IMG/VR virus record: IMGVR_UViG_3300031886_000002
Length of the DNA stretch: 64,000 nucleotides
Origin: an uncultured virus (IMG/VR IMGVR_UViG_3300031886_000002)
Taxonomy: Duplodnaviria; Heunggongvirae; Uroviricota; Caudoviricetes
Direction: 5' to 3' (one strand)
Under the pieces are notes generated by a model. The model was not told the DNA's origin, searched no databases, and saw nothing but the letters and a program-made list of their open reading frames with translations. Position numbers and translations under genes: made by a program. Within the stretch, counting starts at the first letter, position 1, and the number at the start of each line of letters is the position of its first letter. Positions 1-64,000 of this stretch are shown here, piece after piece.

Positions 1-2155
1 CTGAATCAGTACTAGCATCTATATCAGCAGTAGGCAAGTCTAACTTTAATGTAGTCCCTGTTAAATCTATTCCTGTTCCTGCTGATATAGTGGCTTGTTT
101 AGCATTCCATGTAGCGGCAGATGCAATTCTAGCATCAGCAAATGTATCAGTAGTAATCTTATCAGCACTTAAATTAGGTATATCTGCCGCAACCCATGTT
201 CCTGTTGTACTAACCTTTGACTTGGCTAATGTTGGAATATCTGCTTCAACCCATGTTCCTGTGGTGCTTATTTTTGACTTGGCTAAAGTCGGTACATCAG
301 CCTCTACCCATGTTCCTGTTGTTGAAATCATTGATTTAGCAAATGTTCCACTTGTTATTTTAGAAGTGGCTAAGTTAGGAATATCAGTTGCAGCCAAACC
401 ATCATCTAAGATATTTAATTCAGCCGCAGTAGCAGTAATACTCAAATCACTCAAATCTTCTACTTTATCGGCAAGATTGGTAGTCAAGTTAGTTACTTTG
501 CTTTGTGCAATTGAGCCTTCAAGCATAGCATTAGTTATACCTAATGCCTTTACTCTTAACTCAGCAGTATTTAATTCTATAGATGAATCATCTAAGGTAT
601 ATCCCCAACTTAAAGTATTACCACTTTTAGATATTCCTGTTCCAGCGGTAATTTGACCTGCGCCTGAGAATTGAGCAAATGTTAAATCTGTAGTTCCTAC
701 TGTAATTGAACCTGTATTGGTTAATATAAATCCAGAATCTGCATTGGCTGTTCCTTCCTCAACCCATACATATAAGCCACCTGTAACATCAGCATCAACA
801 TCAGCATCAGTTGTTCTAGTCCATGCACCAGACTTACATAGATAAATACCATTTTCACTTGCATCAGATTGACTCTTAACTAATACCCTATTATCTGCTA
901 TTACACTTACACCATCAATAGTTTCTGTTCCATTTAAATCAATGTTTGCGGTTGTAGCAACCCTTACAGAATCCTTTGTATCTAATCCTTGTTTAATTCC
1001 ATCTGCATATGTTTTCAATGCAAACTGTGTTAAGTCAAGCGTTACATTAGAACCTCCTGTTACAGTAGCAGTTAGAGTAGAATTATCTGTGCCTCCAAGT
1101 GCTAATCCTGATAGGTATTTATTGGTGTCTGTATTAGTTACCTTATCATCATTCAGTCTTACTCTATTTTCCATTTTACCAAATGCTTGTAATATTGTAT
1201 CTGTTGCTGCAATATCACTCCCACTTGATGCATCTAAGCCTGTTAATACTTTACCAATTACACCTGCATTATCTAAGTTAGTATCAGCAATATAGGCTGG
1301 AGTTTCCCAATCACCATCTTCTCTTAGGAATTTAACTGTTGTTCCTGTGCTTCCGGGGTCAGGGACTAAACCTGCATTATCATTATCGAAATCAGAATAA
1401 ATGGTATTATTATCAGCGGCCCATACTGCCGTTCCAGCAGAAGAATATTTTAAGAATTGACCAGAAGCACCATCCTGCGGAATATGATTATTTCCATTAC
1501 CAGAAGGATGAGTATAGATTTCATTTGTTGTTGCTAATGTTCTAGCAGTAGAACCAACAGCAGGGAAAGATATAGCACCTGTGTTACCTGTTAGATATAC
1601 TTTACCTTCCTTATCTATTCTTAATGCTTCATCATAATCTCCATCTGAACCTGTATCTTGACCAACAGATAATGATGCCTGTACTTTCTTTATCCCATAA
1701 AATTGTATTGCTCTAGACCCTGCACTAGCAGAAGGAACAACCTTGATTAGACAAATAGGTATTTCTCCCTCATCTAATGAGGCTACCTTTACTTTAGTAG
1801 AACCCGGAGAAGAAGGACTTTTGAGGACTAAAGCACCAGAAGTCCATCCTTTGGGAATTACAAGGAATGCATAATAATCATATGTTGCTCCACTAACTGT
1901 TAAGTTATCAGTAACAGCAGTAGGAGTTCCTGTTTTATATTCTCCCCTATCAAACCAACCACCTGCTGTAACAGCAAAAGTAGTCCCATTTTGAACAACA
2001 TCTAATCCATGAGCAACGAATGAACCTGCTGTTTGTTGATTCAATGCTTTTAGGATTCCTGTATGTATAGAGTCAGTACCATCTTCTAGATTACCCTGTG
2101 TTCCTGCTGATGCAGATAATGAAGTAATAGTACCTAAATTAGTTTGTGTTCCCAT
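1..2155 (-). CDS. Tail fibre protein, truncated at the left window edge (not in ORF track)
   Basis: ATG at 2155 overlaps the upstream stop (TAATG). Reads MGTQTNLGTITSLSASAG..., contains a common phage fibre segment (SVRVATTANIDL.G..TIDGV....RVLVK.Q...SENGIY) and PNL...KIT-type fibre repeats; frame checked at both ends. Confidence 0.8.
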   Translation of the reverse strand, partial: MGTQTNLGTITSLSASAGTQGNLEDGTDSIHTGILKALNQQTAGSFVAHGLDVVQNGTTFAVTAGGWFDRGEYKTGTPTAVTDNLTVSGATYDYYAFLVIPKGWTSGALVLKSPSSPGSTKVKVASLDEGEIPICLIKVVPSASAGSRAIQFYGIKKVQASLSVGQDTGSDGDYDEALRIDKEGKVYLTGNTGAISFPAVGSTARTLATTNEIYTHPSGNGNNHIPQDGASGQFLKYSSAGTAVWAADNNTIYSDFDNDNAGLVPDPGSTGTTVKFLREDGDWETPAYIADTNLDNAGVIGKVLTGLDASSGSDIAATDTILQAFGKMENRVRLNDDKVTNTDTNKYLSGLALGGTDNSTLTATVTGGSNVTLDLTQFALKTYADGIKQGLDTKDSVRVATTANIDLNGTETIDGVSVIADNRVLVKSQSDASENGIYLCKSGAWTRTTDADVDADVTGGLYVWVEEGTANADSGFILTNTGSITVGTTDLTFAQFSGAGQITAGTGISKSGNTLSWGYTLDDSSIELNTAELRVKALGITNAMLEGSIAQSKVTNLTTNLADKVEDLSDLSITATAAELNILDDGLAATDIPNLATSKITSGTFAKSMISTTGTWVEADVPTLAKSKISTTGTWVEADIPTLAKSKVSTTGTWVAADIPNLSADKITTDTFADARIASAATWNAKQATISAGTGIDLTGTTLKLDLPTADIDASTDS
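175..345 (-). repeat. About 3 tandem 57-bp coding repeats (STTGTWVEADIPTLAKSK-like) in the tail fibre
   Basis: acccatgttcctgt recurs at 57-nt spacing; approximate boundaries. Confidence 0.8.
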
Positions 2156-2505
2156 TACTCTACCTCCAACCTAAATATAAACTTAACTTCATCAGATGCT
2201 GTGAGTGGCCCTATTGCATTAAAATTAACTCTAGTCAATAGTGTTCCACTACCTATTGTTGCATGATTAAATACACCTAATTCTCGTATTAAATTGGTAC
2301 TGAGGTCTGCTCCTGTGAAGGTAACATTGTATACTACAGTATTACCAATCCTATTTACAGTTGCTAACTTACGAACTACTTCATTATCTAATTCAGTTTG
2401 ACTTGTTGAAGTATCATCTCCACCATCACCTACGCCTACATAAGTAAATGCTGTATTAGCAATCACCAAATCACCAAGACCCTTTTTACCTGCATCTACT
2501 ATCAT
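2155..2505 (-). CDS. Small tail/baseplate protein (tail-collar/fibre-attachment-like)
   Basis: YVGVGDG...QTELDNEVVRK...IRELGVFN pattern typical of fibre-attachment domains; lies next to the fibre gene. Confidence 0.6.
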   Translation of the reverse strand: MIVDAGKKGLGDLVIANTAFTYVGVGDGGDDTSTSQTELDNEVVRKLATVNRIGNTVVYNVTFTGADLSTNLIRELGVFNHATIGSGTLLTRVNFNAIGPLTASDEVKFIFRLEVE

Positions 2506-2562
2506 AGGTCAATCTCCGTTGTAGTTGTGGTGGATGATGGAAATTCCATTATTGTAGTGAAA

Positions 2563-5500
2563 CTAAGCAAAGCCAATTGTACTGCCTCCTGTTGTTTGTG
2601 TTAATTGATACTTTAATGATTCTTCCTCAAGGTCAAAACTATCGGGTATGATTTTATCAGTTACTGTTTGGGAGACTTCTTTAGTGAATAAATTTGTGAA
2701 TCCCTTGTCCTGAGTGATGTTAATTTGTGAGAGTCTTTCCGCTATTGTTTTATTAAATGTTCCTACTGTTATTGTTAAAACACTAGACATTACATTTTCT
2801 ATTTCAAATATGATATAATCATCTGCTGGTATACCGTGTAGTGGGAAGTTTAGTGTTATCAAATCTCCAGGTTTCATTAATTCATAACCAGTCTTTTCTA
2901 ATTTAACTGTTATCTTTCTAGAATCTTGATTGTGTATTTCTAGTAAATTGGATGCTAATACTCTAGCATCTTGGATAGTTTTTATATTAGGGTCTATATG
3001 TTTTATTACTCTAGCAGTGTCATTAGTTGGTTCTTCTGCTGTAGCCTTTACATTGTCACCGATGACTATAATTTTATTGGCTTTATCAAATAGGGATTTA
3101 TTACTATTTACTCCTAAGATATTATTTGAGTCTCTCCATCTAGCAGAGAATTTTCTCTTAGTATCATAATTATCCATACTATTAATTTTAACTTTATTAT
3201 TCACAAAGATATATTCTAAAGAACGCTTTGCTGCAAGATAGTTAATACTATTGAATACATCATGTTCGTTAAAATTAGTATTATCAATAAAAGGAAGTCT
3301 TGTATATTTCACTAATTCATCGTTTGCTATCGGTTTATAATAGATAGTGCTTACGCTCACCGCGTTGCTAGTTGGGGTTGCGCTCAACTCGCCTATCAAC
3401 TTTCCGTCTTGGTTGTAAATAATATCACCACTTGTTAGATTAATAGCGTTATCATATAATGTAATGGTTGTTGACGGTGGCTTTATTTCAACTATATTGC
3501 TAGTATAAACTAGATTTCTTTCGGAGGTATCAATGTCTATATCATTCTCTTCAAGTATTTCTTCTATTGCTATTTCTATATCTGTCCCTATTGATATAGT
3601 AGAACCTAAATAGGCTCTTTTACCAGTAATAGACATATTACTTGGTGAATCTACAGTAAAGGTTTCTCCAAATGATACCACTCCATTACCTGTTAAATTG
3701 CCATCATAATGAAATGTTAATGAAGTGTCTGTTACTTTCTGTCCTCTAATAGTTTTTAGTGCAGAAGTATTTCCATCTGTAATATAGAAATCTCCACTTA
3801 AGTCAAGTTGGTCAGGCATTGTTCCTATTGTTCTTCTATCTAGGAAATTTCCATCTTTTTCATCAATATGTAATAACATATACATGCTATACAATGCTTC
3901 TTGGTATTTAGGATTGTTATTATCTATTACCCCTGTTACTAAATCAAATGGAGTAGTGTCATACTTTAATCCTGTATCATGCATTTGTAATATTTCAATC
4001 TTCTCAGGAGTATCTTCAAAAGTAGTTTCTGAGATTCTCATTAGTCTAAACTTAGTTCCATGTGTAGCAGTAGTTATAGCGGTATCTAGTGTTAATTCAT
4101 GTTCGGTATAACCACCATTTACTTCTAATTCATGCCCTGTAATCCTTGTAATAAGTGAAGGGACTCCTTTCTTTTCATTACCATATTGTGTTATTACATC
4201 ACCATAATTATTGTCATTCCAATTTCTAGTAGTATCTAATTTGCATCCTTTAAATGTTGTTGCTGTTTTTTCTGTATAAGTAACTACTTGGCTTCCATTA
4301 ATAGTGTCACTACTTTCATCTACATAAGAACCAGCAATAGTTATTTTTCCAGATGTAGGAAATTCTTCTGTTCCATTACTAGCAATAAAATTAGTTACTG
4401 TTGTGTTACTTAAATTGCTAGTTATAGTAGTCTCTCCGGCTTCTCCTGCTGTTGCTTGGGTCAATATTAATTTACCAGCACTTTGTGTTACTGTTATTTT
4501 ACCATTATGACCTGATGAATGTTCAATGCATGTTTTTAATGATGACATTACTTCTGTTATCTCTCCATCTTTGTCAAATTCATTATTTGCTTCATCAATG
4601 CTATATCTAGCAGTATAGGTTTTAGTTGTTCCATCTGTGCTTGTAATGCTAATTGTTTCATTGGGACTTGGATTATCAGAACAGGTTATTGTGGCAGCAG
4701 CATAACCAAGAACAGTTATAGTGCTACCAGATTTAGAAGAGAAAACAGCCTTTGCCTGATTAGATAATCTAGCACCGCTTATAAATTGTTCTGATACCAA
4801 ATAATATCCTGTCAAATTTGGCATGAATGCCATCCAATGATGGGTGGAATTATCATTCATTTGAAATGTTAAGGTGGTAGATGATAGAGAACACCCATGA
4901 CTACTAAGAGTCCCTGATGTTATTTTTGATAGATTAACTGTTGGTTTAATGAACATTTGTGAATTATATAAATACGCACTTGAAGATTGACTAGTTATTT
5001 CAAAGTGATTCGTTTTAGTATTTCTTCCACTACCAAACAAATTAGAGTTAGCAGTTTTTGTTCCTATTAGTGCTTTGTTTCTTCCCTTTCTTGTTATCAT
5101 TAAGTTTCTAGAATGTTGGTCAACATCATTACCCTCATAATCAAAGTATGTTGCATAAGCAGCAGTAGTATCTAATTCTAAAGGTGCACTACTTATTCCA
5201 GAAACACTATCACCTACTATTTTCTTGAAGTCTTGGAAGTTTGCTATGCAATTATCATATATGTGGTTTAATGGTTTTCCATTGTTATAATGTGCTAATC
5301 CTCCCCAATTTACTCCTACTCCTTCTTTAAATGTTTCCAACGCTAATGCTGCTACTACTCTAGATGTATGGTGATATACAGGGTCTGTTCCTGTCCAATA
5401 AGTATTATCTTCTTCCCATTGTGGTATATCATGGAAAGCAGAAAAATATCTTTTTCTTTCTACTCCTGATTCTTGGCTTCTATGTAATCCTGAAATCATT

Positions 5501-8500
5501 GGAATGAATATGTTGTGTGCATTAAAACTTGTATGTGTTACATCAGGGGTAGGAGAAGTATCTACATAACTAAGTCCATCTGTATAATCCAAATAATTTT
5601 TATTCAAATTACCCCCAACAATATAAGCATTATTCATGTATAAATCATTGATATTTACTTCATCCAACTCTCTACCTCCGGGACTAGCATATATGTTAAA
5701 TGGTATTATTCCGGGAAAATTATGTCTCACGGTATCATCAGAAGTTTTATAGTAATAGTTATTTCTGATTACATATGCAGATACAGCACTAAGAACATCA
5801 TTAAATATTACCCAATCATCATCTACCCAATCATCATCACCATTACCTGTTACAGTAACAGTTGTGGCTCCTGTATTTGTAGTATTAGCAGGATGAGTTA
5901 CACCAATATACATTGCTAGTAAATTACCGGTAGTTGCATCATAAATTAAATCTCCCGGATATACTACTGTATCAGTTAAGGTAGTGGTTCCTGTAGCATA
6001 AAAAGTCAAATCTACACTATCAAGATTTGTTATTACATCTCTTTGTAAATCAATAGGAGGAGAGAATCTAGGGTATCTAAACTGTTGTAACTTAGTCATG
6101 TTATCAGTTTTATCTACAGATTCCATATCAACAGGATTAAAATGCCAATCAAAAGTGGCCTCTACTAATCTCATTATTCCAAATCTATTTATTTGATTAG
6201 AAGTAATGCTAGCATCAGAAATATTCATTCTTTGGTAACTATTATCTTTTCTTTTCACTTCATTAGTGTTCCCTGTATATTTTTCGTGGGATATACTATT
6301 GCCTTTGTCTGCTTCTGCTTCTACTAATAGTCCATAATTCACTAGGTTTTGTTCACTAAATCCTAAATGATTATGTCTTAATTGTGATTCTGGATAAATA
6401 TCTCCTAATGCTAGTAATTCATATCGGCTCACTCTTGGGTCTGTGTTTATAAATCTAGATGTTAATACATCTTCTGTAGTTGGTTCTGGATTTCCTACTC
6501 CTGTATTAGAATTATTTAACCAATTATCAGGATTTGTTATATCTCCTTGATTATCAATATCAATATTAGGATAGTGTTGTGGTAGTTTTAATTGAGTATT
6601 ACTACTTATCTTAAATTTATATGAATTAGTCAATTCATTATATTTAGCATTCCAAGCATCATCAATTAAATTACTTCCTTCAATTGGGACAAGAGAAGTA
6701 GTAGTAGCAGCAGTTACTGTTGAACCGTCTTGTTTAATACACCATGCTGGCGTAGCACCCAATATATTCTGTGCTCTACTTCCATCATTATAAACAGAAC
6801 CTACTGTATACTTCAATGTTCCCGGATTAAACTCTTGTAAATCTGTATATCTAAAGGTTTGTTTAGGACTATAATTAGTAGTGATTGTATCTTGTAAAGT
6901 GTGTAGAAAACCTCCACTTGGGATATTTCTATTAACTAGATATAAGTAGGAATTGTCATCTAATCTAGTATCAGAAGTATTAGTAGTTATACTACCTAAT
7001 ACCACAGGGAAGGTTGGTGCTAAGGTTAAAGTAGTGTTCTCTCCTTCTTTCTTCACACTTGATACTACTGAATAATAATTTGGTGATGACGGAGTTATTA
7101 CATTATTATAACTAATTGATGCTTCCTTTTCCTGTGCTAATTTGAACATAAAATTGCTATCATTCCCTTCACTAATTCCTTTCACAGAAGATAAATCATA
7201 CCCTAAACTACTATCTAAATCATATTGACCTGTTGCAGAAGTATATGCTAAATCTGAAAATGTTTGGTCGCCATTACTAGCGTAAGTAATTCCCTTCCCA
7301 TCAGCAAATACTAACCCTTTATTACCTGCTGAACTTAAATCTGTTGGATAAGAGACTGCTTTAATATTAGTGCTCATTGACTTTATACTTGATATGTAAT
7401 TGTTATGTGTTAATCTAACTAATTTTAGGTCATCACCTGCAGTAATTGTTTCTAACTGATTTTGTATTTTAAAGGTGGTATTACTACCAGCAACAGTAGC
7501 AAGTTCCTTAACTTCAGCAAGTAGATTTGAGTTTTCATCTAAGATTAAATCATATTTCTGTGGTAACGGTGCCAATACTGTAGGAACAGTAAGTGATAAT
7601 ACTCCGCCTGTAGTTGTGGTACTGTTAATATGTATTGCAGTTACATCATCAAAGATAGGATTCAAACTAGAATAGACCACATCATTAGTAACATTCAAAT
7701 TCTTACTTGTAGTATTACTTAGTAATTTAGATATGGTATCTCTCCCACTAATCTCATAAGTAAGCATACCATGTTCCAACTTTGATTCAATATCTTCTAT
7801 TGTTCCTACAAATACTTCTTCATCCATAGCAAATTTGCCTGTGAAATAATATAGGAATGAATTAGCATTACTTGGATTATAATATTTTTTAGTAGAATTC
7901 TGCAATTTAATATAACTATTTAATGAATCACCATAGTCTACTGTAATATCATGACCCATGTATTGAGGCTCTAAGAATGATAGTTTGGTATTATACAAAC
8001 TGTTATTCTTTTTACTGATTGTATTATCGTTTATCGTCAATCTTGTAAATGCATTATCATCATATACTCCTTCTGTATCTATTGGAATAGAACCTCTTAC
8101 CCCTCCATTCCACGCTTTAACATAAGCCTTTTGTCCTACTATACTTTCTAAGGAGGATATTGCTGAAAAGATAGTGTCATATAACTTCTTCTTTCTATTT
8201 ATTGTTAATTTTTGTGAATTACCTGTTGGTGCGGCAATAGCACTAATGATATAATAGTAATCATTCACCCTTATCATATCACCAACATTGATATAATTAT
8301 CATTTCTTAAATCAAATTCATCAAAAGAAGCACCTGAAATTTTCTCTTGTGGTGTTTGATTAACTGTAAGGAAATAACTACCACCTGAAACAGAACCTGT
8401 TACCGTATAAGGCAATTCAAACTCTTTCATATTCCCTGCAAATATTGTGCTTCGTATTGTTAATGAGTGGTCTTCTTTTAATTTTAAGTGTTGTATTCCT

Positions 8501-9951
8501 GCATGGTCAAGTGTTGTTACTCTAGCCATCTGGGTCATCTTATTTCTAGGATTATTCACTACTGATTCCATTACAGTTGAAATTATGTTATTCTTTAATT
8601 TAGCAGACTTATAATATAGATACCTATTTGCCCCACTAGCATTTCCATGTATAGCCACTTCTCCACCTGATGTTGCTGTTTGTGCATTTATTTTATCATC
8701 TGTAGTTCTTTGATTATTTCTAATTATATGTCTCCATTTGCTTGGGTCTTGGGATGAAGCATAAGATATTCCATCATCATAATCTGTTTCTAAAGTATCA
8801 CTATCATATACCTTATCTACAAATAAGGCATCATGATTCATTAAACCTAAATCATTTACTATTGTTCCATATTCTCTTTCAGTTCTAAAGATAGAATGAT
8901 GTATCGTTCTACCTATGTATACAGGGTAAGTTCCTGTTGGCCAATTACCACTTGATATTCCATATCTAGCATAGTCTATTTCTAGTTCATCTTCTAAACC
9001 ACTTGTAATATCTGTAACATTCCCAAAGTGAATTCTATTACTTTGGTCAGCCAAAAATATACTTTGACCTTTAATTAAATCTGTAGTAGCAAGATTTGAA
9101 AATGTTATATCACTTGGTGGGCCAAATGCAGCAATTTGTGAACCCAATATTACATTTCCATCTGTGCTTACTCTAGTATAATCACTAAACCATCTGCAAG
9201 TAGTTAGATTATATTTAGTATTAAAATCCAACTGATTCTTATTTACTAATCTATCCTCATAGAAATACCATGTGGGCTTGCTAACCTTACTGGCTTCATC
9301 ATATTTTAATCCAGAGATTGCTGTGCTACCTCTAAGTCCATAAGATACCGCTACTACATCTGTATCTGTTACTGCTGGCCCTTTGAATAATTCAAACTTG
9401 GCACCTTTTGGAACAGCACTAGGATATTTTGGTTCAAATTCTATACCATCCCCATAATTATCATAGGCAATAATCTGCTTTATTTTAGCAAAATGAGGTT
9501 TTATAATTGTTGTTCCATCATTTCCTTCATAGTCTGGATTGATTAATACAAACCAATCATTATCTTCTAAGTTTATTACAGGAGATAAATTGTATACATT
9601 TTGTCCCACACTATTCTTTTCAGTTCTTAATTTATGTGGTCTAGTTTGTTCTTGATTGCCTGCACCATAATCACTTATTGTTTTATTGTTAGGGTAATAC
9701 CTATTTACAATATAATCTTTAGAGTCACATGAAATCATCCCATCATAAGGCCCGTTTCTAATCTCAAAGAAGTTTGCTGAAACCCCTGTTGCTTCTTCAG
9801 ATATTCCTGTTGATTTAATTATAGGATTAACTGAGCATTCTGAAAAGGCTGTTGCTGGAAACGCATCATCTTTGGCTGCAAATGTAGTAGGTAAGGTTAC
9901 AGTGTCTTCTTTAGATGCATTCAAAACATATGTATATCTTTCAGCCATCAT
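2563..9951 (-). CDS. Very large tail tip/baseplate hub protein (2462 aa)
   Basis: Position downstream of tape measure; T/S/N-rich; C-terminal ANKIIVIG...LMKPGDLITL segment resembles tail hub proteins. Confidence 0.65.
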   Translation of the reverse strand: MMAERYTYVLNASKEDTVTLPTTFAAKDDAFPATAFSECSVNPIIKSTGISEEATGVSANFFEIRNGPYDGMISCDSKDYIVNRYYPNNKTISDYGAGNQEQTRPHKLRTEKNSVGQNVYNLSPVINLEDNDWFVLINPDYEGNDGTTIIKPHFAKIKQIIAYDNYGDGIEFEPKYPSAVPKGAKFELFKGPAVTDTDVVAVSYGLRGSTAISGLKYDEASKVSKPTWYFYEDRLVNKNQLDFNTKYNLTTCRWFSDYTRVSTDGNVILGSQIAAFGPPSDITFSNLATTDLIKGQSIFLADQSNRIHFGNVTDITSGLEDELEIDYARYGISSGNWPTGTYPVYIGRTIHHSIFRTEREYGTIVNDLGLMNHDALFVDKVYDSDTLETDYDDGISYASSQDPSKWRHIIRNNQRTTDDKINAQTATSGGEVAIHGNASGANRYLYYKSAKLKNNIISTVMESVVNNPRNKMTQMARVTTLDHAGIQHLKLKEDHSLTIRSTIFAGNMKEFELPYTVTGSVSGGSYFLTVNQTPQEKISGASFDEFDLRNDNYINVGDMIRVNDYYYIISAIAAPTGNSQKLTINRKKKLYDTIFSAISSLESIVGQKAYVKAWNGGVRGSIPIDTEGVYDDNAFTRLTINDNTISKKNNSLYNTKLSFLEPQYMGHDITVDYGDSLNSYIKLQNSTKKYYNPSNANSFLYYFTGKFAMDEEVFVGTIEDIESKLEHGMLTYEISGRDTISKLLSNTTSKNLNVTNDVVYSSLNPIFDDVTAIHINSTTTTGGVLSLTVPTVLAPLPQKYDLILDENSNLLAEVKELATVAGSNTTFKIQNQLETITAGDDLKLVRLTHNNYISSIKSMSTNIKAVSYPTDLSSAGNKGLVFADGKGITYASNGDQTFSDLAYTSATGQYDLDSSLGYDLSSVKGISEGNDSNFMFKLAQEKEASISYNNVITPSSPNYYSVVSSVKKEGENTTLTLAPTFPVVLGSITTNTSDTRLDDNSYLYLVNRNIPSGGFLHTLQDTITTNYSPKQTFRYTDLQEFNPGTLKYTVGSVYNDGSRAQNILGATPAWCIKQDGSTVTAATTTSLVPIEGSNLIDDAWNAKYNELTNSYKFKISSNTQLKLPQHYPNIDIDNQGDITNPDNWLNNSNTGVGNPEPTTEDVLTSRFINTDPRVSRYELLALGDIYPESQLRHNHLGFSEQNLVNYGLLVEAEADKGNSISHEKYTGNTNEVKRKDNSYQRMNISDASITSNQINRFGIMRLVEATFDWHFNPVDMESVDKTDNMTKLQQFRYPRFSPPIDLQRDVITNLDSVDLTFYATGTTTLTDTVVYPGDLIYDATTGNLLAMYIGVTHPANTTNTGATTVTVTGNGDDDWVDDDWVIFNDVLSAVSAYVIRNNYYYKTSDDTVRHNFPGIIPFNIYASPGGRELDEVNINDLYMNNAYIVGGNLNKNYLDYTDGLSYVDTSPTPDVTHTSFNAHNIFIPMISGLHRSQESGVERKRYFSAFHDIPQWEEDNTYWTGTDPVYHHTSRVVAALALETFKEGVGVNWGGLAHYNNGKPLNHIYDNCIANFQDFKKIVGDSVSGISSAPLELDTTAAYATYFDYEGNDVDQHSRNLMITRKGRNKALIGTKTANSNLFGSGRNTKTNHFEITSQSSSAYLYNSQMFIKPTVNLSKITSGTLSSHGCSLSSTTLTFQMNDNSTHHWMAFMPNLTGYYLVSEQFISGARLSNQAKAVFSSKSGSTITVLGYAAATITCSDNPSPNETISITSTDGTTKTYTARYSIDEANNEFDKDGEITEVMSSLKTCIEHSSGHNGKITVTQSAGKLILTQATAGEAGETTITSNLSNTTVTNFIASNGTEEFPTSGKITIAGSYVDESSDTINGSQVVTYTEKTATTFKGCKLDTTRNWNDNNYGDVITQYGNEKKGVPSLITRITGHELEVNGGYTEHELTLDTAITTATHGTKFRLMRISETTFEDTPEKIEILQMHDTGLKYDTTPFDLVTGVIDNNNPKYQEALYSMYMLLHIDEKDGNFLDRRTIGTMPDQLDLSGDFYITDGNTSALKTIRGQKVTDTSLTFHYDGNLTGNGVVSFGETFTVDSPSNMSITGKRAYLGSTISIGTDIEIAIEEILEENDIDIDTSERNLVYTSNIVEIKPPSTTITLYDNAINLTSGDIIYNQDGKLIGELSATPTSNAVSVSTIYYKPIANDELVKYTRLPFIDNTNFNEHDVFNSINYLAAKRSLEYIFVNNKVKINSMDNYDTKRKFSARWRDSNNILGVNSNKSLFDKANKIIVIGDNVKATAEEPTNDTARVIKHIDPNIKTIQDARVLASNLLEIHNQDSRKITVKLEKTGYELMKPGDLITLNFPLHGIPADDYIIFEIENVMSSVLTITVGTFNKTIAERLSQINITQDKGFTNLFTKEVSQTVTDKIIPDSFDLEEESLKYQLTQTTGGSTIGFA

Positions 9952-11033
9952 TCATCACCAAACCTGTAGTAAAAGATTATATCATTATAACCCGGTGAAA
10001 GAGTGTGTATAGAAAAGGTAGGTTCTGTTCGTTTATACATACATATTTCATACAGTTCTCCCATGAATTGTGTTGTTGTATTAGATGATTCAGTAGGTGA
10101 AACGCCGGTTCCATAGTTATTGTTTGTCCACCCTTGTGTTACCTTCTGTCCTATGTAACAATTACCTGCTTCAAATGTTTTTGGAGTAACTGTGCCTGTT
10201 CCGACTAATTTATTATTTAGATATAGGTTAACATTTCCAGCACTATATGAGAATCCTACTTTGTATAGTGTTTCCATGTATAGGGCTTCCTTTGGTTGTG
10301 AATAATATACACTACCACTTGTTTGTGTTTGGCTCATAACTAAAGTTCCAGCACTAGCATCTATTGTATTAACAGTTCCAATAGTAGTTCCAGCACTATT
10401 AAATAATTCTGTGCCTACGCCTACTTTATTTACATTACTTGCAGTATCTAATTCTATCATTGATGTATTACTATTATCTACACTTGAATCATCCAACAAA
10501 GTTAGAGAAGTATTTCCTCCTTCATATAGTCCATTAATATCATACTTCCCATACAAAGTGCTATGTGCTTGTATTACTGTATTAGATGATACAAGAGTCC
10601 CACCAACATCTGCTACTATCTTGTATTCTGCTGGTTGATTAAGATTGTTTGATGTAGTATTTTCTAAGTATAGACCAAAATTAGGATTACTAAATAGATA
10701 CATTTTGTGTGTTTTTCTAGCAGTATGAGTAAAGTAATTCTCACTTTGATAATGCAAATCAGTCACATTGTTATCTTGGTCAAGGCTCGGTGGAGTCTTT
10801 TCAGAAGTAGCATATCCTATGCCACTTGCTCCCGCCTTTGTACCATATCCATTAACATCATAAGGAGTGATTACAGCCTCTATTGAGAACTTCCCTTGAT
10901 GGCCCCAAAGACCACCGCGAAGGGCTAAGTCTGTATCTGCACCATTTTTCCCATAGTATTCAAGTTTTAGATAACCATCACACATTACAGGAAAGACCAA
11001 ACATTTAGTATCACCTGCGTATATTCCCGGCAT
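9948..11033 (-). CDS. Tail protein with LamG/concanavalin-like features
   Basis: FSIEAVITP...NLYLNNKLVG...YIGQ...FMGELYEI pattern; tail module position. Confidence 0.55.
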   Translation of the reverse strand: MPGIYAGDTKCLVFPVMCDGYLKLEYYGKNGADTDLALRGGLWGHQGKFSIEAVITPYDVNGYGTKAGASGIGYATSEKTPPSLDQDNNVTDLHYQSENYFTHTARKTHKMYLFSNPNFGLYLENTTSNNLNQPAEYKIVADVGGTLVSSNTVIQAHSTLYGKYDINGLYEGGNTSLTLLDDSSVDNSNTSMIELDTASNVNKVGVGTELFNSAGTTIGTVNTIDASAGTLVMSQTQTSGSVYYSQPKEALYMETLYKVGFSYSAGNVNLYLNNKLVGTGTVTPKTFEAGNCYIGQKVTQGWTNNNYGTGVSPTESSNTTTQFMGELYEICMYKRTEPTFSIHTLSPGYNDIIFYYRFGDE

Positions 11034-11041
11034 TTAATCCC

Positions 11042-11758
11042 TCAAAGTGATGCATTGATAAAGTCTGATGCTGCTGATGAAGCCTGTTGGAAAGACATAT
11101 TAAATGTAATTTGTGGAACTTCTGTTCCACTAAATGATGTGCTAAAAGTATCAATATATCCTGTTATCCCATCTAATTCATCTCCAACTGCATCAAAATC
11201 TAATGGATATTCAGATTCTCCTATTGATAAACTTGGCACATCATATGGTCTATTAGCCCAAGTAAATGGAGTCAATGGTAATTCTGTTAAATCTGCTGTT
11301 GCTGAATTTGAAGGACTAGTCCTTTGAACAAAATTCTTATCTGCTCTACTAGGAATTAAAATTATCAATTTAGATAAATTTTGGTCTTCATGGAGGAACG
11401 ATGAGTCCACATAAGAATGTAATAATTGAGCGATTTCATATGCTGATAATTTAACTTGCTCTAGGACTCCCTTAGAATCATTTTTAGTAATAAATTGGTC
11501 TAATATAGTTCCCGTTAGACTAACAGTTTTGGTAGCCAATCCTAAGTCCATCGCTATTGTCTTAGATTCACCAGAAATAATACCTGAGAACGGAACAGGG
11601 AAAGATAGTGACTGTTTATTTGTTGTAATATCTACAGTTTGACAGAGTAAACCTATCCTATTTTCTGCAATACTTTCTCCCGGTGTATCTGTTGATGCCC
11701 TTCTTGCTAACTCTAACATCACATAATTTAATGAATTTACTTCGCTATAATCTACCAT
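11042..11758 (-). CDS. Putative distal tail/baseplate protein
   Basis: Immediately after the tape measure gene; beta-rich. Confidence 0.45.
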   Translation of the reverse strand: MVDYSEVNSLNYVMLELARRASTDTPGESIAENRIGLLCQTVDITTNKQSLSFPVPFSGIISGESKTIAMDLGLATKTVSLTGTILDQFITKNDSKGVLEQVKLSAYEIAQLLHSYVDSSFLHEDQNLSKLIILIPSRADKNFVQRTSPSNSATADLTELPLTPFTWANRPYDVPSLSIGESEYPLDFDAVGDELDGITGYIDTFSTSFSGTEVPQITFNMSFQQASSAASDFINASL

Positions 11759-11759
11759 A

Positions 11760-13196
11760 TTAGAACCCCGTTGATGATGCTACTGTTCTATTCACTCTCT
11801 TATTTATTTCCTGAGATAACTTGTCTGCTAGTCTTCGTAGTTCTGCATCTGATGTTCCCATAGAACCTGATACATTAATATTGATTGTATTGCCCATCAT
11901 TGTTTTAGAATCTGCATTACTATGAACTCTTGCACCGGCAGGGAGATTAACTAATTCTTTTCCTCTTTCACCAACCCAAGCCCATCCACCTGAATGTAAT
12001 CCTCCATGTGCATATTTTGGTACAGTAGATAATGCTCCTTGATTTAATCTATTCAAATCACTACCCATGTTAGAACCCCCGGTTAAACCCAACCATCTTC
12101 CAATCCAGCCCAAGCCCGATACTATACTCAACATTATTCCTTCAAGTAAAGAACCCACTATTGTTACTGCTGTAGTAACTAATGCTAAGAATAAATTGCC
12201 CAATACACTTGCAACTGCTGGAAGTAACTTCATAACAAAGGTTCGTATTACTCCAACTATATCTCCTTTGAATGCCATCTTTATCATTGTGAATAGAGCA
12301 ATTATTATTCCAAGTATTCCTAATCCCACTTTCTTCCAAAACTTCCAAGTTTCTTTTAGATTCTTCTTCATAGAAGGCCATGCCTTTTTAAGGATAAAAG
12401 CAATGATTGCTATTCCTGTTACTATTAGCGCGAACCATATCATAGCCTTCCCTAAGAAAGCCAAAGAATTTTTCAGGAACCCTCCCATGTTTTGAAGAAT
12501 TTTCTTATCCTCTATTTTTTTCCAGTTTTCTCCCATTTGTTTGAAGAATCCCTGTCTACGCTTTTCACCGGCTGCTCGTCTTCCTCCACCTTTCTTAAAT
12601 TGTCCTCCAATGTTAATGTTCTTCTTACCGAATAACGCATCTGTAACTTTTCCAAAGGGACTAAGGATTTCTTTTATCATACCGCCTTCTTTAACTCTAT
12701 CACTCAAATTCTTATCAAATAATTTTCTCAGACCTTTCCTTTGTTTTTCCATTCCTTTATCCATTTTTCCTACTAAGTCCTCATAGAATTCTCTAGAGAA
12801 TTTTAACATTTCTTCTGCATTAAATTCTCCTGACTTTTCTAACATTTTATAATAATCAGATTTTTCTAGTTTGTCTAAGTTCTTTTTAATATCTGCATAT
12901 GATTCTGCTAGAGCCATATTTGACTCAACAGTTTTCATTTGTTGTTCCATTTGTTTAGTTTGATTTAGATAATACACTTCTAAAGTATTACCAATAGCAC
13001 GAAATTGATTTTGTATTGCCCAAAGACCTGTGCCTGACAAGAAACGACTTATTACAGTCCAAGCCTTGTTTCCTGCAGATGAAAAGTCAGCAAAACCCTT
13101 TGCCATTCCTGCATTTGCATCATTCAATCTATGAATGGCTATTGATAATTCAGAAACATGTTTGGCTGCTTCTTTAAGGTCTGCTGTATCTGCCAT
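11760..13196 (-). CDS. Tape measure protein
   Basis: Helical N-terminus, hydrophobic segments, C-terminal YAHGG...VGERGKELV motif; follows the chaperone frameshift pair. Confidence 0.8.
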   Translation of the reverse strand: MADTADLKEAAKHVSELSIAIHRLNDANAGMAKGFADFSSAGNKAWTVISRFLSGTGLWAIQNQFRAIGNTLEVYYLNQTKQMEQQMKTVESNMALAESYADIKKNLDKLEKSDYYKMLEKSGEFNAEEMLKFSREFYEDLVGKMDKGMEKQRKGLRKLFDKNLSDRVKEGGMIKEILSPFGKVTDALFGKKNINIGGQFKKGGGRRAAGEKRRQGFFKQMGENWKKIEDKKILQNMGGFLKNSLAFLGKAMIWFALIVTGIAIIAFILKKAWPSMKKNLKETWKFWKKVGLGILGIIIALFTMIKMAFKGDIVGVIRTFVMKLLPAVASVLGNLFLALVTTAVTIVGSLLEGIMLSIVSGLGWIGRWLGLTGGSNMGSDLNRLNQGALSTVPKYAHGGLHSGGWAWVGERGKELVNLPAGARVHSNADSKTMMGNTININVSGSMGTSDAELRRLADKLSQEINKRVNRTVASSTGF

Positions 13197-13197
13197 A

Positions 13198-13419
13198 TTA
13201 TTTCACCGTATTCATTTTTTTCTTCATTTCTTCGCCTTTGAGTTTTTCTACTTCTGCATGAATAGTCAACATTTCTAATAATAATTCTGCTGGAGTATGA
13301 TATGCTTCTACGGGACTAATACTAAATACTTTGCAATATGTATAAAGCATGATTCGGGCGGCTAATGAAGGTTCTATTTCTCCTCCATTAAGACCGCGCC
13401 GAATCTGTTTTAGTTTCCC
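13198..13419 (-). CDS. -1 frameshift extension of the tail assembly chaperone (gpGT-like)
   Basis: G GGA AAC heptamer (13419-13413) directly before the chaperone stop; the -1 frame stays open to TAA at 13200-13198. Confidence 0.8.
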   Translation of the reverse strand, partial: GKLKQIRRGLNGGEIEPSLAARIMLYTYCKVFSISPVEAYHTPAELLLEMLTIHAEVEKLKGEEMKKKMNTVK

Positions 13420-13790
13420 TCATCAACCCCCATCATATCTTCAAAGGGATTCGGTAGAATCTCCTTTAGTTGCGCTCCCACAAACGGGGATAACCGCAAC
13501 AAATCAACCGACGATAATGACGGTTCTGTTTTTTCAATGAAGTTCTCAACCATAAACCTATACATTTTATTTAGGTCAAGGCTCATTCCTTCACTTGCAG
13601 CACTAAGGTTCATCACCGTAGATAGTGCTTGTTCCACTTGGAGCCAAGTGGGTTCTTTAATCCAGACTTTCAAATATTCATCTGAGTCAGGATTAACCCT
13701 CAGATGATGACACTCTGTTTCCACTCTTGAAAACAAACTGTTCGTATCACTTACTATTGTGTAATTTTGTTCCATTATATCCACCTTCAA
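13410..13790 (-). CDS. Tail assembly chaperone (gpG-like)
   Basis: Between tail tube and tape measure; ends in a slippery heptamer. Confidence 0.8.
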   Translation of the reverse strand: MKVDIMEQNYTIVSDTNSLFSRVETECHHLRVNPDSDEYLKVWIKEPTWLQVEQALSTVMNLSAASEGMSLDLNKMYRFMVENFIEKTEPSLSSVDLLRLSPFVGAQLKEILPNPFEDMMGVDEGN

Positions 13791-14004
13791 TTTAGCCCTA
13801 CATGGGCTTTTTACTTACAAACAAACTATTGTAAGTGGAATGCTAGTTATGAATTGTTTTTAGACTTTTTAAGCCTCCTTAGAGGGCCGATTTACGACCC
13901 CCGAATCGCACCACACCCCACAGTCGGATGATTTGTGCCATGATTTTCGCCCTCGTAGTTCTCAATAAAGTTTATATTTGAAACAAATACCGTATATGGC
14001 CGTA

Positions 14005-15630
14005 TCACATCTGTATAGCCCATTTACCGACATATTTACAGTTACCAGCCGTCATCGTTCTGGCCGATAGCGTCAAGGATGCCTCTATCATTCCCTTATC
14101 TTCAGGGAATGGAATATCTACACTCTGTACGATATAATTATCCAATTTTATTTCAATATAATCAGAATCTGCTGTTGTTCCTGACTTATCGAATTTCAAT
14201 ATTATTTGACTATTAGAAATCTCATCGGTATCATCTGAATATGTAGATGTATCTGCTCTGGGTTTTCTTAGATTATCCCATAGTTCTCTGTCAGTTATCA
14301 ACATATTAAGTGTAACATCATATGTTCTTTGTCCAGCAATATGTGTTGATGTAATCGTTCTATCATAGTTACCTATGAATCGCTGAGGAGTTAGATTGTT
14401 AGTAATAGTTAAACTACCACTCTTTACTCTAGCAAGGGTTTGTCCAAATAATTCTACATGCCCATCAGAAAACATGAAGGGGTTATTATCTGCTTCTGCA
14501 TTATAATTAAACAATGCACTTGGAGTTCTTACTCTTCTCTTTGGTGTGTATGCTGCTTCTGAATCATGTGCCTTTCTTGCTACTGCATCAACAGTAGCCT
14601 TAACATCTTGTCCTTCTTCAAAATTCATACTAAGAGAATTGACTTGACAACCTGTGTATATTCTACTAAATAAAGTTTCTTCACCATCAAGATGAGTATA
14701 TCCTGCATCTGTTACAGCACCTTTTTCAGCAGTTACTTCTAATGTGAATGATGGTAAATCTCCACTATTAGATTCCTTGAAAGCATAGGTAAAATAGTTT
14801 GCAGAATTAACTAACTTCCAATTTGCTCTAGTGCTTCCCTTTGCTAAGTCTGGTAGTGGCAATACATTATCATCAACACCCTTTTCTGCTCGTCTAATAC
14901 TTTTATCTGTCACAGACGCAAACCAATCTCCACCTGAAGAACCAGTAAGAGAATGGTTTGTTGCACTTGTTGTATCACCTAAATCATTGTTTGTATTAAC
15001 TGATGAAGCAGCCAATGTTTCTATACCACCCAAAGCATAATACAACCACATTCCATTATTAAGTGATACATCTATTGATGCCGCCCCAAGAGTTTCTGCT
15101 CCCTTGAATTGATGCCCAAAATTTCTTGTTCCTCCCAATGCTAAATTACTTTGTTTCATTTCTACATCAACAGTAGGTGGAGTAACTGTATTAACTAATC
15201 CTAGCCAATTATCTGCAAGAAGATTTACTTTGTCTTCAATAACAGCAGGCGCATATACAGGCGCACCATAAGATAAAATTGTGCATAAGAATACATCAGT
15301 TGATGTGGAGGATAACACTTGATTAAAGACAATTGAATTTGCTGTGTTAGACTTAATTGTTAATGTATTTACTGCCGCTGGAGTAGATTGTGCTCCTGCA
15401 CTAGTATACTTATCTATCTTTGCTAGACAACCCTTATACATATCTTTCACTAATCTATTATCATCGCTTCCTGTCCAAGTTAATGATGATGAATCACTAC
15501 CCATTTCTAAACATAAATTACCTGTGCTATTTATGTTAGTTCCAAATGCTTCCGACACTTCAAAATCCATTTCTGGAATCATCGTTGCGGATAATCCTGC
15601 TCCTGTGTATACTTCGTTTGCTAATACCAT
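14005..15630 (-). CDS. Major tail (tube) protein
   Basis: LPSFTLEV...YTGCQVNSLSM...SGSLTITNNL...GQRTYDVTL tube-like pattern; position; GGTGA RBS. Confidence 0.75.
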   Translation of the reverse strand: MVLANEVYTGAGLSATMIPEMDFEVSEAFGTNINSTGNLCLEMGSDSSSLTWTGSDDNRLVKDMYKGCLAKIDKYTSAGAQSTPAAVNTLTIKSNTANSIVFNQVLSSTSTDVFLCTILSYGAPVYAPAVIEDKVNLLADNWLGLVNTVTPPTVDVEMKQSNLALGGTRNFGHQFKGAETLGAASIDVSLNNGMWLYYALGGIETLAASSVNTNNDLGDTTSATNHSLTGSSGGDWFASVTDKSIRRAEKGVDDNVLPLPDLAKGSTRANWKLVNSANYFTYAFKESNSGDLPSFTLEVTAEKGAVTDAGYTHLDGEETLFSRIYTGCQVNSLSMNFEEGQDVKATVDAVARKAHDSEAAYTPKRRVRTPSALFNYNAEADNNPFMFSDGHVELFGQTLARVKSGSLTITNNLTPQRFIGNYDRTITSTHIAGQRTYDVTLNMLITDRELWDNLRKPRADTSTYSDDTDEISNSQIILKFDKSGTTADSDYIEIKLDNYIVQSVDIPFPEDKGMIEASLTLSARTMTAGNCKYVGKWAIQM

Positions 15631-15639
15631 TTTCTCACC

Positions 15640-16158
15640 TTATGTGTTTCTTCCAAATCGTTTCATATTTACAGTCATCTTGTAACCCAATAATCTTTTT
15701 CCTCTATCATTGGCTTCACTTCTGCCTGTAATCTGAATTAGTTCTGCACTTTCTTCAACTGCTGGTGGCGTTGAATCATCATAAACCTTTGGTCTTAACC
15801 CGTTCCTCTCTAAGATGTAGCGAGCCGTTTGATATAAACTTTGCAGTCGAGTCCTAGAAAATGTTAGGTCACTCCAATCTTTCTGGTGCAATACACGCAA
15901 ATGAACAGTAAAACTATAGTCCTCATTCCTAACTGCTCTATCTATTGTTGGGTGCATTAAGGTTGCACTATCCTCATATACAACTACAACAGCACTTTGG
16001 TCTGCATCGAATCTTCTACCCTTTCCGGGTTCTAATGAACGAATGTCTATAAATGTAGGTGTTACTTGATGTTGAGATATACCTGCTGCATTTACAGCAG
16101 CAGTCCAATTATCAGTCAATAACCGAATAACAAATGTTACTTCATCCATTAAAACCAC
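15640..16158 (-). CDS. Putative tail terminator/completion protein
   Basis: Size and position directly upstream of the tube gene. Confidence 0.5.
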   Translation of the reverse strand: MVLMDEVTFVIRLLTDNWTAAVNAAGISQHQVTPTFIDIRSLEPGKGRRFDADQSAVVVVYEDSATLMHPTIDRAVRNEDYSFTVHLRVLHQKDWSDLTFSRTRLQSLYQTARYILERNGLRPKVYDDSTPPAVEESAELIQITGRSEANDRGKRLLGYKMTVNMKRFGRNT

Positions 16159-16363
16159 TATTTATTCCTTTGACTATAAATTCAGCCATACTTTCAGCCA
16201 TTACTTTATCGAATCTTTCTAAGGCTAATTCAAATACTTTATCATTACTGAATGCGAATATTTTATAACTTGAATCTAACAGTATTTGGTTTCGTTCTTG
16301 TTCTGCACTTAATATTTCTTGAAATAATCTTGAGGCTATTTTACCATCCATACTATCCCTCAA
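16142..16363 (-). CDS. Hypothetical neck-region protein
   Basis: Overlap-coupled ORF. Confidence 0.5.
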   Translation of the reverse strand: MRDSMDGKIASRLFQEILSAEQERNQILLDSSYKIFAFSNDKVFELALERFDKVMAESMAEFIVKGINSGFNG

Positions 16364-17475
16364 TCAATTAGGTGTAATAGTACCTTCTTACCCTCTAATA
16401 TTTTATTTGCCTCTTCTACTAGTATATCATACTTAGTTTTCAAATCTATATTCGCTCCGGTTTCAGCAATTAATATGGTATTATCATCATGCACCAGCAC
16501 TTCTGCCGCCACTAATTTAGTAGTTGCTTCATGTATTGTTGAAGGCACTCTAGTAGAGCCACGAATATAAGTCACTCGTATTGAATGATTCTTATAATAA
16601 GGCCAATTCTTTTTGAAGAATATCTTTCCACCAGAGCCAATTGTCCAGAAATCTCCCATTCTTCCCATATCTTCATTGTCGGTAAAGGAGGTTGAAGCAG
16701 TAGGAGTTCCATGAGTCGCTGAAACTGTGCAAATTGTCCCGGCATCAGATGGTAATAGAGAGGTAATAACTACAGATTTTCCATCACCTGATGGACAAGC
16801 ATAGAAGAAATCGGAGATATTTCTTGTGGTTCCCCCTCCATCGGGTGCATCAGTGGTCATTTTTATTCCTGTTTCACCTGTGAATTGTGCAGTTTCATGC
16901 GGAAATACTTCATTGATTGCCGCACAAATTTGTAATACAGTAGTTTTCTGTCCAAATGTATCATAGAAGCCGTTAGCATTAGCACTATTCAATACAAAGC
17001 GGTATCCAGAATTTGCACTATCACCAACACCTAAAGTGATTGTATAAGTTTCATTGATAGCAGAAGTAGGAGGGGTATATGAAACACTAGCAGATGCTAA
17101 TTCTACAAATGATTCTCCTTGGAATACCTCTAGTTTTATTATCTTTCTAACTTTTTCACTATCTAATTGTACAAAACCAACATAGTCTTTCCAATGAGTT
17201 ATAGGATATACTACTTCTCTCCATGCATCAAAATTATGGACTTCCTTTTCAATAATTTCAGGTCTATGAGATAATTTAATTGTATCATCTACTTTACCTT
17301 CCACTCGCTTTATTATCTTACCAATCATTGCTATGCTTGGTACACTAGTATTAGTGAATGCCCCTATTTGAAGCATATCTGAAACTTCTGTATGGGAAGT
17401 GTAATATCCAATCCCACTTGAATAATTTGGTAGGGCAGTTATACTATAATCACTTTCTGAACTTAACTTAGGCAT
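16360..17475 (-). CDS. Putative head-tail adaptor with inserted domain
   Basis: N-terminal YTSHTEV..ML and C-terminal IRVTYIRG..VPSTIHEATTKLVA resemble gp6/gp15-type adaptors. Confidence 0.6.
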   Translation of the reverse strand: MPKLSSESDYSITALPNYSSGIGYYTSHTEVSDMLQIGAFTNTSVPSIAMIGKIIKRVEGKVDDTIKLSHRPEIIEKEVHNFDAWREVVYPITHWKDYVGFVQLDSEKVRKIIKLEVFQGESFVELASASVSYTPPTSAINETYTITLGVGDSANSGYRFVLNSANANGFYDTFGQKTTVLQICAAINEVFPHETAQFTGETGIKMTTDAPDGGGTTRNISDFFYACPSGDGKSVVITSLLPSDAGTICTVSATHGTPTASTSFTDNEDMGRMGDFWTIGSGGKIFFKKNWPYYKNHSIRVTYIRGSTRVPSTIHEATTKLVAAEVLVHDDNTILIAETGANIDLKTKYDILVEEANKILEGKKVLLHLID

Positions 17476-19765
17476 TGTTTATCATCTCCTCAATTCTTTT
17501 ATATTGTTTTCTTAAATAACCCATTAAAACTATGTATTTCTGTTGACCATATTCACCACGCATTGCGCCACCAAAATCTAATGCACCTCTTCTTCCTCTA
17601 GATTTAAAACCCTCATCATAAGATGTTGTTGTTGTTGGGTATTTATGCTCACCTGTTTCTTCTGCATACTCTTCTCCGATTGAAGAATATACTTCAGGTT
17701 CAGTCTTTCTATGTTCCTTTGTTTGAGGGTCAATAGGTTCAGAGATTTCATGAGTAGAAGCACCGGGTTGAATTGATGAATGAGCCATAGTTGGTTTATC
17801 ACGACCTCTTCCCACTTTTTCATCTCTACTTGGTTTTGATGCTTCTTGTGACCATGCTCCTTTAGTTTTTCCCGGTTCTCCTATTGTTGTTGTTTTTGGT
17901 GTAACAACACCACTATAACCCCATGTTACTTTCTTTTCCACTTTTGCATCAGTTAAATAAAAGACACCATATACTTTATCCTCCCATGTGTTATCACCTT
18001 TCTCTTTAGTTGCTTCATCTCTATCTAAATACCCAGAAATACTTAATTTCAATATAACTCCTTCGGAAGGGTTTAATGAACTTCTTAATAGCGATTGTAT
18101 TTCTGAACCATCTATCTCATAAGCATTAACTAAATCTAATTCAGGAGTCTCTCCTTGTTTGGGGTCTTTCTTGAATATTCTTTTTGCCTGAGATTTAGTT
18201 CCCATTGGTGCATGAACTATTTTTTCTGCTTTCTTTTCATGAATCTTAGCAGTTTCTCTGAATCTTGTTGCTTGTTTTCTTTTATTATATTGAACTACAA
18301 TATCTTCTTGCCATTGTTCAATTTGAAGATTATGATGCATTTGCCACTTTACTGCATTAACAATTAATTCATGATGAGGCTCACCTAATGGAATTGTCAT
18401 TTCATCTTCTTCATCATCTTCTTCATCTTCTTCTACTTCTTCAGACCAAAGTTCAGACTCATCTTCTTTCACTTGAGATTGTACATCTAAATCTTCTAGA
18501 CTAGTTTGTGTAGATTCATCTTCAAAATGAGCATAAAAGTCCTCTTCTTCTTGAGTTTCAAATTCTTCTTCTGATTCTTCTAGACCATGAACAACATCTA
18601 AAATTTCTTGCCATAAATCCTTTTCTTCTTCAGTAAATTCTCTATCTTGACCTGTTTCTTTATTTATTAATATTGCAGGGTAATGCTCTTTAATATTCCA
18701 ATCAGAATCAGTTTGCTTAGTAGAAGTTTTTTTATGAGCAGGTTTAGAACCCCCACCAAAGAATCGGTCCAATTCCTTTTTCTTTTTCTTCTCTTCTTCT
18801 TCAGTTAATTCTTTAGGATTTTCTCGCATCTCTTGCAATTTTCTTTGATATTTAGATGAAGGATGACCGGGCCATTGTTTCTTATCTTCTAATTTTACAA
18901 TATTAGATTTAAGCATTCTATTGAATTCTTCATTAGTAGGAGGCATCCATTCATTTTTTGGCATCCCTTCTAAAATATCATCCCTAGCCATTTCTTCTTC
19001 AAACATGCTTTTAAAGTCTATTTCTATATCAATGAATAATTTAAGGTCTTTTGCTGGTGCATTTTGCATTCTTTGAGAACCCAAATTAAATTCTTTTGCT
19101 GCATTTTGTAAATCAGGATATACCTTTATAGTAATGTGGTCCTTATAAGTATTGGGTGATGAAGTTATATTATCAATGAATTCCCTATACACTCGATGTT
19201 TACCTTTTGCATTTGCTACTTCTATTAACTTAGAATGTTTAATTTTGAATCCTACCATTTTCTCCCATGATTCTTGTTCATCTGTAAGATTTATATTTTT
19301 TAATGTCTGCTCTTTACCCTCGGCTGGCATTAATCTTATCGTATAATCAAGACCTGAAGTTTTTTCTTTACCAAAAGTATTTACTCCAATATGTTCTTTA
19401 GTACCAATTAATAAATCACCAATAGGCATATCACTAAGTTTCTTCCACATTTCAGTTATATGTCTTTTATATTCATCCGAATTTATTTCCATTCCATCTG
19501 TTTCTTCTGCAGCATTCCTCATATATGAAACACTTAAAAATTCATCCAAATATCTTTCAATATTAGAATAGTTTTGGTTATCACCCGATACAGGTGAAAA
19601 TAGAAACTTAACCATAGCCTTGAAAAGTGGGTGTTCCCACTCATCAGTTATGTCAGTTTCATTTAGAATAATTCTTTCCCCAAAAATGGAGTTAATAGAA
19701 TTACCATTGTGAGTAAATGAGGAAGGAATTACTATTTCATCATCTTGTTTTAAGAGTAGGGTCAT
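17468..19765 (-). CDS. Hypothetical 765-aa protein with a long acidic tract
   Basis: Long ORF; E/D-rich centre; starts MTLLLKQ. Confidence 0.7.
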   Translation of the reverse strand: MTLLLKQDDEIVIPSSFTHNGNSINSIFGERIILNETDITDEWEHPLFKAMVKFLFSPVSGDNQNYSNIERYLDEFLSVSYMRNAAEETDGMEINSDEYKRHITEMWKKLSDMPIGDLLIGTKEHIGVNTFGKEKTSGLDYTIRLMPAEGKEQTLKNINLTDEQESWEKMVGFKIKHSKLIEVANAKGKHRVYREFIDNITSSPNTYKDHITIKVYPDLQNAAKEFNLGSQRMQNAPAKDLKLFIDIEIDFKSMFEEEMARDDILEGMPKNEWMPPTNEEFNRMLKSNIVKLEDKKQWPGHPSSKYQRKLQEMRENPKELTEEEEKKKKKELDRFFGGGSKPAHKKTSTKQTDSDWNIKEHYPAILINKETGQDREFTEEEKDLWQEILDVVHGLEESEEEFETQEEEDFYAHFEDESTQTSLEDLDVQSQVKEDESELWSEEVEEDEEDDEEDEMTIPLGEPHHELIVNAVKWQMHHNLQIEQWQEDIVVQYNKRKQATRFRETAKIHEKKAEKIVHAPMGTKSQAKRIFKKDPKQGETPELDLVNAYEIDGSEIQSLLRSSLNPSEGVILKLSISGYLDRDEATKEKGDNTWEDKVYGVFYLTDAKVEKKVTWGYSGVVTPKTTTIGEPGKTKGAWSQEASKPSRDEKVGRGRDKPTMAHSSIQPGASTHEISEPIDPQTKEHRKTEPEVYSSIGEEYAEETGEHKYPTTTTSYDEGFKSRGRRGALDFGGAMRGEYGQQKYIVLMGYLRKQYKRIEEMINNA

Positions 19766-19781
19766 CTATCTCACTCATTAA

Positions 19782-20486
19782 TCAAGCCAACCACGAAGCC
19801 CATGCTAAACCTTTGCTAATTGCTTGTCCTAACCCTAATCCACTATTAGGAGGTGTATATGTTGGTTGTCCAGTCATCGGGTCAATCCAATATGGGTTAT
19901 TCATAGTATCATATCCTTGAGGCGGTATTGGATAACCCGATTGATTGTTAAACGCTTGCTGTTGTTGATGCATCATATTATTGGCAGAAACACTAGCACT
20001 CCCACCCTGTATTTGTGATGGGTCTAAACCTTGTGTATTTCCAACTTGTTGAGTAGTATGTTGCTGTGGTATTCCCTGTGTGGAAAATCCTTGTGATTCT
20101 AAATATTGTTGTTTAGCCATCTTTCTTTGCATAATAACTTCAGTATTTAATGCTGAAGCCAAAAGCATTTGTAAATCTAATGTAATATTTTCTGCGGTAA
20201 TAGTTTCATAATCTCTTAGTGCATCAGTATGAACTGTCATTTCACCTGCTGAATTAGATACAAATTTCAATTTAACTAGCATTTGACTAACTACTCTTTC
20301 CATCACATCTTCCATTAACTTTTCCATTGCTGTTAAAAACTGTTCACCATGATATGTGAAAAAATCTTCAACATGATTTTCTTGTAGTGTTAATAGATTA
20401 TTTACCGCCTTAAAATCTGCGGCTCCTTGATTTGTTATCTGATTAGATATTGTACTATTTGTTGTTCTCCACGCCATTTTATTCAC
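19782..20486 (-). CDS. Hypothetical Q/P-rich protein with amphipathic C-terminus
   Basis: QQQ/PPxY low-complexity region; ends GLGLGQAISKGLAWASWLA. Confidence 0.7.
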   Translation of the reverse strand: MNKMAWRTTNSTISNQITNQGAADFKAVNNLLTLQENHVEDFFTYHGEQFLTAMEKLMEDVMERVVSQMLVKLKFVSNSAGEMTVHTDALRDYETITAENITLDLQMLLASALNTEVIMQRKMAKQQYLESQGFSTQGIPQQHTTQQVGNTQGLDPSQIQGGSASVSANNMMHQQQQAFNNQSGYPIPPQGYDTMNNPYWIDPMTGQPTYTPPNSGLGLGQAISKGLAWASWLA

Positions 20487-20490
20487 CTAT

Positions 20491-20907
20491 TTATTGTCCG
20501 GGGAGCCATTTGCCCCCACTCGGCGTGTTTGTTTGTGTTCTAGGATTATTTAATTGTGTTTGTGCTGTTCTAGGATTTATTTGTGTTGGTGCTGGCCCAC
20601 CCTGTTTAGGTCTAACTATTATAAATTGTCCTCGGTCATTTGCTCCGGCTGATTTCTTTTGCCATCCTTCACCATAATATGAAATTAATGAAGCAATTTT
20701 TCCATCTGCATCTCCGGGTGCTACAATGTTAGCATTACCTGCTGAACCATGCACTTCCATTCCGGGGAATTTGGTATGTTCTGTTATATCATAAACAGGG
20801 TCACCAGTAACTCCATGTGTTTGTGGTGAAATCCCTGTTGCACCAGAATCATTAGGGTCAGCAGTTGGGTCAGGTCGTATTTCTTTCAGTATCTTTTTCC
20901 AAGTCAT
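20491..20907 (-). CDS. Hypothetical protein with WxxhhK N-terminal tag
   Basis: Begins MTWKKILK. Confidence 0.65.
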   Translation of the reverse strand: MTWKKILKEIRPDPTADPNDSGATGISPQTHGVTGDPVYDITEHTKFPGMEVHGSAGNANIVAPGDADGKIASLISYYGEGWQKKSAGANDRGQFIIVRPKQGGPAPTQINPRTAQTQLNNPRTQTNTPSGGKWLPGQ

Positions 20908-21581
20908 GTTTCTTCCTCAATTTTTTCTATTTCCTGTGGAACTACTTTAGTACCCATAGTCATTAAAGTTGTTATTCTACTATTAATGACCTGATTTTCA
21001 CGGGTTAACCTAAATAATTCTATTTCAGGAGATTCTGTATTCATTTGTGGTGGTCTAATTGTCCATCCTATTGCTGCTAATGATTCAACATCATTTTGTC
21101 TTAATGTGGTTAATGGCCCGGATTGTAACATCTTGGGCATTTTAGGCTTTGGTAAATATGAACTAAATTCTAAACCGTGTTCATCAGCAATAATTTGTTG
21201 TTCTAACATTTCATATTGACGATGTAAACCTGAATGTTTATCACAATAGGTTCCTCTCATTGGATAACCTTTACGAACTTTATGAAGTGGAATTGTTGGT
21301 CTCATTGGGTCATCTGCTTCCCATCTTTTATGAGTGCCGCACACAACACATCTATCTCTTGTATTAAATTTGAATCCAAATGGTAATTTAATGAACCTCT
21401 TCTTTTCCGGCCAAAGTATCTTTATCATTTCCTTGACTTGTTTCTTTGGTTTACTACTAAGATAGTCATGCGTCATTATTCCTCCTGCGGCTCTAGCAAA
21501 CTTAATTGGTGGTAGAAATGGACTAGCGGCACTAGCGTTAGATGCGCCAATTAAACTAGTGGGTTGGTAATGCATACTCAT
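20904..21581 (-). CDS. Hypothetical Zn-finger protein
   Basis: CVVC...YCDKH metal-ligand pattern. Confidence 0.65.
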   Translation of the reverse strand: MSMHYQPTSLIGASNASAASPFLPPIKFARAAGGIMTHDYLSSKPKKQVKEMIKILWPEKKRFIKLPFGFKFNTRDRCVVCGTHKRWEADDPMRPTIPLHKVRKGYPMRGTYCDKHSGLHRQYEMLEQQIIADEHGLEFSSYLPKPKMPKMLQSGPLTTLRQNDVESLAAIGWTIRPPQMNTESPEIELFRLTRENQVINSRITTLMTMGTKVVPQEIEKIEEET

Positions 21582-22249
21582 TAATAATCATCCACCATTG
21601 TTGCTATTCCTCGATATACCATTTCTGAATCTGATTTCGCACTTACTATGTATTTGAAGCAGGGTATTCCTCTATCATTTAATTTTGACATTCCATCTTT
21701 GAACGATTCAAATATTGGGTGACTTTGTATATCATTATACGGATATTTATCTTTCCATAAATCAAACTTGTTTGCCCATAGACCCACTGCAATTGGATAG
21801 TCATGTGATTTCTTTCGGTGCTTTTTATTTAACGCATCCCAATAAGGAGAACATATTGTATCTACTAAAAATGTCCAACATAACTGCTGTTCAATATCAT
21901 AATGTTTATCCATGTGTCTATCATCAATCATGAAAATAATATATTTGACTCTTCTAGTTCTCATATCTTTGAGCCATTCACCCCAATAAAGTGTTTCTCC
22001 TCCTACATCTGATGTTTTGATTGTATGTTGGTCTCCATCAATTTTAATAGTTTTTCTAGTAGCCCTGCCCCTACCAACTGTTCTTTCAGTTATATCTGGA
22101 ACTTCTCCCCTTGTTCTCATTTGATGATGAAGTGTTGTTTTTCCTACTTGACTTGCCCCATACACACCAAAAGGAATTGCATGAACTTTTCTCCAAAATG
22201 CTCCGGCTTTCTCCATCATTATGATAACGAAACCCGTCATCAATGACAT
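21581..22249 (-). CDS. Small Ras-superfamily (Arf/Rab-like) GTPase
   Basis: G1 GASQVGKT, G2 T, G3 DVGG, G4 NKFD, G5 SAK in order with plausible spacing. Confidence 0.85.
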   Translation of the reverse strand: MSLMTGFVIIMMEKAGAFWRKVHAIPFGVYGASQVGKTTLHHQMRTRGEVPDITERTVGRGRATRKTIKIDGDQHTIKTSDVGGETLYWGEWLKDMRTRRVKYIIFMIDDRHMDKHYDIEQQLCWTFLVDTICSPYWDALNKKHRKKSHDYPIAVGLWANKFDLWKDKYPYNDIQSHPIFESFKDGMSKLNDRGIPCFKYIVSAKSDSEMVYRGIATMVDDY

Positions 22250-22253
22250 TTAA

Positions 22254-22481
22254 TCACCCAAATAATGTATTAGTAAATATTACGAAGCCCTCCCACGCTT
22301 CATGGTAGAGATTCAATCCAAAAGAAGGTAAAGCATGGCCTATAAGAAAACCACTAATGGTTGATACGCTTCCCCAAAAAGTATATCTAGCCCTCAGAAA
22401 CCAAATATCAGCCGAATGCGCTCTTTGCAAATCGTATGCTAATGTTGTTTCATTAAAGCCAGTTGTTATTGCTTCAAGCAT
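22254..22481 (-). CDS. Small membrane protein
   Basis: Hydrophobic C-terminal half. Confidence 0.6.
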   Translation of the reverse strand: MLEAITTGFNETTLAYDLQRAHSADIWFLRARYTFWGSVSTISGFLIGHALPSFGLNLYHEAWEGFVIFTNTLFG

Positions 22482-22489
22482 TTACCTCA

Positions 22490-22891
22490 CTACTGTTCTA
22501 TTTGTGCTAAGAAAGAAGTAGGTACTCTTGTAGAATCTTCCATCGTCATTGGTGGTGTAGGCACATACTGTGCTTGCAATGGATTATATTGATTCATACT
22601 TTGTCTAATCCTATCTCTTTGTTGTTCGTCTCTATTCTTTTTGTTCCAATAGGCTGCTATTCTTCTATCCAACAAGAATGTTTCAATCTTGTCATTTATT
22701 GCTAAATCAAATAACGCTTTCATAACCAATATGCCGCCTACTGTCATTAACCCAAAGATTAATGCGTGTGCATATTCATTAAACGAAATTAAATCCCCAT
22801 ATTTAGCATAGAAATATACATTCGTGCCGCTTATTGCGCCTACGAATAGTATGGTCATCACTAACTTAGTGTCCTTTTCTAATGCTGGCAT
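22490..22891 (-). CDS. Two-TM membrane protein
   Basis: Two hydrophobic helices followed by a polar tail. Confidence 0.7.
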   Translation of the reverse strand: MPALEKDTKLVMTILFVGAISGTNVYFYAKYGDLISFNEYAHALIFGLMTVGGILVMKALFDLAINDKIETFLLDRRIAAYWNKKNRDEQQRDRIRQSMNQYNPLQAQYVPTPPMTMEDSTRVPTSFLAQIEQ

Positions 22892-22899
22892 TTACTCAC

Positions 22900-23214
22900 T
22901 CAACTATATTGTATGGAGCATGAAACATTTGCTTTAGTTCCAGAGCCTGTAACTTCAACAAAAATTCCATTAGCAACTATTGCCCCATGTAAATCAAAAT
23001 CAAAGTTCTGTTCTATTTGCCCAACAAAACAACGATGAATTTTAGTATCACTATTACTAGTCCCATCGTAAAATGTTAATACATTTTTTGTCGTTCCATT
23101 ATTACTTACTTTAATAGATTTTATTCTTGCTCTTCCTGTTATCAATTGCACACTATCAGCACTACTGCCTGATTCTGTAAATAGATGTAAACCTGTATTC
23201 GCACAGCCACTCAT
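22900..23214 (-). CDS. Small beta-rich virion protein (putative)
   Basis: Beta-strand pattern; downstream of capsid genes. Confidence 0.5.
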   Translation of the reverse strand: MSGCANTGLHLFTESGSSADSVQLITGRARIKSIKVSNNGTTKNVLTFYDGTSNSDTKIHRCFVGQIEQNFDFDLHGAIVANGIFVEVTGSGTKANVSCSIQYS

Positions 23215-23350
23215 ATTATCTCACGCCCCCACGAATAGGTCGAGGTCGCAATAGGATATAAGGGTTCGTCTACCTTATACCAAGCATTACGCTTTAATGT
23301 GTCAATTTGAAATGTTCCACTCAACATGACCAAAGTTAGAGTGACCCAAC

Positions 23351-23368
23351 ACCCCCAATTAAGGGGGT
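23351..23368. terminator. GC-rich hairpin downstream of the capsid operon
   Basis: accccc-aattaa-gggggt inverted repeat. Confidence 0.4.
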
Positions 23369-23395
23369 ATTGAGCCACAATCGTAACTTTTTATC

Positions 23396-23749
23396 TCAAA
23401 GGTTGCCCCAAACTCTAACTCGTATTGAGCCAAAGTTTGCATCATTAGCCAATGTAGCATTTGTACCATCCAAAGATGTAGCCATAAATGCAACGGAAGT
23501 TCCTGACTCGTATGCTCCCGTAGCACTACATTCTACCTGTGGTTGGACTGCGTTAGCATTATCATAACCTGTAATGCTAACAGCAGTAATAGCAGATAAA
23601 CCGAATGCTGAGGCAGGAATAACTGCTCCTGCCGCAACACCCGATGTTATATCCACTAATGCATCAACTACATATTCATCGCCAACAACTTTAGGGGCAG
23701 TAATGCCCTTATGGTCTGCTAGGTTAGTAACTGTATATGCTAATGCCAT
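23396..23749 (-). CDS. Putative capsid decoration protein
   Basis: A/V/G-rich ORF directly after the major capsid gene. Confidence 0.55.
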   Translation of the reverse strand: MALAYTVTNLADHKGITAPKVVGDEYVVDALVDITSGVAAGAVIPASAFGLSAITAVSITGYDNANAVQPQVECSATGAYESGTSVAFMATSLDGTNATLANDANFGSIRVRVWGNL

Positions 23750-23761
23750 GCTTAATCACCT

Positions 23762-25147
23762 TCATGCACTCTTGAGGTTCGTTATCTTACCTTGTCCCTT
23801 AAAGAAAGAGCAGCCGGTTTCAGCAATGGTTCTATACATTGCTTGGTTACCGAGTGTTCCAACACCAAATGGGTTTCCGTTATCAATTCCGTCCTCAAAG
23901 TATTGAGTTGGCTTAAGGACACTTAGCCACAGATGGTCTGTATCAAGTATCAATAGGTCACTCAACTTCTCGCTTGCAGTAGCATGGTTTCCTGTCTTGG
24001 GCATATCCTTACAAGGAATAATGGGTATGTCAAAGTATGTTGCCACTCTAAAGCCAACTTCGCTTCCCTTTACACCCCTAACACCTGAGTGTGTCGGGAT
24101 AACTTCCTTTCTATCCATAAACCTTTCTTGTGCTTGTAGTAAGTCACCAAGATGCTGTATAGTATCATAGCCGGTTAGGATAACCTTTGGACTTCCGCCA
24201 TTCTGACGAAGCCTTCTCAACATGTCATTTAGAATGGTTAGGGTTAGAATGCGCGCATTTGCGGCGGCATAACCTGCTCCATAATCTACTTCTGCATCCA
24301 AGAAAGATTCATTGTATGCATTGCTAACCAATTGCCTGCTTGTGTCACCATATATGGTGCTTAGAGTTGCAGTTAGTCCTCCAGTGCTAGATGTAGAATC
24401 ATCCAGCATTGAAGCATCAACCATAGCCTCTAATTCAGCACTTGAAGCAACAACCTTCATCAGCGATGTGTAGTTACGGTTCATATTAACCGAGTTTACT
24501 CCACTTGCCTTTTCTTGGTCATAATGCTCCAATGGCATTAGCAACATTTTATTCTGCACTTCAGCGTGGTGCTTACCCATATCCTCACGGATTAAAGAGC
24601 GCAAATCACCAACGCCATCGTCAATCTTAGCCATTTCAAGCGCAAGTTCTGAAAACTCAAACAAATGAGCCACAGTCTTTGGGCTTGTATAGAGTTTAGC
24701 ATACTCTGGTGTGATAGCGGGTATATCATTACCGCTTCCTAGTGATGCATTTTCAGCAACACCACCAATATTATCTGCACTTGGGGCTACAACACCTCTC
24801 GATGTTGAGCCACCACTCTTTTGCACATCAAAGGTTCCACCGGAGCCTCCTTCTGCTCTACTCTTCAGTATTCTCCAACCACTTGTAGTATATGGCCTCT
24901 TAGCAAGCATAGCCAATGCGTTAACCTCTTGGTTAAGCATTGACCAAACTTTTTGTCCATACGCTACATTGTAAAGGTCGGCTAATCCTGTTGCACCGGA
25001 TAAACCGGCAACATCTGTATCATGGCCTGTTCCTGAAGAACCCCATGATACAACACCCGCACTCTTTAGAAGTGCGTTACCTGCACCGCCCCTAATTCCA
25101 TAGGTAGCGGCTTCCAAGTCTTTCATTGTTTTAATGTATCCACTCAT
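23762..25147 (-). CDS. Major capsid protein (HK97 fold)
   Basis: Follows protease-scaffold; size 461 aa; ATYFDIPIIP and GQGKITNL C-terminal pattern. Confidence 0.85.
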   Translation of the reverse strand: MSGYIKTMKDLEAATYGIRGGAGNALLKSAGVVSWGSSGTGHDTDVAGLSGATGLADLYNVAYGQKVWSMLNQEVNALAMLAKRPYTTSGWRILKSRAEGGSGGTFDVQKSGGSTSRGVVAPSADNIGGVAENASLGSGNDIPAITPEYAKLYTSPKTVAHLFEFSELALEMAKIDDGVGDLRSLIREDMGKHHAEVQNKMLLMPLEHYDQEKASGVNSVNMNRNYTSLMKVVASSAELEAMVDASMLDDSTSSTGGLTATLSTIYGDTSRQLVSNAYNESFLDAEVDYGAGYAAANARILTLTILNDMLRRLRQNGGSPKVILTGYDTIQHLGDLLQAQERFMDRKEVIPTHSGVRGVKGSEVGFRVATYFDIPIIPCKDMPKTGNHATASEKLSDLLILDTDHLWLSVLKPTQYFEDGIDNGNPFGVGTLGNQAMYRTIAETGCSFFKGQGKITNLKSA

Positions 25148-25152
25148 TTATT

Positions 25153-26373
25153 TCACCTTTCATACTCACTAACTAGATTGTGTATATCGCCCCATGACAT
25201 ATCAGCAACATCAAATGCTGGTATTTCAACTTCTTGGGACTTAGCAATCGTTTCTGTCTGTTCTGACAGACTCTTTCTAAGAGTAGCAAATTCTTCTCTA
25301 AGGGTTTCAACCTCAGACTTAGCATTATACTCTCTTCTAGCAATGTCTTCTTTTCGGACACTTGTTTCTGACTTAAACCTACCAGCAAACTGAGCCTTTA
25401 GCGAATCATATGCCATCTTCTCCATTTGTTCTGCCTTAAATGCTTCGTATGCTTTCTCCACATTATCTGGGCTAAGGTTTAAAGTGGCGAATTCATCATT
25501 CTTCCACTCCTTAGTTACCTGTCCTAATTGGCTCATCTGAGAATGTTTCTTCCCAGCCTCCATTTTTTCATCAAATCCATGCTCAACTGGGCCTTCTGGT
25601 CCTGTTCGCATCTTTTCTTCTTCTTCCGAATCATCGAAATCAGCATATTCTAAATCATCAGGAGTCTCTTCTGATTCTTCTTCTTGAGCATCCATGCTCT
25701 CCAAATCAAAGTCTTCCTCCTCTTCTTTCGGTTCTGCTGGTTCCGAGTATTCGTCTTCTTCCTTCCTCAATTCGTTGACTTGTCCCATCAACTCATTCAG
25801 TTCTTCTAACGCTTTTTCCAATCTCTCGGTCATTTTTTCATCTCCTCTCTCTTGTTTAAGAATGTCAAATTTTGCTTCTGGATTTATTCCTTTCTCACAA
25901 ATTGTGACTTCGTGGAGTTCTAGTTTATCAATTTCGTTATATTGACCTAATTCATCATTGCTTTTCTTTCTCTTACTGAGTGCTTGACCACCAATACTAA
26001 ATGAACGCAATGTTCCTTTTCTTATTCCTCTAGCAATTTCTTTTGCTTTTTCTATGTCATCTCTAAGTTTAATAACAACATAAAATCCTATATCATCTAC
26101 TTGAGTTTTATGAAGAAAACCATGTTTATCTCTATACTTAGGAATTACTTCTCCGACTTGTACATTTGAATGATTTGACATTACATTTCTATATTTCTTT
26201 TCATTCATATATTTAGTTACTGCTGTTTCCAATGCATCCAATGTAACTAAGTCATTTTGTTTATCTACTATCTCAATTGAAGCATATCCACCAATTACTA
26301 AATCATCTGATTTAATTATGTCAAATGTCCCATTATCTTTCGATTTGAGTAAAACACCTTCTGACACAGACAA
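25153..26373 (-). CDS. Prohead protease fused to acidic scaffold
   Basis: IGGYAS...DKQND...H...VG...SFSIGG...LHEVTICEKGINPEA (HK97-type protease) followed by acidic coiled coil. Confidence 0.9.
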   Translation of the reverse strand: MSVSEGVLLKSKDNGTFDIIKSDDLVIGGYASIEIVDKQNDLVTLDALETAVTKYMNEKKYRNVMSNHSNVQVGEVIPKYRDKHGFLHKTQVDDIGFYVVIKLRDDIEKAKEIARGIRKGTLRSFSIGGQALSKRKKSNDELGQYNEIDKLELHEVTICEKGINPEAKFDILKQERGDEKMTERLEKALEELNELMGQVNELRKEEDEYSEPAEPKEEEEDFDLESMDAQEEESEETPDDLEYADFDDSEEEEKMRTGPEGPVEHGFDEKMEAGKKHSQMSQLGQVTKEWKNDEFATLNLSPDNVEKAYEAFKAEQMEKMAYDSLKAQFAGRFKSETSVRKEDIARREYNAKSEVETLREEFATLRKSLSEQTETIAKSQEVEIPAFDVADMSWGDIHNLVSEYER

Positions 26374-26403
26374 TGTTGTTCCCCCTACTATATCAAGTGA
26401 GCG

Positions 26404-28923
26404 TCATTCCGCAAACGACATACCTAAATTTTTATGCCTATCTTCACTAATATCCCATATACCAGCGTCTTCATTTGTATCTAGCATCTTCTGCTTGTAT
26501 CCTGTCCAAACTAACCATTTGTCCTCACCCTTCACAGGTACGACTCTAAAGTGTAGTCTAGTCTTAAACTTGTTACCATCAATCTTATATTCATGATAAC
26601 CATGCTTTTGAACCCCTAAGATAATCTCACCCTTATCTAAGAGTTTTTCCTTTTGTGTTTTATTAGACACTTGAGCAGGAAATTTACCGGCTTTTCCAAA
26701 TAGATTATAAATATCTTCATTGTCTTCTATATCAATTGTCCAAGCAAATGTTTCATCATTTACTTGTATTATTAAATCTAAATTATCATCTTTTCTAACA
26801 TAAAGTTTGTATCGGCCCTTTTTAGAAAGTTCTGTAGAATCTTTAATTATTGCCTTATCATTATAAGTATAGTTATTGTGATTTACTTGGATAAATTCAT
26901 CAAAGTCATTCATCCAATTTTTCATTTTTGTAACATTTCCATCCCATAATTGGTCAACTAGAATAGGAATTTGTCTTTCAGCATTTTCAAAAATATCTTT
27001 CAAATTTACTCCTTTTCTATTATCATCTTTTTGCTTTAAATAATTATGTAATACCACTCTTGCTTTACCACTTTTTGATTTGTATATCTTTTGTAATTCT
27101 TCTTTCCAAACATCAATATCAATCAATGCATTCTTTTCCATTAAAGAATCTCCATCGAAACCATAAATAGTATATCCATCAGTATCAGTTTTTAATATTA
27201 TTTCAGCCGTACCATGTATTCCATCTGTAATTGTATATTTTAATAAAGCCTCTTCCACTTCATACTTAAGAGTTTTCTTACCATCTTCTGATAACAAAAG
27301 CATAGTAACTAATTTTTCAGGATGTTCCACTTCGGGTATTTCAATTACCTTAGCAGAATATAAACTAAACCCTTTACCTTTTCTTCTAACTTCATCAACC
27401 TTTACTCTAACAATAGAACCTATTTCGACCTTCTGCTTTGTATTCAATGCTTTACCAACCTTCAAATATGTTTTACCATCCAATTCAGTACCTCCATATT
27501 CTCTAGCCTCTTCTCCTGTTAGTGGGCCTATACCTAGAACATATGAATATAAATCAGATTTGGTTTTATTCTTCTCTAAAACTATAACATCTAAATCAAC
27601 GAACTTCTTCCACTTAATCCATTTTGGGTTTTTCTTTGTTCCAACATAATAAGTTGATTCAATGTCTTTTATTACTACTCCTTCTGATGCTGGTAATTCC
27701 ATAATATCTTTAGCATACTTTTCAATCTCTTTGAGTGAATCTGCAATTCTAGTATTCTTCTTTGAAGGGAAACTTAAAAGGTCATCAGACAAGGAGGATA
27801 ACTGATAAAACATAATATTAATTCTATCTCTTAATGTAGAATCTAATAATGATTGTCCATCATGATTCATAATATCAAAGACTCTTGCCTTTAATGTAGC
27901 ATCAGGATATTTATTTTTAAACAAATGTGCAATAGTATCTGCTCTATGCAAAGGGTCTTTATCATCATACAATATTAATTCTCCATCTAAAATCATATCA
28001 CCAAACTTTTTCTGTTTCATTATTTCAGCAATATCCTTACACTTTTCAGTAATATCTTTTTCATTATAAGTATAAATTTTAACTTTATTATCTACCTTAT
28101 GCAATTGTATTCTAATACCATCATATTTTTCTTGAACAACCCATTCACCACTAAAACCTTTTAGTTCTTTAATATCCTTTACTTCAAATATTCTATACAT
28201 TGGCTTATTTGGAATAATAAAATCTATATCCTCTTTCTCCTCTTCACTTTTCTCCTCTTTTTTCAAAACAATTTCTACTAATTTATCCCATTGTTCTTCA
28301 GTATGAGTAGATAAATATACTTTCTCTAGTAGTTTTAATGCTCCCTTAAATTTACCTTTAACTCTACTAGTATCAACATCATCACCATAATGTTCAATAA
28401 TATACAAAGGAATATCAGACACTTGCAAATCTAAACCTTTTGCTCCTTCTGTTATAACATCAGGTTCTAAATCATGTTTTTCCCATGCACTCTCAGGTAT
28501 AGAGTGGGAATGGTTTCTCAAAGCATAATGAACAAATTGAGCAAATAAGGCAGGTTTCCCTTCTAAAGTTTCAATTACCTTCTCACCCATTTGTTTTCCA
28601 AAAGGGTCATTAATTGAATCAGATTCAAAGCGCATAAGTTTTATATCATTATACAATTGTTCTGCTTTACTAGATTCGGGGTTCAATGCTTCTTTACTAA
28701 ATACAACATCTTCATCTAACGCATCCTTAATTTTCTGAGAAAACTCACTAAGTCCATCAAAATCTTCTCTTATCTTCTTTACAGATTTCTCCCATTCTTT
28801 ACCATATTCTTTAGGGTCTTCTTTTGCTGACAGAAATTTAAATCTAACATCTTCATAGAAATCAAGGACTTTCTTAAATAGATAGTCCGTTTTCTTTTCA
28901 AACTCAACTCCTGACAACGGCAT
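26404..28923 (-). CDS. lig: ATP-dependent DNA ligase with extra N- and C-terminal domains
   Basis: Motif I EKYDGIR, LDGEL, FDI, EGVVIK, WIKWK. Confidence 0.9.
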   Translation of the reverse strand: MPLSGVEFEKKTDYLFKKVLDFYEDVRFKFLSAKEDPKEYGKEWEKSVKKIREDFDGLSEFSQKIKDALDEDVVFSKEALNPESSKAEQLYNDIKLMRFESDSINDPFGKQMGEKVIETLEGKPALFAQFVHYALRNHSHSIPESAWEKHDLEPDVITEGAKGLDLQVSDIPLYIIEHYGDDVDTSRVKGKFKGALKLLEKVYLSTHTEEQWDKLVEIVLKKEEKSEEEKEDIDFIIPNKPMYRIFEVKDIKELKGFSGEWVVQEKYDGIRIQLHKVDNKVKIYTYNEKDITEKCKDIAEIMKQKKFGDMILDGELILYDDKDPLHRADTIAHLFKNKYPDATLKARVFDIMNHDGQSLLDSTLRDRINIMFYQLSSLSDDLLSFPSKKNTRIADSLKEIEKYAKDIMELPASEGVVIKDIESTYYVGTKKNPKWIKWKKFVDLDVIVLEKNKTKSDLYSYVLGIGPLTGEEAREYGGTELDGKTYLKVGKALNTKQKVEIGSIVRVKVDEVRRKGKGFSLYSAKVIEIPEVEHPEKLVTMLLLSEDGKKTLKYEVEEALLKYTITDGIHGTAEIILKTDTDGYTIYGFDGDSLMEKNALIDIDVWKEELQKIYKSKSGKARVVLHNYLKQKDDNRKGVNLKDIFENAERQIPILVDQLWDGNVTKMKNWMNDFDEFIQVNHNNYTYNDKAIIKDSTELSKKGRYKLYVRKDDNLDLIIQVNDETFAWTIDIEDNEDIYNLFGKAGKFPAQVSNKTQKEKLLDKGEIILGVQKHGYHEYKIDGNKFKTRLHFRVVPVKGEDKWLVWTGYKQKMLDTNEDAGIWDISEDRHKNLGMSFAE

Positions 28924-28931
28924 ATACTCAC

Positions 28932-29174
28932 CTAATCTAATAATTGAGTTTTAAAGTCTGTCTTTCCAATAGCATCTCTAATCTTTACTTTTTCTTCATC
29001 GCTTCCCTTAGCATCAGTAACCTTTTCTGCTTTGGGTTTAGTTAATTTAACTTCTTCACCTGTCAAATCATCTTCATTGAAATCATTTGCGTTCAAGATT
29101 TCAATAGCCTTCTCTGCCGCTTTCTTTGTTAATTCTACTGCTTTCTCTTCCTTAGTTACTCTATCAACCATCAA
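28932..29174 (-). CDS. Hypothetical protein
   Basis: Coupled ORF, charged. Confidence 0.6.
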   Translation of the reverse strand: MMVDRVTKEEKAVELTKKAAEKAIEILNANDFNEDDLTGEEVKLTKPKAEKVTDAKGSDEEKVKIRDAIGKTDFKTQLLD

Positions 29175-29404
29175 TAACCACCTTCTATTCTATTAACCAT
29201 ATCGTTAATATCTTTCCAATCCATCTTAGAAATATCATTTCCAATTGGATTATTATCATTACCCATAGATGGAGTTGGTGTATTAGTAACAACAAATCCT
29301 GACTTCATCAAGATATTATCTTTATCATACACCGCCGCCTCTAAGTTCTTTACTTTCTCTACTAACTCTTTCATTAGTAGTAACATTTCACTTTCTTCAC
29401 TCAT
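29171..29404 (-). CDS. Hypothetical protein ending in a scaffold-like MDWKDI helix
   Basis: C-terminus resembles that of the protease-scaffold. Confidence 0.6.
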   Translation of the reverse strand: MSEESEMLLLMKELVEKVKNLEAAVYDKDNILMKSGFVVTNTPTPSMGNDNNPIGNDISKMDWKDINDMVNRIEGGY

Positions 29405-29843
29405 CTTTCTCTTCTCCTAAATCGCCTCTACTTTTTGGATATACCATCCCTCTAAGTTGACGGTATAGAATTTCATAATCTTTTCTTAATTCAGATGCAG
29501 TAGCAACCATAGACACATTTTTTTCATCCATAGCCTTCATTTTCTTATGCATTTTTTTAGTTTTCATTAATCCTGCATCTTTTAACTCATCAATCAATTT
29601 CCCTAATTTAGTGAAATCTTGGCCCATATATTCACTTGGTTGGGTAGATTGTAATATTTTCTTGAGTCGTTTCTTTTTCTTAGGGTCTAATTTTTCTAAC
29701 AATGGACTTGATTCTTTATTTATTTCATTATTATCTATTTCTTCAGCCAAAGCCCTATGTGATTCTTCTATATCTTCAGATTCAACATGATAGCCAAATC
29801 TATTCTTTTTTGCTTTTACTTTAATAATGTCTTCCCAACTCAT
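29397..29843 (-). CDS. Hypothetical protein, WxxhhK tag
   Basis: MSWEDIIK. Confidence 0.7.
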   Translation of the reverse strand: MSWEDIIKVKAKKNRFGYHVESEDIEESHRALAEEIDNNEINKESSPLLEKLDPKKKKRLKKILQSTQPSEYMGQDFTKLGKLIDELKDAGLMKTKKMHKKMKAMDEKNVSMVATASELRKDYEILYRQLRGMVYPKSRGDLGEEKDE

Positions 29844-30148
29844 ACTCTTACCTCATTCATTTGAATCTCTGCTCCTTTAATAACACCTGCGCCTTTCAAG
29901 TCTTTCAATCTCTTTTTTATCAAATCCACATTTTTATAAAACTCTGCCTCGCTGCCTAGAACAAAACTCCAAAATAATCCATCTTCCATATGTTCTGCTG
30001 GTTCCGGGGTTTTAGTAGCATCAACCCCCGGTATATTTATTCCTGATAATAGCACTTGTAATAATGCCGGTTCAGCAGGACTTATAGCAATGGATAATAT
30101 ACTGCGACTTACCCTTCTTCTCGCTTTAATAATATCTTGCCAACTCAT
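29840..30148 (-). CDS. Hypothetical protein, WxxhhK tag
   Basis: MSWQDIIK. Confidence 0.7.
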   Translation of the reverse strand: MSWQDIIKARRRVSRSILSIAISPAEPALLQVLLSGINIPGVDATKTPEPAEHMEDGLFWSFVLGSEAEFYKNVDLIKKRLKDLKGAGVIKGAEIQMNEVRV

Positions 30149-31746
30149 TCTTCTTCATCCCCTAACTCACTCATGATTTCTTGATATTTTTCTTTAGCAT
30201 TTACTATTTCTCTATTATCTTCCATGTCCTTCATGATTTCCATAATATTCTTTCTTGTTTCATTAAGTCTATCATTAGTACGATTGGTTTCACTTTCTGT
30301 TCTTATTTTATTAAATCCTCTAGTTGGTAATTCTGCTAATCTAGTTTTAAGATATGTATATTGGTTTTTTAAATGGTCTAACGCAGAAACAGGTTCTCCT
30401 TCTGCTTCTTCTGCATCATCTGCTAATTGTCTTCTACCTATTTCTTGTCTTTCCTTTAACCTTTCATGGGATTGAACATAATTCATATAATTACTAATTG
30501 AATTTATCAAGTCAAAGCGTTCTTGTCTTATATCATTAATTTCATCTCTATTAATTTGAATATTAGTTTGTTGTTCTATAAATTCTAACACTTCTACTAT
30601 TTCACTTAAAGATTCCCATAAGTTTTCTATAGCACCAATATCAGTTTCAACTATATTACCAAATTCTTCATCAAAATCTATTTGAGCAAGTTGTCTATTA
30701 CTTCTACCTTGTATTCTATCATATATTTCAGTCTCATGATTTATATCAGTATATCCACCTGATTCATCTTTAAATTTATCTAATCTAGGCTTAATTCTTT
30801 GTATAATAATATTAGCATGTTCCTTAATCTTTTTTATATCTTGATTAACTACATTTTCACTAGAAAAGTCATAAATAGTGTCATCAGGATTTTCTTTTTG
30901 TTTAACCAATTGACTAATTCTAGTTGACACATTTAATATATTACCAGATACTAATTGTCTATGAAAGTCCTTCATCTGTGATATATTAGGAACCGCTACA
31001 TTTCTACTTCTAAGAAAATCTCTCAATAAGTCTATTCCTGTAGGGTCTCCACTATTTAAGTCACTCCATAAAGTTGGGTGAAATGCTTTAGTTTGATTAT
31101 CATCTTGAATTGCTTTTCCTAACTTCAATAAAAATTTATCATTAAACAATCCTAATAATAATAATCTACTCATGTATCTATTATTACCTTGAACATTTCT
31201 TCCTTTTCTTAGTTTAGAAATTAATCCATTTTTTCCTCTCAATTCTTTTTCTAAATCAGAATAGTCTCTAGCCTTATCTCTTTGTCGCCCCGGTTCAATA
31301 AAGGCTCTCAATGTTAACACTATTTCAACTTCTTCTGCGTTTTCATCCTCACTTTTCTTAAGAACTTCACTTACTTTTAACAAAACATCTACCATAAGTG
31401 TTTTACCCTTTCTGCTAGAAGCGGAAACTCTTTCTGTACTAGGAATAGCATCAGTTTTTCTTTTAGGTTCTGTGAAAAATAGACTTTCATCAGTAGTATC
31501 TAATTGAGTTTCTGTTGATTCACTTTTTACCCTATCAAATATAGCATTCAATCTCCTAGCAGAAATAACTCTACCAAGTTTACTATTGGATTCTATTTCC
31601 CATTTTCTTTTATTGTTCTCTACATATTGAATAATAGATTCTTGCACAGTAAGTTGTTTTTTAATTTCTTCTATTATCAGTTGGTGCTTTAAAATATCTT
31701 CTACAGATTTACTATTGGACTTCAATAGTATATCCATAAAACTCAT
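30145..31746 (-). CDS. Hypothetical helical protein, variant tag
   Basis: MSFMDILLKS; coiled-coil composition. Confidence 0.7.
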   Translation of the reverse strand: MSFMDILLKSNSKSVEDILKHQLIIEEIKKQLTVQESIIQYVENNKRKWEIESNSKLGRVISARRLNAIFDRVKSESTETQLDTTDESLFFTEPKRKTDAIPSTERVSASSRKGKTLMVDVLLKVSEVLKKSEDENAEEVEIVLTLRAFIEPGRQRDKARDYSDLEKELRGKNGLISKLRKGRNVQGNNRYMSRLLLLGLFNDKFLLKLGKAIQDDNQTKAFHPTLWSDLNSGDPTGIDLLRDFLRSRNVAVPNISQMKDFHRQLVSGNILNVSTRISQLVKQKENPDDTIYDFSSENVVNQDIKKIKEHANIIIQRIKPRLDKFKDESGGYTDINHETEIYDRIQGRSNRQLAQIDFDEEFGNIVETDIGAIENLWESLSEIVEVLEFIEQQTNIQINRDEINDIRQERFDLINSISNYMNYVQSHERLKERQEIGRRQLADDAEEAEGEPVSALDHLKNQYTYLKTRLAELPTRGFNKIRTESETNRTNDRLNETRKNIMEIMKDMEDNREIVNAKEKYQEIMSELGDEEE

Positions 31747-31750
31747 TCAA

Positions 31751-31966
31751 TCACCACTTATTTTCTGTGCGCTTCTTTGCTTTCTTTGGTAGCCCAATAT
31801 AGTCTGGTATATCAGCCATTCCGGGTTTCTTCTTCTTTACACTATTAGGGTCTGGTCCAATATAATCAAAATTTCTATTCTTTGTTTCAACTATTTCGTT
31901 CCTCTCCTTATTTCTTGCTCTAGCAAGTTCTTTCTCTAAATCATTTACTGACTTCTTTTCACTCAT
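31751..31966 (-). CDS. Hypothetical basic protein
   Basis: Coupled to the portal stop. Confidence 0.6.
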   Translation of the reverse strand: MSEKKSVNDLEKELARARNKERNEIVETKNRNFDYIGPDPNSVKKKKPGMADIPDYIGLPKKAKKRTENKW

Positions 31967-33612
31967 TAAGGTATCCTCCTTTCGGTTCTTTTATCAACAT
32001 TTTGATTACCTGCTTCTGCTGGTAATCCTGTGAATCGTTTGTCTGGGCCTTCACTCATGGATGGTTTATTCCGCGTTGCCGCTACCTTCTCCGGTTTTCC
32101 CGCTTCAGCCTGTGTTGGCTTTCCCCCTCCTTCCATCATTTCACCTATATGTGCTTGGTCAATGTTTGTTCCAGCATACGGGTCAGGTTTATTTTCTTCT
32201 CCTTCACCACCACCACCTTGCTGTATATCAGGCATTTCTTTTTTATATTTGAATTTTCCTTTATCATCCATGTCTATTTCAAACCCTAGATTCTTTATTG
32301 AAGATGCAATATTAACTTCTATCTCCCTCTTTCTCAATTTGGCTATTGCATCCTCTTCTTCAGAAGGAGGAAGCACTATCTTCCAATCAGTAACACCAAA
32401 CTCGGCAGTTATAAATGGTAATACATATTCATTCCATACTGTCTGAGCCATTTCTACTGCACGGTTCGTTACAAGGATTTGCATGCCTTCATTATTCAAT
32501 CCACCACTAGCAGAATTGTCTGACATGAATATTTTACTAACTCCATAGAAGGCAGAAATTCTATCTCTTAAGTCATCCTTAACAGCAACATAATCCATCT
32601 CCTTTAGACTATCTAAGAATTTAATCCATTCAATAGAACCTTTCCCATTTTCTGCTTCAATACCCATAACAGGAATGAAGTGCGGGTCTTGTTCCATCTT
32701 CTCCTTGACTCCACGCCAAAAGGATTTCATGGAATCAATATTTCTAGTTTGAACTGCTAACAATCCTCTGGGCATTCTACTCTTGGAATATGAAGAATTA
32801 ACATAGTTCTCCATAGCAATAAGTGTTGTAATATGATTCCATAATGTAAGAACAGGAGACAACCCATAAAGCCTACTAGGATTATACTTACTGAAATGTA
32901 ATACTTCCCCTTTCAAATAATATTGTTCTTCACCATGCACACGATTCACATAATGTATAGGATATAATTTACCTTGACAAAGTTCACAATCATCAGTTGA
33001 TTCAACACTAATTTGGTCTCTATGTTTTATACAAGTATATCCAGCATTACCTTTTTGCCCATGTTCATCAGAATAAATATGCATAGTAACAGGGTCACCA
33101 CGATAAATTTCTTTAACCTTATGCATTCTAATTTCAGAATTAGCATCAATATAATATTCCTTGACTAAAATAATATAAGCATCATCCATAATATTCAAAT
33201 CATCTTCTAATTCTTTAAGAACATCAATAAACATTTGTTCAGATTTATTAATATAATTCTCCAAAAATTTATGAGCATACTTTAATTGGCCTTTATCTGG
33301 TTTAACTAAATTAGGAGAATTACAATCAATACATTCATCAACAGGAGATTGGTGTTTCTTACCACAGTCCTGACATTTTTCATCAAACCTACCTTCCCAT
33401 CTATAACCTCTCCTGAAAATTTCATTTTTCAATTGTGTAGTGCAAGTTCTAACTATAACAGATTGTTGTGCTACATGGTATAATATAGGAGTAGTAATCA
33501 TATAAGATGTACTTTTCTCCTGTATTCCGGGATTAAACACCTTTCTATCTTGAGGTTTAGGAGTTTGTCTTCTAAACAATCTCCTAACATCAAACATTCT
33601 TCTTTCTGCCAT
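31966..33612 (-). CDS. Portal protein
   Basis: EVLHF...LYGLSP...PRGLL...ISAFYGVS portal motifs; lies between terminase and protease. Confidence 0.9.
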   Translation of the reverse strand: MAERRMFDVRRLFRRQTPKPQDRKVFNPGIQEKSTSYMITTPILYHVAQQSVIVRTCTTQLKNEIFRRGYRWEGRFDEKCQDCGKKHQSPVDECIDCNSPNLVKPDKGQLKYAHKFLENYINKSEQMFIDVLKELEDDLNIMDDAYIILVKEYYIDANSEIRMHKVKEIYRGDPVTMHIYSDEHGQKGNAGYTCIKHRDQISVESTDDCELCQGKLYPIHYVNRVHGEEQYYLKGEVLHFSKYNPSRLYGLSPVLTLWNHITTLIAMENYVNSSYSKSRMPRGLLAVQTRNIDSMKSFWRGVKEKMEQDPHFIPVMGIEAENGKGSIEWIKFLDSLKEMDYVAVKDDLRDRISAFYGVSKIFMSDNSASGGLNNEGMQILVTNRAVEMAQTVWNEYVLPFITAEFGVTDWKIVLPPSEEEDAIAKLRKREIEVNIASSIKNLGFEIDMDDKGKFKYKKEMPDIQQGGGGEGEENKPDPYAGTNIDQAHIGEMMEGGGKPTQAEAGKPEKVAATRNKPSMSEGPDKRFTGLPAEAGNQNVDKRTERRIP

Positions 33613-33615
33613 TCA

Positions 33616-34911
33616 TCATACCTCCATCTTAGAATTGTTTTCTAACTTATGAATATTATCAATATCAATATCCCACTCTTTCCAATCAAATCTTGTGTTA
33701 TCACGATGATTATAATACTTCATTAACTTAAATAGTTCTGCACATCTATCTTTATACCATGATTTCTTTTTATCATGTTTCTTAATTTTTATTAGTTCTT
33801 GTAATAATTTTGCATTAGGTCCTTTCATTCTAAAGTGTGGCTCACATTTTCCTAATAACTGTCCTACATCTGCTGCAGAATAGAAATTCAATCTATTTAC
33901 AGGTCTAGTATCTTGTGGTGATTTTTGGTCTAAATGTAATCTACCTATTCCCAATGATTTATGCATCTCTAACATAAATGCTTTGCCTCTTTCTCCTGTT
34001 GCTACCATTCCAACTCTTGGATTATAATTTTTATCCATAGTGATATAACCATCGGAATCAATAAATGCCGCTGTGTATGCATATATGTCCTTTTTTATAT
34101 CATCATTTAATTTGTAAAATGAACCATCAACATTAGTTATATTTTCATCACTAGCCATCTTTGCTATTATCTGAGGGGAACTTCTATCTTGAAGTTTTTT
34201 AGGCAACAAATCATGTATTTGCCGAGAAGAAATTCCGGGATTGTTACAGACTGAATTAAGGATGGCCTTCTTAATATCGTCTTTGGGGGAAGTGCTTATG
34301 AGGCTTTGCTTTAATAATTGCTTGAATTGCTTTTTTAAGCCATTCATTTCCTTCGTTAGTCTAGAATAGTCAGAATTATATCCTATATCTTTTCTATCCA
34401 AATCTGCTTCCCAATATTTACATAAACAATCAATGATGTTTCTTCTATTACTTTCGCTTTTCATCTCATTAAGTTTATTTAAATCATATTCATTGTAATT
34501 CATTTTTCTAAGTGGAATCTTATACTTTCTAACCCAATAAACGCTATCTATACATTTATCCAAATAATCAGAATAACCATCGATTAAATTATCAATTCCT
34601 TTAGTAAATTTAATTTTAGTTTCGCCCTTAAGAGTCCTTCTATAGTAACGCATCTCTTTTATAATATCAGGAATGTTATTACCTTGAATTTCATATTTAA
34701 GAGGGTAATCAGATAACTGTTTCCTAGCCTGAGTTAGATTCATATCATATTCATTAGCATAAAGACTAACAATATCATCATGACTTCTAATGGGAACATT
34801 ATTAATCCATTTGCCCATAGAATCACTTAATACTTCTATCTCCGATTCCTTATCTTCAACATCTTCCACTTCTTCTGCTAACTCATGAAGGCTTTCTGCT
34901 CTTTCACCCAT
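33616..34911 (-). CDS. Protein with C-terminal LAGLIDADG endonuclease-like domain
   Basis: AYTAAFIDSDGYI motif, preceded by a winged-helix-like ILNSVCNNPGISSRQIHDLL segment. Confidence 0.75.
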   Translation of the reverse strand: MGERAESLHELAEEVEDVEDKESEIEVLSDSMGKWINNVPIRSHDDIVSLYANEYDMNLTQARKQLSDYPLKYEIQGNNIPDIIKEMRYYRRTLKGETKIKFTKGIDNLIDGYSDYLDKCIDSVYWVRKYKIPLRKMNYNEYDLNKLNEMKSESNRRNIIDCLCKYWEADLDRKDIGYNSDYSRLTKEMNGLKKQFKQLLKQSLISTSPKDDIKKAILNSVCNNPGISSRQIHDLLPKKLQDRSSPQIIAKMASDENITNVDGSFYKLNDDIKKDIYAYTAAFIDSDGYITMDKNYNPRVGMVATGERGKAFMLEMHKSLGIGRLHLDQKSPQDTRPVNRLNFYSAADVGQLLGKCEPHFRMKGPNAKLLQELIKIKKHDKKKSWYKDRCAELFKLMKYYNHRDNTRFDWKEWDIDIDNIHKLENNSKMEV

Positions 34912-34925
34912 AATAACACCATGTC

Positions 34926-36362
34926 CTAAAAATTAAGCCCCATAATACCCTGCGGAACACCCAATGGGGGCGTTTCTGGGCCATCAAATATCTCCATGTC
35001 GTCAAGGAGCATAAACGCTTCGGAAGCCACCATAGAGGCCGCATTTGCTAAGGCAAGGGCCATTACGAGGTCATCATGCGCCCCTACTCCTTCAAACTTG
35101 CCGGATTCTGTAATTGAAAACATAGATAACTCCTCAATGAGTGCAGAAGTCGTTCTTCTACTGTTATTATCACCATAAGGCAAGTGAATCTTTGCATTTT
35201 CAAAGTTCATTTGGAGACTTAGGATAATTTCTTGCTTTTTACGGCGTGTGGTATCAAAATCTCGAACATTTAAGTCTGAAACTGCCCTTAATTCCTGTGT
35301 GAAGGCTTTTGCGAAGGTATTCGTTTCATAAAGCACTACTTCTGGCTCAAAAATCTTTCCAATTAAGCGCAATTTGTCAATATTTTCTCTAAATTGCACA
35401 TTTTTGGCTCTATCAACGTGAACAATGGTTTTATTCTTTTCATCATCTACTTCTAATACCATTATTACATTGTAGTCTCCATCTGTTGATATAGCAGGGT
35501 CAACTCCAACATAATACTTATATCCTTTATCCTTTCGATGCCCTAATTTAAGTATAGCATCTCTATTTTTAGCATCTTCTAAGTAAGATTGAGTAAATAG
35601 GGCTGTTCCTGTTGAAACAGGTATACATAAATATTCTCTTGTGAACTTTAGTGAGCCAATTTCTGCTTTTCTTTGCATAAGGGCATCATGGTCCCATCTT
35701 TCTGGCCATAGCGGTGTATTCATTGAATCAAAGCATGGATATTTTCTAACTGTATAAGCCTCATTCTCATCCAATTGTGAGAAAATATCAGTATATGTAA
35801 AAGGAGTTCCTATCATTCTCAAACTAGCAGTATGGTGAAGGGTTGGAATCATGTCTCCAAAGAACCAATCTGTTACCCTTTGAATACCAACTAAACTGAA
35901 CTCTTTCAAAGGGTCGTCAATGATAATCTCTTGAGGGTGAAGTCCTCTAATCTGAGAACCTACTGACCTTTCAAGAACAGAATTACCATTAGTCAATGTA
36001 ATGTTACCAATGGCCCATCCTCTTGAAGGTTTGAATTTCTTTAATTGGGGAATATTAAACATTCTATCTATTTCTCGCATGTGTACTAATGTCTGCTTTT
36101 GGTTAGACGAAATGTATAACATTTGGAAAGGCGGTTCTTGAAACACTAAATTCCAAACTACCCATGAATGCATGAATACTGATTTTCCATGGTCTCTTGA
36201 ACATACTATGACTGTTCTATCTGTTTTTTCCATTGTTTCTAACCATTCTGCCATATAATCAGGATACATCATTCCCAACACATTTTGGAAGAAATAAGGA
36301 AATGATTGTTTAGATAATTCCATATCCATTTGATGAGCAAAATTTAATTCTTCTATTTCCAT
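34926..36362 (-). CDS. terL: Terminase large subunit
   Basis: SRDHGKS Walker A, IIIDD Walker B, GVDPA and HDDLVMALALA nuclease motifs. Confidence 0.95.
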   Translation of the reverse strand: MEIEELNFAHQMDMELSKQSFPYFFQNVLGMMYPDYMAEWLETMEKTDRTVIVCSRDHGKSVFMHSWVVWNLVFQEPPFQMLYISSNQKQTLVHMREIDRMFNIPQLKKFKPSRGWAIGNITLTNGNSVLERSVGSQIRGLHPQEIIIDDPLKEFSLVGIQRVTDWFFGDMIPTLHHTASLRMIGTPFTYTDIFSQLDENEAYTVRKYPCFDSMNTPLWPERWDHDALMQRKAEIGSLKFTREYLCIPVSTGTALFTQSYLEDAKNRDAILKLGHRKDKGYKYYVGVDPAISTDGDYNVIMVLEVDDEKNKTIVHVDRAKNVQFRENIDKLRLIGKIFEPEVVLYETNTFAKAFTQELRAVSDLNVRDFDTTRRKKQEIILSLQMNFENAKIHLPYGDNNSRRTTSALIEELSMFSITESGKFEGVGAHDDLVMALALANAASMVASEAFMLLDDMEIFDGPETPPLGVPQGIMGLNF

Positions 36363-36370
36363 ATTATCAC

Positions 36371-37972
36371 CTACGCACCAGCGGCAGCATTATTATTATT
36401 ATTTCTAGGATTCCGCCTCGGATGTCCAAAACGGTGGTCAGATTCTAAATTCTTCTTCATAATATCTATTGAATCCTTCGCAAGTTCTACATATTCCTTA
36501 TAAGTTAATTCTTGTTGAAATCTTTCACCATTACTATGCCTTGTATGAATCTCATGTAATTCTTCCCATTGCTTTTCAGGTAATGGAAATGTATTGGGAA
36601 ATAATAAATATGCTTGAAAGCCTACATGAGGAATAGTCTTAACCATATCATTAGTAATTATTTTTCCACCCAATAATATTCTAATATAGTCAGGTATTAT
36701 TTCACTAGGACTAATAATATTATGATGTGTGTGCCAAGCCCCCTTCTCATATCGGAAATCCCTTTTTATCTTAATAGTGAAATCAAACATATCATCAAAC
36801 TCTTTAATTTTAAATATATCTATCCCAAACTTCTTAAAACTATCACTTAATATTTTTTTGTTTTTATCAGCATCATAAGTACCTCTACCTAGAGAATCCA
36901 TAATAGAATTAAAATAGTATTCTAATGTGCCGTGAGGATTTTGAATCATAGTAAACTGATGTTCTAAATGTGAACTAATGTAAGCCCCTACATGTTTACT
37001 ACTATTATATTTTTCCTTATCAAAAAATTTACGATAAGGGGTGATTTCAAAATTATAATTATGGGCTAACAAATTTTCAAGAACTGCTGTGGCTGGCCCG
37101 TCTAATTGACCATCTATTTCCAGTTGTTTGTCCGTACGCCTTAGATAAATTCTAATATAGTCATCAGGTGCTTTAGTTAATATGTATTTCACATAAGTCA
37201 GTACTTGCATACCTTGAGTCTCAGGAGCAATCCAAGACATTACCATTACTGATAAATAATCACCAATAGTAACACTTGATATTTGAGACGGTTGAACACA
37301 TATTTCTACAGAATTAAGTAATTTAGGTGATAGAATATCATTAACATTTAAACCGGCAATTGCTCCTCCCATACATTCGTCTCCCATTTCTGAATGTTGT
37401 GCATTCTCTCCAACAGATGACAAAGGAACCCAACCGGTACCAAAGAATGCAGTTCTAAGAGTATCATCTGTATTGGTTGTTTCAGCCACTCCCATGATTG
37501 ATATGTGACCACTACTATCTGTAATAGCCAAATCTGTTTTTGTAGCATATTCGCTTCTCATATAGGAAACTCCATCTTCAACATCGAATTGATAATACCA
37601 TGTAGTAGAAGGAGAACCAGCCAAAAATATTAAACTTCTATAATAGGTGGCTATATTATCACGATTATCAAAATCATAATTATAGTTTGCTGTATCCATG
37701 TTTACAAAACCTGCGCCTTCAATGTGAATTAAATATCTATCCCATATATCTCTTTCATATGATTTTTTATCCATTTGTTTACCACCAAAAGCGACCATTT
37801 CTGATAATATGTTCCTTGCCTTCTCCCTAAGGTCTACATTTGCTTGATATGCTGGGCTTTGATACCATTGTTCCATTAGTTTTTGTTCTGTAGGAAATTC
37901 AACCTTTAAAATTGTAACCCATTTATCTGTAGAGTGATTTAACATGATATACAACCTCCTCATTGACTCCAA
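36371..37972 (-). CDS. Hypothetical protein (start uncertain, possibly 37945)
   Basis: Long ORF; KWVTILK near the N-terminus. Confidence 0.7.
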   Translation of the reverse strand: MESMRRLYIMLNHSTDKWVTILKVEFPTEQKLMEQWYQSPAYQANVDLREKARNILSEMVAFGGKQMDKKSYERDIWDRYLIHIEGAGFVNMDTANYNYDFDNRDNIATYYRSLIFLAGSPSTTWYYQFDVEDGVSYMRSEYATKTDLAITDSSGHISIMGVAETTNTDDTLRTAFFGTGWVPLSSVGENAQHSEMGDECMGGAIAGLNVNDILSPKLLNSVEICVQPSQISSVTIGDYLSVMVMSWIAPETQGMQVLTYVKYILTKAPDDYIRIYLRRTDKQLEIDGQLDGPATAVLENLLAHNYNFEITPYRKFFDKEKYNSSKHVGAYISSHLEHQFTMIQNPHGTLEYYFNSIMDSLGRGTYDADKNKKILSDSFKKFGIDIFKIKEFDDMFDFTIKIKRDFRYEKGAWHTHHNIISPSEIIPDYIRILLGGKIITNDMVKTIPHVGFQAYLLFPNTFPLPEKQWEELHEIHTRHSNGERFQQELTYKEYVELAKDSIDIMKKNLESDHRFGHPRRNPRNNNNNAAAGA

Positions 37973-40418
37973 ATTTATTTGCTGTTGATTTTAAACTATC
38001 AAATTCATCAACAATACCAATTACATCGTTAGCAGATAACTCAATCTTGTATTTAGACTTAACTAAGTCTATTGTGGCATTTACATTATCAAAACTAGTA
38101 GGTGCACCAAGAGAATAATAAATTGGTTTTCCCACCATTTTCCTAATTTCATCATGCGCAAACATTAAATTAATCTCCAATTCACTCTTTGTAAAATGTC
38201 CCCAACTTTCAATTAAACTTAGGAGTGCTGATATAGATTCATTAATATATTGATTCTTTTCTAATTCTTCTCTGAAATACCAAATGGTATTAATCAATTC
38301 TTCTATTGGATATTGTTTATCCATGTTAATATCTCTTTGTAATAGTGTTAACACGGGAGTGCCTGCTAATTCTGTTCTCTCGGTTATTTCTATGTTATCA
38401 TTTTTATCTGCAATTGCTTTCAAATGGTAAGCAAAGAAGTTTTCATTATCTCTTTTATAGTCTCCATATAAAGTATTAGAATTCAAAACTTTAAGAGTTT
38501 CATTCATTGAAGCCACTACACTAGCAATATCAGTAATTGGATTACTTACAACTGTTAAAAAGTTAGTTATTATTTCTAATTCAGTTCTAGTTAACATAGA
38601 TACATAAAGTCTACTCCATATATCCTCTGTTTTAGACTCTATTCCTTTACCTTTTAATCTTAATCCGACTAAAAATTCTGTTTGTAAGAAAGAAGGTAAA
38701 TCCTTCCAAACATAATATTTAGAAGAAGATGGGATAACATAGTAATCTTCAATTGCATTTAATAAATGTGTGAAAGCACTTGCATATTCCCTTAAGTCTC
38801 TTTTCCCCCCTACTTTAGATGGAACAAATCTTCTAATAACTGTTCTATGTTGTTTTTCTTCAGATGACATTTGTTTAAATCCTGACTTAGGTTTAACTCC
38901 AAATCTCCAATCATCTTCAGTCATTAATTTATTTGTTCTTGTTCTATCATGTGGGGATTCCATTAACTCACCAATAACATCAAGAAATTCATAATGAGCA
39001 TCTTCTACTTCATGATATGAATCATCCCATGTTTCAGTACCTGTTCCTATTACTGAAACTGCTGGTATATTCATTGGAAGATAATATGGTCCTTTTGCAT
39101 CAACAGCATACTCCGCAAGTTTATCTAATTCTTCATGTAATGAATTGAATTGTCTTTTAACATCTTCATCTATTTCCCAACCTCTTAATATATTTCTAAC
39201 TTGTACACTCATTGCCTCGGCAGTCTCTAAATTGAATGCTCCTCTAGGAAATGCTCCTTCATTTAATATCCAAGCAAATAGAGGGTCTACCTCTTCTAGG
39301 GATTTAATATCTACTTTTATTCCATGCATTGCTTCTTCTATTTCAGCCTGCTCATCATCCTTTACATCTTGTCCTTCCATAGATACTTGTGGAGCAACAG
39401 TTACATTTTTACCTTCTTCAACATCAAAGGTTTGACCCGCAGATTCATAAGAATGTTGTTCTTCTTCAAACTCTTCTAGTTGTCCTTTAGTTTCAGGATT
39501 GTATTTAGCATCAGAAGTGAATAATTCAGTAAAGAAACTATTTAACATATCGTGTGCATTCTGTTCTAAATTTCTAACATCGGGACTTTGAATATTCGCA
39601 CTAACTAAATTATATTTCTTCACATAATTATATTTATTATCACCTTGTGAAATCTTCTCATTGAATTCTTTCAAGTGTTCAAATTGTTCTTTCAATTCGT
39701 TATTAATTTCTTGATGATTGGCATCTTCATATAAATCATCTATTTTATCTATGAATTCTTTCAAGGTATCAATCAATACATCAAATTTATCATTAACTCC
39801 TTCCCAATAATCATATGCTTTTTCTCTTCTATGTCTAAGTTTCCAATCAAGTCTACCAACATATCTATCTGTATCAAAAGGAGAATCATCTATTGTTTGT
39901 ACTTTTCTACTTCCATACTCAACAATTGATTCTAATCCAGGAGTTAATTCAGGAAAGCGATTACCATTTAGAATTTGCGTAACCATTTGTACTGCCGCTT
40001 CTCTAACATCTTCATCAACAATATCAAACCTAGCCCTATCTAATCTAGTCCTTAAATCATCTTGTGTTATTTGCCTACCTTCATAAGTAAAGGCATCCAA
40101 ATAAGGAATTGTATCTTCGGCTTCATCATGTGTAATATCTTCATCACTTATTGCTTCAATGTAGGAATTTATAAAATCATCAGGCAACTCTTTTTCTTCT
40201 AATTCATCTCTAATTTGAGAGATAGCATTATCAACATTTGAAGCATTTTCAATAATGTGTCTATGTCTTCGAGAAATATAACCATTTTCAAATTCTACTT
40301 CATTTAACATAGATTCAAATCTATCTTCATCACTAGAAATTCTTTTATATGTATTTCTAAATTCTTCTTCTGAATCCATATTAATATAATCTTTGATTAC
40401 TGCATTAACCATAATCAT
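37923..40418 (-). CDS. Hypothetical 831-aa acidic protein with possible C-terminal HTH
   Basis: Long ORF; ends SLKSTANKFGVNEEVVYHVK. Confidence 0.7.
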   Translation of the reverse strand: MIMVNAVIKDYINMDSEEEFRNTYKRISSDEDRFESMLNEVEFENGYISRRHRHIIENASNVDNAISQIRDELEEKELPDDFINSYIEAISDEDITHDEAEDTIPYLDAFTYEGRQITQDDLRTRLDRARFDIVDEDVREAAVQMVTQILNGNRFPELTPGLESIVEYGSRKVQTIDDSPFDTDRYVGRLDWKLRHRREKAYDYWEGVNDKFDVLIDTLKEFIDKIDDLYEDANHQEINNELKEQFEHLKEFNEKISQGDNKYNYVKKYNLVSANIQSPDVRNLEQNAHDMLNSFFTELFTSDAKYNPETKGQLEEFEEEQHSYESAGQTFDVEEGKNVTVAPQVSMEGQDVKDDEQAEIEEAMHGIKVDIKSLEEVDPLFAWILNEGAFPRGAFNLETAEAMSVQVRNILRGWEIDEDVKRQFNSLHEELDKLAEYAVDAKGPYYLPMNIPAVSVIGTGTETWDDSYHEVEDAHYEFLDVIGELMESPHDRTRTNKLMTEDDWRFGVKPKSGFKQMSSEEKQHRTVIRRFVPSKVGGKRDLREYASAFTHLLNAIEDYYVIPSSSKYYVWKDLPSFLQTEFLVGLRLKGKGIESKTEDIWSRLYVSMLTRTELEIITNFLTVVSNPITDIASVVASMNETLKVLNSNTLYGDYKRDNENFFAYHLKAIADKNDNIEITERTELAGTPVLTLLQRDINMDKQYPIEELINTIWYFREELEKNQYINESISALLSLIESWGHFTKSELEINLMFAHDEIRKMVGKPIYYSLGAPTSFDNVNATIDLVKSKYKIELSANDVIGIVDEFDSLKSTANKFGVNEEVVYHVKSLYR

Positions 40419-42478
40419 TCCTCCCTAATTATACCAGCATCAATTAATGGTCCTGAAAGATGATATATCTTAGATTTCTTAGACATTCTCTCAATGTATT
40501 TATTAGGTTCTTCTATAATATCATCTACCTTAGATTTAACTTGTTCTGTAATACTATCCATTACATTACTAAATTGTTCCTCACAAGCATCTATTAATTC
40601 TACTAATATATCATTTTTATTCTCTGCTTCATCTGAAATAGCATCTAAATAGTCATTTTTAAACTCATTCAATTTACCTTCACTATACCAATAATCTAAA
40701 TAAATTAATGCCTGTAGAATGTCTTGTGGAGTAACATGGTGAGGACTATAGGTTTCATCCCAATCCAAATCTGTTCCTGTTTCCTTATGAACTGCCTGAA
40801 TTATTTTTATAGGGTTAGTTTCTCTATCTTCTTCATTGACTTGCTTTTGTGTTTTTGATTTTCTTAATCTTTGAACTCTTTGAATAAATCTACTCAATCT
40901 ACGAGGAGGAACTTGAAGTCTAAGATTAGAATTAAGTTTATATTGTTGTTCAACTTGAACGAACATATCTTGGAACTCATCTGCTGCATTTAATATGTCT
41001 TTTAAGGATTCTATTATTGGGCGTACTCTTCTAGTTGAATATATTTGTCTTAGTCCCTCACGGAATGCTTTCATATTTTCCTCATTAAATGGTTTATATT
41101 CAGAAAGCCCCCATAAGTCTTTGGCCTCTTGTTCACTAAATAACATCAAGGGTCTCTGACTTTTTAGTTTAGATACTAACTCTTCATATTTAGGTTTTAA
41201 TCTAGTAGCCGAAGGACTTCCTTTGTTTAACCATCTTATAAATCTATTGGAATAATGCTTTTCTCTACCCTCTTCTTCTATTAGTGCTCTATTATGATAT
41301 TCTCCACTTAAATCAGAAATATCTTGAAGAGTCAATTCAATATCATCAGGGTCTAATTCTAATTCTTTAGGTAATTCATTGTCAATAAGAACTTGTATTA
41401 CTTTTTCAGGAATAAGTTTTGTTTCTTGTATTGATGCTCCTTCATCCATCATAGATGAAAGATTAAAAGTATGAGTAGATAATAAAACCTTAACTACAGG
41501 CGGCAATACACTTCTACCAATATAAACAGTATTCAATACATCGTTTTTATTCCCCGGAGACTCTTCCGGTAATTCAGGTAGTAATAATTTAGTTGGCCAT
41601 CCTTGTTTGACTGTTAGTTTAAAATAGTCTAGGATATTATCTCGGCTAATTAAATTAGTATAATTTTTATTTTCAAATTCTTGTTCAGTTCTTGCTTGAA
41701 CATTACTATCAATTTGTTTTTCTGGAAATACTTGTAATAAAGGAGAAGACTTAACTTCTGGTTTAGGAACTTTCAAATTAGTAACTAAGACAGATAAGGG
41801 TTCTTCTAACTCTTTCCATTGGTCTAAACTAATCTTTTCAGGGAAAGTTAATATATTATCCTTTAAAGTATAAGTATCTTCTAGACCTTCTAATTCTGTT
41901 TCAAGTTCTTTCTTCCCACCTTTAGGTAGGGTGATTGTGTTATCAGATAAATCATAATACCAAAGTTCAATATTGCCTTCGGTTTTTTCTCTGATTAAAG
42001 GTTCTTTGTCTTCTAGCATTTTTAGTCTTTGTGTTCTAGTGACTCTTCCGGGCCTTTTATCACCAGACCATGTTTTTGGGCCTCCCTTTAGATAATCAAC
42101 TAAGTCTTCTGTATTCCCCTGCTCTAAAGATTCCATCGCCTTATTAAAATTAGCAATTAATGAATCACTTTGAGGTGTTTCCACAACAATTTCACTCAAT
42201 GCTTCTGATAGTTCTTCTAAGCCATTAACTAAGTTCTCTAGATTATTTCCACTAAGACTAAACTGCTCTCCAAGTTCTTCCTCATCTAAACCCTTCAAAT
42301 CATTAACAATATTTACAGTCTGTCTAGTTCTCTTAGCATCATCTTCCATAGCGGCAGATACCATACTTGAAATTCTTTCTACCCCTGTTTCTCCTGTGCT
42401 TAATGCTCCAGCAATAGCAGTCACCCATGCTTGTTTATTTGCAGGAATAGGGTTTCGTTTTAATATTGTTGCCCACAT
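40415..42478 (-). CDS. Hypothetical protein, WxxhhK tag (start reassigned)
   Basis: ATG at 42478 just after the upstream stop gives MWATILK. Confidence 0.7.
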   Translation of the reverse strand: MWATILKRNPIPANKQAWVTAIAGALSTGETGVERISSMVSAAMEDDAKRTRQTVNIVNDLKGLDEEELGEQFSLSGNNLENLVNGLEELSEALSEIVVETPQSDSLIANFNKAMESLEQGNTEDLVDYLKGGPKTWSGDKRPGRVTRTQRLKMLEDKEPLIREKTEGNIELWYYDLSDNTITLPKGGKKELETELEGLEDTYTLKDNILTFPEKISLDQWKELEEPLSVLVTNLKVPKPEVKSSPLLQVFPEKQIDSNVQARTEQEFENKNYTNLISRDNILDYFKLTVKQGWPTKLLLPELPEESPGNKNDVLNTVYIGRSVLPPVVKVLLSTHTFNLSSMMDEGASIQETKLIPEKVIQVLIDNELPKELELDPDDIELTLQDISDLSGEYHNRALIEEEGREKHYSNRFIRWLNKGSPSATRLKPKYEELVSKLKSQRPLMLFSEQEAKDLWGLSEYKPFNEENMKAFREGLRQIYSTRRVRPIIESLKDILNAADEFQDMFVQVEQQYKLNSNLRLQVPPRRLSRFIQRVQRLRKSKTQKQVNEEDRETNPIKIIQAVHKETGTDLDWDETYSPHHVTPQDILQALIYLDYWYSEGKLNEFKNDYLDAISDEAENKNDILVELIDACEEQFSNVMDSITEQVKSKVDDIIEEPNKYIERMSKKSKIYHLSGPLIDAGIIREE

Positions 42479-42479
42479 A

Positions 42480-43277
42480 TTATTCCTCCGGGGTCCAAGT
42501 AAAAGGTTCATTTGGGGAATTAAGTACGGTCTGCTTAAATTTACTCTCAAAGTCTTCCTTAGATATTTGAGGCGCAAACTTTTTTCCTTTAGCAGTAATA
42601 TTTGGATAATTTCTTTGAGCAGCCCAAGCGTGATGAGGAGTAATAGCCATCATTCCCTTTTCATCTAATGATTGAATATGTTCATTTCTATTACTTAATG
42701 GTCCCAACCCAAAAGCCTGATAAACATTTCTTCTATGACTTGTTGGTACTCCACCCTCTCTTGCTGGTTTATGAATAAATAATATTGCTGCTTCTGCATT
42801 AGTTAATAACGCAGGATTTTGTACTGTAGTATAGGTAGATTCTTCTGGCACCATTATATCTATAATTTGTCTATTGCTTCTTGCGCCCCTTGTTTTTGAA
42901 AGGTTTATTACTACTACTCCTACTTCATGTCTATTTAAAGTAAAACTTCTCATGTTACTTATATTAGCCAATGCTTCAGGCACTTCACTAGATGGTATCA
43001 ATGGAGTCCACGATTGCGCACTTCCACTTTCTAAATTAACTATTGTTGCACAACCTCTACCTGTGGCTTTATGTTGCCATGCATTACCCGGCCTAAATAT
43101 CTGTCCTTGTATAGAAGGACTAGGACTTGTAAAGACTCTCACTTGTTTTTCCCAAACATTGCGTTGGTCTAAATACTCAGGTAAATCTCTATCTAACAAA
43201 TCTTGTATGGCTACAGGTTGGTCAGATAATTCATCAAGTGTGGGTCGCTCTGCTTTTATTATCTCAAACCAACTCAT
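42480..43277 (-). CDS. Hypothetical protein, WxxhhK tag
   Basis: MSWFEIIK. Confidence 0.7.
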   Translation of the reverse strand: MSWFEIIKAERPTLDELSDQPVAIQDLLDRDLPEYLDQRNVWEKQVRVFTSPSPSIQGQIFRPGNAWQHKATGRGCATIVNLESGSAQSWTPLIPSSEVPEALANISNMRSFTLNRHEVGVVVINLSKTRGARSNRQIIDIMVPEESTYTTVQNPALLTNAEAAILFIHKPAREGGVPTSHRRNVYQAFGLGPLSNRNEHIQSLDEKGMMAITPHHAWAAQRNYPNITAKGKKFAPQISKEDFESKFKQTVLNSPNEPFTWTPEE

Positions 43278-43690
43278 GTATTATCCCTCCTATGTGTGTG
43301 TCGAGTTTCTTCACATCTATCCCATTGTTCTACTATATGTGCAAGTTCCGGTGAGTCTTCCAAAAACTGTCTAAATTCATCACAGTCTAATTGAGCATTT
43401 GGGGGTAAGGGGCCATCTGTTGTTGTTTGCATATCTCTTAGATATTCAGTTCTTGCCTCTTCACAACATTCTTCAAAATATCTAAGGTCTTCCATACCAA
43501 ATTCAACCCCTTCTTCTGTGCCAAATGCCATACTAGGCTCATCTTCAACCTTAAGCATTTTTTTCCAATCAGGTTCTTCATCATCTGCATAAGGGTCTTC
43601 AGGGTATGGTCTATTAGGGTCTCTTTGTGGGTCTCTTTGTGGGTCGAATGGATGTTGCCCACAATATTTAACCATTTCAAACCAATTCAT
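43274..43690 (-). CDS. Hypothetical protein, two WxxhhK copies plus CC-C-C domain
   Basis: MNWFEMVK, internal WKKMLK, ECCEEAR...LDCDEFR...WDRC. Confidence 0.7.
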   Translation of the reverse strand: MNWFEMVKYCGQHPFDPQRDPQRDPNRPYPEDPYADDEEPDWKKMLKVEDEPSMAFGTEEGVEFGMEDLRYFEECCEEARTEYLRDMQTTTDGPLPPNAQLDCDEFRQFLEDSPELAHIVEQWDRCEETRHTHRRDNT

Positions 43691-43827
43691 TTATACCTCA
43701 CCTTCTTATTTAGATATGCTTTCCTAGACTTACAACCACCACATTCTTTGATTCCTATTTTTTTAGTTGCTCTTGATATGGTATCACCTAAACCTCTATC
43801 CTGTTTAAGTAATTTCTTCCAACTCAT
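43687..43827 (-). CDS. 46-aa protein, WxxhhK tag, CGGC motif (not in ORF track)
   Basis: MSWKKLLKQDRGLGDTISRATKKIGIKECGGCKSRKAYLNKKVRYK; ATGA overlap with next gene. Confidence 0.7.
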   Translation of the reverse strand: MSWKKLLKQDRGLGDTISRATKKIGIKECGGCKSRKAYLNKKVRYK

Positions 43828-43832
43828 GATTA

Positions 43833-44192
43833 TCAATCCATATCATCAGGCACATAGTTTACATCACTCAGGTATTTATGTTTTCTTGTGGTCCAAATTT
43901 CATCCCATTGTTCCTGTATTTCTGCCATGAATCTTGTTTCAACCTCAGTCCTAACAACCCTACCTGCCTCTGTCCATTCTTCACTATCAAAATAATGAGA
44001 AGGGTATCTTCCTTTTAATTTAGGATGCGTTTTTCTATTCCATCCATACCAATGGTCGCCAGCAATTTCACGAATATATTTGTTAGTCAATTTTTTGAAT
44101 TTTCTTGATTTCAAATACTTCACAATATGTTCCTTCAAATCCTTAATGATACCCTTTTCAATATCTTCTTTTATTATCTCTTCCCAACTCAT
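43833..44192 (-). CDS. Hypothetical protein, WxxhhK tag
   Basis: MSWEEIIK. Confidence 0.7.
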   Translation of the reverse strand: MSWEEIIKEDIEKGIIKDLKEHIVKYLKSRKFKKLTNKYIREIAGDHWYGWNRKTHPKLKGRYPSHYFDSEEWTEAGRVVRTEVETRFMAEIQEQWDEIWTTRKHKYLSDVNYVPDDMD

Positions 44193-44509
44193 TGTAAATC
44201 CTCCTCATCAGGTAGTGGATATTTGTCATTTAATTCTTGTCTTACGCGTGTATCTCTCAGTTTACCTCTCGGTAACTCACCATCTATACTCTGTTGTGCC
44301 AAGTCTAGTTTTTTCAAATATTCTAACACAGCAACTGCTCTATTTGTTTGTGCTTCTATGTGTCTTTGTGGTATTGGGTGGGGTGTTCCATCATGGAAAT
44401 TCTCCATATACCCTCTAATTGCCTTTACAATAAATTCTTGATGCTGAATTAACTCGCGTAACTCAGCATTATTTACTGGTCCTTCTTTCATTATTTCTTT
44501 CCAACTCAT
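44189..44509 (-). CDS. Hypothetical protein, WxxhhK tag
   Basis: MSWKEIMK. Confidence 0.7.
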   Translation of the reverse strand: MSWKEIMKEGPVNNAELRELIQHQEFIVKAIRGYMENFHDGTPHPIPQRHIEAQTNRAVAVLEYLKKLDLAQQSIDGELPRGKLRDTRVRQELNDKYPLPDEEDLQ

Positions 44510-45162
44510 TGTAATTTCTCCTCCATTTTTGCCTTAACATCTAACCAAACTTGTGGATGATTCTGTGCTAATACTTCTTGCACTACTTGCATTTGTGCAA
44601 TAATTACAGTATCTTGTCTCTTATGTATGAGTTTACCTTTAAATTCCATCAAATATCTAAGACTTTCCCTAATCTCCTTCGCTAATTTTGTTAAACTATC
44701 AACATACTTAGGATGCATTTCATCCTGCTCAAACAATATGTCAATTTTGTCATCCAATCGTAGGATATTTCTAGATAGAGCCTCAACTTCGTCTATCTGG
44801 CGTTGGGCTATAAGGGTTGCCGCTGATTTTTGCACTAAAGGCTGCAAATGCTTTCTCATGTGCCTTTTTACCTGTTCTTCACTACATTCTAACATTTCTG
44901 CTATTGCCTGAGTAGTGGCATTTCCTTCACTTAACTGCTCTTCCAAATATCCTCTAATTTCATGAGTACACACTTTACATCGCGGATTGGATGAATCAAC
45001 ATAATCTCCCATGTGATTACGCTGGTGTCTAGCAGATGTTCCACTAGGCCAATCCATGTTTTTATCTAACTCATCAGTAGATACCTGTCCTGTTTCCAAT
45101 TGTTCTTCTATTATCTCTCTTTCGTCGTGATTACACAACTTACATCTCTTTCTCTTTACCAT
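44506..45162 (-). CDS. Tandem Zn/HTH-repeat protein with coiled coil; candidate terminase small subunit
   Basis: Two CxxCxH...HxxxH repeats; start reassigned to the TAATG overlap at 45162. Confidence 0.55.
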   Translation of the reverse strand: MVKRKRCKLCNHDEREIIEEQLETGQVSTDELDKNMDWPSGTSARHQRNHMGDYVDSSNPRCKVCTHEIRGYLEEQLSEGNATTQAIAEMLECSEEQVKRHMRKHLQPLVQKSAATLIAQRQIDEVEALSRNILRLDDKIDILFEQDEMHPKYVDSLTKLAKEIRESLRYLMEFKGKLIHKRQDTVIIAQMQVVQEVLAQNHPQVWLDVKAKMEEKLQ

Positions 45163-46631
45163 TAACCTTGTCCTCCTTGATGTGGTCTTTCCCGATTTGT
45201 CCAATGAATATCTATTGTGTCAGGTTGCCAATCATATTCTGATATAACAAAATCAGGATACCAACCTATTAATAATGGCAATGCTGCCTCAACAGACATT
45301 CCTAGTAAATCTGGTGAATTGAATCTAATATATCTATTACCTTGTTTTCTAGACGCATAAATTAATGGGTCTATTCTTTCTTCAAATAAATCTTCTGCTT
45401 CCCAATGGTTAATTCCCTCATGTGGTGCTTTTAATGGGACTCTTTCATGAAGTTCATCTTCAGACATTGGAGCCTTTAATATATCCATCCATCTAATGTT
45501 TCTATTAGGGATGAATGCTTTCTTAGTATCCTTTTCTTTCTTTTTATTATATTCTTCACGAGTTGGTAAATGCACCGCTAACTCTCCAATCTTACCCAAA
45601 CCAAGCATAAATCCAATATTCCTAACTTGTCTACGAGCAATGCGTAATTTGTAAAACTTAACTTCTCCTTTAATTCCCTTCTTTTGACCTAATTGTTTTA
45701 TTAACTCACTTTCTTCAGGCTCAGTAACTTTGAATTCTTTTGTCGATAATACATTAGCAATATGAGTATCTCTCATTGAGCCTGTTTTTGGATTAACTCC
45801 AGTATTATTTGTTCTTTGTCCTTCCGGTTTAGATTTATCATATACATAGTCCTTAAACCATGCCTTAACTTTTGGTATTCCATACACTCTCTTAGCAGTA
45901 CCTAATCCTAGAATTGATAGTTCTACATTATCAATTTCTATGTCATCAAGGGCTTTAATGCCCTGTTCCAATATAGGCTTTAATCCATCATGTTTTAATT
46001 CTATATTTTCTTCTTTTGTCCCAAACAATGCCTGCCAAAGAGGAGGCTTTGCTTCTCCGGGTGATTTATTATACCAATGTCCGGGAACAGGGTCAGTAAA
46101 TTTATCATTAGGTTTACCCCTTTTCTTATTCTTTAGTTTTCTAAATTTAACATAGTCAGAAGTTCTATAATGACCAAACATTTCTACTTTCTTAACCTTC
46201 AATGTTCTTCTTTCTACAGTTTTATAAACAGGCATCATGAAACTAACATTTGCTGGATTGTATTCTTTCTCTATTTTCTCCATGAGTTTCAATGCAGATT
46301 GTAAACTCTTTTCATCATCTTCATCTATCTCATCAGCACTTTTAATAAAGGCTTCTATTGCCTTCATTATTGTTGAACCACCTATTGACTTCTTTGGTGA
46401 TGACCCTTCTAATTTAATTCTACCTTTAACTCCATGTCCTTCTACTAAAGACAATAGAGTAGTTTTACCTTTCTTTGATGCCATCTTTAATTTTTCTTCA
46501 TTAAATTGTTCACAAGCATTTTTCCAATTTGCATATAAAGTTTCAATCCCTTCTTTATTGACTTGTTGTTCACCAGAGAAGAATTTCCCTTTAACTTGAT
46601 AAGTTACTTTCTCTATCTTTTCTTTTGGCAT
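45162..46631 (-). CDS. Hypothetical basic protein with internal WMDILK
   Basis: Long K-rich ORF. Confidence 0.7.
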   Translation of the reverse strand: MPKEKIEKVTYQVKGKFFSGEQQVNKEGIETLYANWKNACEQFNEEKLKMASKKGKTTLLSLVEGHGVKGRIKLEGSSPKKSIGGSTIMKAIEAFIKSADEIDEDDEKSLQSALKLMEKIEKEYNPANVSFMMPVYKTVERRTLKVKKVEMFGHYRTSDYVKFRKLKNKKRGKPNDKFTDPVPGHWYNKSPGEAKPPLWQALFGTKEENIELKHDGLKPILEQGIKALDDIEIDNVELSILGLGTAKRVYGIPKVKAWFKDYVYDKSKPEGQRTNNTGVNPKTGSMRDTHIANVLSTKEFKVTEPEESELIKQLGQKKGIKGEVKFYKLRIARRQVRNIGFMLGLGKIGELAVHLPTREEYNKKKEKDTKKAFIPNRNIRWMDILKAPMSEDELHERVPLKAPHEGINHWEAEDLFEERIDPLIYASRKQGNRYIRFNSPDLLGMSVEAALPLLIGWYPDFVISEYDWQPDTIDIHWTNRERPHQGGQG

Positions 46632-48370
46632 TCACATTCCTCCATTCCACAACCGCAATCATTACTAAATTCTGGAGCAAATAGGGCTTCTTGTTTCCCT
46701 TCACCATGCCCACCGAATGTTACAGCATCACCTTCTTTAACTAAACCAAACCAACTATCAATTTTTGTTGATGCAGTAAAATCAGAATCCCAATGTTCAA
46801 ATTTATCTTGATTTGCTTTAGCGCATTCATCCCATTCTTCTAATACTTTTTCAATCCATTCCTTACATATAGATTTACTATGTGCAAATTCACGCTTGAT
46901 TGTCGTTCTCTCTCTCCGTCTCCGCGCTGCCCTCTCCCTGCCTGCATAATTAGGATTTTCAAAATCTGCATGTTCTTCATCTGTATCATCTAACACATCA
47001 TTTCCTACATCATAAATAGTATCTATTGTAAAATTTATATTTTCTACTAGGTCTCTAAGAACTATACAATCTATACCATCTTGTATGTTAACTATAAGGT
47101 CTAATTCATCTAATTTCTGTATTAGCAAATGAGGAATTCTAAGCAACGTTTCGCTCCAACTTCTTCTTCTGTCCATTATACCGGAGTTAGGTTGCCAATC
47201 ATATTCTGGTGAGACATAATTATCATCTAACCATTTTTTAATTCTATCCTTCATAACTCTACAACAATGTTCCTCATCCTTAATATTCACAACTTCATTC
47301 TCTCTAAGCGAACCCGTTTCCCTAATTGTAGGCATTAGTCTAAAATTTGGACCGGGTGTGTTATCATCTTCATCAACAGGTTGCCTGTCTGCTGCTCTCA
47401 AGAAATCAGTTCCAAAGTCTTGCCCTTGTATAGATGTATCTATTTCTGTAGGAGTATGAATATACCAAGGAGCAGACCTCATACCTAACACCTTTCTTAT
47501 TAGTTCTCTAATATTTGGAGGAACTAAATTTCTTCCTCTAGACCTTGTAAAGAAATTAGCCTGCCTAAAATTACCACCTTTAGAAGTTTGGTAATACTCT
47601 CTTAATTGTAGATTTATTAATACAGTTATTATCCAATTACCCTTATATTTATCTAATAGATAATTTTGTGTGCGACGATATAATGGGCTTACTCTATTAA
47701 GAGAATCTGTTGAACTCCCTTTCAAATCCCACCCTGCATGTTTATCTGCAATAGTGAACAAATCCATTCTATTAGGATTGACATAATATCCTATTTGTCT
47801 AGAAGTTTCAAGTCTTGATTCATCCATTCCTTCATATGGTTTTCCTGTTCCTTTATCCTCAAATACATCTTCTGCTGTCTTTCCTCTGAAATATCCTCTA
47901 ATATATCTTTTGAACCAATCTCCTCTTTTCTTTGCTTCCTCTTTTGATTCACCCTGTCTTGGTTGTCCTTGTATTTCCTCTTCTTCAACATCACATTTTT
48001 CCCATCCTTCTTCTTTTGTCCAACATTTATCAGTTGGGCTTGGGCTTATTTTCCACTTTTTTAATTGATAAGCAAGACCTGTTGAACCAGCAAAATACAC
48101 CACTTGTTTTCCTTCAAATCTATCATGACCAAATCCAACAGTTCTAGATATTAATGGTAACTTAGTTTCAGTATCAACCCAAGTGTATACTTTAAATTCA
48201 TCTACTAATCCTGACCTAGATATGTTAGTATCTCTTTTTACATTATCCTTGAATGCTTTATCTATCCCTATTGCCAATCCAATATGATAATCCCAATATC
48301 GCTGTGCTTCTGCTTCACTTTGCTCCAAAATCTCTAATTGGTCAGCCTTTAATAAATCTAACCAATTCAT
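46613..48370 (-). CDS. Hypothetical protein, WxxhhK tag plus CC-C-C domain
   Basis: MNWLDLLK; HCCRVMK...IDCIVLR...WDEC; internal WFGLVK. Confidence 0.7.
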   Translation of the reverse strand: MNWLDLLKADQLEILEQSEAEAQRYWDYHIGLAIGIDKAFKDNVKRDTNISRSGLVDEFKVYTWVDTETKLPLISRTVGFGHDRFEGKQVVYFAGSTGLAYQLKKWKISPSPTDKCWTKEEGWEKCDVEEEEIQGQPRQGESKEEAKKRGDWFKRYIRGYFRGKTAEDVFEDKGTGKPYEGMDESRLETSRQIGYYVNPNRMDLFTIADKHAGWDLKGSSTDSLNRVSPLYRRTQNYLLDKYKGNWIITVLINLQLREYYQTSKGGNFRQANFFTRSRGRNLVPPNIRELIRKVLGMRSAPWYIHTPTEIDTSIQGQDFGTDFLRAADRQPVDEDDNTPGPNFRLMPTIRETGSLRENEVVNIKDEEHCCRVMKDRIKKWLDDNYVSPEYDWQPNSGIMDRRRSWSETLLRIPHLLIQKLDELDLIVNIQDGIDCIVLRDLVENINFTIDTIYDVGNDVLDDTDEEHADFENPNYAGRERAARRRRERTTIKREFAHSKSICKEWIEKVLEEWDECAKANQDKFEHWDSDFTASTKIDSWFGLVKEGDAVTFGGHGEGKQEALFAPEFSNDCGCGMEECECQKKR

Positions 48371-48855
48371 GTTTCGTCATCCCCTCTTTCCTCCGGTGGA
48401 GTTCTTTGTGACCTCTCATCGTTTAACCAAATATTCCTATGGCGATGAATGGAATTATTACCCCCTGCACCAAATAATGTTCTGGATTCCAATGGTTTTT
48501 TATTTCCATCTGCTATCTCAAGAATAGTATTCAATGCTTCTATAATTTCTGTTTCAAAAGTACCCATATCACCATCATTATGCCATTTTACATAACGCTT
48601 TAATTTTTCTTGGTATTCAGGAGTCATATCTACAAGATATTCTGGATTATTTTCTACCCAACCAAAGAACTCCTTATCTGTAATAATACCATCATTACCG
48701 ACAGGCACACCAGCACCAACAAGTGTATCCTTAATTCTTATATCCAAATTTTCAATCCCTAATTGTTTTGCTTTATCTCTTAACTCGTCAGTAACCAAGT
48801 CATCTATGTGTATACTTACAGGAGGATAATCAATTTTTATTATTTGCCACCACAT
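48367..48855 (-). CDS. Hypothetical protein, WxxhhK tag (start reassigned)
   Basis: MWWQIIK from ATG 48855 after a GGTGA RBS. Confidence 0.7.
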   Translation of the reverse strand: MWWQIIKIDYPPVSIHIDDLVTDELRDKAKQLGIENLDIRIKDTLVGAGVPVGNDGIITDKEFFGWVENNPEYLVDMTPEYQEKLKRYVKWHNDGDMGTFETEIIEALNTILEIADGNKKPLESRTLFGAGGNNSIHRHRNIWLNDERSQRTPPEERGDDET

Positions 48856-48859
48856 ATAA

Positions 48860-49468
48860 TCACCAAAGAACGTCATCTTCATCATCTTTTTCTGCAACAT
48901 TACCGGTATCTACTGTTCCACCTAATCTACTTTCAGTATCAGGAGAATATTGATATTTAAAACCACATTGATATGCCCCACCCGTTTCTGCATCTAATCT
49001 AGTCTCTAGTCTATCATTACCTTGCCAACCTATAGGTGTAACATCTATAGATACATTATGTCCCGGTAATCTTTGAATTATTGCTTGCATTACATATTCT
49101 GCTGCTTGAATGTTACATTCTCCTCCTGTTACTAATGGGTCTCTATTAAGAGGGTAAGGCAATTCATTAAATCGTTTCATGTGTTCTTCCATTAGCCTCT
49201 TCCACTCTTCATTTTGAAATACTAATTGTTGACACTCAGGTTGACCTAACCAATCATTTACTTCTACATCATTAAAAAAGTAACCTGTTACCCTTCTACC
49301 CTTTTGACTAAATCTACCATCTCTTACTCCTTCTAATGGCAAAGTAAGAGTTTCCATAGGTAATTCTGTAATCTTTTGTTGAATATAAGGGATAACTAAT
49401 TCTCTAGCAAGATGCATAGCATGGCTTTCCCGAATAAAGTTTGCTTTTAATACTTGAAACCACATCAT
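48860..49468 (-). CDS. Hypothetical protein, WxxhhK tag
   Basis: MMWFQVLK. Confidence 0.7.
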   Translation of the reverse strand: MMWFQVLKANFIRESHAMHLARELVIPYIQQKITELPMETLTLPLEGVRDGRFSQKGRRVTGYFFNDVEVNDWLGQPECQQLVFQNEEWKRLMEEHMKRFNELPYPLNRDPLVTGGECNIQAAEYVMQAIIQRLPGHNVSIDVTPIGWQGNDRLETRLDAETGGAYQCGFKYQYSPDTESRLGGTVDTGNVAEKDDEDDVLW

Positions 49469-49824
49469 TCCACCTTGTAATAAGTTTTATTCCCTGTTCT
49501 TCCAACGGAACGCTCTTGTTTAGTAGTAATTTGCATTTTCTCTAATCTATTCCTTAAGAATGATTCTAAATTTTCATTTTTATCTTTCAAACCTTCATTG
49601 GTTTCCTTTAAAGACTTAGCAATATCTTGAATAGTTACCCAACCATCTTCTTGTTTTAGGAATCCCATCACTTGTTTTTCTAGAGCGTCATAAAATTCAT
49701 TACTTCTCTTTCCATGTTTCTTTCTGAGATAGTCTAAATGAACCATATCTCCATGAGCATACTTATTTGCTAACATTTCAAACTCTTTGAGTTCTTCGGA
49801 CTTAACTAAATCAAACCAAGTCAT
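49465..49824 (-). CDS. Hypothetical protein, WxxhhK tag, winged-helix-like
   Basis: MTWFDLVK; WVTIQDIAKSL...TYYKV. Confidence 0.65.
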   Translation of the reverse strand: MTWFDLVKSEELKEFEMLANKYAHGDMVHLDYLRKKHGKRSNEFYDALEKQVMGFLKQEDGWVTIQDIAKSLKETNEGLKDKNENLESFLRNRLEKMQITTKQERSVGRTGNKTYYKVE

Positions 49825-50576
49825 GTATATTTTCTCCTACTATATCCACCTTTTCCACCACTTGCTTCTTTGGGTCTGCCACTATCTTTTGTTCTTTTAT
49901 TACTATTCATACAATAGTCACAAATTGATTGCCCACTTTCTGTTACATGTCTATTTCTGAGTGCTCTAGCATGATGACATTGTTCACATTGGAAACTTTT
50001 TGATGTTGTTCCTTCTTTAGGACTTCTTCCCCCAAGTAATGCCCCACCATATCCACTTTTTCCACCACGCTGGCTAGTTCTCCAATTTCTTTTGGGTCGC
50101 GCTTTACCTTTACTTCTATTCCTTTGAATTATTCTAAGGTTCTTTTGCCAATCTCCTGTATTTGGGTATTTTTTACTTTTATGCGGTTTTGGCTCTGGTT
50201 CAGGTTCAGGTTCAGGTTCAGGGTTATCTGCTTCATATTTTTTATACAAATCATCCATTAATATACTAATCCCTTCTTCATACAATCTTTTTTGAGCCTC
50301 ATACATTTGTGTAGTTCTATCAAAACCAATATTTTGTTGTTCATAGTCTGTATTCGCTTGCATGCGTTCATATACACTATTACCTGAGTTGATTTTATCC
50401 ATTACTTTATCAAATACATCTTCAGTAATTTCTTCACTATACTTATCAATTAAATCACTCAACTCTCTTTTCTCATATTCTAGATGTTCAAGATAATGCT
50501 TAGGGATTTCTAATATGGTAACCAAAAAGAAGTTTGCTGTGCCATCAGTAGCCTTAATCATAGTATGCCATTTCAT
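49821..50576 (-). CDS. Hypothetical protein, WxxhhK tag, C-terminal Zn finger
   Basis: MKWHTMIK; PE-repeat linker; CEQC...CDYC. Confidence 0.7.
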   Translation of the reverse strand: MKWHTMIKATDGTANFFLVTILEIPKHYLEHLEYEKRELSDLIDKYSEEITEDVFDKVMDKINSGNSVYERMQANTDYEQQNIGFDRTTQMYEAQKRLYEEGISILMDDLYKKYEADNPEPEPEPEPEPKPHKSKKYPNTGDWQKNLRIIQRNRSKGKARPKRNWRTSQRGGKSGYGGALLGGRSPKEGTTSKSFQCEQCHHARALRNRHVTESGQSICDYCMNSNKRTKDSGRPKEASGGKGGYSRRKYT

Positions 50577-50941
50577 GTGTATTTCTCCCTAAAAGTGGAA
50601 TCAGATTGACCCGGCACATATTCTACCTTTCTTGCTCCATATAAGCATTCATCGAAAATATCTACTAAATCTATTATATGTTCAGTTATGTCGCGGTTGT
50701 GTCTAAATGTTATTGTCCTTCCATCTGGTATTCGTACAGATTTCTTAAGTGCTAAATCATCTAAAAATACTCTTAATTCTTCACATTCCATTGTTTCTAT
50801 CATTTCAGGCATTCCAAGTCTTACACATAATCTATCAGTTCTTATTCTTTCTCTCATTTGGCGACAACATTCATTGTCAGGCCCAATTCCTCTGTAAGCA
50901 ATGCGTTCCTCACCTACTTTAATGGTTTCAAACCAATCCAT
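50573..50941 (-). CDS. Hypothetical protein, WxxhhK tag plus CC-C-C domain
   Basis: MDWFETIK; ECCRQMR...MECEELR...FDEC. Confidence 0.7.
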   Translation of the reverse strand: MDWFETIKVGEERIAYRGIGPDNECCRQMRERIRTDRLCVRLGMPEMIETMECEELRVFLDDLALKKSVRIPDGRTITFRHNRDITEHIIDLVDIFDECLYGARKVEYVPGQSDSTFREKYT

Positions 50942-50942
50942 A

Positions 50943-51299
50943 CTAATCCCTCAATTTTATCCAATAGGTAGTTCTGACCATGTTAAGTTGTTCTTGTTGT
51001 CTAACCCATCTACCTTCTGTTAGTCTATCAATCATTTGAGAAAAACCGGGAACAAAAGTAAAATCATCCCAAACTCTCTTAATCCTTGTATACAGTGAAG
51101 CACGTCTAGCAGGTGAGGCAATATCCTCAACAATGTCATTTAACTTTAGCAGATAGCAATCAGTTAATTGATTTTTTATTTCCGCCACTGTATATTTACT
51201 ATCTACTGGTTGTTCTTTTTCCCAATCTATAAAACATTCTCTTGTTATAGGGACATACCACTTTAATGTTTTCACCTTGATAATATCCTGCCAACTCAT
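50943..51299 (-). CDS. Hypothetical protein, WxxhhK tag
   Basis: MSWQDIIK. Confidence 0.7.
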   Translation of the reverse strand: MSWQDIIKVKTLKWYVPITRECFIDWEKEQPVDSKYTVAEIKNQLTDCYLLKLNDIVEDIASPARRASLYTRIKRVWDDFTFVPGFSQMIDRLTEGRWVRQQEQLNMVRTTYWIKLRD

Positions 51300-51529
51300 T
51301 CTACATCATCTCTGTTTACTACGGGTGGTTCTGTTGTAGTATCGAATACTTTTGCTTGACCACACATTTGACATTCACTCCAATGTGGTGCGCCATGTGC
51401 TGTCATAGTTCTTAATCCTAATTTACCAGCAGGGCAGTTATCATTCTCACATTCAATATCTAATCTTGCTTGGGACATATCTGAATGAGGATGTTTCTTC
51501 CTTGCTTTAATTATACTAGTCCATTTCAT
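51296..51529 (-). CDS. Small Zn-ribbon protein, WxxhhK tag
   Basis: MKWTSIIK; CENDNC...CQMC. Confidence 0.7.
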   Translation of the reverse strand: MKWTSIIKARKKHPHSDMSQARLDIECENDNCPAGKLGLRTMTAHGAPHWSECQMCGQAKVFDTTTEPPVVNRDDVE

Positions 51530-51879
51530 ATCTCATTCCCCTTCATATCTAAATTTGGCCCACCTGCTATCTTCATCTTATTTTCTATTTCTCTATGGAA
51601 ATGTGCCTTTGCTCCATCACCCGGTTCACCCCTAACTAAATAATACATTTTCATTTGAACATGATAACTTCTTTGGTGGTTTCTTGGAGCAAGTTTATAA
51701 TTTTCTTCAGTTAAAGGAACATCCTTATATCTTGGTTTATAATTTTCACCTGCTTTTCTCTCTTTAATTTCCCTGTCATAATCTCGATGCTTAATTGTAG
51801 TTGGTAATGCATCAGCACTCCGTTCCCTTCTAGTGGGTGCATTATCAGCCTTTACTTTTAGAACTGTTTTCCATTCCAT
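51526..51879 (-). CDS. Hypothetical protein, WxxhhK tag (start reassigned)
   Basis: MEWKTVLK from ATG 51879. Confidence 0.7.
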   Translation of the reverse strand: MEWKTVLKVKADNAPTRRERSADALPTTIKHRDYDREIKERKAGENYKPRYKDVPLTEENYKLAPRNHQRSYHVQMKMYYLVRGEPGDGAKAHFHREIENKMKIAGGPNLDMKGNEI

Positions 51880-51881
51880 AA

Positions 51882-52148
51882 TTATTCCCACCTAGGAGGA
51901 TTCTCGCCTTCTTCTAGAATTGTATAATATATTACTTCATACCACAAATTTTCATATTTTCCATCCATTTTAACTATCTTTCCTTTCTTTGAATTACCAG
52001 CCACAGTAAATCCTAATTTGTGCATTCCTGTTTTTAAGTGTTTATATGCTTCTTCTCTACTAGCATACGCCGCCTCAATAATTTTCCATTCCCTATCCTT
52101 ACGAAAATGTATCTCAAATGTAGATTTTAATACTTTATTCCAACTCAT
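51882..52148 (-). CDS. Hypothetical protein, WxxhhK tag
   Basis: MSWNKVLK. Confidence 0.7.
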   Translation of the reverse strand: MSWNKVLKSTFEIHFRKDREWKIIEAAYASREEAYKHLKTGMHKLGFTVAGNSKKGKIVKMDGKYENLWYEVIYYTILEEGENPPRWE

Positions 52149-52409
52149 TTAATCACTATGTCCAAATCTTCTAACAACATAATCAATATCATTATCTCTT
52201 CTCTCCGCTGCTTTACGACGAGCATCTTCAACCACTAAGGATGAAAACCAACTAGGGAGTCTAACATTTTTACCTTCTCTTTCTTGTGCAACTAACTCCA
52301 TTATTTCTTGTTGTTTCTTTCTATATTCTCTCATTTCTATACCTTTTGGATTTTCATCCTTAATTGAATCCCTAAGAATGTCTAACCAGTCATTTGCTTT
52401 TAGTATCAT
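52149..52409 (-). CDS. Hypothetical protein, degenerate tag
   Basis: MILKANDWLDILR. Confidence 0.6.
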   Translation of the reverse strand: MILKANDWLDILRDSIKDENPKGIEMREYRKKQQEIMELVAQEREGKNVRLPSWFSSLVVEDARRKAAERRDNDIDYVVRRFGHSD

Positions 52410-52413
52410 AATA

Positions 52414-52923
52414 TCACATTTTTGGTTTCTTGAATCTACCTAAAAATCCACCCATTCTTTTTGATTCATCTTCAAGTTGTTTTTTATACTGTTCTAAGGC
52501 AGACGGAAATGGCCCTACAACGGCTTTAGCCCAAATTTTATCATGCTTCATCATCCATGCTTTTTCCTTTTTTACAGTCTCCCATAATACCATAATATCT
52601 TCAACCAATTCATTTGCTTGTTCTGGTAATGGTTGTCTTAATTCAAGATATTCGGGCATTCCCCTTGCTGGCATAGACCCATGATAAATTGCAATAATAG
52701 GAACACCCATGAAAGTTGCAGGTGTTTGTATTTCGCCTTTATCGAACTGACGAATATTACCCTTATCCATATGCCGAATACGATTAAGGTGTCCTGAGTG
52801 ATGTAGAGCCATCCAAATCCAACCAGCCCAACCCTCATTATCTTCGGTAGGAACATCCATGCCTTTTTTACCATCATAGATTTTCACAGATATTACATTT
52901 TTAATTATGTTGAACCAACTCAT
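52414..52923 (-). CDS. Hypothetical protein, WxxhhK tag
   Basis: MSWFNIIK. Confidence 0.7.
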   Translation of the reverse strand: MSWFNIIKNVISVKIYDGKKGMDVPTEDNEGWAGWIWMALHHSGHLNRIRHMDKGNIRQFDKGEIQTPATFMGVPIIAIYHGSMPARGMPEYLELRQPLPEQANELVEDIMVLWETVKKEKAWMMKHDKIWAKAVVGPFPSALEQYKKQLEDESKRMGGFLGRFKKPKM

Positions 52924-53075
52924 TCTTCCTCACCCCAATACCATTCAAAAAGATTGTCAATTAATTCCTTATTCTCATTCTTGTAATCACGCCAAAGTTT
53001 CTTTTTCTTATTGAGTTGGTTATAACCCTCAATTTGTGATTCCCAATAATCCCAATCAATCTTCCACTGTTTCAT
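52920..53075 (-). CDS. 51-aa Trp-rich protein (not in ORF track)
   Basis: MKQWKIDWDYWESQ...FEWYWGEEE; ATGA overlap with next gene. Confidence 0.55.
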   Translation of the reverse strand: MKQWKIDWDYWESQIEGYNQLNKKKKLWRDYKNENKELIDNLFEWYWGEEE

Positions 53076-53146
53076 CGCATATCACAATCTTAAACGGCCC
53101 CATGCCCTTATACCACGGATAACTGCTAAGATTCCATAAACCCATT

Positions 53147-53932
53147 TCATTCATCTTCCTCTTCACTTGGTGGCTTTCTACTATCTTTTGATGCCATTGT
53201 TCCTCTTCTAGCACCACCCCTAGTTACACCTAATCTAGTTCCTTTTCTCCTTTTTCTACGCCTAGTTTGTCTTTCAGGTTGTGCAACTTCCCAATTAACT
53301 TGTGTTGCTTCATCATCTTGAATAGTTAGTGTCCTCCTTCTTGCTCCGATTTCTGGGTCCCAATCTTCTATTTTTATCATTCTACCTGTAGAAATAACAT
53401 ATCGATAGCCCGGATTTTGTCTCTCCATATCTTCTTTAATTTCTAATTCAGATTTTCCTGTTTCTAAAGTTAAATCTTTTGGTTTGAAAACGAATTGCTC
53501 TCTAACATCTTTTTCTGCTAATTGCTTAAGTTCTAATGCAAATGCTCCTACATCATTGAATGTTTTTTCTTCTCCCCAATCTTGAATTCCTTTTGCTATA
53601 AACTGTATAAGTCTTGTTCCATCAAGACTCATAATGAAGTCATATCGTGTTCTATTCTCCGCATCTTTTTCACTTCTAAAGGTAAGATAGAAAGAATGTT
53701 CTGAAGTGCTACCAGCAACATGGCCTACTTTAGGTTTTCCTCCTGCTTTACCTTTTCTACCAATCATACCATAATTGTCAGTAATTCTAATATAGGACTT
53801 TCTTCCTGCTGGCCCCCAAACTTCTTTTGCTGCGGTATCAACTATTTTCTTACACATGTTCTTAAAACCCGTAACAGTTCCGGGTATTTCAAACCCTTTA
53901 ATCTGTACTTTAAGTATATTAAACCAATTCAT
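53147..53932 (-). CDS. Hypothetical protein, WxxhhK tag (start reassigned), R-rich tail
   Basis: MNWFNILK from ATG 53932 after a GGTGA RBS. Confidence 0.7.
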   Translation of the reverse strand: MNWFNILKVQIKGFEIPGTVTGFKNMCKKIVDTAAKEVWGPAGRKSYIRITDNYGMIGRKGKAGGKPKVGHVAGSTSEHSFYLTFRSEKDAENRTRYDFIMSLDGTRLIQFIAKGIQDWGEEKTFNDVGAFALELKQLAEKDVREQFVFKPKDLTLETGKSELEIKEDMERQNPGYRYVISTGRMIKIEDWDPEIGARRRTLTIQDDEATQVNWEVAQPERQTRRRKRRKGTRLGVTRGGARRGTMASKDSRKPPSEEEDE

Positions 53933-53937
53933 CTTCT

Positions 53938-54408
53938 TCACCAAAACTCTTCCCACTTATTTAATATTAGTTGTGCATTACCATAATATACACACCTAAT
54001 TCGACCTTCGCTTAATGCTGGAACTCCTACATGTCCTAATTTTGGATTTTCTGGATTTGTTTTACGACATTCTTCAACATATATTTCTATTAACCGTTTT
54101 ATCCCATCTTTTCCTATTCTACTCTCAAGAAATTTCTTCGGTGTGTGTCCTTTTGTTCTACCAGATAACCAATTGTTTGGAGTAGGGTCAAAATCTTCTA
54201 ATACTAATGTTCTCCCAATTGCTTCCTCTAGTTTTTCTATTGAGGGCGCTCCAGATAATCCTGATTCTTCCCATATCTTATTTCTAACAGTATAGTCATA
54301 TGTTTCTCCATCTCCTTGTATAAATAAATCATCAGTATCTCCTAATTCATACTCAAATGATTCTCCTTCATCCCACCATTTAGGTTCTTTCAATACGGAA
54401 AACCACAT
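53938..54408 (-). CDS. Hypothetical protein, WxxhhK tag
   Basis: MWFSVLK. Confidence 0.7.
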   Translation of the reverse strand: MWFSVLKEPKWWDEGESFEYELGDTDDLFIQGDGETYDYTVRNKIWEESGLSGAPSIEKLEEAIGRTLVLEDFDPTPNNWLSGRTKGHTPKKFLESRIGKDGIKRLIEIYVEECRKTNPENPKLGHVGVPALSEGRIRCVYYGNAQLILNKWEEFW

Positions 54409-55364
54409 TACTCTTCTTCCTTAACATGACCCGCTGTAACCAATGGACCATACAAGATTCTTTGTTGCCTATTTAACCTGTTAAAAAGTTCTTTACTTTC
54501 AAACCTAGCATGGGGATTATGTTGTTTACCACTTAATACTTCTTTGACTTTATTTGACAATCTTTCCTTCATTGGTGCTTTACGGAAATTCAATTTGCTA
54601 AGAAACTCCTTGTGTTGAGACCCATATTTTTCAATTGCGCCATGTAATGTAACTGGGTAATCTGTATACCAAGAATTAAATATATTATCTGTTATTCTTG
54701 CATCCATGCTAATCAACTGTTCTTCTGTTAGGTCTCGATAATAATGCTTTTGTTCTTCTTTACTAGCAATAGTATGAATATCTATCATTTTATCCTTACC
54801 TGCCAGATTATCATGTTCTGTGTCAACAACAATACCCTCTATCCAAAGTATAAAGTTATGTAAACTTTGCTTTTTATATCGGTTTAATCCCGGATAATTT
54901 AACAAACTCTTACTTCTTTCATATTTTGAAGATGTTTCTGCTGTGATTGCTAACCATTCTTTTCCCCATGTTTCTTTAGTGTCTGTTCCAGCCGTTGAAC
55001 GATAATACCATTCATCACCTTGTTTCACCCACCCAGTTTCAGAATATTCTCCTGTTAATGAATGTCCAGCATGAATTGCTTCATGACTCGTTATTTCAGT
55101 TATCATTCTCTGTAGTTCAGACTCACTTGGTTCTTCACCATCATTATCTTTCATTAATACCTGCCGCATTGCACCTAAATAAAGATGTATTTCCCTTGAA
55201 CCTTCTTGTGTAGGGCGATAAGATTGACCTTGTATATCTGGTAAATCTACTTGACGCATAGTTCCCATAATACCACTATCCGTGTCATTGTCCTTAAAAC
55301 CAGTATGGACTTCTACATCTATATTAGATTCTGTCATCTTTAATATGTCAAACCAAAGTGGCAT
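54408..55364 (-). CDS. Putative zincin metallopeptidase, WxxhhK tag
   Basis: MPLWFDILK; helix ending in HEAIH with a downstream E. Confidence 0.6.
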   Translation of the reverse strand: MPLWFDILKMTESNIDVEVHTGFKDNDTDSGIMGTMRQVDLPDIQGQSYRPTQEGSREIHLYLGAMRQVLMKDNDGEEPSESELQRMITEITSHEAIHAGHSLTGEYSETGWVKQGDEWYYRSTAGTDTKETWGKEWLAITAETSSKYERSKSLLNYPGLNRYKKQSLHNFILWIEGIVVDTEHDNLAGKDKMIDIHTIASKEEQKHYYRDLTEEQLISMDARITDNIFNSWYTDYPVTLHGAIEKYGSQHKEFLSKLNFRKAPMKERLSNKVKEVLSGKQHNPHARFESKELFNRLNRQQRILYGPLVTAGHVKEEE

Positions 55365-55704
55365 AATATTTCAGTCCATTAAATCTCAAAATTTGGGCTG
55401 GAATTTATTTGGCACTTGCTTTTATTTATTCTTTTATTGCTCGCCATTCCCAGAATAAGGATAACTATTAGAATTAATCATAGTAAAACAAAAAACTAAT
55501 CATTAAACTAGTGTTTGTATCCTTCTATATTTGTATGCCGCGTTTTTATTTATAGGTTTATTCTCATAATTAACCATAGGCTCTCTTGTGCTATGATACC
55601 CTACACGCGCACAGTATATGATTGTTGATGTACCACGCCTAAGATATTACACCAGTAAAACAAAAAAGAAATCATAGGACAAAGCACAAAAAAAATTCTG
55701 CAAA

Positions 55705-56299
55705 GCATATGGTACGAAGTTATCCTCATAGGGAATTAACGCTCATCATTAATCCGATACTCGCTACGCTCGCTAATGATTTACTATCCATATGGTTGGT
55801 GAGACTTATATCTTCGTCGGGTCGGTTACGAAGATTAGGTCGAACCGTTAAATACCCTATTGTTCAGGTTCTGCAGTCCAACCCCGAGAATTTCACCCTA
55901 CCTTCCTTAAAATCATTCTTATCTCTTTAATCCTCGGATAATTCTAATGCGGCTAAGTGCCGCCGGGATTAAAGAGATAACACACCATAGGTGCAGGAAC
56001 ACCCTAGAACCATATGGTCGTGGCGTGAAATATGGAGACGGCTGTTGCATAGTCTTACGCTCTCTATAAAGAGAATATATTAAAAGTAAGACTTGCAACT
56101 TTAGTTCCATGTTTCTAACACTAGGTGTAAGTTCCTGACCTGATGGGGTTAAAACCATATGGTCGTAGACCGGATGGGACTATATCAGTCGGGGTAAAAT
56201 AGAACATCTTACTGTTATATCCATTTGCTAAGCGCAAACGATGTTCATATTTTACCCTTCCCATAAAGGCTTGGTGCTATATGTCACACATCCATATGG
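55705..56299 (+). ncRNA. Hairpin array 1 delimited by CCATATGG palindromes
   Basis: Motif at 55788, 56010, 56155, 56292 (variant GCATATGG at 55705); long stems between the exact copies. Confidence 0.55.
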
Positions 56300-56331
56300 T
56301 TCTATACTTTGTCATTAGAGCCCCCATGTTA

Positions 56332-56493
56332 TTATAACCTTTCATTATAATAGCCTCTGAAACGATTAGAATCAAAGTTAATATTAGTCCTCCCTAATTT
56401 ACCCAATAATACATTAAACTGCTCATCTGTTAGTTTCATTTCTGCTGCCGTTGCTGCTATCCACATAAAATGCCTCCTCTGAAATAGACTCAT
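56332..56493 (-). CDS. 53-aa hypothetical protein (not in ORF track)
   Basis: MSLFQRRHFMWIAA...; ATGA-coupled. Confidence 0.55.
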   Translation of the reverse strand: MSLFQRRHFMWIAATAAEMKLTDEQFNVLLGKLGRTNINFDSNRFRGYYNERL

Positions 56494-56633
56494 TCATATT
56501 CCTCCGGTGTGTATATCTTACGCTTCACCATATCTCTAACCCAAGCATCTTGATTTCTCAATGGCTCTTGAAAATGTATTATTTCACATATCTGCACAAT
56601 TAGCCTTCTTAACTCTTCCTCACAAGGAGTCAT
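56490..56633 (-). CDS. 47-aa hypothetical protein (not in ORF track)
   Basis: MTPCEEELRRLIVQ...; ATGA-coupled on both sides. Confidence 0.55.
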   Translation of the reverse strand: MTPCEEELRRLIVQICEIIHFQEPLRNQDAWVRDMVKRKIYTPEEYE

Positions 56634-56734
56634 TTCATCACCGGCCACTTATTAAAGAAATGACAGTGCTTGCATACTCTACCCATAACAGTAGATTCAC
56701 CACACGCCCTACAATCTATATTATACTGTTGCAT
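56630..56734 (-). CDS. 34-aa Zn-finger microprotein (not in ORF track)
   Basis: MQQYNIDCRACGESTVMGRVCKHCHFFNKWPVMK; TAATG-coupled. Confidence 0.6.
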   Translation of the reverse strand: MQQYNIDCRACGESTVMGRVCKHCHFFNKWPVMK

Positions 56735-57024
56735 TACTTTCCTCTCCCCGCATTTGGGTCAATATCCTCAACATCAGGCTTCTCATCTGATGGGATTATA
56801 TTATCTGGGTGTTCAGAACATAACTCTATTGTATCCAAATCCCATTCTTCTTGAAAACTGCCTTCGTATTCGTTGTCAATTATATCCTCAAACTCATAGA
56901 TAGCATTAACAAACGCTTGAGCATTCATATTAGTTATTGCATCAAATGCCTCTGCTTCAATCCAAACTGTTCTATGATTCCAAATGTTTTCTGAAACCCA
57001 TACTGAAACAAGATACCTATTCAT
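56734..57024 (-). CDS. Hypothetical acidic protein
   Basis: Coupled ORF. Confidence 0.65.
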   Translation of the reverse strand: MNRYLVSVWVSENIWNHRTVWIEAEAFDAITNMNAQAFVNAIYEFEDIIDNEYEGSFQEEWDLDTIELCSEHPDNIIPSDEKPDVEDIDPNAGRGK

Positions 57025-57742
57025 CTCCCATCACCTTCTCAATTGTTACAGGCTCACACTTTGCAGTAGTTTCACTTCTAATAAAGGATATGCAATCAAC
57101 CATGAAAGTAAGGTCACAATCTACTGTGAATGTCTCCAATACAGATTCAATGATTTTTCTTATTGCTCGCATATCAGATAGAGGGACTTCAACAAGTTTT
57201 TCAGTAGCCGCCTTTCTTTCATCAACAGAATCAGCATTGTAAGTTATAACAAAATCAAGCACCCAAGTATTGCGCTTCTTCTCAAATGAAGTAACCATCT
57301 GAAGGTTATCATCATATCTCAAATTTGGATTACCCTCTTTATTGCTCTCTCCTTCCATATTTACAAATGCCATATGGAAAAATTCACCCGGCACTGACTT
57401 CCATTGTTCTACTTCCGTAACTACCTCTTCTCTCCTGTAATAAGCATCTTGATAGTTAGCATTCTTGAATCCATCAACGGCTATTATTGCTTCACTGTTC
57501 CAAGACAATCTAAAGATTTCCTCAGATTCATTATCAATGTATACCGGATATTGGTAAGTAGAATCTGTTTTAATACCAAACCCATAATTATCAGGGTTTA
57601 TCTTATCTCTCCAATGCCAGCGTGAAACTTGGCTTAGTCCTTCACAATGCAATAGGTATGAAACCTGTCTTGCAATATGTTCTACATCATCCCACTCTTC
57701 GGCTTCGTAGGTTATTGTCATATTTCTCTCAAATACTACCAT
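57017..57742 (-). CDS. Hypothetical protein
   Basis: Coupled ORF. Confidence 0.7.
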   Translation of the reverse strand: MVVFERNMTITYEAEEWDDVEHIARQVSYLLHCEGLSQVSRWHWRDKINPDNYGFGIKTDSTYQYPVYIDNESEEIFRLSWNSEAIIAVDGFKNANYQDAYYRREEVVTEVEQWKSVPGEFFHMAFVNMEGESNKEGNPNLRYDDNLQMVTSFEKKRNTWVLDFVITYNADSVDERKAATEKLVEVPLSDMRAIRKIIESVLETFTVDCDLTFMVDCISFIRSETTAKCEPVTIEKVMGDE

Positions 57743-57943
57743 TCACTCATCTCCCAGATTAGTGACATATTCGTTCAATGCTTCTTTAAGGTCAGTCATT
57801 ACTTCATTAAGGTCGTCACCAGATACCCTCAATTTGTTAATGCACAACACAAGACTGCTTCCAGACTTCATGTGTTTAACCTCAAGCACATATTTAGGCT
57901 CGTTTATTTGTTGTATAATAGTTTTATCATCCATTTTACTCAA
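57743..57943 (-). CDS. Hypothetical protein
   Basis: Adjacent ORF in operon. Confidence 0.6.
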   Translation of the reverse strand: MSKMDDKTIIQQINEPKYVLEVKHMKSGSSLVLCINKLRVSGDDLNEVMTDLKEALNEYVTNLGDE

Positions 57944-58053
57944 TCTTAATGCATTGGCGCTCTTTATGAGGAAGTGCAGTCAAAGCACACTACCATATGG
58001 TTTGGCGCACTTTGAAAGCATTAACCCGAATGGTGAGGGGGGCGCACCCCACA

Positions 58054-58617
58054 TCATTCTTCCTCGTTGCCTCCTACGGGGCCATTATCGAGGACATTCG
58101 GGAACCCATCGTCGGTATAGGTTCCATCCCATGTGTATTGCTTATCCTTATTCTTGGAATGAGCATTATACGCGGCGTTCAAGAATAGGCGTTCTTTGCC
58201 TACTACTGATGCGGCGTATTCTGATGCTCCATCTTCCATATTTCGGTAAAAAGCGCCACCTGACTTTCCGTGTAGTCTGGCTGAGGTTCGCACATAGCCC
58301 GAACCTTCAAAGGCTGCGAGGGCATCTGCTTCATAAGCGAGCAGGTATTCCTCAAACCTTGACTTCGTTTCCGAATCCATTAGTGACCTTCGACCCGAAC
58401 CAACGGGTGAAAGTTTGCCCAAGTGGGCGAACATTGACCCTATTGCGGACCAATGCTTCTTGCGTAATTGTGGCTGACCGTCACCGATGGAGAATATACC
58501 ATCTGTTGTGACCTTAATCCCTATGTGGTCGGGATTTGCTTCATACCACTCATCTATATCGGCCTTTCGGCCATTCCATTTATCATCATCCATACTGTAA
58601 TCTACCATATTTTTCAT
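58054..58617 (-). CDS. Hypothetical protein, paralog A (RxHGKSxG...WDGT family)
   Basis: Shares ordered motifs with 59356..59898. Confidence 0.75.
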   Translation of the reverse strand: MKNMVDYSMDDDKWNGRKADIDEWYEANPDHIGIKVTTDGIFSIGDGQPQLRKKHWSAIGSMFAHLGKLSPVGSGRRSLMDSETKSRFEEYLLAYEADALAAFEGSGYVRTSARLHGKSGGAFYRNMEDGASEYAASVVGKERLFLNAAYNAHSKNKDKQYTWDGTYTDDGFPNVLDNGPVGGNEEE

Positions 58618-58710
58618 GTCTCCTGTTTTTCCCCATGTTGTAGGTTTGCGCCCCCACTCATAAGTAATACTAACATTACTCTACTTAAGGTGATTTTACA
58701 AAGTGCAATA

Positions 58711-59277
58711 CCATATGGTCATGTTAATTAATTGACCCGATGGGCTAGCCTTATAAAAGAAAATTGGCATTGGATTGCTTTAGCAATCTTATGTGTGATA
58801 TGTATGCTTGAATTAGCGATAAACGGTCCACCACCATGTGAGATGGACAACGGAGGAATACATCCCTCCTGTCTACTACCAATGGAGTGAACCTATCACT
58901 AATCAAGCACATAATCACCGATTGCCTTCGCTGCCCAATCAGCCAATTTTCTGCTACCATATGGTAAGTATTGGGTGCTCTGCGCGTTATAGGCGAGTAA
59001 GATTGCTGCGAGGTGAACACTTAGTTCACCAAGATAGGCTACTGCAGCAACCTTAGGCGTCTATAAAACCAGTAGAGGTGTGGCGTGACTATGGTTCAGT
59101 GTGGTCACTTACCGGATTGGGGCGTATTCACTACCATATGGTATTAGGTTTTATTTTAACTCATGTTAAAAGGCGTGTAACTTGGTTGTTCTCTGTGTAG
59201 CCTCGCACCAATGGAAAAACGAGCGTTTTTCCTATCACCACTCAATCTACCACAGAAAAACTGCTAAAACCATATGG
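58711..59277 (+). ncRNA. Hairpin array 2 delimited by ACCATATGGT palindromes
   Basis: CCATATGG at 58711, 58957, 59134, 59270; stems in every interval. Confidence 0.6.
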
Positions 59278-59292
59278 TTGTGCTTTGCCTGC

Positions 59293-59306
59293 AACCCCTT
59301 ATAAGG
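59293..59306 (+). promoter_or_regulatory. TATA-like promoter (CCCTTATAAGG)
   Basis: Upstream of 59356; related CCCTTATAGGG at ~61765 upstream of 61805. Confidence 0.45.
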
Positions 59307-59355
59307 AATCGGCGGATAAGACTATTGCCCAAAACGGCGAACAACTAAATGGAAA

Positions 59356-59898
59356 GTGAAAAAAATGGAAGATATTAAGTGGGAATCTGTAAAGATTAAA
59401 GTTAATGGAATGTTTGAGGGAGATGCCGAGTTTGGCAATATCCCTGATGATGTAATCGGAATAGCACAAATGATGCTATCTTCCGGTGATGGAAATGATG
59501 AGACAAGAGATAGTATAACTGCATCTCTAAAGGCAATGTTGAAGGATTACGAAGGTTATCCGTGGAAGAAAGGCAATCAAGGTATTTTGCCTGTTGCTGC
59601 AAAGATAGTAGTTGACAATGCTTGTCAAGAGATTAGGGAGGCTGCAGTAGTCTTCTTTAATTCAACACAACAATATTCGCGCCCTTTGCTGCGAAAGCAT
59701 GGTAAGAGTAGTGGAAGCCCCGTCTATGACGATGCTGAAGATTACGCTAACACGCTTGCAGAAAAGGCACGAAAGACTGCAACAAAACTGTTTAAGAAGG
59801 ATGAAGATGGAAATCAAATCTGGGACGGGACAGTTTCAGGTTTAGAGGCTGCTTGTGCTTGGGAAGAGCCAGCAGACGAAGAAACGGAGAGTGAGTGA
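59356..59898 (+). CDS. Hypothetical protein, paralog B (RxHGKSxG...WDGT family)
   Basis: Shares ordered motifs with 58054..58617. Confidence 0.75.
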   Translation: MKKMEDIKWESVKIKVNGMFEGDAEFGNIPDDVIGIAQMMLSSGDGNDETRDSITASLKAMLKDYEGYPWKKGNQGILPVAAKIVVDNACQEIREAAVVFFNSTQQYSRPLLRKHGKSSGSPVYDDAEDYANTLAEKARKTATKLFKKDEDGNQIWDGTVSGLEAACAWEEPADEETESE

Positions 59899-60409
59899 TT
59901 AACTCACTTTAGTGGCCGGGTTGTGGCAGTTAGTGAGTGCATAGAGCCTTATCTTTTTGAAAGGTAAGGTTCTATGCCTCCAAATTGAGGTTCGATATGA
60001 CAAAGTATATTCAACCATATGGTTGTAATTGAGTCATAATGAGAGGCTGGAGGCGGTGGGCCTCGGCTTTATAAGGAGTACGACTCTCATAGAATCCGTG
60101 AATGAGTTATTCAGGGAATTGACTCACAAAGAGCAACTTCCACCTAAGCACTACATAATGAATGAACTACAATTGTCTTAATTTATTCCGGTGTGAAAAC
60201 TCTACCAAATTTAATATGTGCAATGAGTCCTATATTTATGTATCTCATACGATATATGTCATACACATATCCTTATGGCTTATCCTATATGATATGATAA
60301 GGGCGTAATAAAAGGAATCAATATGACACAGTTTCCAATGTTCTCATTTAGATAAGAACCTAAAGTGTATCAAAATGAAGCACTTCAGAAGGAGAAGTGA
60401 AGTATTATG

Positions 60410-60475
60410 AATATATTCTTATATTCTTATTATTATATTATATTATACACACCTACCTACCTACCTACCTACCCC
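60410..60475. repeat. AT-rich low-complexity tract plus (ACCT)x5 microsatellite
   Basis: atattcttatattcttattattatattatattata followed by acctacctacctacctacctacc. Confidence 0.75.
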
Positions 60476-60640
60476 TCAAGTCCCGCTAGAATATCGAGAA
60501 TCCGAGAATCGGAGTCGAACTGTATCATTATGAATGCTTTTAAGCGATTAACTGTATCATTCTGATATTCCACCGGGGTAGAATCAGGTGATAACATTCA
60601 CAGAATATTCCTAAATACAATTATTTAGGAGGTAACAAAC

Positions 60641-61225
60641 ATGAAATGGACAAAGAAAGATATAACACGACTAACAAAGTTGTGGAAGAAAGGAGATAAA
60701 CTAAAGATGATAGCAGTAAAGATGGGGAGAACGACACCATCAATAGTGTCTAAAGTAGCAGACCTACAAAGGAAGGGAGAACTTCCATATAGACACAAAG
60801 ATGGTGGAAAAGGTAAAGCAGACGATACAGGGACAGTTATCTTGAAAAGAACACATCTTTTGGGACAAAAGATGAACCCAGACCAAAGGAAATGGGTGAA
60901 TAACCCAGCAAAAGATTGGGATAAACTCAGTGAATACGTTGAGAAACAACGCCCCACACTAGGACACACAACCATTAGAATCATGGATGTGTGTGATGAA
61001 ATCAAAGCCTTCCTAGTTGCTAAGAATCAAGCATATGGAGATTCAGCATTACAACCAATAAGGATATTCTCAAAGTCTGATGCTTCAGAACAACTGAAGG
61101 TTAGAATTGATGATAAGTTGAATAGACTCATGCAAGGAAATGATTCAATAGAAGCAGATGAAGATGTAGTAAAAGACCTAATAGGTTATCTTGTACTTCT
61201 TCTGATTCAGATGAAGGAAGAATAG
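60641..61225 (+). CDS. N-terminal HTH fused to a nucleotide-modification-associated (DUF1599/Nmad1-like) domain
   Basis: MKWT...IAVKMGRT HTH; KNQAYGDS...RIDDKLNRL...DLIGYLVL. Confidence 0.7.
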   Translation: MKWTKKDITRLTKLWKKGDKLKMIAVKMGRTTPSIVSKVADLQRKGELPYRHKDGGKGKADDTGTVILKRTHLLGQKMNPDQRKWVNNPAKDWDKLSEYVEKQRPTLGHTTIRIMDVCDEIKAFLVAKNQAYGDSALQPIRIFSKSDASEQLKVRIDDKLNRLMQGNDSIEADEDVVKDLIGYLVLLLIQMKEE

Positions 61226-61620
61226 GCGCTGAACTATTCTATCCCGTTGGTACAATGAACTTAGTCTGTCTAAGTAAAAGTAGCCTGTTAAATCCCACCT
61301 GAAGATATTTAGGTAATAACATTGTTGAAGAGTTTTTGGTCTCTTCGCTACTACCAACAAAATAATACAAATATGCTCGCATTACAATCAACGGTGACTC
61401 ATAAAAGTGATGCTCGTCAATACGGTAAACCCCGTTGAACCGATATATTGACAGATTGATACTGACTCGGCATGGTTGAAGTACAGTTATCAATGGAGTT
61501 AGGTAGAGGACACAAAACTACTACAGTAAAGTATGGATTATAAAGACCCGGTGGCTTAAAAGCCATCAAAAATAATAGTCTTCTAAGCAATGATAATTGT
61601 TACCATACTGCCTAACTCCT
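61225..61620 (+). ncRNA. Putative ~400-nt structured RNA
   Basis: Several stems, a crossing stem pair, G-U pairs on the + strand; no credible ORF. Confidence 0.55.
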
Positions 61621-61645
61621 TAATACATACTGCTAGATTTCAAAT

Positions 61646-61723
61646 GCTCCATTGGTGTAGTCTGGCCCATCATACAGGGTTTTCGACTCTGTGACACGGA
61701 TTCAAATTCCGTATGGAGCACCA
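61646..61723 (+). tRNA. trnE: tRNA-Glu (TTC) with encoded CCA
   Basis: Acceptor gctccat/atggagc, anticodon arm caggg-ttTTCga-ctctg, T arm acgga-ttcaaat-tccgt, 3' ACCA. Confidence 0.92.
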
Positions 61724-61804
61724 ATTTAACTCAAATAATCTTATGGATGAATAAGATTACACAACCCTTATAGGGAACGCCCCACTCCAAAATACTACAG
61801 GAGA

Positions 61805-62182
61805 ATGACTATGAAGAAATGGAAGAAACAGAACAAGACAAGAATGAAGATATGGTATACAATGGACAAATATAGAGAATCGTCAGATTATCTAGAAACG
61901 ATAGAAACCCTTGAAGGCTATCAAGCGTATTTGAATACGCCAATGGCTGCATCATATGTAAATATAGAAGTGGAGACTGGCGAGATAATATCAGTCTCTA
62001 GAGAATTAGTGCTTAAGGTGAGATTCCTTAATTTACCTGATTGGACCCTATTAGGTGAAACACAAGTATCAGACGCCGCGAAGATGAGAATACTAAATCT
62101 AGATAATGATTTAGAAATCCAACGAGAGACATTTGACCAAGAAAAGAGATTGAGAGAAGCAAAAGGAGAGGAATTTCAATGA
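61805..62182 (+). CDS. Hypothetical protein
   Basis: GGAG RBS, TATA-like box upstream. Confidence 0.7.
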   Translation: MTMKKWKKQNKTRMKIWYTMDKYRESSDYLETIETLEGYQAYLNTPMAASYVNIEVETGEIISVSRELVLKVRFLNLPDWTLLGETQVSDAAKMRILNLDNDLEIQRETFDQEKRLREAKGEEFQ

Positions 62183-62424
62183 AACAAGAAGAAGTAAAAA
62201 GAGAGATTGAATTTAGATTAGTGGATGATGAAGATATGCCACCTATTGTTATAACTATAGGAGAGAATGATTTACCTAAAGTTGTAATCAATAGACATTA
62301 CACTATATGGCTAACGCTTTACCGTAAGTGTATAGGTGGCTGTGCTGAATCCATGTTTGAAAAGATAGATGAACTACTTACGGCTCATCTATCAGAACAA
62401 AGAGTATTTGAGAGGCTGGAATAA
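62179..62424 (+). CDS. Hypothetical protein
   Basis: ATGA-coupled. Confidence 0.7.
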   Translation: MKQEEVKREIEFRLVDDEDMPPIVITIGENDLPKVVINRHYTIWLTLYRKCIGGCAESMFEKIDELLTAHLSEQRVFERLE

Positions 62425-62588
62425 TGCGAGATAGAGAAATGGGATTAGATGAATTTGGAGGTAAGCACATGTATCTATCTGTAATAACATGGCTACGCTC
62501 TCAATACCCAGAATTATTACAACAATGGGAACATAAAGTTAGAGATGCTGTTGAATGGGCAGACACAACAAAATTGGAGGACAAGTAA
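62424..62588 (+). CDS. 54-aa hypothetical protein (not in ORF track)
   Basis: TAATG-coupled; fills the gap exactly. Confidence 0.6.
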   Translation: MRDREMGLDEFGGKHMYLSVITWLRSQYPELLQQWEHKVRDAVEWADTTKLEDK

Positions 62589-62945
62589 ATGACAGAATTA
62601 CCTATAATGAAACATATAGTGTTAACAACAATAGGTTGTCAACCATGTAAACAATTAGAAGCATACTTAATAGCAAACCAAACAACCTCATGGTCATGGG
62701 TATACCATCATATCAGACCTGAGTTATTTGATGTATTAGCAGTATCTTCTACACCTTCTCTTGTAGCACAAGTAGGGCCAAACGAATATAAGTTAGTGGC
62801 CGTAGGACTACAAGAATGTATAGACTATCATAGAGTGTGGAAACACCCATCAAGCATTGTCCACAATGAACAAGAACCAACTGTTGAAGAAGAACTATCA
62901 CTAGACACTGAAGAAGAAGAATGGACTAAGGAGGAAGAAGAATGA
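62589..62945 (+). CDS. Thioredoxin/glutaredoxin-like protein
   Basis: CQPC active-site motif and V.STP cis-Pro motif. Confidence 0.7.
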   Translation: MTELPIMKHIVLTTIGCQPCKQLEAYLIANQTTSWSWVYHHIRPELFDVLAVSSTPSLVAQVGPNEYKLVAVGLQECIDYHRVWKHPSSIVHNEQEPTVEEELSLDTEEEEWTKEEEE

Positions 62946-64000
62946 GTAATATAATACCAAAGAGAGCATTGACTAATGGTAGATGGGATAAAAAACTAAA
63001 GGAAAACATGGTTGCCCTATCTGTTGCTGATAACTATAATGAAGCAAAACATGAATGGATAGCAACAGGACAAGTTTGGTGGGAACTATTAGGTGATATA
63101 CCTAATTGGGCAAATCAACATAGTCACAAATGTTTATGTGGGCATGATATTGTATACCATTTTGAGATTCATAATACTGAAACAGATGTTAGAGAGTGTG
63201 TTGGTTCAGACCACATTAACTCCTATCTAATTCTAAGGGCTATTCATGAAGAGACAGGAGTAGCAACAGAGCATATTACTGATGCAATGATTGAAGAATG
63301 GATTAATGTCCGAGTGCAATCATTGAAGAAGGAAGCATGGTGGAAGGTGCATGGTGACCAATTTACCGAGATGTTTGATGCAGTTAAAGACTTAGACTTA
63401 AGAATAAATGTCAGGAAGAAAGGTAGATATTACGATGAAACCTACAGACAATATAGAGATAAAACTTACATCAGAAAGAGAGCAGATGGAAACTTTGGAG
63501 CGCCCGATTATAGGATGGCTTCTATTGTATGGCGGTGGAATCACCCGGAAAACCCAAAGGCTCAAACAACTAGATTAGGTTATCCAAACCAAAGGCTATT
63601 CAATGACTTGATGATATTCTATTATTCAATAGAAAAGGCTAAGGTTAGAATTGAAAAAGAAGACAAAAAGTTAGTGAAAAGGCTTGACCATCTAAAAGAA
63701 TTTGATGAACAACAAAGACTAGCGAGGGAGGCCGAAAAAGAAAGGCGTGAAAAGTTAGTCGCAGAAGTGGAGACTCAGGAAAATGACCCGATTTTTCAAG
63801 AAGCCTGCGAATACTATGGTGTAAAACCCTTTATTCCTGAACAAGGAGACAACACATGGGAAAGAAAATTCCTCCTTAACATTAAGAAACAAATGTTATC
63901 AGGAAAACCTTTGTCAGAAAAACAGACACAGCGACTATGGATTGTATTAAATAATGAAAATGCTGTCCAAGAACCTGCGTCAGAAAGACAAAAACAGTAT
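62942..64000 (+). CDS. Hypothetical protein with CxCGH...VGSDH metal motif, truncated at the right edge (not in ORF track)
   Basis: ATGA-coupled start MSNIIPKRAL; N-terminal part translated, appears open to the window end. Confidence 0.65.
   Translation, partial: MSNIIPKRALTNGRWDKKLKENMVALSVADNYNEAKHEWIATGQVWWELLGDIPNWANQHSHKCLCGHDIVYHFEIHNTETDVRECVGSDHINSYLILRAIHEETGVATEHITDAMIEEWINVRVQSLKKEAWWKVHGDQFTEMFDAVKDLDLRINVRKKGRYYDETYRQYRDKTYIRKRADGNFGAPDYRMASIVWRWNHPENPKAQTTRLGYPNQRLFNDLMIFYYSIEKAKVRIEKEDKKLVKRLDHLKEFDEQQRLAREAEKERREKLVAEVETQENDPIFQEACEYYGVKPFIPEQGDNTWERKFLLNIKKQMLSGKPLSEKQTQRLWIVLNNENAVQEPASERQKQY

Follow-up and report, generated by a model that had tools for sequence, protein, structure and literature searches.

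Known head-loading signals and the magrovirus background

The capsid targeting sequence (CTS) of the T4 internal proteins IPI-III is described as two-part, with residues 4 and 7 serving targeting and residues 8 and 10 serving processing (PMC9026906, PMC3012670). The motif described here, M-x-W-x-x-h-h-K (h, hydrophobic), forms the start of 23 genes in the magrovirus-like genome IMGVR_UViG_3300031886_000002 and resembles the CTS as a short peptide at the N terminus of varied, rapidly changing proteins, with presumed targeting residues first and processing residues last. However, gp21 of T4 cuts after Glu whereas the peptide here ends in Lys and the virus has an S78/HK97-type protease. T4 has three internal proteins whereas 23 genes of one genome and 164 families in its relatives are tagged here, in an archaeal virus, and unlike the CTS the motif also has internal and C-terminal copies. 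The scaffold of phage 80alpha carries a RIIK helix-and-hook, and CpmB of SaPI1 is described as copying this C-terminal motif to bind the capsid (PMC5644958). Here too, a short motif from the C-terminal end of the scaffold would be borrowed to bring other proteins to the inner surface of an HK97-fold shell, but CpmB is a single parasite mimic that alters capsid size, whereas here many of the virus's own genes bear the motif, mostly at the N terminus; the I-I-K ending is shared. The cleaved head (ejection) proteins of SPN3US and phiKZ and DarA of P1 are described with long propeptides and a three-residue cut motif (PMC9026906, PMC12810830). In these phages, as may be the case here, many head proteins are processed by the prohead protease and some are anti-defence cargo, but they have no shared eight-residue leader. 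Encapsulin cargo-loading peptides are short terminal peptides that load an HK97-fold shell from either end of the cargo, but these are cellular compartments with no protease step and a different sequence.

Magroviruses infect uncultured archaea and are abundant in the ocean; the majority of their genes have no known function. Those of group B/B1 (Aoguangviridae) are described with a second ligase and a homing-type nuclease in the structural module, a split PolB and a ribonucleotide reductase, and the magrovirus capsid protein and protease as closest to those of the haloviruses HVTV-1 and HCTV (PMC5434244, PMC11706807, PMC10160649). The available text of these three papers describes no shared leader, the word 'motif' being absent from two and denoting an HTH in the third, and our literature search returned no description of the tag in print. 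The genome encodes a major capsid protein (MCP) 24-26% and a protease ~30% identical to those of HVTV-1/HCTV, a portal, terminase, tail tube, PolB, clamp loader and two ATP-dependent ligases, one of them in the structural module, where a nuclease is also inserted. The split PolB and ribonucleotide reductase point to group B/B1 (Aoguangviridae), and a Pfam scan of 16 replication-arm proteins gave no match to an MCM helicase, primase or sliding clamp (record ~92% complete).

Occurrence of the tag in the window

In the analysed window, a stretch of 64,000 nt, the initial annotation had listed 24 N-terminal copies of the peptide. All 24 were found on the minus strand at 20884-55364 (Table 1) and 23 have an ATG 1-3 codons upstream of the Trp, but KWVTILK (W codon at 37921) is not N-terminal, as it has no Met within four codons and the nearest in-frame ATG makes its Trp residue 9. 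Contigs of three other sequencing runs carry identical letters at this site, which is thus not an assembly error. When residues were permuted inside the 45 called minus-strand genes at 20.4-55.4 kb, the mean number of tagged genes was 0.024 and the maximum 2 in 5000 shuffles (observed 23), and the complemented and reversed genome each gave 0 tagged genes. Among called genes over the score cut, tags were present in 1/7 of the MCP-downstream region, 2/11 of the protease-to-terminase region and 19/25 of the array at 36.4-55.4 kb (20/26 with the 46-aa gene 43687-43827, which falls below the cut), and in 0/11 of the tail/neck and 0/44 of the plus-strand (replication) arm. All 23 tagged genes lie on the structural strand and none is a tail or replication-arm gene, which bears out the reported absence from tail and plus-strand genes. 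Likewise, similarity had been said to mostly end after the Lys, and no pair among the 23 protein bodies matched by BLAST at E<0.01.

Table 1. Features of the structural module and tagged array (window positions; tag coordinates in brackets; ↓, predicted cut) and of the ubiquitin-like kit (genome coordinates)
Feature	Position	Strand	Remarks
138-aa tagged gene	20491..20907	-	MTWKKILK (20884-20907); inserted into a run of conserved genes that follows the capsid gene; homolog absent from G001-G004
HK97-fold major capsid protein	23762..25147	-	predicted propeptide cut L26-L27-K28↓S at 25064-25072
Prohead protease (S78) fused to scaffold-like coiled coil	25153..26367	-	H66 and S124 invariant
Predicted protease cut F-D-I-I-K19↓S	26311-26325	-
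Predicted protease cut F-D-I-L-K171↓Q	25855-25869	-
Predicted protease cut I-A-K376↓S	25240-25248	-
Protease/scaffold tail M-S-W-G-D-I	25183-25200	-	end of gene 25153..26367
ATP-dependent DNA ligase within structural module	26404..28923	-	start untagged; magrovirus hallmark
77-aa conserved scaffold-like mini-protein, coiled coil	29171..29404	-	I-L-M-K↓S 29303-29314; tail M-D-W-K-D-I 29207-29224
148-aa tagged gene	29397..29843	-	MSWEDIIK (29820-29843); conserved family
102-aa tagged gene	29840..30148	-	MSWQDIIK (30125-30148)
533-aa gene	30145..31746	-	leader degenerate (MSFMDILLK), followed by VEDILK at residue 15; homolog looked for, none found
Portal protein	31966..33612	-	no tag
Terminase large subunit	34926..36362	-	no tag
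524-aa gene	36371..37945	-	WVTILK at residues 9-14 (37904-37921), no Met directly before
687-aa tagged gene	40415..42478	-	MWATILK (42458-42478); family of 13
265-aa tagged gene	42480..43277	-	MSWFEIIK (43254-43277)
138-aa tagged gene	43274..43690	-	MNWFEMVK (43667-43690); second copy WKKMLK internal, 43550-43567
46-aa tagged gene	43687..43827	-	MSWKKLLK (43804-43827); family of 9
119-aa tagged gene	43833..44192	-	MSWEEIIK (44169-44192)
106-aa tagged gene	44189..44509	-	MSWKEIMK (44486-44509); start 88% identical over 42 nt to neighbour's
489-aa conserved protein	45162..46631	-	WMDILK at residue 381 (45474-45491)
585-aa tagged gene	46613..48370	-	MNWLDLLK (48347-48370); second copy WFGLVK 46736-46753
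162-aa tagged gene	48367..48855	-	MWWQIIK (48835-48855)
202-aa tagged gene	48860..49468	-	MMWFQVLK (49445-49468)
119-aa tagged gene	49465..49824	-	MTWFDLVK (49801-49824); family of 11
251-aa tagged gene	49821..50576	-	MKWHTMIK (50553-50576)
122-aa tagged gene	50573..50941	-	MDWFETIK (50918-50941)
118-aa tagged gene	50943..51299	-	MSWQDIIK (51276-51299)
77-aa tagged gene	51296..51529	-	MKWTSIIK (51506-51529)
117-aa tagged gene	51526..51879	-	MEWKTVLK (51856-51879)
88-aa tagged gene	51882..52148	-	MSWNKVLK (52125-52148)
86-aa gene	52149..52409	-	degenerate copy NDWLDILR at residues 6-13
169-aa tagged gene	52414..52923	-	MSWFNIIK (52900-52923)
261-aa tagged gene	53147..53932	-	MNWFNILK (53909-53932)
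156-aa tagged gene	53938..54408	-	MWFSVLK (54388-54408)
318-aa tagged gene	54408..55364	-	MPLWFDILK (55338-55364); HExxH motif; array's first gene
Ubl	64349-64549		genome coordinates
ThiF	70707-71288		genome coordinates
JAB-like	71560-72051		genome coordinates

Matches of the two halves, and the tag in relatives

When proteome sites were scored with a matrix built from the five final positions of the tag, the two junctions of the protease domain ranked 2nd and 3rd of 26,078 and were the best non-tag sites. Their h-h-K is kept in 120/120 close homologs, and in a more diverse set of 121 proteases the consensus still has K preceding the domain and F-x-I-L-K following it, where F-x-I-L may be a structural strand. 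In the capsid protein, L27-K28 is invariant in 106 sequences of two clades that are ~42% identical. The match to these conserved, predicted cut sites flanking the virus's own protease domain, together with the invariant capsid site, adds support to the candidate capsid-targeting/maturation signal of the initial annotation. Next to the Lys, the capsid and first protease sites almost invariably have S/A/G, whereas the tags vary at this position (A 16%, E 11%, K 11%). Domain search placed the protease in Peptidase_S78 / S78_2; the related HK97 and A511 proteases presumably have h-x-K↓S cut specificity, for which our literature search found no paper.

With a matrix of the left half (M-x-W-x-x-h), the tails of the mini-scaffold and main scaffold ranked 11th and 13th of 26,049 sites and were the best non-tag sites with the start Met included; without the Met they ranked 12th and 17th, with one ribonucleotide-reductase and one tape-measure site in between. 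Both tails are conserved, each with a conserved h-x-K↓S upstream, and their ends are of the W-G-D-I-H-N type, without the tag Lys. S-x-x-D/E is a generic helix start.

When N-terminal M-(x)-W-x-x-h-h starts were collected with Lys not required, Lys came next in 284/314 and one place later in 19 more, while Arg took its position in 10, nine of them with Lys next, against a background K:R of 487:256. Pro follows the tag Lys in 2/164 families vs 61/820 at the next five positions (P=0.001), an avoidance that also fits a helix. In the relatives, tagged proteins number 340 and fall into 164 families with 107 singletons, almost all of unknown function, in keeping with the variable cargo that had been proposed, and 16/23 tagged proteins of the window are singletons. 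The structural strand carries 259/259 N-terminal tags (20 loci), a membrane-like segment is present in 0/135 tagged vs 39/430 untagged proteins, and no internal-protein family came up when the tagged proteins were scanned against PHROGs.

Besides the 23 starts, the motif occurs inside proteins at three places of the window (W at 43567, 45491 and 46753) and at C-termini in relatives, so that its description as an N-terminal tag is correct but incomplete. Most homologs of the 489-aa protein stop a few residues past its WMDILK, the last 46 aa of the 585-aa gene product, starting with WFGLVK, are a stand-alone tagged gene in relatives, and a 500-850-aa family has a conserved internal copy with Lys. 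Among the versions of a ~390-aa conserved protein in which the motif is terminal, three separate clades have another residue in place of the Lys and carry an h-x-K just upstream of (S)W as scaffold tails do, while both extended copies retain the Lys. Lys is kept in the C-terminal copies of three lineages, where a cut would cost only two residues, and this natural experiment stands by lineage at three against three. A removable N-terminal leader therefore does not account for every copy.

In a distant magrovirus clade (terminase 37-39% identical) a different leader, [APS]-F-[DE]-x-A-[WF]-x-h-[LI]-K, was found in 7/115, 7/100 and 6/107 called genes of three genomes (~0.1 by shuffling). The Lys-ended protease and capsid sites are retained there and the scaffold tail, M-S-W-[DE]-E-V-H, is the same as in the close clade; tag and scaffold tail therefore do not vary together. 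Common to the leaders of both clades is an aromatic residue and then h-h-K, as in the F-x-I-L-K junctions.

Proposed head loading and the alternatives

We assign a probability of about 0.6 to the tag being a head-loading anchor joined to a Lys cut site, which would act like the T4 CTS without being one. Its Trp-led short helix would dock in the assembling head as the scaffold's own tail does, and the prohead protease would cut its hydrophobic-x-Lys site, freeing the protein inside the head. The odds are about even that the docking partner is the capsid-protein precursor rather than the scaffold core or protease. In decreasing order of certainty, the protease would cut after h-x-Lys, tagged proteins would enter the head, the tag would be cut, the partner would be the capsid-protein precursor and the cargo would be ejected into the host. 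The reading of the initial annotation is thus supported in part: the tag exists at the protein level, it is restricted to the structural strand and its cargo varies, but the putative label is not just a removable N-terminal leader. The tag brings together roughly a fifth of the genome's genes (23/114 called; 13.5 of 87.7 kb) as a single class open to testing, whose predicted exact new N-termini could show in existing or new virion metaproteomes without culture. Less probably than not, scaffold-tail mimic and protease Lys site may form a genome-scale system by which any acquired gene is packed and delivered at infection, spanning about one fifth of genes, >160 unrelated families and clade-specific tag dialects. 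A delivered cargo set would be far larger and more varied than the three internal proteins of T4, in another domain of life. If true, this would be the first arsenal of injected effectors in an archaeal virus, and the tagged genes would list candidates for anti-defence functions against uncultured Poseidoniales; the tag itself would amount to a minimal signal for loading HK97-fold shells.

It is unlikely that the motif as a whole, with its Lys, serves as an uncut ligand of the capsid or scaffold while the cargo still enters the head: scaffold tails do without the Lys, three clades with a terminal motif have lost it, and outside the tags the right half is matched best at the junctions of the protease itself. 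Such a role would nevertheless agree with the variable residue after the Lys, with its retention in three C-terminal lineages and in the internal copy of the 500-850-aa family, and with the I-I-K-ending motif described as the binding hook in 80alpha (PMC5644958). The aromatic residue and h-h-K shared by the leaders of both clades would suit a motif that is merely a longer form of the viral protease's recognition site, with tagged proteins activated or destroyed late and left unpackaged. We regard this as improbable, as the invariant Trp is dispensable at the protease's own sites, C-terminal copies would shed just a few residues, removal of eight residues would hardly activate hundreds of unrelated folds, and prohead proteases act generally inside the prohead.

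The Lys is rarely swapped for Arg and a ubiquitin-like kit is encoded in 4/4 close genomes, as would be expected of an acceptor for this kit; yet Ubl, ThiF and JAB-like genes were undetected in 3/3 distant genomes (88-100% complete) that have Lys-ended leaders, a SUMO-like acidic residue two past the Lys occurs in 36/164 vs 31 expected, and the kit lies on the strand opposite every tagged gene, which makes this role, or that of an address for another cytoplasmic or host machine, very improbable. Scarcely credible is a DNA- or translation-level start cassette (ribosome site, ATGA overlap and first codons) whose copying serves to recruit or shuffle genes and yields the peptide as a by-product, although ATGA starts occur in 16/23 tagged vs 13/33 untagged genes, the Ser-2 codon is AGT in every case and two neighbouring genes are 88% identical over 42 nt, ribosome site included. 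At same-residue positions the same codon is used in 293/509 pairs vs 261 +/- 21 expected from codon usage, an excess that is not significant (P=0.08) and agrees with the earlier statement that codons vary. Similarity in the upstream 20 nt is 36% in tagged vs 31% in untagged genes, the repeats are just 67-88% identical and stop with the tag, and the reading frame of internal and C-terminal copies is conserved. The codon and repeat comparisons thus did not bring out the DNA-level conservation that the initial annotation had named as contrary to its reading; the tag is conserved at the protein level and the cassette is already largely refuted. Local copying may be a route of tag spread, not its purpose.

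Tagged genes in the window and in related genomes

The full virus record comprises 87,718 bases (about 92% complete), of which the window covers 1-64000, and the window DNA is present in marine metagenomes. Minus-strand genes include those for the tail, an HK97-fold capsid protein, the protease-scaffold, an ATP-dependent ligase, the portal and the terminase, and the plus strand carries from 59 kb a split PolB, a clamp-loader-type ATPase, a second ligase, a ribonucleotide reductase and a ThiF protein. The predicted gene set has the magrovirus hallmarks laid out in PMC5434244; the virus probably belongs to group B/B1, and its host would be an archaeon.

The initial annotation had listed 24 peptides of the form W-x-x-h-h-K (h, hydrophobic) as N-terminal tags of unrelated proteins. 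All were found on the window sequence, and the N-terminal placement held for 23 of them, 1-3 codons after ATG; it failed for KWVTILK, where the nearest in-frame ATG leaves Trp at residue 9 and other sequencing runs have the same letters. Shuffling of the region's 45 genes gave a mean of 0.024 tagged genes and a maximum of 2 in 5000 shuffles. Of the 26 genes lying at 36.4-55.4 kb, 20 carry a tag; tail and neck genes (0/11) and plus-strand genes (0/44) have none, and the initial annotation had already called tail and plus-strand genes untagged. The 23 bodies (46-687 aa) have no BLAST similarity to each other; a Pfam scan placed none of the 23 tagged proteins above the cut-off. Three additional copies are internal to window proteins. 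A candidate in the structural ligase, W44-x-x-x-V-K, was not counted because 35 of 39 rows have S, A or T at position +3, and joints in contigs of other runs, including 43277-44498, were discounted because fewer than 30 letters lie on one side. Parts of 42.8-45.4 kb are matched by RNA-library contigs from three studies, which without a silent-stretch control is not proof of transcription.

Among the close relatives, 21 of 120 (G002), 17 of 124 (G003) and 13 of 116 (G004) called genes are tagged, along with 2 of 96 in G001, whose record breaks off some 6 kb upstream of the terminase. Close loci overall yield 340 distinct proteins with a tag, which fall into 164 BLAST families (107 singletons); the 259 tags of the 20 loci surrounding the 218-aa gene are all on the structural strand. 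In none of the homologs recovered for the core genes (portal, ligase and the 218-, 765- and 829-aa families) do the first 34 residues contain a tag. Pfam matches at E<=0.001 were obtained for 8 of 134 family representatives (window-only families and families below 60 aa excluded), 2 of them, KH_2 and PAP2, above the cut-off. Membrane-like segments were found in 0 of the first 135 tagged proteins (of 340) versus 39 of 430 untagged ones. In two tagged families the protein begins with YH[GA]T, a motif reminiscent of ADP-ribosyltransferases, and two contain HExxH. The ESM Atlas gave the HExxH cargo a best score of 0.89 and no family name, with Zincin-like rows below the tool's bar, and a zincin-like nature is a weak lead. 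Besides, proteins of 510-850 aa in relatives (L105-L109, L119-L122, L124) have an internal tag at residues ~300-357; the window's own genome has no such gene.

Features of the virus genome and of related genomes
Feature	Position	Strand	Remark
GTPase-like small protein	window 21581-22249	-	71-92% identical in G001-G004
HK97-fold capsid protein	window 23762-25147	-	
Peptidase_S78 prohead protease fused to coiled-coil region	window 25153-26367	-	protease-scaffold
Structural-module ligase	window 26404-28923	-	839 aa
Mini-scaffold	window 29171-29404	-	77 aa
First array gene	window 54408-55364	-	HExxH, also in homologs and a second tagged family
Non-coding stretch ahead of array	window 55365-56300		T-run-rich; many differences among other strains
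tRNA-Glu(TTC)	window 61646-61723	+	
Ubiquitin-like protein (Ubl) ending GGY	genome 64349-64549	+	beyond window
ThiF E1	genome 70707-71288	+	beyond window
JAB-like	genome 71560-72051	+	beyond window
PolB in two genes	genome 81762-85189	+	four small ORFs between halves
Portal gene of G004	64613-66290		in four pieces in gene calls
Second leader of distant clade	G006, G008, G009, G007, G010 (L199-L218)		5-7 genes per genome, small, mostly upstream of terminase

Scaffold tails, protease junctions and the tag lysine

A tag matrix built from one tag per family was split in two and run over the proteome of the window genome. With its last five positions, the protease junctions F-D-I-L-K171 and F-D-I-I-K19 ranked 2nd and 3rd among 26,078 sites. 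The h-h-K of these junctions is kept in 120 of 120 close homologs and, among the pattern-parsable members of a wider set of 150 proteins, in 12 of 21 at the N-side and 13 of 16 at the C-side junction; L27-K28 of the capsid protein is invariant in 106 sequences of two clades. With the first six positions, the tails of the mini-scaffold and the protease-scaffold ranked 11th and 13th among 26,049 sites and outranked every other non-tag site; without Met the ranks fell to 12th and 17th, and two unrelated sites came between them. Both tails are conserved, each preceded by a conserved h-x-K↓S. The residue before Trp is S, T, D or N in 124 of 148 families (position 2 of untagged genes: 155 of 364), and D or E stands two residues past Trp in 83 of 148. 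Capped helices begin in this way, so a helix is supported and the tail match is partly generic. Ser at position 2 is also partly explained by ATGA overlaps, present at 16 of 23 tagged starts. The mini-scaffold itself, a conserved protein, consists of a coiled coil, L-M-K↓S, a linker and the tail M-[DE]-W-x-[DE]-I, and its distant-clade counterpart of 106-109 aa has the C-terminus M-T-W-x-[DE]-I-H.

Among 314 M-(x)-W-x-x-h-h starts, Lys comes next in 284 and one place on in 19 others; Arg takes its place in 10, 9 of which then have Lys (background K:R 487:256). In the conserved family of 29397-29843, Trp and h-x-K are kept and the spacing between them shifts by one. Pro directly follows the tag Lys in 2 of 164 families versus 61 of 820 positions farther along, which fits a cut site and also fits a helix. 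The residue past the tag Lys is variable, whereas capsid and first protease sites nearly always have S, A or G, and this would count against cleavage at the tag. Internal and terminal copies were also compared. The first 380 residues of the 489-aa protein (45162-46631, -) served as query in a related-locus search; none of the 51 pattern matches was a relative, and homologs of the protein were recovered via the neighbour gene. Most of them terminate in h-x-K-(S)-W-x-x-h-h. In a tree of 18 rows (three near-duplicate homologs excluded), Lys is absent from 13 of 16 terminal copies in three separate clades and retained in three lineages, and both extended copies retain it. As this is three versus three by lineage, the comparison is no more than suggestive. 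In the 585-aa protein (46613-48370, -), the last 46 residues open with a second tag, and the same stretch is a stand-alone tagged gene in relatives.

The distant magrovirus clade is 36% (protease) and 37-39% (terminase) identical to the window virus, and none of its five genomes (three read whole) has W-x-x-h-h-K near gene starts. Their leader is instead [APS]-F-[DE]-x-A-[WF]-x-h-[LI]-K; the called genes with it number 7 of 115, 7 of 100 and 6 of 107, against a shuffle mean of ~0.1, and this leader is absent from the window virus and its four close relatives (G000-G004). It occurs internally as well, with one C-terminal case, and in at least one case the gene runs opposite to its neighbours; about 3 of the 34 rows kept in its logo look spurious. 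In this clade's protease L-L-K↓A and F-R-I-L-K are retained, as are L-L-K↓A of the capsid protein and the tail M-S-W-[DE]-E-V-H. The h-h-K end is thus common to both leaders, and tag and tail do not vary in step; therefore a link to the protease is supported and strict mimicry of the tail is weakened.

Proposed action of the tag and competing explanations

The tag is real, and the leader may be new to the literature: no description of it was found among literature listings and abstract openings or by term look-ups in magrovirus papers. We infer every functional step of the reading that we prefer, at a probability of about 0.6: the tag helix would dock the protein in the assembling head, the protease would cut after Lys, and the cut cargo would stay in the head for delivery. 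Literature searches for measured cleavage after Lys yielded nothing usable. This proposed two-step action, docking and then clipping, would be the same as that of T4's capsid targeting sequence, which has targeting residues 4 and 7 and processing residues 8 and 10 according to PMC9026906 and PMC3012670. The tag would thus work like that sequence yet is no member of its class, as the site has Lys and not Glu, the protease is of another family, the host is presumably archaeal, the cargo set is much larger and tag copies are position-free.

The main rival, rather unlikely in our estimate, is docking only, with the I-I-K-type ending as the binding part. PMC5644958 describes an I-I-K ending as the binding element in 80alpha and CpmB, the latter reusing the scaffold motif to reach the capsid. 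The tag as a protease substrate only is unlikely. Still less probable is that the tag Lys serves as acceptor for the viral Ubl/ThiF/JAB-like genes or that the tag is an address for another machine; these genes are in all four close genomes but went undetected in three distant ones with Lys-ended leaders. A DNA device is highly improbable. The initial annotation had described varying codons, and codon use agrees, with identical codons in 293 of 509 same-residue pairs versus 261 +/- 21 expected (P=0.08). Similarity of the 20-mers upstream is 36% among tagged and 31% among untagged genes, and DNA repeats spanning tags have 67-88% identity. Spread of the tag was probably helped by local copying of the start region, we infer, since one neighbouring tagged pair is 88% alike over 42 nt, ribosome site included.

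Capsid models, haloviruses and neighbouring genes

PDB sequence searches with the capsid protein and protease gave no relevant match. AlphaFold2 on the capsid protein alone reached pLDDT 44 with 35 sequences, which was unusable, and pLDDT 66 and pTM 0.64 with 106 sequences, residues 1-90 being low. Fold matches of the model were weak (best E 5e-4), almost all to HK97-fold capsids or encapsulins. Among annotated phages, the haloviruses HVTV-1 and HCTV are nearest for capsid and protease. In 12 head-module genes of HVTV-1 there is no W tag, and x-x-K↓[AS] sites are numerous in them. Its gp113, gp115 zeta toxin and gp116 (L103 8074-16862), three head-module proteins of what is the closest relative in culture, have in common a different short module R-V-Y-V-D-S-P...G-V-Q-V-Q-Q-G, repeated in gp116, which may possibly be another loading device.

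The structural-module ligase has a conserved 225-aa N-terminal domain that matches no known family, and the distant clade has this ligase as the C-terminal portion of a protein of 1,800-1,930 aa (L205, L194, L214 and others). Together with two small proteins that look membrane-like, the highly conserved GTPase-like protein forms a conserved cluster, which lies downstream of the capsid gene.

Follow-up and report, generated by a model that had tools for sequence, protein, structure and literature searches.

The consensus (A)CCATATGG(T), a perfect palindrome of 10 bp, probably serves both as the joint between self-contained units and as a DNA recombination site in the hyperplastic accessory region of a magrovirus-like virus. 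The palindrome punctuates an array in the 64,000-nt stretch of DNA that we analyzed (the window), and this array would represent a hyperplastic accessory region at the switch between two large divergent gene modules. We counted 11 exact copies of CCATATGG in the window, all between 55788 and 60022 (4.3 kb). Dinucleotide shuffles of the window contained 1.22 copies on average and 5 at most, and 0 of 100 held at least 11, confirming the clustering noted in a preliminary description of this DNA. The ten coordinates listed there and the spacings between copies are correct. Those ten copies are intergenic and followed by T, as the description said of every copy, but an eleventh that it overlooked (57370..57377) lies within a 241-aa ORF (57017-57742, minus strand) in the context g...a. 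This copy falls outside the A...T context because G precedes it and A follows; T follows 10 of the 11 copies, and A precedes 8. Homologous units in relatives (~1600 nt, cluster C12) have no internal CCATATGG, and about one chance copy is expected in the window. The 57370 copy is probably such a chance occurrence and not a joint. One-mismatch copies, of which there are 21 including GCATATGG at 55705, are not enriched as a class (32 matches in the window, exact copies included, versus 25.9 expected).

The same arrangement is found in related viruses. Five near-complete relatives (86-96 kb) carry 9-22 copies each, confined to a single 4-6.5 kb region that holds 21 of 22, 16 of 17, 13 of 14, 12 of 12 and 9 of 9 copies, and a reversed control pattern gave 0 matches in these genomes. 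Outside the array, the five relatives have 3 copies in ~437 kb versus roughly 8 expected, a rough extrapolation that assumes the window's shuffle rate holds in the relatives. The motif, units lacking ORFs and the paralogous genes described below are linked in relatives too, so the repeat-delimited array proposed earlier is conserved along with the paralog family. Spacing between copies is irregular, at 80-1700 nt, and window intervals span 83-1701 nt and include whole genes. A CRISPR array, with direct repeats of ~23-50 nt and uniform spacers, does not match this architecture of 10-bp palindromic repeats and variable intervals, as the preliminary description had also concluded.

In the window, the array opens with a degenerate terminal copy, GCATATGG(T), at 55705..55712 (one mismatch). 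Exact-match counting placed joints of the form tCCATATGGt at 55788..55795 and 56292..56299, and of the form aCCATATGGt at 56010..56017, 56155..56162, 57993..58000, 58711..58718, 58957..58964, 59134..59141, 59270..59277 and 60015..60022, the last being the array's right end. Conserved non-coding DNA flanks both edges. The left flank (55365..55704) aligns by blastn with several relatives at 59-64% identity over ~340-360 nt. The right flank (60023..60640) is AT-rich, contains TACC and AACTGTATCATT repeats, and aligns with many relatives at 61-66% identity over ~200-450 nt.

The coding units of the window are paralog A, paralog B and a five-ORF block. We observed a regular order of parts in such units: a half-palindrome, a GGTnnn/CTTTG-loop/nnnACC hairpin, a TATA-like box 20-30 nt inside the upstream joint, a leader and the ORF, followed by a trailer able to base-pair with the leader, then a GC hairpin and a CAAAG hairpin, and a second half-palindrome. 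The multi-ORF unit (56300..57992, minus strand) contains ORFs 57943-57743, 57742-57017, 57024-56734, 56648-56490 and 56493-56332, three of which have homologs within relatives' arrays. It has CTTTG hairpins at both ends (56307-56311 on the plus strand and 57985-57981 on the minus strand) and the TATA-like sequence CTCATAAAGAG at 57970-57960. The paralog A cassette (58001..58710, minus strand; ORF 58617-58054, 187 aa) has a CTTTG hairpin at 58712-58689, the TATA-like sequence TTAAGTAG at 58688-58681 and a leader arm at 58661-58638. Downstream of its ORF are a trailer arm (58053-58033) and a CAAAG hairpin that reads CTTTG on the plus strand at 58010-58014. The paralog B cassette (59278..60014, plus strand; ORF 59356/59365-59898) repeats this plan, with a hairpin at 59276-59296 whose CTTTG loop is at 59283-59287, the TATA-like sequence CTTATAAGG at 59298-59306, a trailer, and CAAAG at 60001-60005. 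Each paralog gene therefore lies between two copies of the motif (57993..58711 and 59270..60015), in agreement with the association first reported. The two are indeed divergent paralogs, sharing 25% identity over 165 aa (BLASTP, E 2e-8). Both proteins are acidic (pI 5.15 and 4.52). They are cassettes belonging to the array, and nothing links either one to motif binding.

These parts are largely specific to coding units. Of 490 distinct flanks, 110 have CTTTG at a distance of 4-10 nt from the motif. Among flanks assigned by unit type it is found at 20 of 27 flanks upstream of coding units and at 21 of 27 downstream of them, versus 8 of 270 flanks of ORF-less units; in the window, all six flanks of the three coding units have it, and it is absent from every ORF-less unit flank. 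The module of ACC plus a TATA-like box was matched with a regular expression, and promoter and terminator roles are predictions from such sequence patterns. It was found at 19 of 27 upstream and 3 of 27 downstream flanks, compared with 7 of 135 for ORF-less units and 4 of 189 for shuffles. Leaders pair better with their cognate trailers (mean -26.5 kcal/mol) than with non-cognate ones (-17.2 kcal/mol, p 2e-5), and in 9 of 18 cassettes the top-ranked trailer is the cognate one. The window's own leader/trailer duplexes reach -35.7 (paralog A) and -35.6 kcal/mol (paralog B). Contigs from RNA libraries, for which contig data only were used, cover 58057/58058-58648 in the paralog A unit (three studies) and 59335-59921/60001 in the paralog B unit (two studies). 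We infer that the coding units are autonomous expression cassettes with putative promoters of their own.

Being a perfect 10-bp palindrome whose consensus is flanked by A/T and which lies 20-30 nt from TATA-like boxes, the site might instead be an operator, the simpler alternative of the preliminary description, through which a dimeric DNA-binding protein co-regulates adjacent cassette promoters. Shuffling would then be a by-product of the many identical sites, as it is for the PeSL cassettes discussed below, and this role is compatible with a joint. A candidate DNA binder is encoded ~600 nt outside the array edge: a basic HTH protein (60641..61225, plus strand; 194 aa, pI 9.55; PHROG HTH matches) with a homolog beside the array in 15 relatives, some of these homologs carrying PF07750 (GcrA). 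However, most palindrome copies have no adjacent promoter-like module, as the counts for ORF-less units and downstream flanks show, and nucleotide-level break points are not expected of an operator. We therefore regard the operator role as possible but unlikely to be the main explanation.

The remaining units have no ORF. They are 80-250 nt long, structured and very diverse, have the bare palindrome as their border, and are missing the CTTTG, TATA-like and leader/trailer modules. It had been proposed that each interval of the two clusters (136-246 nt) folds into a long stem. Six intervals in the window fold better than shuffles on both strands with the motif included (z -3.8 to -7.7); the 83-nt interval 55705-55788 does not (z -0.3/-0.6). 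With the motif trimmed, best-strand z scores are -2.9 to -10.9, rough values based on 15 shuffles each. The left cluster consists of units 55796..56009 (222-nt spacing, apex GCGGC-TAAGT-GCCGC; z -4.8/-5.0 with motif, -3.8/-6.5 trimmed), 56018..56154 (145-nt spacing; -6.7/-6.3, -5.0/-2.0) and 56163..56291 (137-nt spacing; -3.8/-4.3, -2.7/-2.9). Between the paralogs lie 58719..58956 (246-nt spacing; -7.7/-7.5, -7.4/-10.9), in which a GGTCA..TGACC hairpin is followed by CTTATAAAAG near 58750, 58965..59133 (177-nt spacing), whose plus strand folds 17 kcal/mol better than its minus strand, and 59142..59269 (136-nt spacing; -3.9/-4.7, -2.1/-3.6). None of the six matches an Rfam family, and blastn found no homologs of the window's ORF-less units, including 55796..56009, in 62 loci. 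On covariation, which the preliminary description had suggested checking, homologous intervals in relatives retain pairs through double changes (59 versus 5 in a slid control).

One ORF-less unit of relatives is filled by a known structured RNA, manA, with a score of 62.5 bits in locus L030 (gathering score 55.2) and scores of 39-54 bits in five further arrays. For the manA motif (RF01745), known examples are described as almost confined to marine metagenomes and cyanophages (Weinberg et al. 2010, PMC2864571). It resembles the units described here in being a structured RNA that occupies one ORF-less unit of an array; it differs in that the window's own units have no manA match, at E values up to 5. 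We lean narrowly toward the view that the ORF-less units encode small structured RNAs that are transcribed.

The structure of these units, the pairs kept through double changes, the manA RNA and the ability of neighboring copies to pair by construction would all suit a different model, in which long RNAs are transcribed from the arrays and the palindrome, paired with itself or with a neighbor, is cut or bound by a protein to free hairpin RNAs. This was the favored reading of the preliminary description, and we now consider it improbable. The palindrome also bounds protein-coding units on both strands, with TATA-like boxes inside them. The RNA-library contigs begin and end inside units; among those listed, one crosses a palindrome and all others lie within units. 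Since boxes and contig ends are both internal, the palindrome is outside the 5' end of the coding-unit transcripts. The GCATTAAGC hairpin is found on both strands within one array, and because units of one array face both ways, a single precursor cannot carry all of them in sense. Finally, the paralogs are acidic.

Evidence that the palindrome is a DNA-level joint comes from mapping 349 units in 32 arrays. Clusters of homologous units recur in differing order and orientation across relatives, as in 3300037963_004722 versus 3300030012_002105 and 3300032073_000069 versus 3300006921_000010. Of 290 ends of homologous unit pairs, with units defined by the motif itself, 91 stop 0-9 nt outside the palindrome, 79 continue for at least 150 nt (synteny), 77 stop >60 nt inside and 7 stop between -60 and 0. 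Selection could partly account for the break points at unit borders, perhaps because only unit-preserving rearrangements survive. Shuffling is observed in relatives and not in this genome, because the 62 loci contain no homolog of the window's ORF-less units. The palindrome's bounding of coding units, together with the differences in order and orientation among relatives, indicates a joint at the level of DNA. It is very improbable that the copies are replication origin, partition or packaging sites (iteron- or parS-like) at a strand-switch region: the array does lie at the cumulative GC-skew minimum and the divergent-module switch and adjoins AT-rich, repeat-bearing conserved non-coding DNA, but copy number ranges from 9 to 22 among close relatives with irregular spacing of 80-1700 nt, whole genes and unrelated units separate the copies, and GC skew tracks gene orientation and is hence no independent evidence.

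Since the palindrome is self-complementary, any two copies are able to pair in either orientation, and exchange or template switching between them can flip the intervening segment or excise it for re-insertion at another copy. We infer this exchange mechanism and the involvement of an enzyme. Two points count against recombination at the joint: 10 bp is short for homology-driven exchange, and the five near-complete relatives encode no tyrosine recombinase (PF00589; controls positive in 14 of 14), serine recombinase (PF00239) or Y1 transposase (PF01797). No PF00589-type match was found among the window ORFs scanned. A bolder form of the model, which we put forward tentatively and consider doubtful, is that archaeal viruses have an undescribed cut-and-rejoin system acting at the double-hairpin palindrome (GGTnnn-CAAAG loop-nnnACC ATAT GGTnnn-CTTTG loop-nnnACC). 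A nuclease would open the symmetric core to give self-complementary ends, and the viral ATP-dependent ligase or the replisome would join any ends in either orientation; no nuclease is linked to the palindrome. Such a system would allow cassettes and RNA genes to be permuted, flipped, lost and captured without an integrase, and the scarcity of sites outside the array would reflect selection against stray cuts.

Judged by the described features of magroviruses, the window most likely belongs to a magrovirus-like tailed virus of marine archaea. ORF 26404-28923, which has the capsid/protease genes on one side and the portal gene on the other, encodes an ATP-dependent DNA ligase (PF01068), and a ligase embedded in the structural module is a feature singled out for magroviruses (Philosof 2017, PMC5434244). 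Relatives that share the array encode PolB (split in two of five), RFC, a TFIIB zinc ribbon, XPF and an archaeal-type ligase; archaeal-type replisome genes such as PolB and RFC, on a genome of about 65-100 kb, characterize magroviruses, and here they were read in the relatives because the 64 kb do not include the window's own replication module. Magroviruses are viruses of marine group II archaea (Poseidoniales); bearing on the host, the stretch is contained in marine metagenomes. Magroviruses are described among abundant surface-ocean viruses. Nearly all of their small accessory genes lack an assigned function. If the palindrome is a joint, a fixed symmetric site would account for the variation in these viruses' accessory repertoire, offer a simple sequence handle for finding that repertoire in metagenomes, and indicate a recombination route in archaeal viruses without a recognizable integrase. 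Further leads for RNA biology in archaeal viruses are the stem formed by leader and trailer around each ORF and the many unrelated structured units, manA RNAs included. Our literature search returned no description of a palindrome-joined array, and the motif string appeared only within primers; the main texts of the magrovirus papers covered make no mention of a palindrome, hairpin or promoter.

We compared the array to known systems of mobile or exchangeable DNA. Hairpin-guided transposition of the IS200/IS605 type is not supported, PF01797 being absent in all five relatives. Integrons exchange single-gene cassettes at structured recombination sites (attC/attI) through the IntI tyrosine recombinase; the cassettes are promoterless, and each ends in attC, an imperfect inverted repeat of 60-140 nt at one end. 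The arrays share with integrons exchangeable units whose content is highly variable between relatives. They differ from integrons in that a tyrosine recombinase is absent in the five relatives, in that each cassette has a TATA-like box of its own and a hairpin at either end, and in that the site is a symmetric, perfect 10-mer common to both neighbors with units in both orientations. Shufflons and other multiple-inversion systems, such as R64 Rci/sfx and the Int1 region of the haloarchaeal virus phiCh1, likewise have clustered short repeats between which several segments invert independently. They differ in that no Rci- or Int-type recombinase (PF00589 or PF00239) is present in the five relatives, in that order and content vary here besides orientation, and in that the segments here are whole expression units and not alternative 3' ends of one gene.

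By this comparison, the closest known analogue is the PeSL (promoter-early stem-loop) cassette, described as a mobile regulatory cassette of hyperplastic regions in T4-type phages (Arbiol et al. 2010, PMC2839356). In that description, as here, a short repeated element with a promoter and stem-loop flanks small non-essential genes in a hyperplastic region; the corresponding feature of the array is the CTTTG-loop hairpin with a TATA-like box at 19 of 27 upstream coding flanks, a predicted promoter. Exchange between copies is described as shuffling PeSL modules between related viruses, and the array maps, with 91 of 290 ends at the palindrome, show a similar pattern. PeSLs are described with sigma-70 promoters, whereas the array most likely belongs to an archaeal virus, with TATA-like boxes and with archaeal-type genes in its relatives, and sigma-70-like sites are not enriched (18 versus 18.3 expected). 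The array also differs from PeSLs in that CTTTG-loop hairpins flank an invariant core, the perfect 10-bp palindrome, on either side, in that whole units are also flipped, and in that many units are ORF-less.

The palindrome CCATATGG marks a single region of the window. All 11 copies lie within 55788-60022, and dinucleotide shuffles of the window contained 1.22 copies on average and 5 at most, with at least 11 in 0 of 100 shuffles. The preliminary description had located ten copies, all correctly, and the enrichment it noticed holds against this control. The copy it overlooked, at 57370, lies within a 241-aa ORF (57017-57742, minus strand) in the context g...a instead of a...t; since about one chance copy is expected, we take it to be that copy. 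Copies with one mismatch show no enrichment there (32 against 25.9 expected), so GCATATGG at 55705 counts only for its place at the array edge and the T that follows it. Across 260 distinct sites in the window and its relatives, the consensus is [A/T]A-CCATATGG-T[A/T], where A and T each reach 86%. We use "array" for the palindrome-bounded run of coding and ORF-less units at about 55705-60022.

The same confinement was found in relatives. Scanning IMG/VR for two copies 120-150 nt apart returned 41 loci on 31 contigs, 22 of which carry 5-23 palindromes in the fetched stretch. In five near-complete relatives (G002-G006), one region holds 21 of 22 copies in G002 (40608-45239), 16 of 17 in G003 (86157-90723), 13 of 14 in G004 (80162-84092), 12 of 12 in G005 (68727-72332) and 9 of 9 in G006 (62665-66611). 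A reversed control pattern gave 0 matches in these genomes. Outside arrays, palindromes number 3 in the roughly 437 kb of G002-G006 and none in the window; the window shuffle rate predicts about 8-9, a rough extrapolation that hints weakly at avoidance elsewhere. The other 9 of the 31 contigs, one of them a giant-virus MAG, have merely 2-4 copies and appear unrelated to the system. Seven copies of ACCATATGGTT in tight tandem with 18- and 42-nt spacing (locus L016, 2984-3147, contig 3300042888_003194) are unlike cassette arrays and also appear unrelated.

Between close relatives, the same units occur in changed order and orientation. We mapped 32 arrays with 349 units, which gave 65 clusters of at least two members and 189 singletons. 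Comparing 3300037963_004722 with 3300030012_002105, whose units are 90-96% identical, shows new positions for unit cluster C26 and for the pair C10-C11, and reversed orientation for C29, C9 and C31. Arrays are likewise scrambled between 3300032073_000069 and 3300006921_000010, between 3300028829_004116 and 3300006752_000216, and between 3300030329_003230 and 3300030060_006606. The break points were mapped by extending 145 homologous unit pairs by 200 nt per side. Homology stopped 0-9 nt outside the palindrome at 91 of the 290 ends, 61 of these at 0-2 nt. It continued for at least 150 nt at 79 ends, where the neighbour is the same, and stopped more than 60 nt inside at 77 ends, which come from diverged pairs; only 7 ends fell between -60 and 0. 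This distribution puts the joints within a few bases of the palindrome. The best explanation, which we consider rather probable, is a hyperplastic array of self-contained units that are joined and recombined at a symmetric site.

Coding units have a stereotyped anatomy, which we drew from 44 cassettes with one ORF of at least 120 aa. The first element, CCATATGGT, is followed by a hairpin whose stem is opened by the palindrome's GGT and closed by ACC, with CTTTG in the loop. Immediately after it comes a TATA-like box (ACCTTATAAGG, ACCCTATAA, ACCTTAAATA), with a CTAyTATTG-like element about 22 nt further on and then a leader in which a GGAG/GGTGA-like element precedes the ATG. Past the stop codon lies a stretch complementary to the leader, often with a CCC-UUCG-GGG-type hairpin or a T run next, and a CAAAG hairpin leads to the next palindrome. 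Among non-redundant units, CTTTG is found near the joint in 20 of 27 upstream and 21 of 27 downstream coding-unit flanks, compared with 8 of 270 ORF-less flanks. The module of ACC plus TATA-like box is present in 19 of 27 upstream coding flanks, compared with 3 of 27 downstream flanks, 7 of 135 ORF-less units and 4 of 189 shuffles. Overall, CTTTG stands 4-10 nt from the palindrome in 110 of 490 flanks, and its counts by distance are 106 in the first 10-nt bin versus 3-9 in each later bin. In these joint hairpins the loop is conserved but the stems vary, both in sequence and in length, which argues for hairpin formation, in ssDNA or RNA.

The window contains three coding units: a five-ORF block (56300-57992) and the cassettes of two paralogs, A (58054-58617, minus strand) and B (59356-59898, plus strand), which we call units A and B. 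CTTTG hairpins occur on all six of their flanks (right of 56292, both sides of 57993, left of 58711, right of 59270 and left of 60015) and on 0 flanks facing ORF-less units. With a GC content of 0.47-0.50, unit A (57993-58711) stands above the window as a whole (0.35), and so do the ORF-less units (0.38-0.49). The cumulative GC-skew minimum falls at about 58600-58900.

Leaders pair with the trailers of their own cassettes. Mean duplex energy was -26.5 kcal/mol for cognate and -17.2 kcal/mol for non-cognate partners (306 combinations; Mann-Whitney p 2e-5), and the own trailer ranked best for 9 of 18 cassettes. The duplex reaches -35.7 kcal/mol in unit A (arms 58661-58638 and 58053-58033) and -35.6 kcal/mol in unit B (59304-59360 with 59903-59974). 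Every ORF is thus placed in the loop of a long stem, which is the same picture as the long stem that the preliminary description drew for ORF-less units. This stem could act in mRNA stability, in processing, or as an inverted repeat at the DNA level.

RNA libraries were represented by Logan contigs, which show cover and not level, strand or ends. Three studies have contigs over unit A (58057/58058-58648), and two have them over unit B (59335-59921 or 59335-60001). All of these stay within their unit, starting 7-12 nt downstream of where transcription would begin 25 nt from the TATA-like box; one thin contig of set X15 (59745-60150) spans the 60015 joint. The contigs are weakly consistent with autonomous cassettes. 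Contig depth (about 118-400 on unit A, 45-116 on unit B and 2-11 on neighbours) is no basis for ranking expression. Small structured RNAs are poorly captured by such libraries. Sets X17, X18 and X20 have no contig on the ORF-less stretches 55843-56204 or 58739-59281, an absence of cover that is uninformative, and X15 covers 58920-59281 thinly. Certain contig ends recur across studies, namely 58648 (X17, X18), 58057/58058 (X20, X18) and 59335 (X18, X20); in one X18 contig, adapter letters adjoin the sequence directly at 58058 and at 58648. The recurring positions lie where the leader/trailer stem has its inner edges, 58058 being 2 nt ahead of the stop codon. They may mark discrete ends of RNAs, for which they are a weak hint at most, or points where reverse transcription halted at the stem.

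The paralog pair named in the preliminary description is real: A and B are 25% identical over 165 aa (E 2e-8), and each gene lies between two palindromes. Both proteins are acidic (pI 5.15 and 4.52) and have in common a conserved HGKSGG loop and an EEE tail. A profile search of 1.84 billion representatives returned 177 clusters, with 150 in the match list; 28 of these 150 were examined with Pfam, which yielded one HEAT-repeat fusion and nothing else. The family had no match in a PDB sequence profile search or in the Atlas, and an AF2 model (pLDDT 88.9) had no Foldseek PDB match at E <= 0.001. A VIA wide search of the model reached Z 6.0 at best, on a 59-residue stretch of the helical N-terminus, which for models of helical proteins lies within the noise. 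A related-locus search with paralog A alone found none. We see no reason to tie the paralogs to the palindrome other than as array cassettes.

A candidate for binding the palindrome lies beside the array. Pfam and PHROGs searches of 13 local ORFs gave HTH-type PHROG matches for ORF 60641-61225 only. It encodes a basic protein (pI 9.55) with 2129 homologs, some of which have a GcrA domain (PF07750); in 15 relatives it is conserved at a distance of about 600 nt from the array edge, on the outer side. An operator role of the palindrome, with this protein as candidate binder, is a less likely main reading. The two roles are compatible and may coexist.

ORF-less units tend to fold stably. Six such intervals in the window (spacings 222, 145, 137, 246, 177 and 136 nt) are much more stably folded than shuffles, with z of -3.8 to -7.7 on either strand when the motif is kept and -2.9 to -10.9 on the better strand when it is trimmed (15 shuffles each, a rough estimate). 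The preliminary description had given each interval of the two clusters a long stem, which stands for these six. The 83-nt interval 55705-55788 folds no better than shuffles. Trimmed ORF-less units of relatives had a median z of -1.6, with z < -2 in 42% of 151, so structure is not universal among them. Compared with length-matched genic segments, ORF-less units are more stable (mean -38.3 versus -28.8 kcal/mol). Global self-complement alignment of units gave the same paired fraction as shuffles. Strand asymmetry of G-U versus A-C had a dispersion of 1.74, no excess over genic controls (1.68), and the functional strand is therefore not callable. The units are also diverse: 156 short units form 122 clusters, and none of the seven window intervals that lack a long ORF had a blastn match at E <= 0.01 among 62 loci. 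Among 197 short units, just 5 are similar to a portion of a long one, so loss of the ORF from a gene cassette does not by itself account for the ORF-less class.

Several features recur among these units. In 33 varying clusters we counted 59 paired double changes versus 5 in a control with partners slid two columns, a contrast that overstates covariation because RNAalifold favours double-change pairs. A small hairpin, NNN-GCATTAAGC-N'N'N', recurs in 22 unit clusters; its stem covaries, and a CUAAG-like element often follows it (e.g., contigs 3300030450_002194, 3300032073_000069, 3300006921_000010 and 3300030060_003575). A second composite motif, ACGCTWAGT..AACGAAGTG, recurs in the arrays of another group of relatives. 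In the window, GCATTAAGC is not enriched (12 matches, 13.1 expected). In every one of the six arrays of relatives that were searched, the manA RNA (RF01745) fills one ORF-less unit (L030 1871-2151, L044 5563-5786, L045 4992-5219, L048 5577-5805, L043 5677-5910 and L042 3346-3576; E 1e-13 to 1e-6). One match scores 62.5 bits, above the gathering score of 55.2, and the others, at 54.3, 50.2, 44.0, 41.9 and 39.2, are below it. In the manA account of Weinberg et al. (2010, PMC2864571), this RNA is known almost only from marine metagenomes and cyanophages. A search of window 55300-60700 against Rfam at E up to 5 gave no credible match, manA included. Stability, double changes, recurring motifs and manA suggest that ORF-less units are more than junk. 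The preliminary description read the region as an array of hairpin RNAs processed or bound at the palindrome. The folding agrees with RNA-like units; coding cassettes share the same joints, and we regard an RNA array processed at the palindrome as unlikely. Read by eye, TAAG-type loops cap three long stems in the window, near 55950-55965, 56225-56240 and 59021-59033.

The array always lies at the switch between two divergent gene modules. Conserved non-coding DNA flanks it at 55365-55704 and 60023-60640 (59-66% identity over about 200-450 nt in relatives) and may be an origin or control region. That the palindromes themselves serve as an origin or in partition is unlikely. On the right, the flanking DNA is rich in A and T and contains TACC repeats together with three AACTGTATCATT-like ones. 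A tRNA-Glu(UUC) gene (61646-61723) follows shortly to the right of the array, and a tRNA was the sole Rfam match at the gathering threshold in the whole window. A single tRNA match in locus L041 spans 174 nt (5609-5782), which suggests that this gene contains an intron.

Gene content was used to place the virus. The window's structural module, on the minus strand, encodes terminase, portal, protease, major capsid and tail tube, and an ATP-dependent DNA ligase gene (26404-28923) is embedded within it. Such an embedded ligase is presented as a notable magrovirus feature by Philosof et al. (2017, PMC5434244). PolB is present in all five near-complete array-sharing relatives (86-96 kb, CheckV 92-100%) and is split in two of them; G003 additionally encodes RFC, an archaeal-type three-domain ligase, an ERCC4/XPF-HhH nuclease and a TFIIB zinc-ribbon protein. 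The window stretch is contained wholly or partly in 20 runs from 14 studies, mostly labelled marine or seawater metagenome. From the embedded ligase, the relatives' replication genes and the marine runs, we conclude that this is most likely a magrovirus-like virus of marine archaea, a placement judged from gene content and array-sharing relatives. Terminase tblastn against GenBank phages gave distant matches only (21-27% identity), and the nearest relative record, G001, is an 18-kb fragment without the palindrome. Beside the tail genes is a 2462-aa ORF (2563-9951, minus strand) without a Pfam or PHROG match; G003 has two ORFs of about 2260 aa.

We compared the array with known systems. Phage_integrase, Resolvase and Y1_Tnp domains were absent from the five relatives in a search that matched control genomes, Pfam on 66 of the 101 called ORFs of G003 found no recombinase, and none was found among 33 scanned window ORFs. 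With no recombinase found in these searches, the array fails membership of the integrons, the shufflons and the IS200/IS605 family. A literature search that covered main texts found no published description of a palindrome-joined array. Among known systems, the PeSL cassettes of T4-type phages come closest (PMC2839356). Unlike those cassettes, the present array belongs to a different host domain and promoter type, has a perfect palindrome with two loop-conserved hairpins, and shows unit inversion and many RNA-like units.

Follow-up and report, generated by a model that had tools for sequence, protein, structure and literature searches.

Divergent acidic paralogs as probable signature cargo of palindrome-bounded cassettes in marine viruses of the magrovirus type

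In the window, by which we mean the whole stretch of 64,000 nucleotides of viral DNA analysed here, two genes of similar size lie back to back on either side of a hairpin array. Their products, called A and B below, were taken in the initial annotation for the protein partners of the palindrome or hairpins, possibly as a heterodimer. The locus raises the question of whether the two proteins are related, and whether they read the repeated DNA around them or are carried by it. The two genes are located as follows:

58054-58617, minus strand: paralog A, 187 aa, likely start at 58608 (MVDYSMDD...); A clade of an unnamed acidic family
59356-59898, plus strand: paralog B, 180 aa, likely start at ATG 59365 (MEDIKW...); B clade

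The homology of A and B, first suggested by shared motifs, holds: BLASTP aligns them with 37.4 bits (E 2e-8, 41 of 165 positions identical), and they are true paralogs. The alignment is significant and collinear across nearly the full length, and it contains all four ordered motif pairs (MDDDKW/MEDIKW, RLHGKSGG/RKHGKSSG, ASEYA/AEDYA and YTWDGT/QIWDGT). Comparison with homologues indicates that the likely true start of A is its second ATG, and that B likely begins at its ATG and not at the GTG. Their divergent placement at a strand switch is borne out by ORF orientation, as ORFs of at least 120 aa lie on the minus strand to the left and on the plus strand to the right, apart from overlapping ORFs (one of them on the right); the sign of the GC skew flips at about 58 kb. 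An ORF of 249 aa on the plus strand (57762-58511) overlaps A.

Homologues were found for both proteins (30 for A and 46 for B), and none of the source records names the family. The family tree separates 27 sequences in an A clade (support 0.885) from a clade that includes B (n = 52), and the same viruses contribute copies to both. Judged from their sequences, A and B are paralogs that parted long ago within a virus-specific acidic family not described before, with pI values of 5.15 (A) and 4.63 (B) and a family median of 4.84. Conserved residues include H, K, S, Y and R, with invariant basic and aromatic residues, a Gly-rich loop and an acidic C-terminal tail retained across the family. Discordance indicative of domain swapping within the family was found in 0 of 3,081 pairs. 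Each locus holds one to three copies, and B is divergent from A in nine loci and in tandem in three.

The initial annotation had recognised no family for these proteins, and the Pfam, PHROG and fold searches agree. Pfam returned no family for A or B at E values up to 1, PHROGs gave nothing but phrog_11809 at E 0.19, and when the 31 members of alignment A2 were scanned singly, no family was matched by more than one of them. The best hit in sequence-profile searches of the PDB had an E value of 0.13, and the best Foldseek match in the PDB one of 1.6; Foldseek against BFVD retrieved a single unnamed homologue and nothing else, and ESM Atlas gave no usable match. The AF2 model of A (pLDDT 88.4) predicts a mostly alpha-helical fold for the family, helical in its N- and C-terminal parts and including a small beta-hairpin. 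Wide VIA-align searches led to no assignment, either with the complete model, whose best match (Z 6.0) covered just the N-terminal helices, or with the C-terminal domain alone (best Z 5.2). SSB was absent among the fold matches and the models are mostly helical with one beta-hairpin, although a missing match does not exclude an OB-fold family. Look-alikes of patatin, HKD, RHG and tyrosine-recombinase motifs in A and B were rejected on spacing and predicted fold, as judged by eye. The region had no DNA or protein match in the GenBank phage collection; in a scan of viral contigs, a protein-only query found nothing, and an alignment-based query found the family loci.

The DNA around the two genes is organised by the motif CCATATGG, which occurs 11 times in the 64 kb, all within 55788-60022; 1.22 copies are expected, and 0 of 100 shuffles reach 11. 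The copy at 57370 is probably due to chance, being internal to an ORF and without the A/T flanks. As the initial annotation had pointed out, a copy follows each gene, 54 nt past the stop of A (57993) and 117 nt past that of B (60015). Further copies lie upstream, 94 nt before the first ATG of A (58711) and 79 nt before the GTG of B (59270). The full junction, ACCATATGGT, is a perfect 10-bp palindrome with an AT centre and is invariant across viruses. The three stretches between the 58711 and 59277 copies fold as long hairpins, in line with the array originally proposed to separate A and B, with z scores (-1.7 to -6.9) computed against dinucleotide shuffles. The elements of the locus are:

57993-58014, no strand: 3' boundary of the A cassette, palindrome at 57993-58000 with inward CTTTG at 58010-58014 (inverted repeat I1)
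58689-58712, minus strand: 5' junction hairpin of A, GGTATT..(CTTTG in loop)..AATCACC, a stem of 6 bp containing one bulge, identified by eye and supported by family-wide covariation
58711-58718, no strand: palindrome (A)CCATATGG(T), 5' boundary of the A cassette
58719-58956, no strand: non-coding long-hairpin unit 1, between A and B (z -6.9 and -6.7)
58965-59133, no strand: non-coding long-hairpin unit 2, apical GGTGAAC-TAAGT-GTTCACC (z -3.9 and -2.8)
59142-59269, no strand: non-coding hairpin unit 3 (z -1.7 and -2.6)
59270-59277, no strand: palindrome, 5' boundary of the B cassette
59276-59296, plus strand: 5' junction hairpin of B, GGTTG..(CTTTG loop)..CAACC, from the sequence and family-wide covariation
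59989-60022, no strand: 3' boundary of the B cassette, CAAAG-loop hairpin running into the palindrome at 60015-60022
55788-56299, no strand: left sub-array, palindromes at 55788, 56010, 56155 and 56292 bounding three more hairpin units

The idea that the palindrome itself acts as a local hairpin was rejected because complementarity between flanks of the same copy equals that of the shuffled control. Strand-specific RNA structure in the hairpin units was not supported (36 vs 23, Wilcoxon p 0.11), and tRNA alone passed in an Rfam search over 55000-62000.

The arrangement seen at A and B recurs across 90 non-redundant genes of the family, for which motifs were counted within 160 nt on each side. 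An upstream motif was present in 74 of the 90, with CTTTG facing the gene in 70, and was missing from that interval in the other 16; after the stop codon, a motif was found for 65, with CAAAG facing the gene in 58. The stems at both ends covary, the uninterrupted stem measuring 5.13 at the 5' side against 3.47 +/- 0.09 with shuffled partners (n = 70) and 3.95 at the 3' side against 3.28 +/- 0.09 (n = 58), and 25 distinct stems reach at least 5 bp. A TATA-like box follows the stem at 40 of 54 5' sites and at 4 of 34 3' sites. Each unit has a fixed order. It opens with the junction palindrome and a hairpin that has CTTTG in its loop and a stem beginning within the GGT half-site; a TATA-type box comes 0-3 nt past the hairpin and a conserved start box about 28 nt later, boxes and spacing that are unlike those of a -35/-10 promoter. 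The unit is completed by a short leader, the gene with its ribosome-binding site, and a mirror-image hairpin with palindrome. A rough promoter profile drawn from every pattern hit told nothing, since it took in single hits due to chance. Each copy of A or B forms a monocistronic unit, and its TATA-type promoter lies immediately inside the junction hairpin; at this locus the two promoters are:

58681-58688, minus strand: TATA-like box TTAAGTAG of the A promoter, predicted start at G 58659
59299-59306, plus strand: TATA-like box TTATAAGG of the B promoter, predicted start at G 59327

RNA contigs show that A and B are transcribed separately and strongly. On the A side, contigs of two studies end at 58648, and the B contig begins at 59335 and ends at 60001, so that the contig starts fall 11 and 8 nt inside the predicted start sites; these are assembled contigs, in which ends, strand and level are not fixed, and RNA libraries can hold DNA. 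In two ocean metatranscriptomes, the depth of the A contig was 303-415 (X17) and 118 (X18), that of the B contig was 45 in X18, and flanking genes other than A and B stood at about 1-11. A is thus some 30- to 100-fold deeper than most neighbours, B aside, and exceeds B about 100-fold in one run and 2.6-fold in another. Between 58673 and 59340, contig cover never rises above 2.2, which is silent on small RNAs.

The coincidence of the array with the strand switch and with the reversal of GC skew, its many repeated sites and hairpins and the AT centre of each palindrome would suit a replication origin in which the palindromes serve as iterons and A and B as origin-binding initiator or accessory proteins. 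We regard this as most improbable: the sites extend across 4-7 kb and delimit transcribed cassettes, each with its own promoter, close relatives differ freely in how many units they have and in what order, the switch in transcription explains the skew switch equally, and the proteins are acidic and lack an initiator fold.

The family is the dominant cargo of the cassettes, accounting for 72 of 165 distinct single-gene cassettes, while 93 carry other proteins, for which PHROGs returned matches to families of unknown function only. Many units are non-coding hairpins, and clustering by sequence sorted the 195 distinct short units into 164 groups. Between two related loci, L003 and L004, units have been relocated or inverted with breakpoints at motif copies. 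The palindrome with its hairpin is thus the junction common to every cassette and every non-coding hairpin unit, and since it bounds all cassettes and related viruses shuffle and invert units there, it is no private site of A and B. As the junction is shared and units move at it, the divergence of A and B would be one of several cassette orders and would not represent a dedicated operator architecture. The best explanation, which we hold to be about evenly poised between right and wrong, is that the A/B paralogs are cassette cargo, encoded in self-contained units that share a shuffling junction.

The association between proteins and palindromes runs in both directions. A check of whether homologues sit beside palindrome-hairpin arrays found all 21 loci identified by protein to be enriched in CCATATGG; conversely, all 13 clusters found by the DNA motif alone with at least 8 copies encode the family, as do 7 of 10 further motif-found clusters, one of the three misses having a marginal member (E 0.0086). 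A/B members were found in every well-covered array examined, and theirs is the only protein family seen in all arrays. Such two-way co-occurrence fits a direct partnership equally well, in which A and B, as homodimers or as an A-B heterodimer, would recognise the junction palindrome and/or the hairpins and regulate or insulate every cassette. The invariant basic and aromatic residues and the Gly-rich loop would serve such a role, an invariant palindrome is what a conserved reader would predict, and there is precedent in acidic DNA binders such as KorB and phi29 p6. However, we consider this reading rather doubtful. The family is acidic, and the searches linked it to no known DNA-binding protein by family or by fold; the co-occurrence may be inheritance, as the viruses are all of one lineage; the mRNA of A is far above the need of 10-23 sites per genome; and copy number varies, as does RNA between A and B, which also speaks weakly against an obligate heterodimer. 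Moreover, the palindrome is common to units with other proteins and to non-coding units, so the association does not single out A and B as its reader. Of the partnership originally proposed, the homology and the co-occurrence with arrays stand, whereas the palindrome proved to be the junction of all cassettes and the proteins to be acidic and unmatched to any DNA-binding family. The arrays were also searched for another candidate reader, and none was found; a neighbouring HTH protein was set aside as a universal reader, given that conservation is confined to its C-terminal domain and that several lineages lack the HTH.

The same movement of units could instead point to an enzyme, with A and B as recombinase- or transposase-like proteins of selfish cassettes that move or invert units, and with the hairpin units as non-autonomous passengers. 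Inverted repeats of 20-34 nt bracket the A/B genes, close relatives differ exactly at the palindrome, the family is by far the commonest cargo, and the conserved H, K, S, Y and R residues would be compatible with catalysis. Yet the family and fold searches link the proteins to no recombinase, transposase or nuclease, neighbouring units have a single palindrome between them and lack target duplications, and the units are nearly all unique, which would not be expected if an element had spread by copying itself. Repeats of 18-30 bp would let ordinary recombination account for the rearrangements, and so high an mRNA level is atypical of a transposase; the enzymatic reading is accordingly very unlikely. 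It also seems unlikely that A and B are the protein component of a new cassette system in archaeal viruses, as a junction reader of new fold that insulates or activates the promoter units or catalyses relocation and inversion at ACCATATGGT, with A, B and third-clade paralogs handling different classes of junction or hairpin loop.

Returning to A and B as cargo, a joint reading of their function is possible, if somewhat doubtful: abundant proteins that act in trans, with a ligand pocket and partner-recruiting termini that do not read the palindrome. The basic and aromatic residues R52, K53, W56, R76, H116-G-K-S-G-G, Y124 and W163 would form a pocket for a phosphate-bearing ligand, most likely nucleic acid; the conserved acidic N- and C-termini would recruit partners; A and B would not be sequence-specific readers of the palindrome; and the two would have separate, non-redundant roles. 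The evidence for this functional part, which we infer, consists of conserved residues and charge in the sequences. T7 gp2.5, T4 gp32 and phi29 p6 are abundant acidic phage nucleic-acid binders with acidic C-terminal tails. A and B resemble them in being small, acidic and highly expressed and in conserving aromatic and basic residues as well as an acidic tail at the C-terminus, but show no sequence or fold similarity to them, the predicted model being helical and not an OB fold.

The cassettes themselves have parallels elsewhere. PeSL (promoter-early stem-loop) cassettes, reportedly described by Arbiol and colleagues in 2010, occur in hyperplastic regions of T4-type phages. As in that system, small accessory genes lie here in units with a conserved promoter and stem-loop module, and the repeated module is a shuffling point between related genomes, as between L003 and L004. 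Unlike PeSL, the junction consists of a 10-bp palindrome that does not vary and is flanked by hairpins on both sides, so that the two ends of a unit mirror each other; the promoter is of the TATA type in a probable archaeal virus and not a bacterial sigma-70 early promoter; many units are non-coding long hairpins; and A/B alone supplies 44% of the distinct single-gene cassettes. Integron arrays likewise hold diverse units, coding or not and in either orientation, with a structured repeat between them and an order that differs among relatives; however, the repeat here is a perfect 10-bp palindrome and not an imperfect attC hairpin, and the cassettes carry their own TATA-type promoters. No integrase was matched among the 29 window ORFs compared with Pfam, the window being only part of the genome.

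Magroviruses are marine viruses associated with archaea of Marine Group II, and they infect uncultured hosts. They are characterised by an archaeal-type replication module with MCM, RFC, primase and a family-B polymerase that is split in group B. The window encodes portal, large terminase, major capsid protein and protease (head module), with an ATP-dependent ligase domain in 26404-28923, between protease and portal. Its marine origin and its head-tail structural module with an embedded ligase match magrovirus traits given in the accessible part of Philosof et al. (2017, PMC5434244), as do the size (71-96 kb) and split family-B polymerase of the related records. PolB is present in 5 of 5 such records and split in 4, the replication genes lying outside the 64-kb window; no MCM Pfam model scored above cut-off in these five records, and most magrovirus replication proteins need profile-profile searches, according to the same part of that paper (PMC5434244). 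The virus is an ocean virus, probably with an archaeal host, and the window fits a magrovirus, an assignment that is indirect. Palindromes, repeats and promoters go unmentioned in the accessible part of Philosof et al. (PMC5434244), and palindromes, promoters, cassettes, intergenic regions and hairpins are absent from the main text of two later magrovirus papers, PMC11706807 mentioning repeats only as terminal or assembly repeats. Literature searches for CCATATGG with phage and for ACCATATGGT gave, among the matches listed, titles and abstracts unrelated to the motif. The A/B family, its ancient A and B clades, its status as dominant cargo, the unit promoters and the RNA depth are new here, and we take the family for the signature cargo of such cassettes in marine viruses of the magrovirus type.

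Magroviruses are reported to rank with the most abundant surface-ocean viruses (accessible parts of PMC5434244 and of bioRxiv 10.1101/2025.10.05.680483). Present in all arrays examined, split into ancient paralogs and, in environmental RNA, transcribed at levels well above those of neighbouring genes, A/B may well serve a key step of infection and is a strong candidate for such a role. It is also the hallmark of a cassette system whose promoters and gene shuffling are both organised by a single 10-bp palindrome and its flanking hairpins. This system supplies short, well-defined DNA and protein reagents for direct binding tests, and it could be a natural model of modular genome evolution in archaeal viruses.

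The two ORFs of about 180 amino acids that the initial annotation had placed on either side of hairpin array 2 (58711-59277), here called A and B, are present as described, and their proposed paralogy is borne out by an end-to-end BLASTP alignment (25% identity, 41/165; 37.4 bits; E 2e-8) in which all four motif pairs that had been noticed lie in register. The genes diverge, as had been stated, where the coding strand of the window flips, and the GC skew changes sign at the same point. Comparison with homologues suggests that A truly starts at its second ATG, 58608 (MVDYSMDD...), and B at the ATG at 59365 (MEDIKW...). Across related viral loci, B lies on the strand opposite to A in nine and on the same strand, downstream, in three.

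The paralog pair and the elements at their 5' ends (hairpins as read in the sequence)
58054-58617, minus strand: paralog A, ORF of 187 aa
58712-58689, minus strand: 5' junction hairpin of A
58688-58681, minus strand: TATA-like box of A, TTAAGTAG
58659, minus strand: predicted start G of A
59276-59296, plus strand: 5' junction hairpin of B
59299-59306, plus strand: TATA-like box of B, TTATAAGG
59327, plus strand: predicted start G of B
59356-59898, plus strand: paralog B, ORF of 180 aa

Homology searches returned 30 homologues of A at E <=0.01 (among 87 candidates) and 46 of B at E <=0.001 from a library of 1.84 billion representatives, none of which carries a Pfam domain or a name beyond 'hypothetical protein'. 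The family conserves an N-terminus of the form M-x-D-Y-S-M-D-D-x-x-W (A type) or M-E/N-D-x-x-W (B type), followed by G45-D46, R52-K53-x-x-W56, S-P-x-G-x-G-R (P71, G75, R76), H116-G-K-S-G-G with Y124, W163-D-G and a terminal run of Glu. Both proteins are acidic (pI 5.15 for A and 4.63 for B), as is the family as a whole, with a median pI of 4.84 over 64 stored proteins of 130-230 aa from the two homologue searches. An AlphaFold2 model built on the family alignment is confident (pLDDT 88.4, pTM 0.59; C-terminal domain modelled alone, 87.2 and 0.77) and predicts a bundle of helices at the N-terminus, a long helical hairpin, and a beta-hairpin at the C-terminus. No assignment was obtained from Pfam, PHROGs or PDB sequence profiles, from Foldseek against PDB and BFVD, from the ESM Atlas, or from an exhaustive VIA-align comparison, whose best Z scores of 6.0 and 5.2 were short helical matches.

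A FastTree phylogeny of 79 full-length members separates an A clade (n=27, support 0.885) from a clade of 52, which includes B copies from the same viruses, among them a group uniting the window's B with those of L001-L008 (support 0.969), and a third paralog group present in some viruses. Since these clades share viruses, the duplication is, on this tree, old and both copies have been retained; these sequence comparisons show A and B to be true ancient paralogs of an undescribed family. Copy number varies, with three paralogs in the loci L033, L040 and L048 and a single one within +/-6 kb in L009-L012, L016-L018 and L020. Swapping of halves within the family was considered and rejected, as N- and C-terminal identities agree (r 0.78) and none of 3081 pairs differs by more than 0.35.

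The junction palindrome CCATATGG occurs 11 times in the window, always inside 55788-60022, against 1.22 expected, and none of 100 shuffles reached 11. A copy following each gene, as claimed, was located at 57993 (A) and 60015 (B), and another lies ahead of each (58711 and 59270, respectively); the copy at 57370 falls within an ORF and lacks the usual flanks. Among 21 loci fetched by protein, it ranks first of all 8-nt palindromes in 19 and in the top three in the remaining two, at 5-23 copies per 7-12.5 kb, and the consensus over 278 copies extends to TAnnACCATATGGTnnTA. Because the variable flank positions within a copy show no more complementarity than shuffled pairs do, a local hairpin is ruled out and the palindrome is a conserved sequence.

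Beside protein-coding units, the palindrome is followed by a 4-10 nt spacer and then CTTTG on the gene-facing side. Of 90 non-redundant family genes, 74 have the motif at most 160 nt upstream (70 with CTTTG) and 65 have it at most 160 nt past the stop (58 with CAAAG), and each gene therefore has terminal inverted repeats; the arms of A measure 34 nt (57987-58020 and 58691-58724). Pairing of the spacer with the bases that follow CTTTG gives a junction hairpin whose stem runs from the GG(T) of the palindrome to (A)CC, leaving CTTTG in the loop. Uninterrupted stems average 5.13 bp at 5' sites, compared with 3.47 +/- 0.09 when partners are shuffled (at most 3.74 in 200 shuffles), and 3.95 compared with 3.28 +/- 0.09 at 3' sites. 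Stems of at least 5 bp comprise 25 different sequences. Taken together, these figures are covariation for a structure, which would form in DNA or in RNA.

A TATA-like box starts within 14 nt past the stem at 40 of 54 5' sites (0-3 nt in 36), compared with 4 of 34 3' sites, and, counted from the first T of that box, the G of a conserved WWTG box most often falls 28 nt further on. Such a layout is not that of a bacterial -35/-10 pair, and it has the look of archaeal TATA promoters. A and B each form a unit of their own, bounded by junctions and served by a TATA-type promoter.

RNA was surveyed through assembled contigs of four libraries from three studies, mapped on 55500-60500; such contigs are no proof of ends, strand or level, and RNA libraries may contain DNA. 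In the ocean metatranscriptome runs X17 and X18, word depth over A was 303-415 and 118, and over B 1.7-3.7 and 45, respectively. Flanking genes other than these two reached about 1-11 in those runs, and DNA carry-over cannot account for an excess of 30- to 100-fold over neighbouring genes. The X18 contig of A is a single one of 625 nt spanning 58058-58648 (591 nt), with Illumina adapter at both ends, and an X17 contig from another study shares its end at 58648. The RNA of B is a single contig (59335-60001) ending in the loop of the 3' junction hairpin, 14 nt short of the palindrome. The 5' contig ends fall 11 nt (A) and 8 nt (B) inside the predicted starts. We read these contigs as A and B being transcribed separately and strongly, at unequal levels. 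At its 3' side, the X18 transcript of A stops two bases short of the stop codon, and a GC-rich hairpin (58037-58050) lies downstream of that end; this may reflect a processing event or a library artefact. One X17 contig at depth 3.7 joins opposite strands within B (59596/59693) and is probably an assembly artefact.

Whether homologues in other viruses sit beside palindrome-hairpin arrays had been proposed as a check. A search of the viral collection by DNA pattern only (207 loci in 102 sequence clusters) found the family encoded in all 13 clusters with at least 8 copies of CCATATGG and in 7 of 10 with 4-7 copies. Of the three clusters that lack it, two are loci shorter than 2.4 kb, and a marginal member (E 0.0086) is present in the third. 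The family is absent from 50 of 60 single-copy clusters, which are mostly chance matches. Plain palindrome copies number at most 2 in all seven A-only loci and at least 5 in 11 of 13 loci with both genes, but the A-only viruses form one clade, so this contrast is a single event without statistical weight.

The binding of this junction by A and B, as the initial annotation supposed, is kept in play by the two-way co-occurrence of family and motif and by the failure to find another candidate reader, but we consider it unlikely. The gene adjoining the array (60641-61225, plus strand; 9506-10084 in L001) was weighed as a universal reader and set aside: its weak HTH/GcrA-like N-terminus appears in some lineages, below Pfam cut-offs, and only its C-terminal domain (phrog_1485, 30 invariant columns in 13 sequences) is strongly conserved across lineages. 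A gene with this domain adjoins the array in 14 of 21 loci. Near the array we also observed a tRNA-Glu (anticodon TTC; 61646-61723, plus strand) just past it in the window, and a PAP2-superfamily phosphatase gene (PF01569, E about 1e-11) in L008 (7393-8256) and L006 (2395-3249).

Defining single-gene cassettes as palindrome intervals of 300-3000 bp at least half covered by their longest ORF, we counted 165 distinct ones, 72 of which carry the A/B family. The other 93 belong to small families of at most 6 members; wherever they match PHROGs, the matched families have no known function. Short non-coding units of about 70-330 bp are also bounded by the palindrome; 195 distinct units fall into 164 BLASTN clusters, and nearly every one is therefore unique in sequence. 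The window has six, each of which folds into a long, imperfect hairpin (z -1.7 to -6.9). In several lineages, units carry apical hairpins with a variable stem and a lineage-specific 5-nt loop: ATTAA in L001-L004 (19, plus 17 in reverse orientation), GAATA in L015, L019 and L021 (9 plus 5 in reverse), and G/ACTTA in the window's lineage (e.g. 56163-56291, 55796-56009 and 58965-59133). When the loop is read in one sense, 59 of 60 cases have the apical hairpin within the unit's first 44%, so units are polar and occur in either orientation; their folding energies display no strand preference (36 vs 23, p 0.11). An element of the form CCCC..(A/T-rich)..GGGG is also found in many non-coding units.

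Over the A gene region, L003 and L004 are closely related, being 95% identical and collinear. Seven or more blocks differ between them by relocation or inversion and have their ends at palindrome copies, including the inversions L003 3905-4121 = L004 8832-8619 and L003 7192-7365 = L004 6780-6599. The junction is common to all units and is the site of their rearrangement. We infer that the palindromes are not private sites of A and B, and that their back-to-back arrangement is one cassette order among several.

As to function, the conserved Arg/Lys/His/Ser/Tyr/Trp set and Gly-rich loop on an acidic protein could serve to bind a phosphate-bearing ligand, the conserved acidic ends might dock to partners, and the RNA level would suit a protein needed in stoichiometric amounts more than a catalyst or a regulator; as a single mechanism, we advance this combination only tentatively. 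A recombinase-like role appears quite improbable. An obligate A-B heterodimer is weakly disfavoured, because copy number varies and the RNA of the two is unequal.

The window encodes a tailed virus, with portal, large terminase, HK97-type capsid protein, protease, tail tube and tape-measure-like genes, detected in marine metagenomes of 14 studies and far from cultured phages (no DNA match; terminase 27% identical to Bacteroides phages). In its tail region, a 2462-aa ORF (2563-9951, minus strand) matches nothing in Pfam or PHROGs. Between the head protease and portal genes, an 839-aa protein (26404-28923, minus strand) has an ATP-dependent DNA ligase domain (PF01068, E 3e-27), matching the ligase embedded in the structural module that Philosof et al. 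2017 (PMC5434244) present as a notable magrovirus feature. A family-B DNA polymerase is encoded in all five related viral records, in four of them as two ORFs, and such a split is reported for magrovirus group B in the same paper. In these four (G006, G007, G009 and G010; contigs of L008, L014, L001 and L002), the adjacent ORFs measure ~550-580 and 305-312 aa, and the second part has an internal TAA in two matches. The MCM Pfam model scored above cut-off in none of the five records; most magrovirus replication proteins need more sensitive searches, according to that text (PMC5434244). The window ends before any replication module. Its identification as a magrovirus is well supported but indirect.

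In logic, the cassette system resembles T4-type PeSL modules; it departs from them in its site, where mirrored hairpins accompany a perfect palindrome, in the kind of promoter and the host domain, and in its many non-coding units. Literature listings and main-text word searches yielded no published description of this system: in their main text, two later magrovirus papers lack palindrom, promoter, cassette, intergenic and hairpin (one uses 'repeat' for terminal or assembly repeats only), and Philosof et al. (PMC5434244) lacks palindrom, repeat and promoter. What is new here is the place of A and B within this system, as its dominant, universally present, anciently duplicated and highly transcribed cassette cargo.
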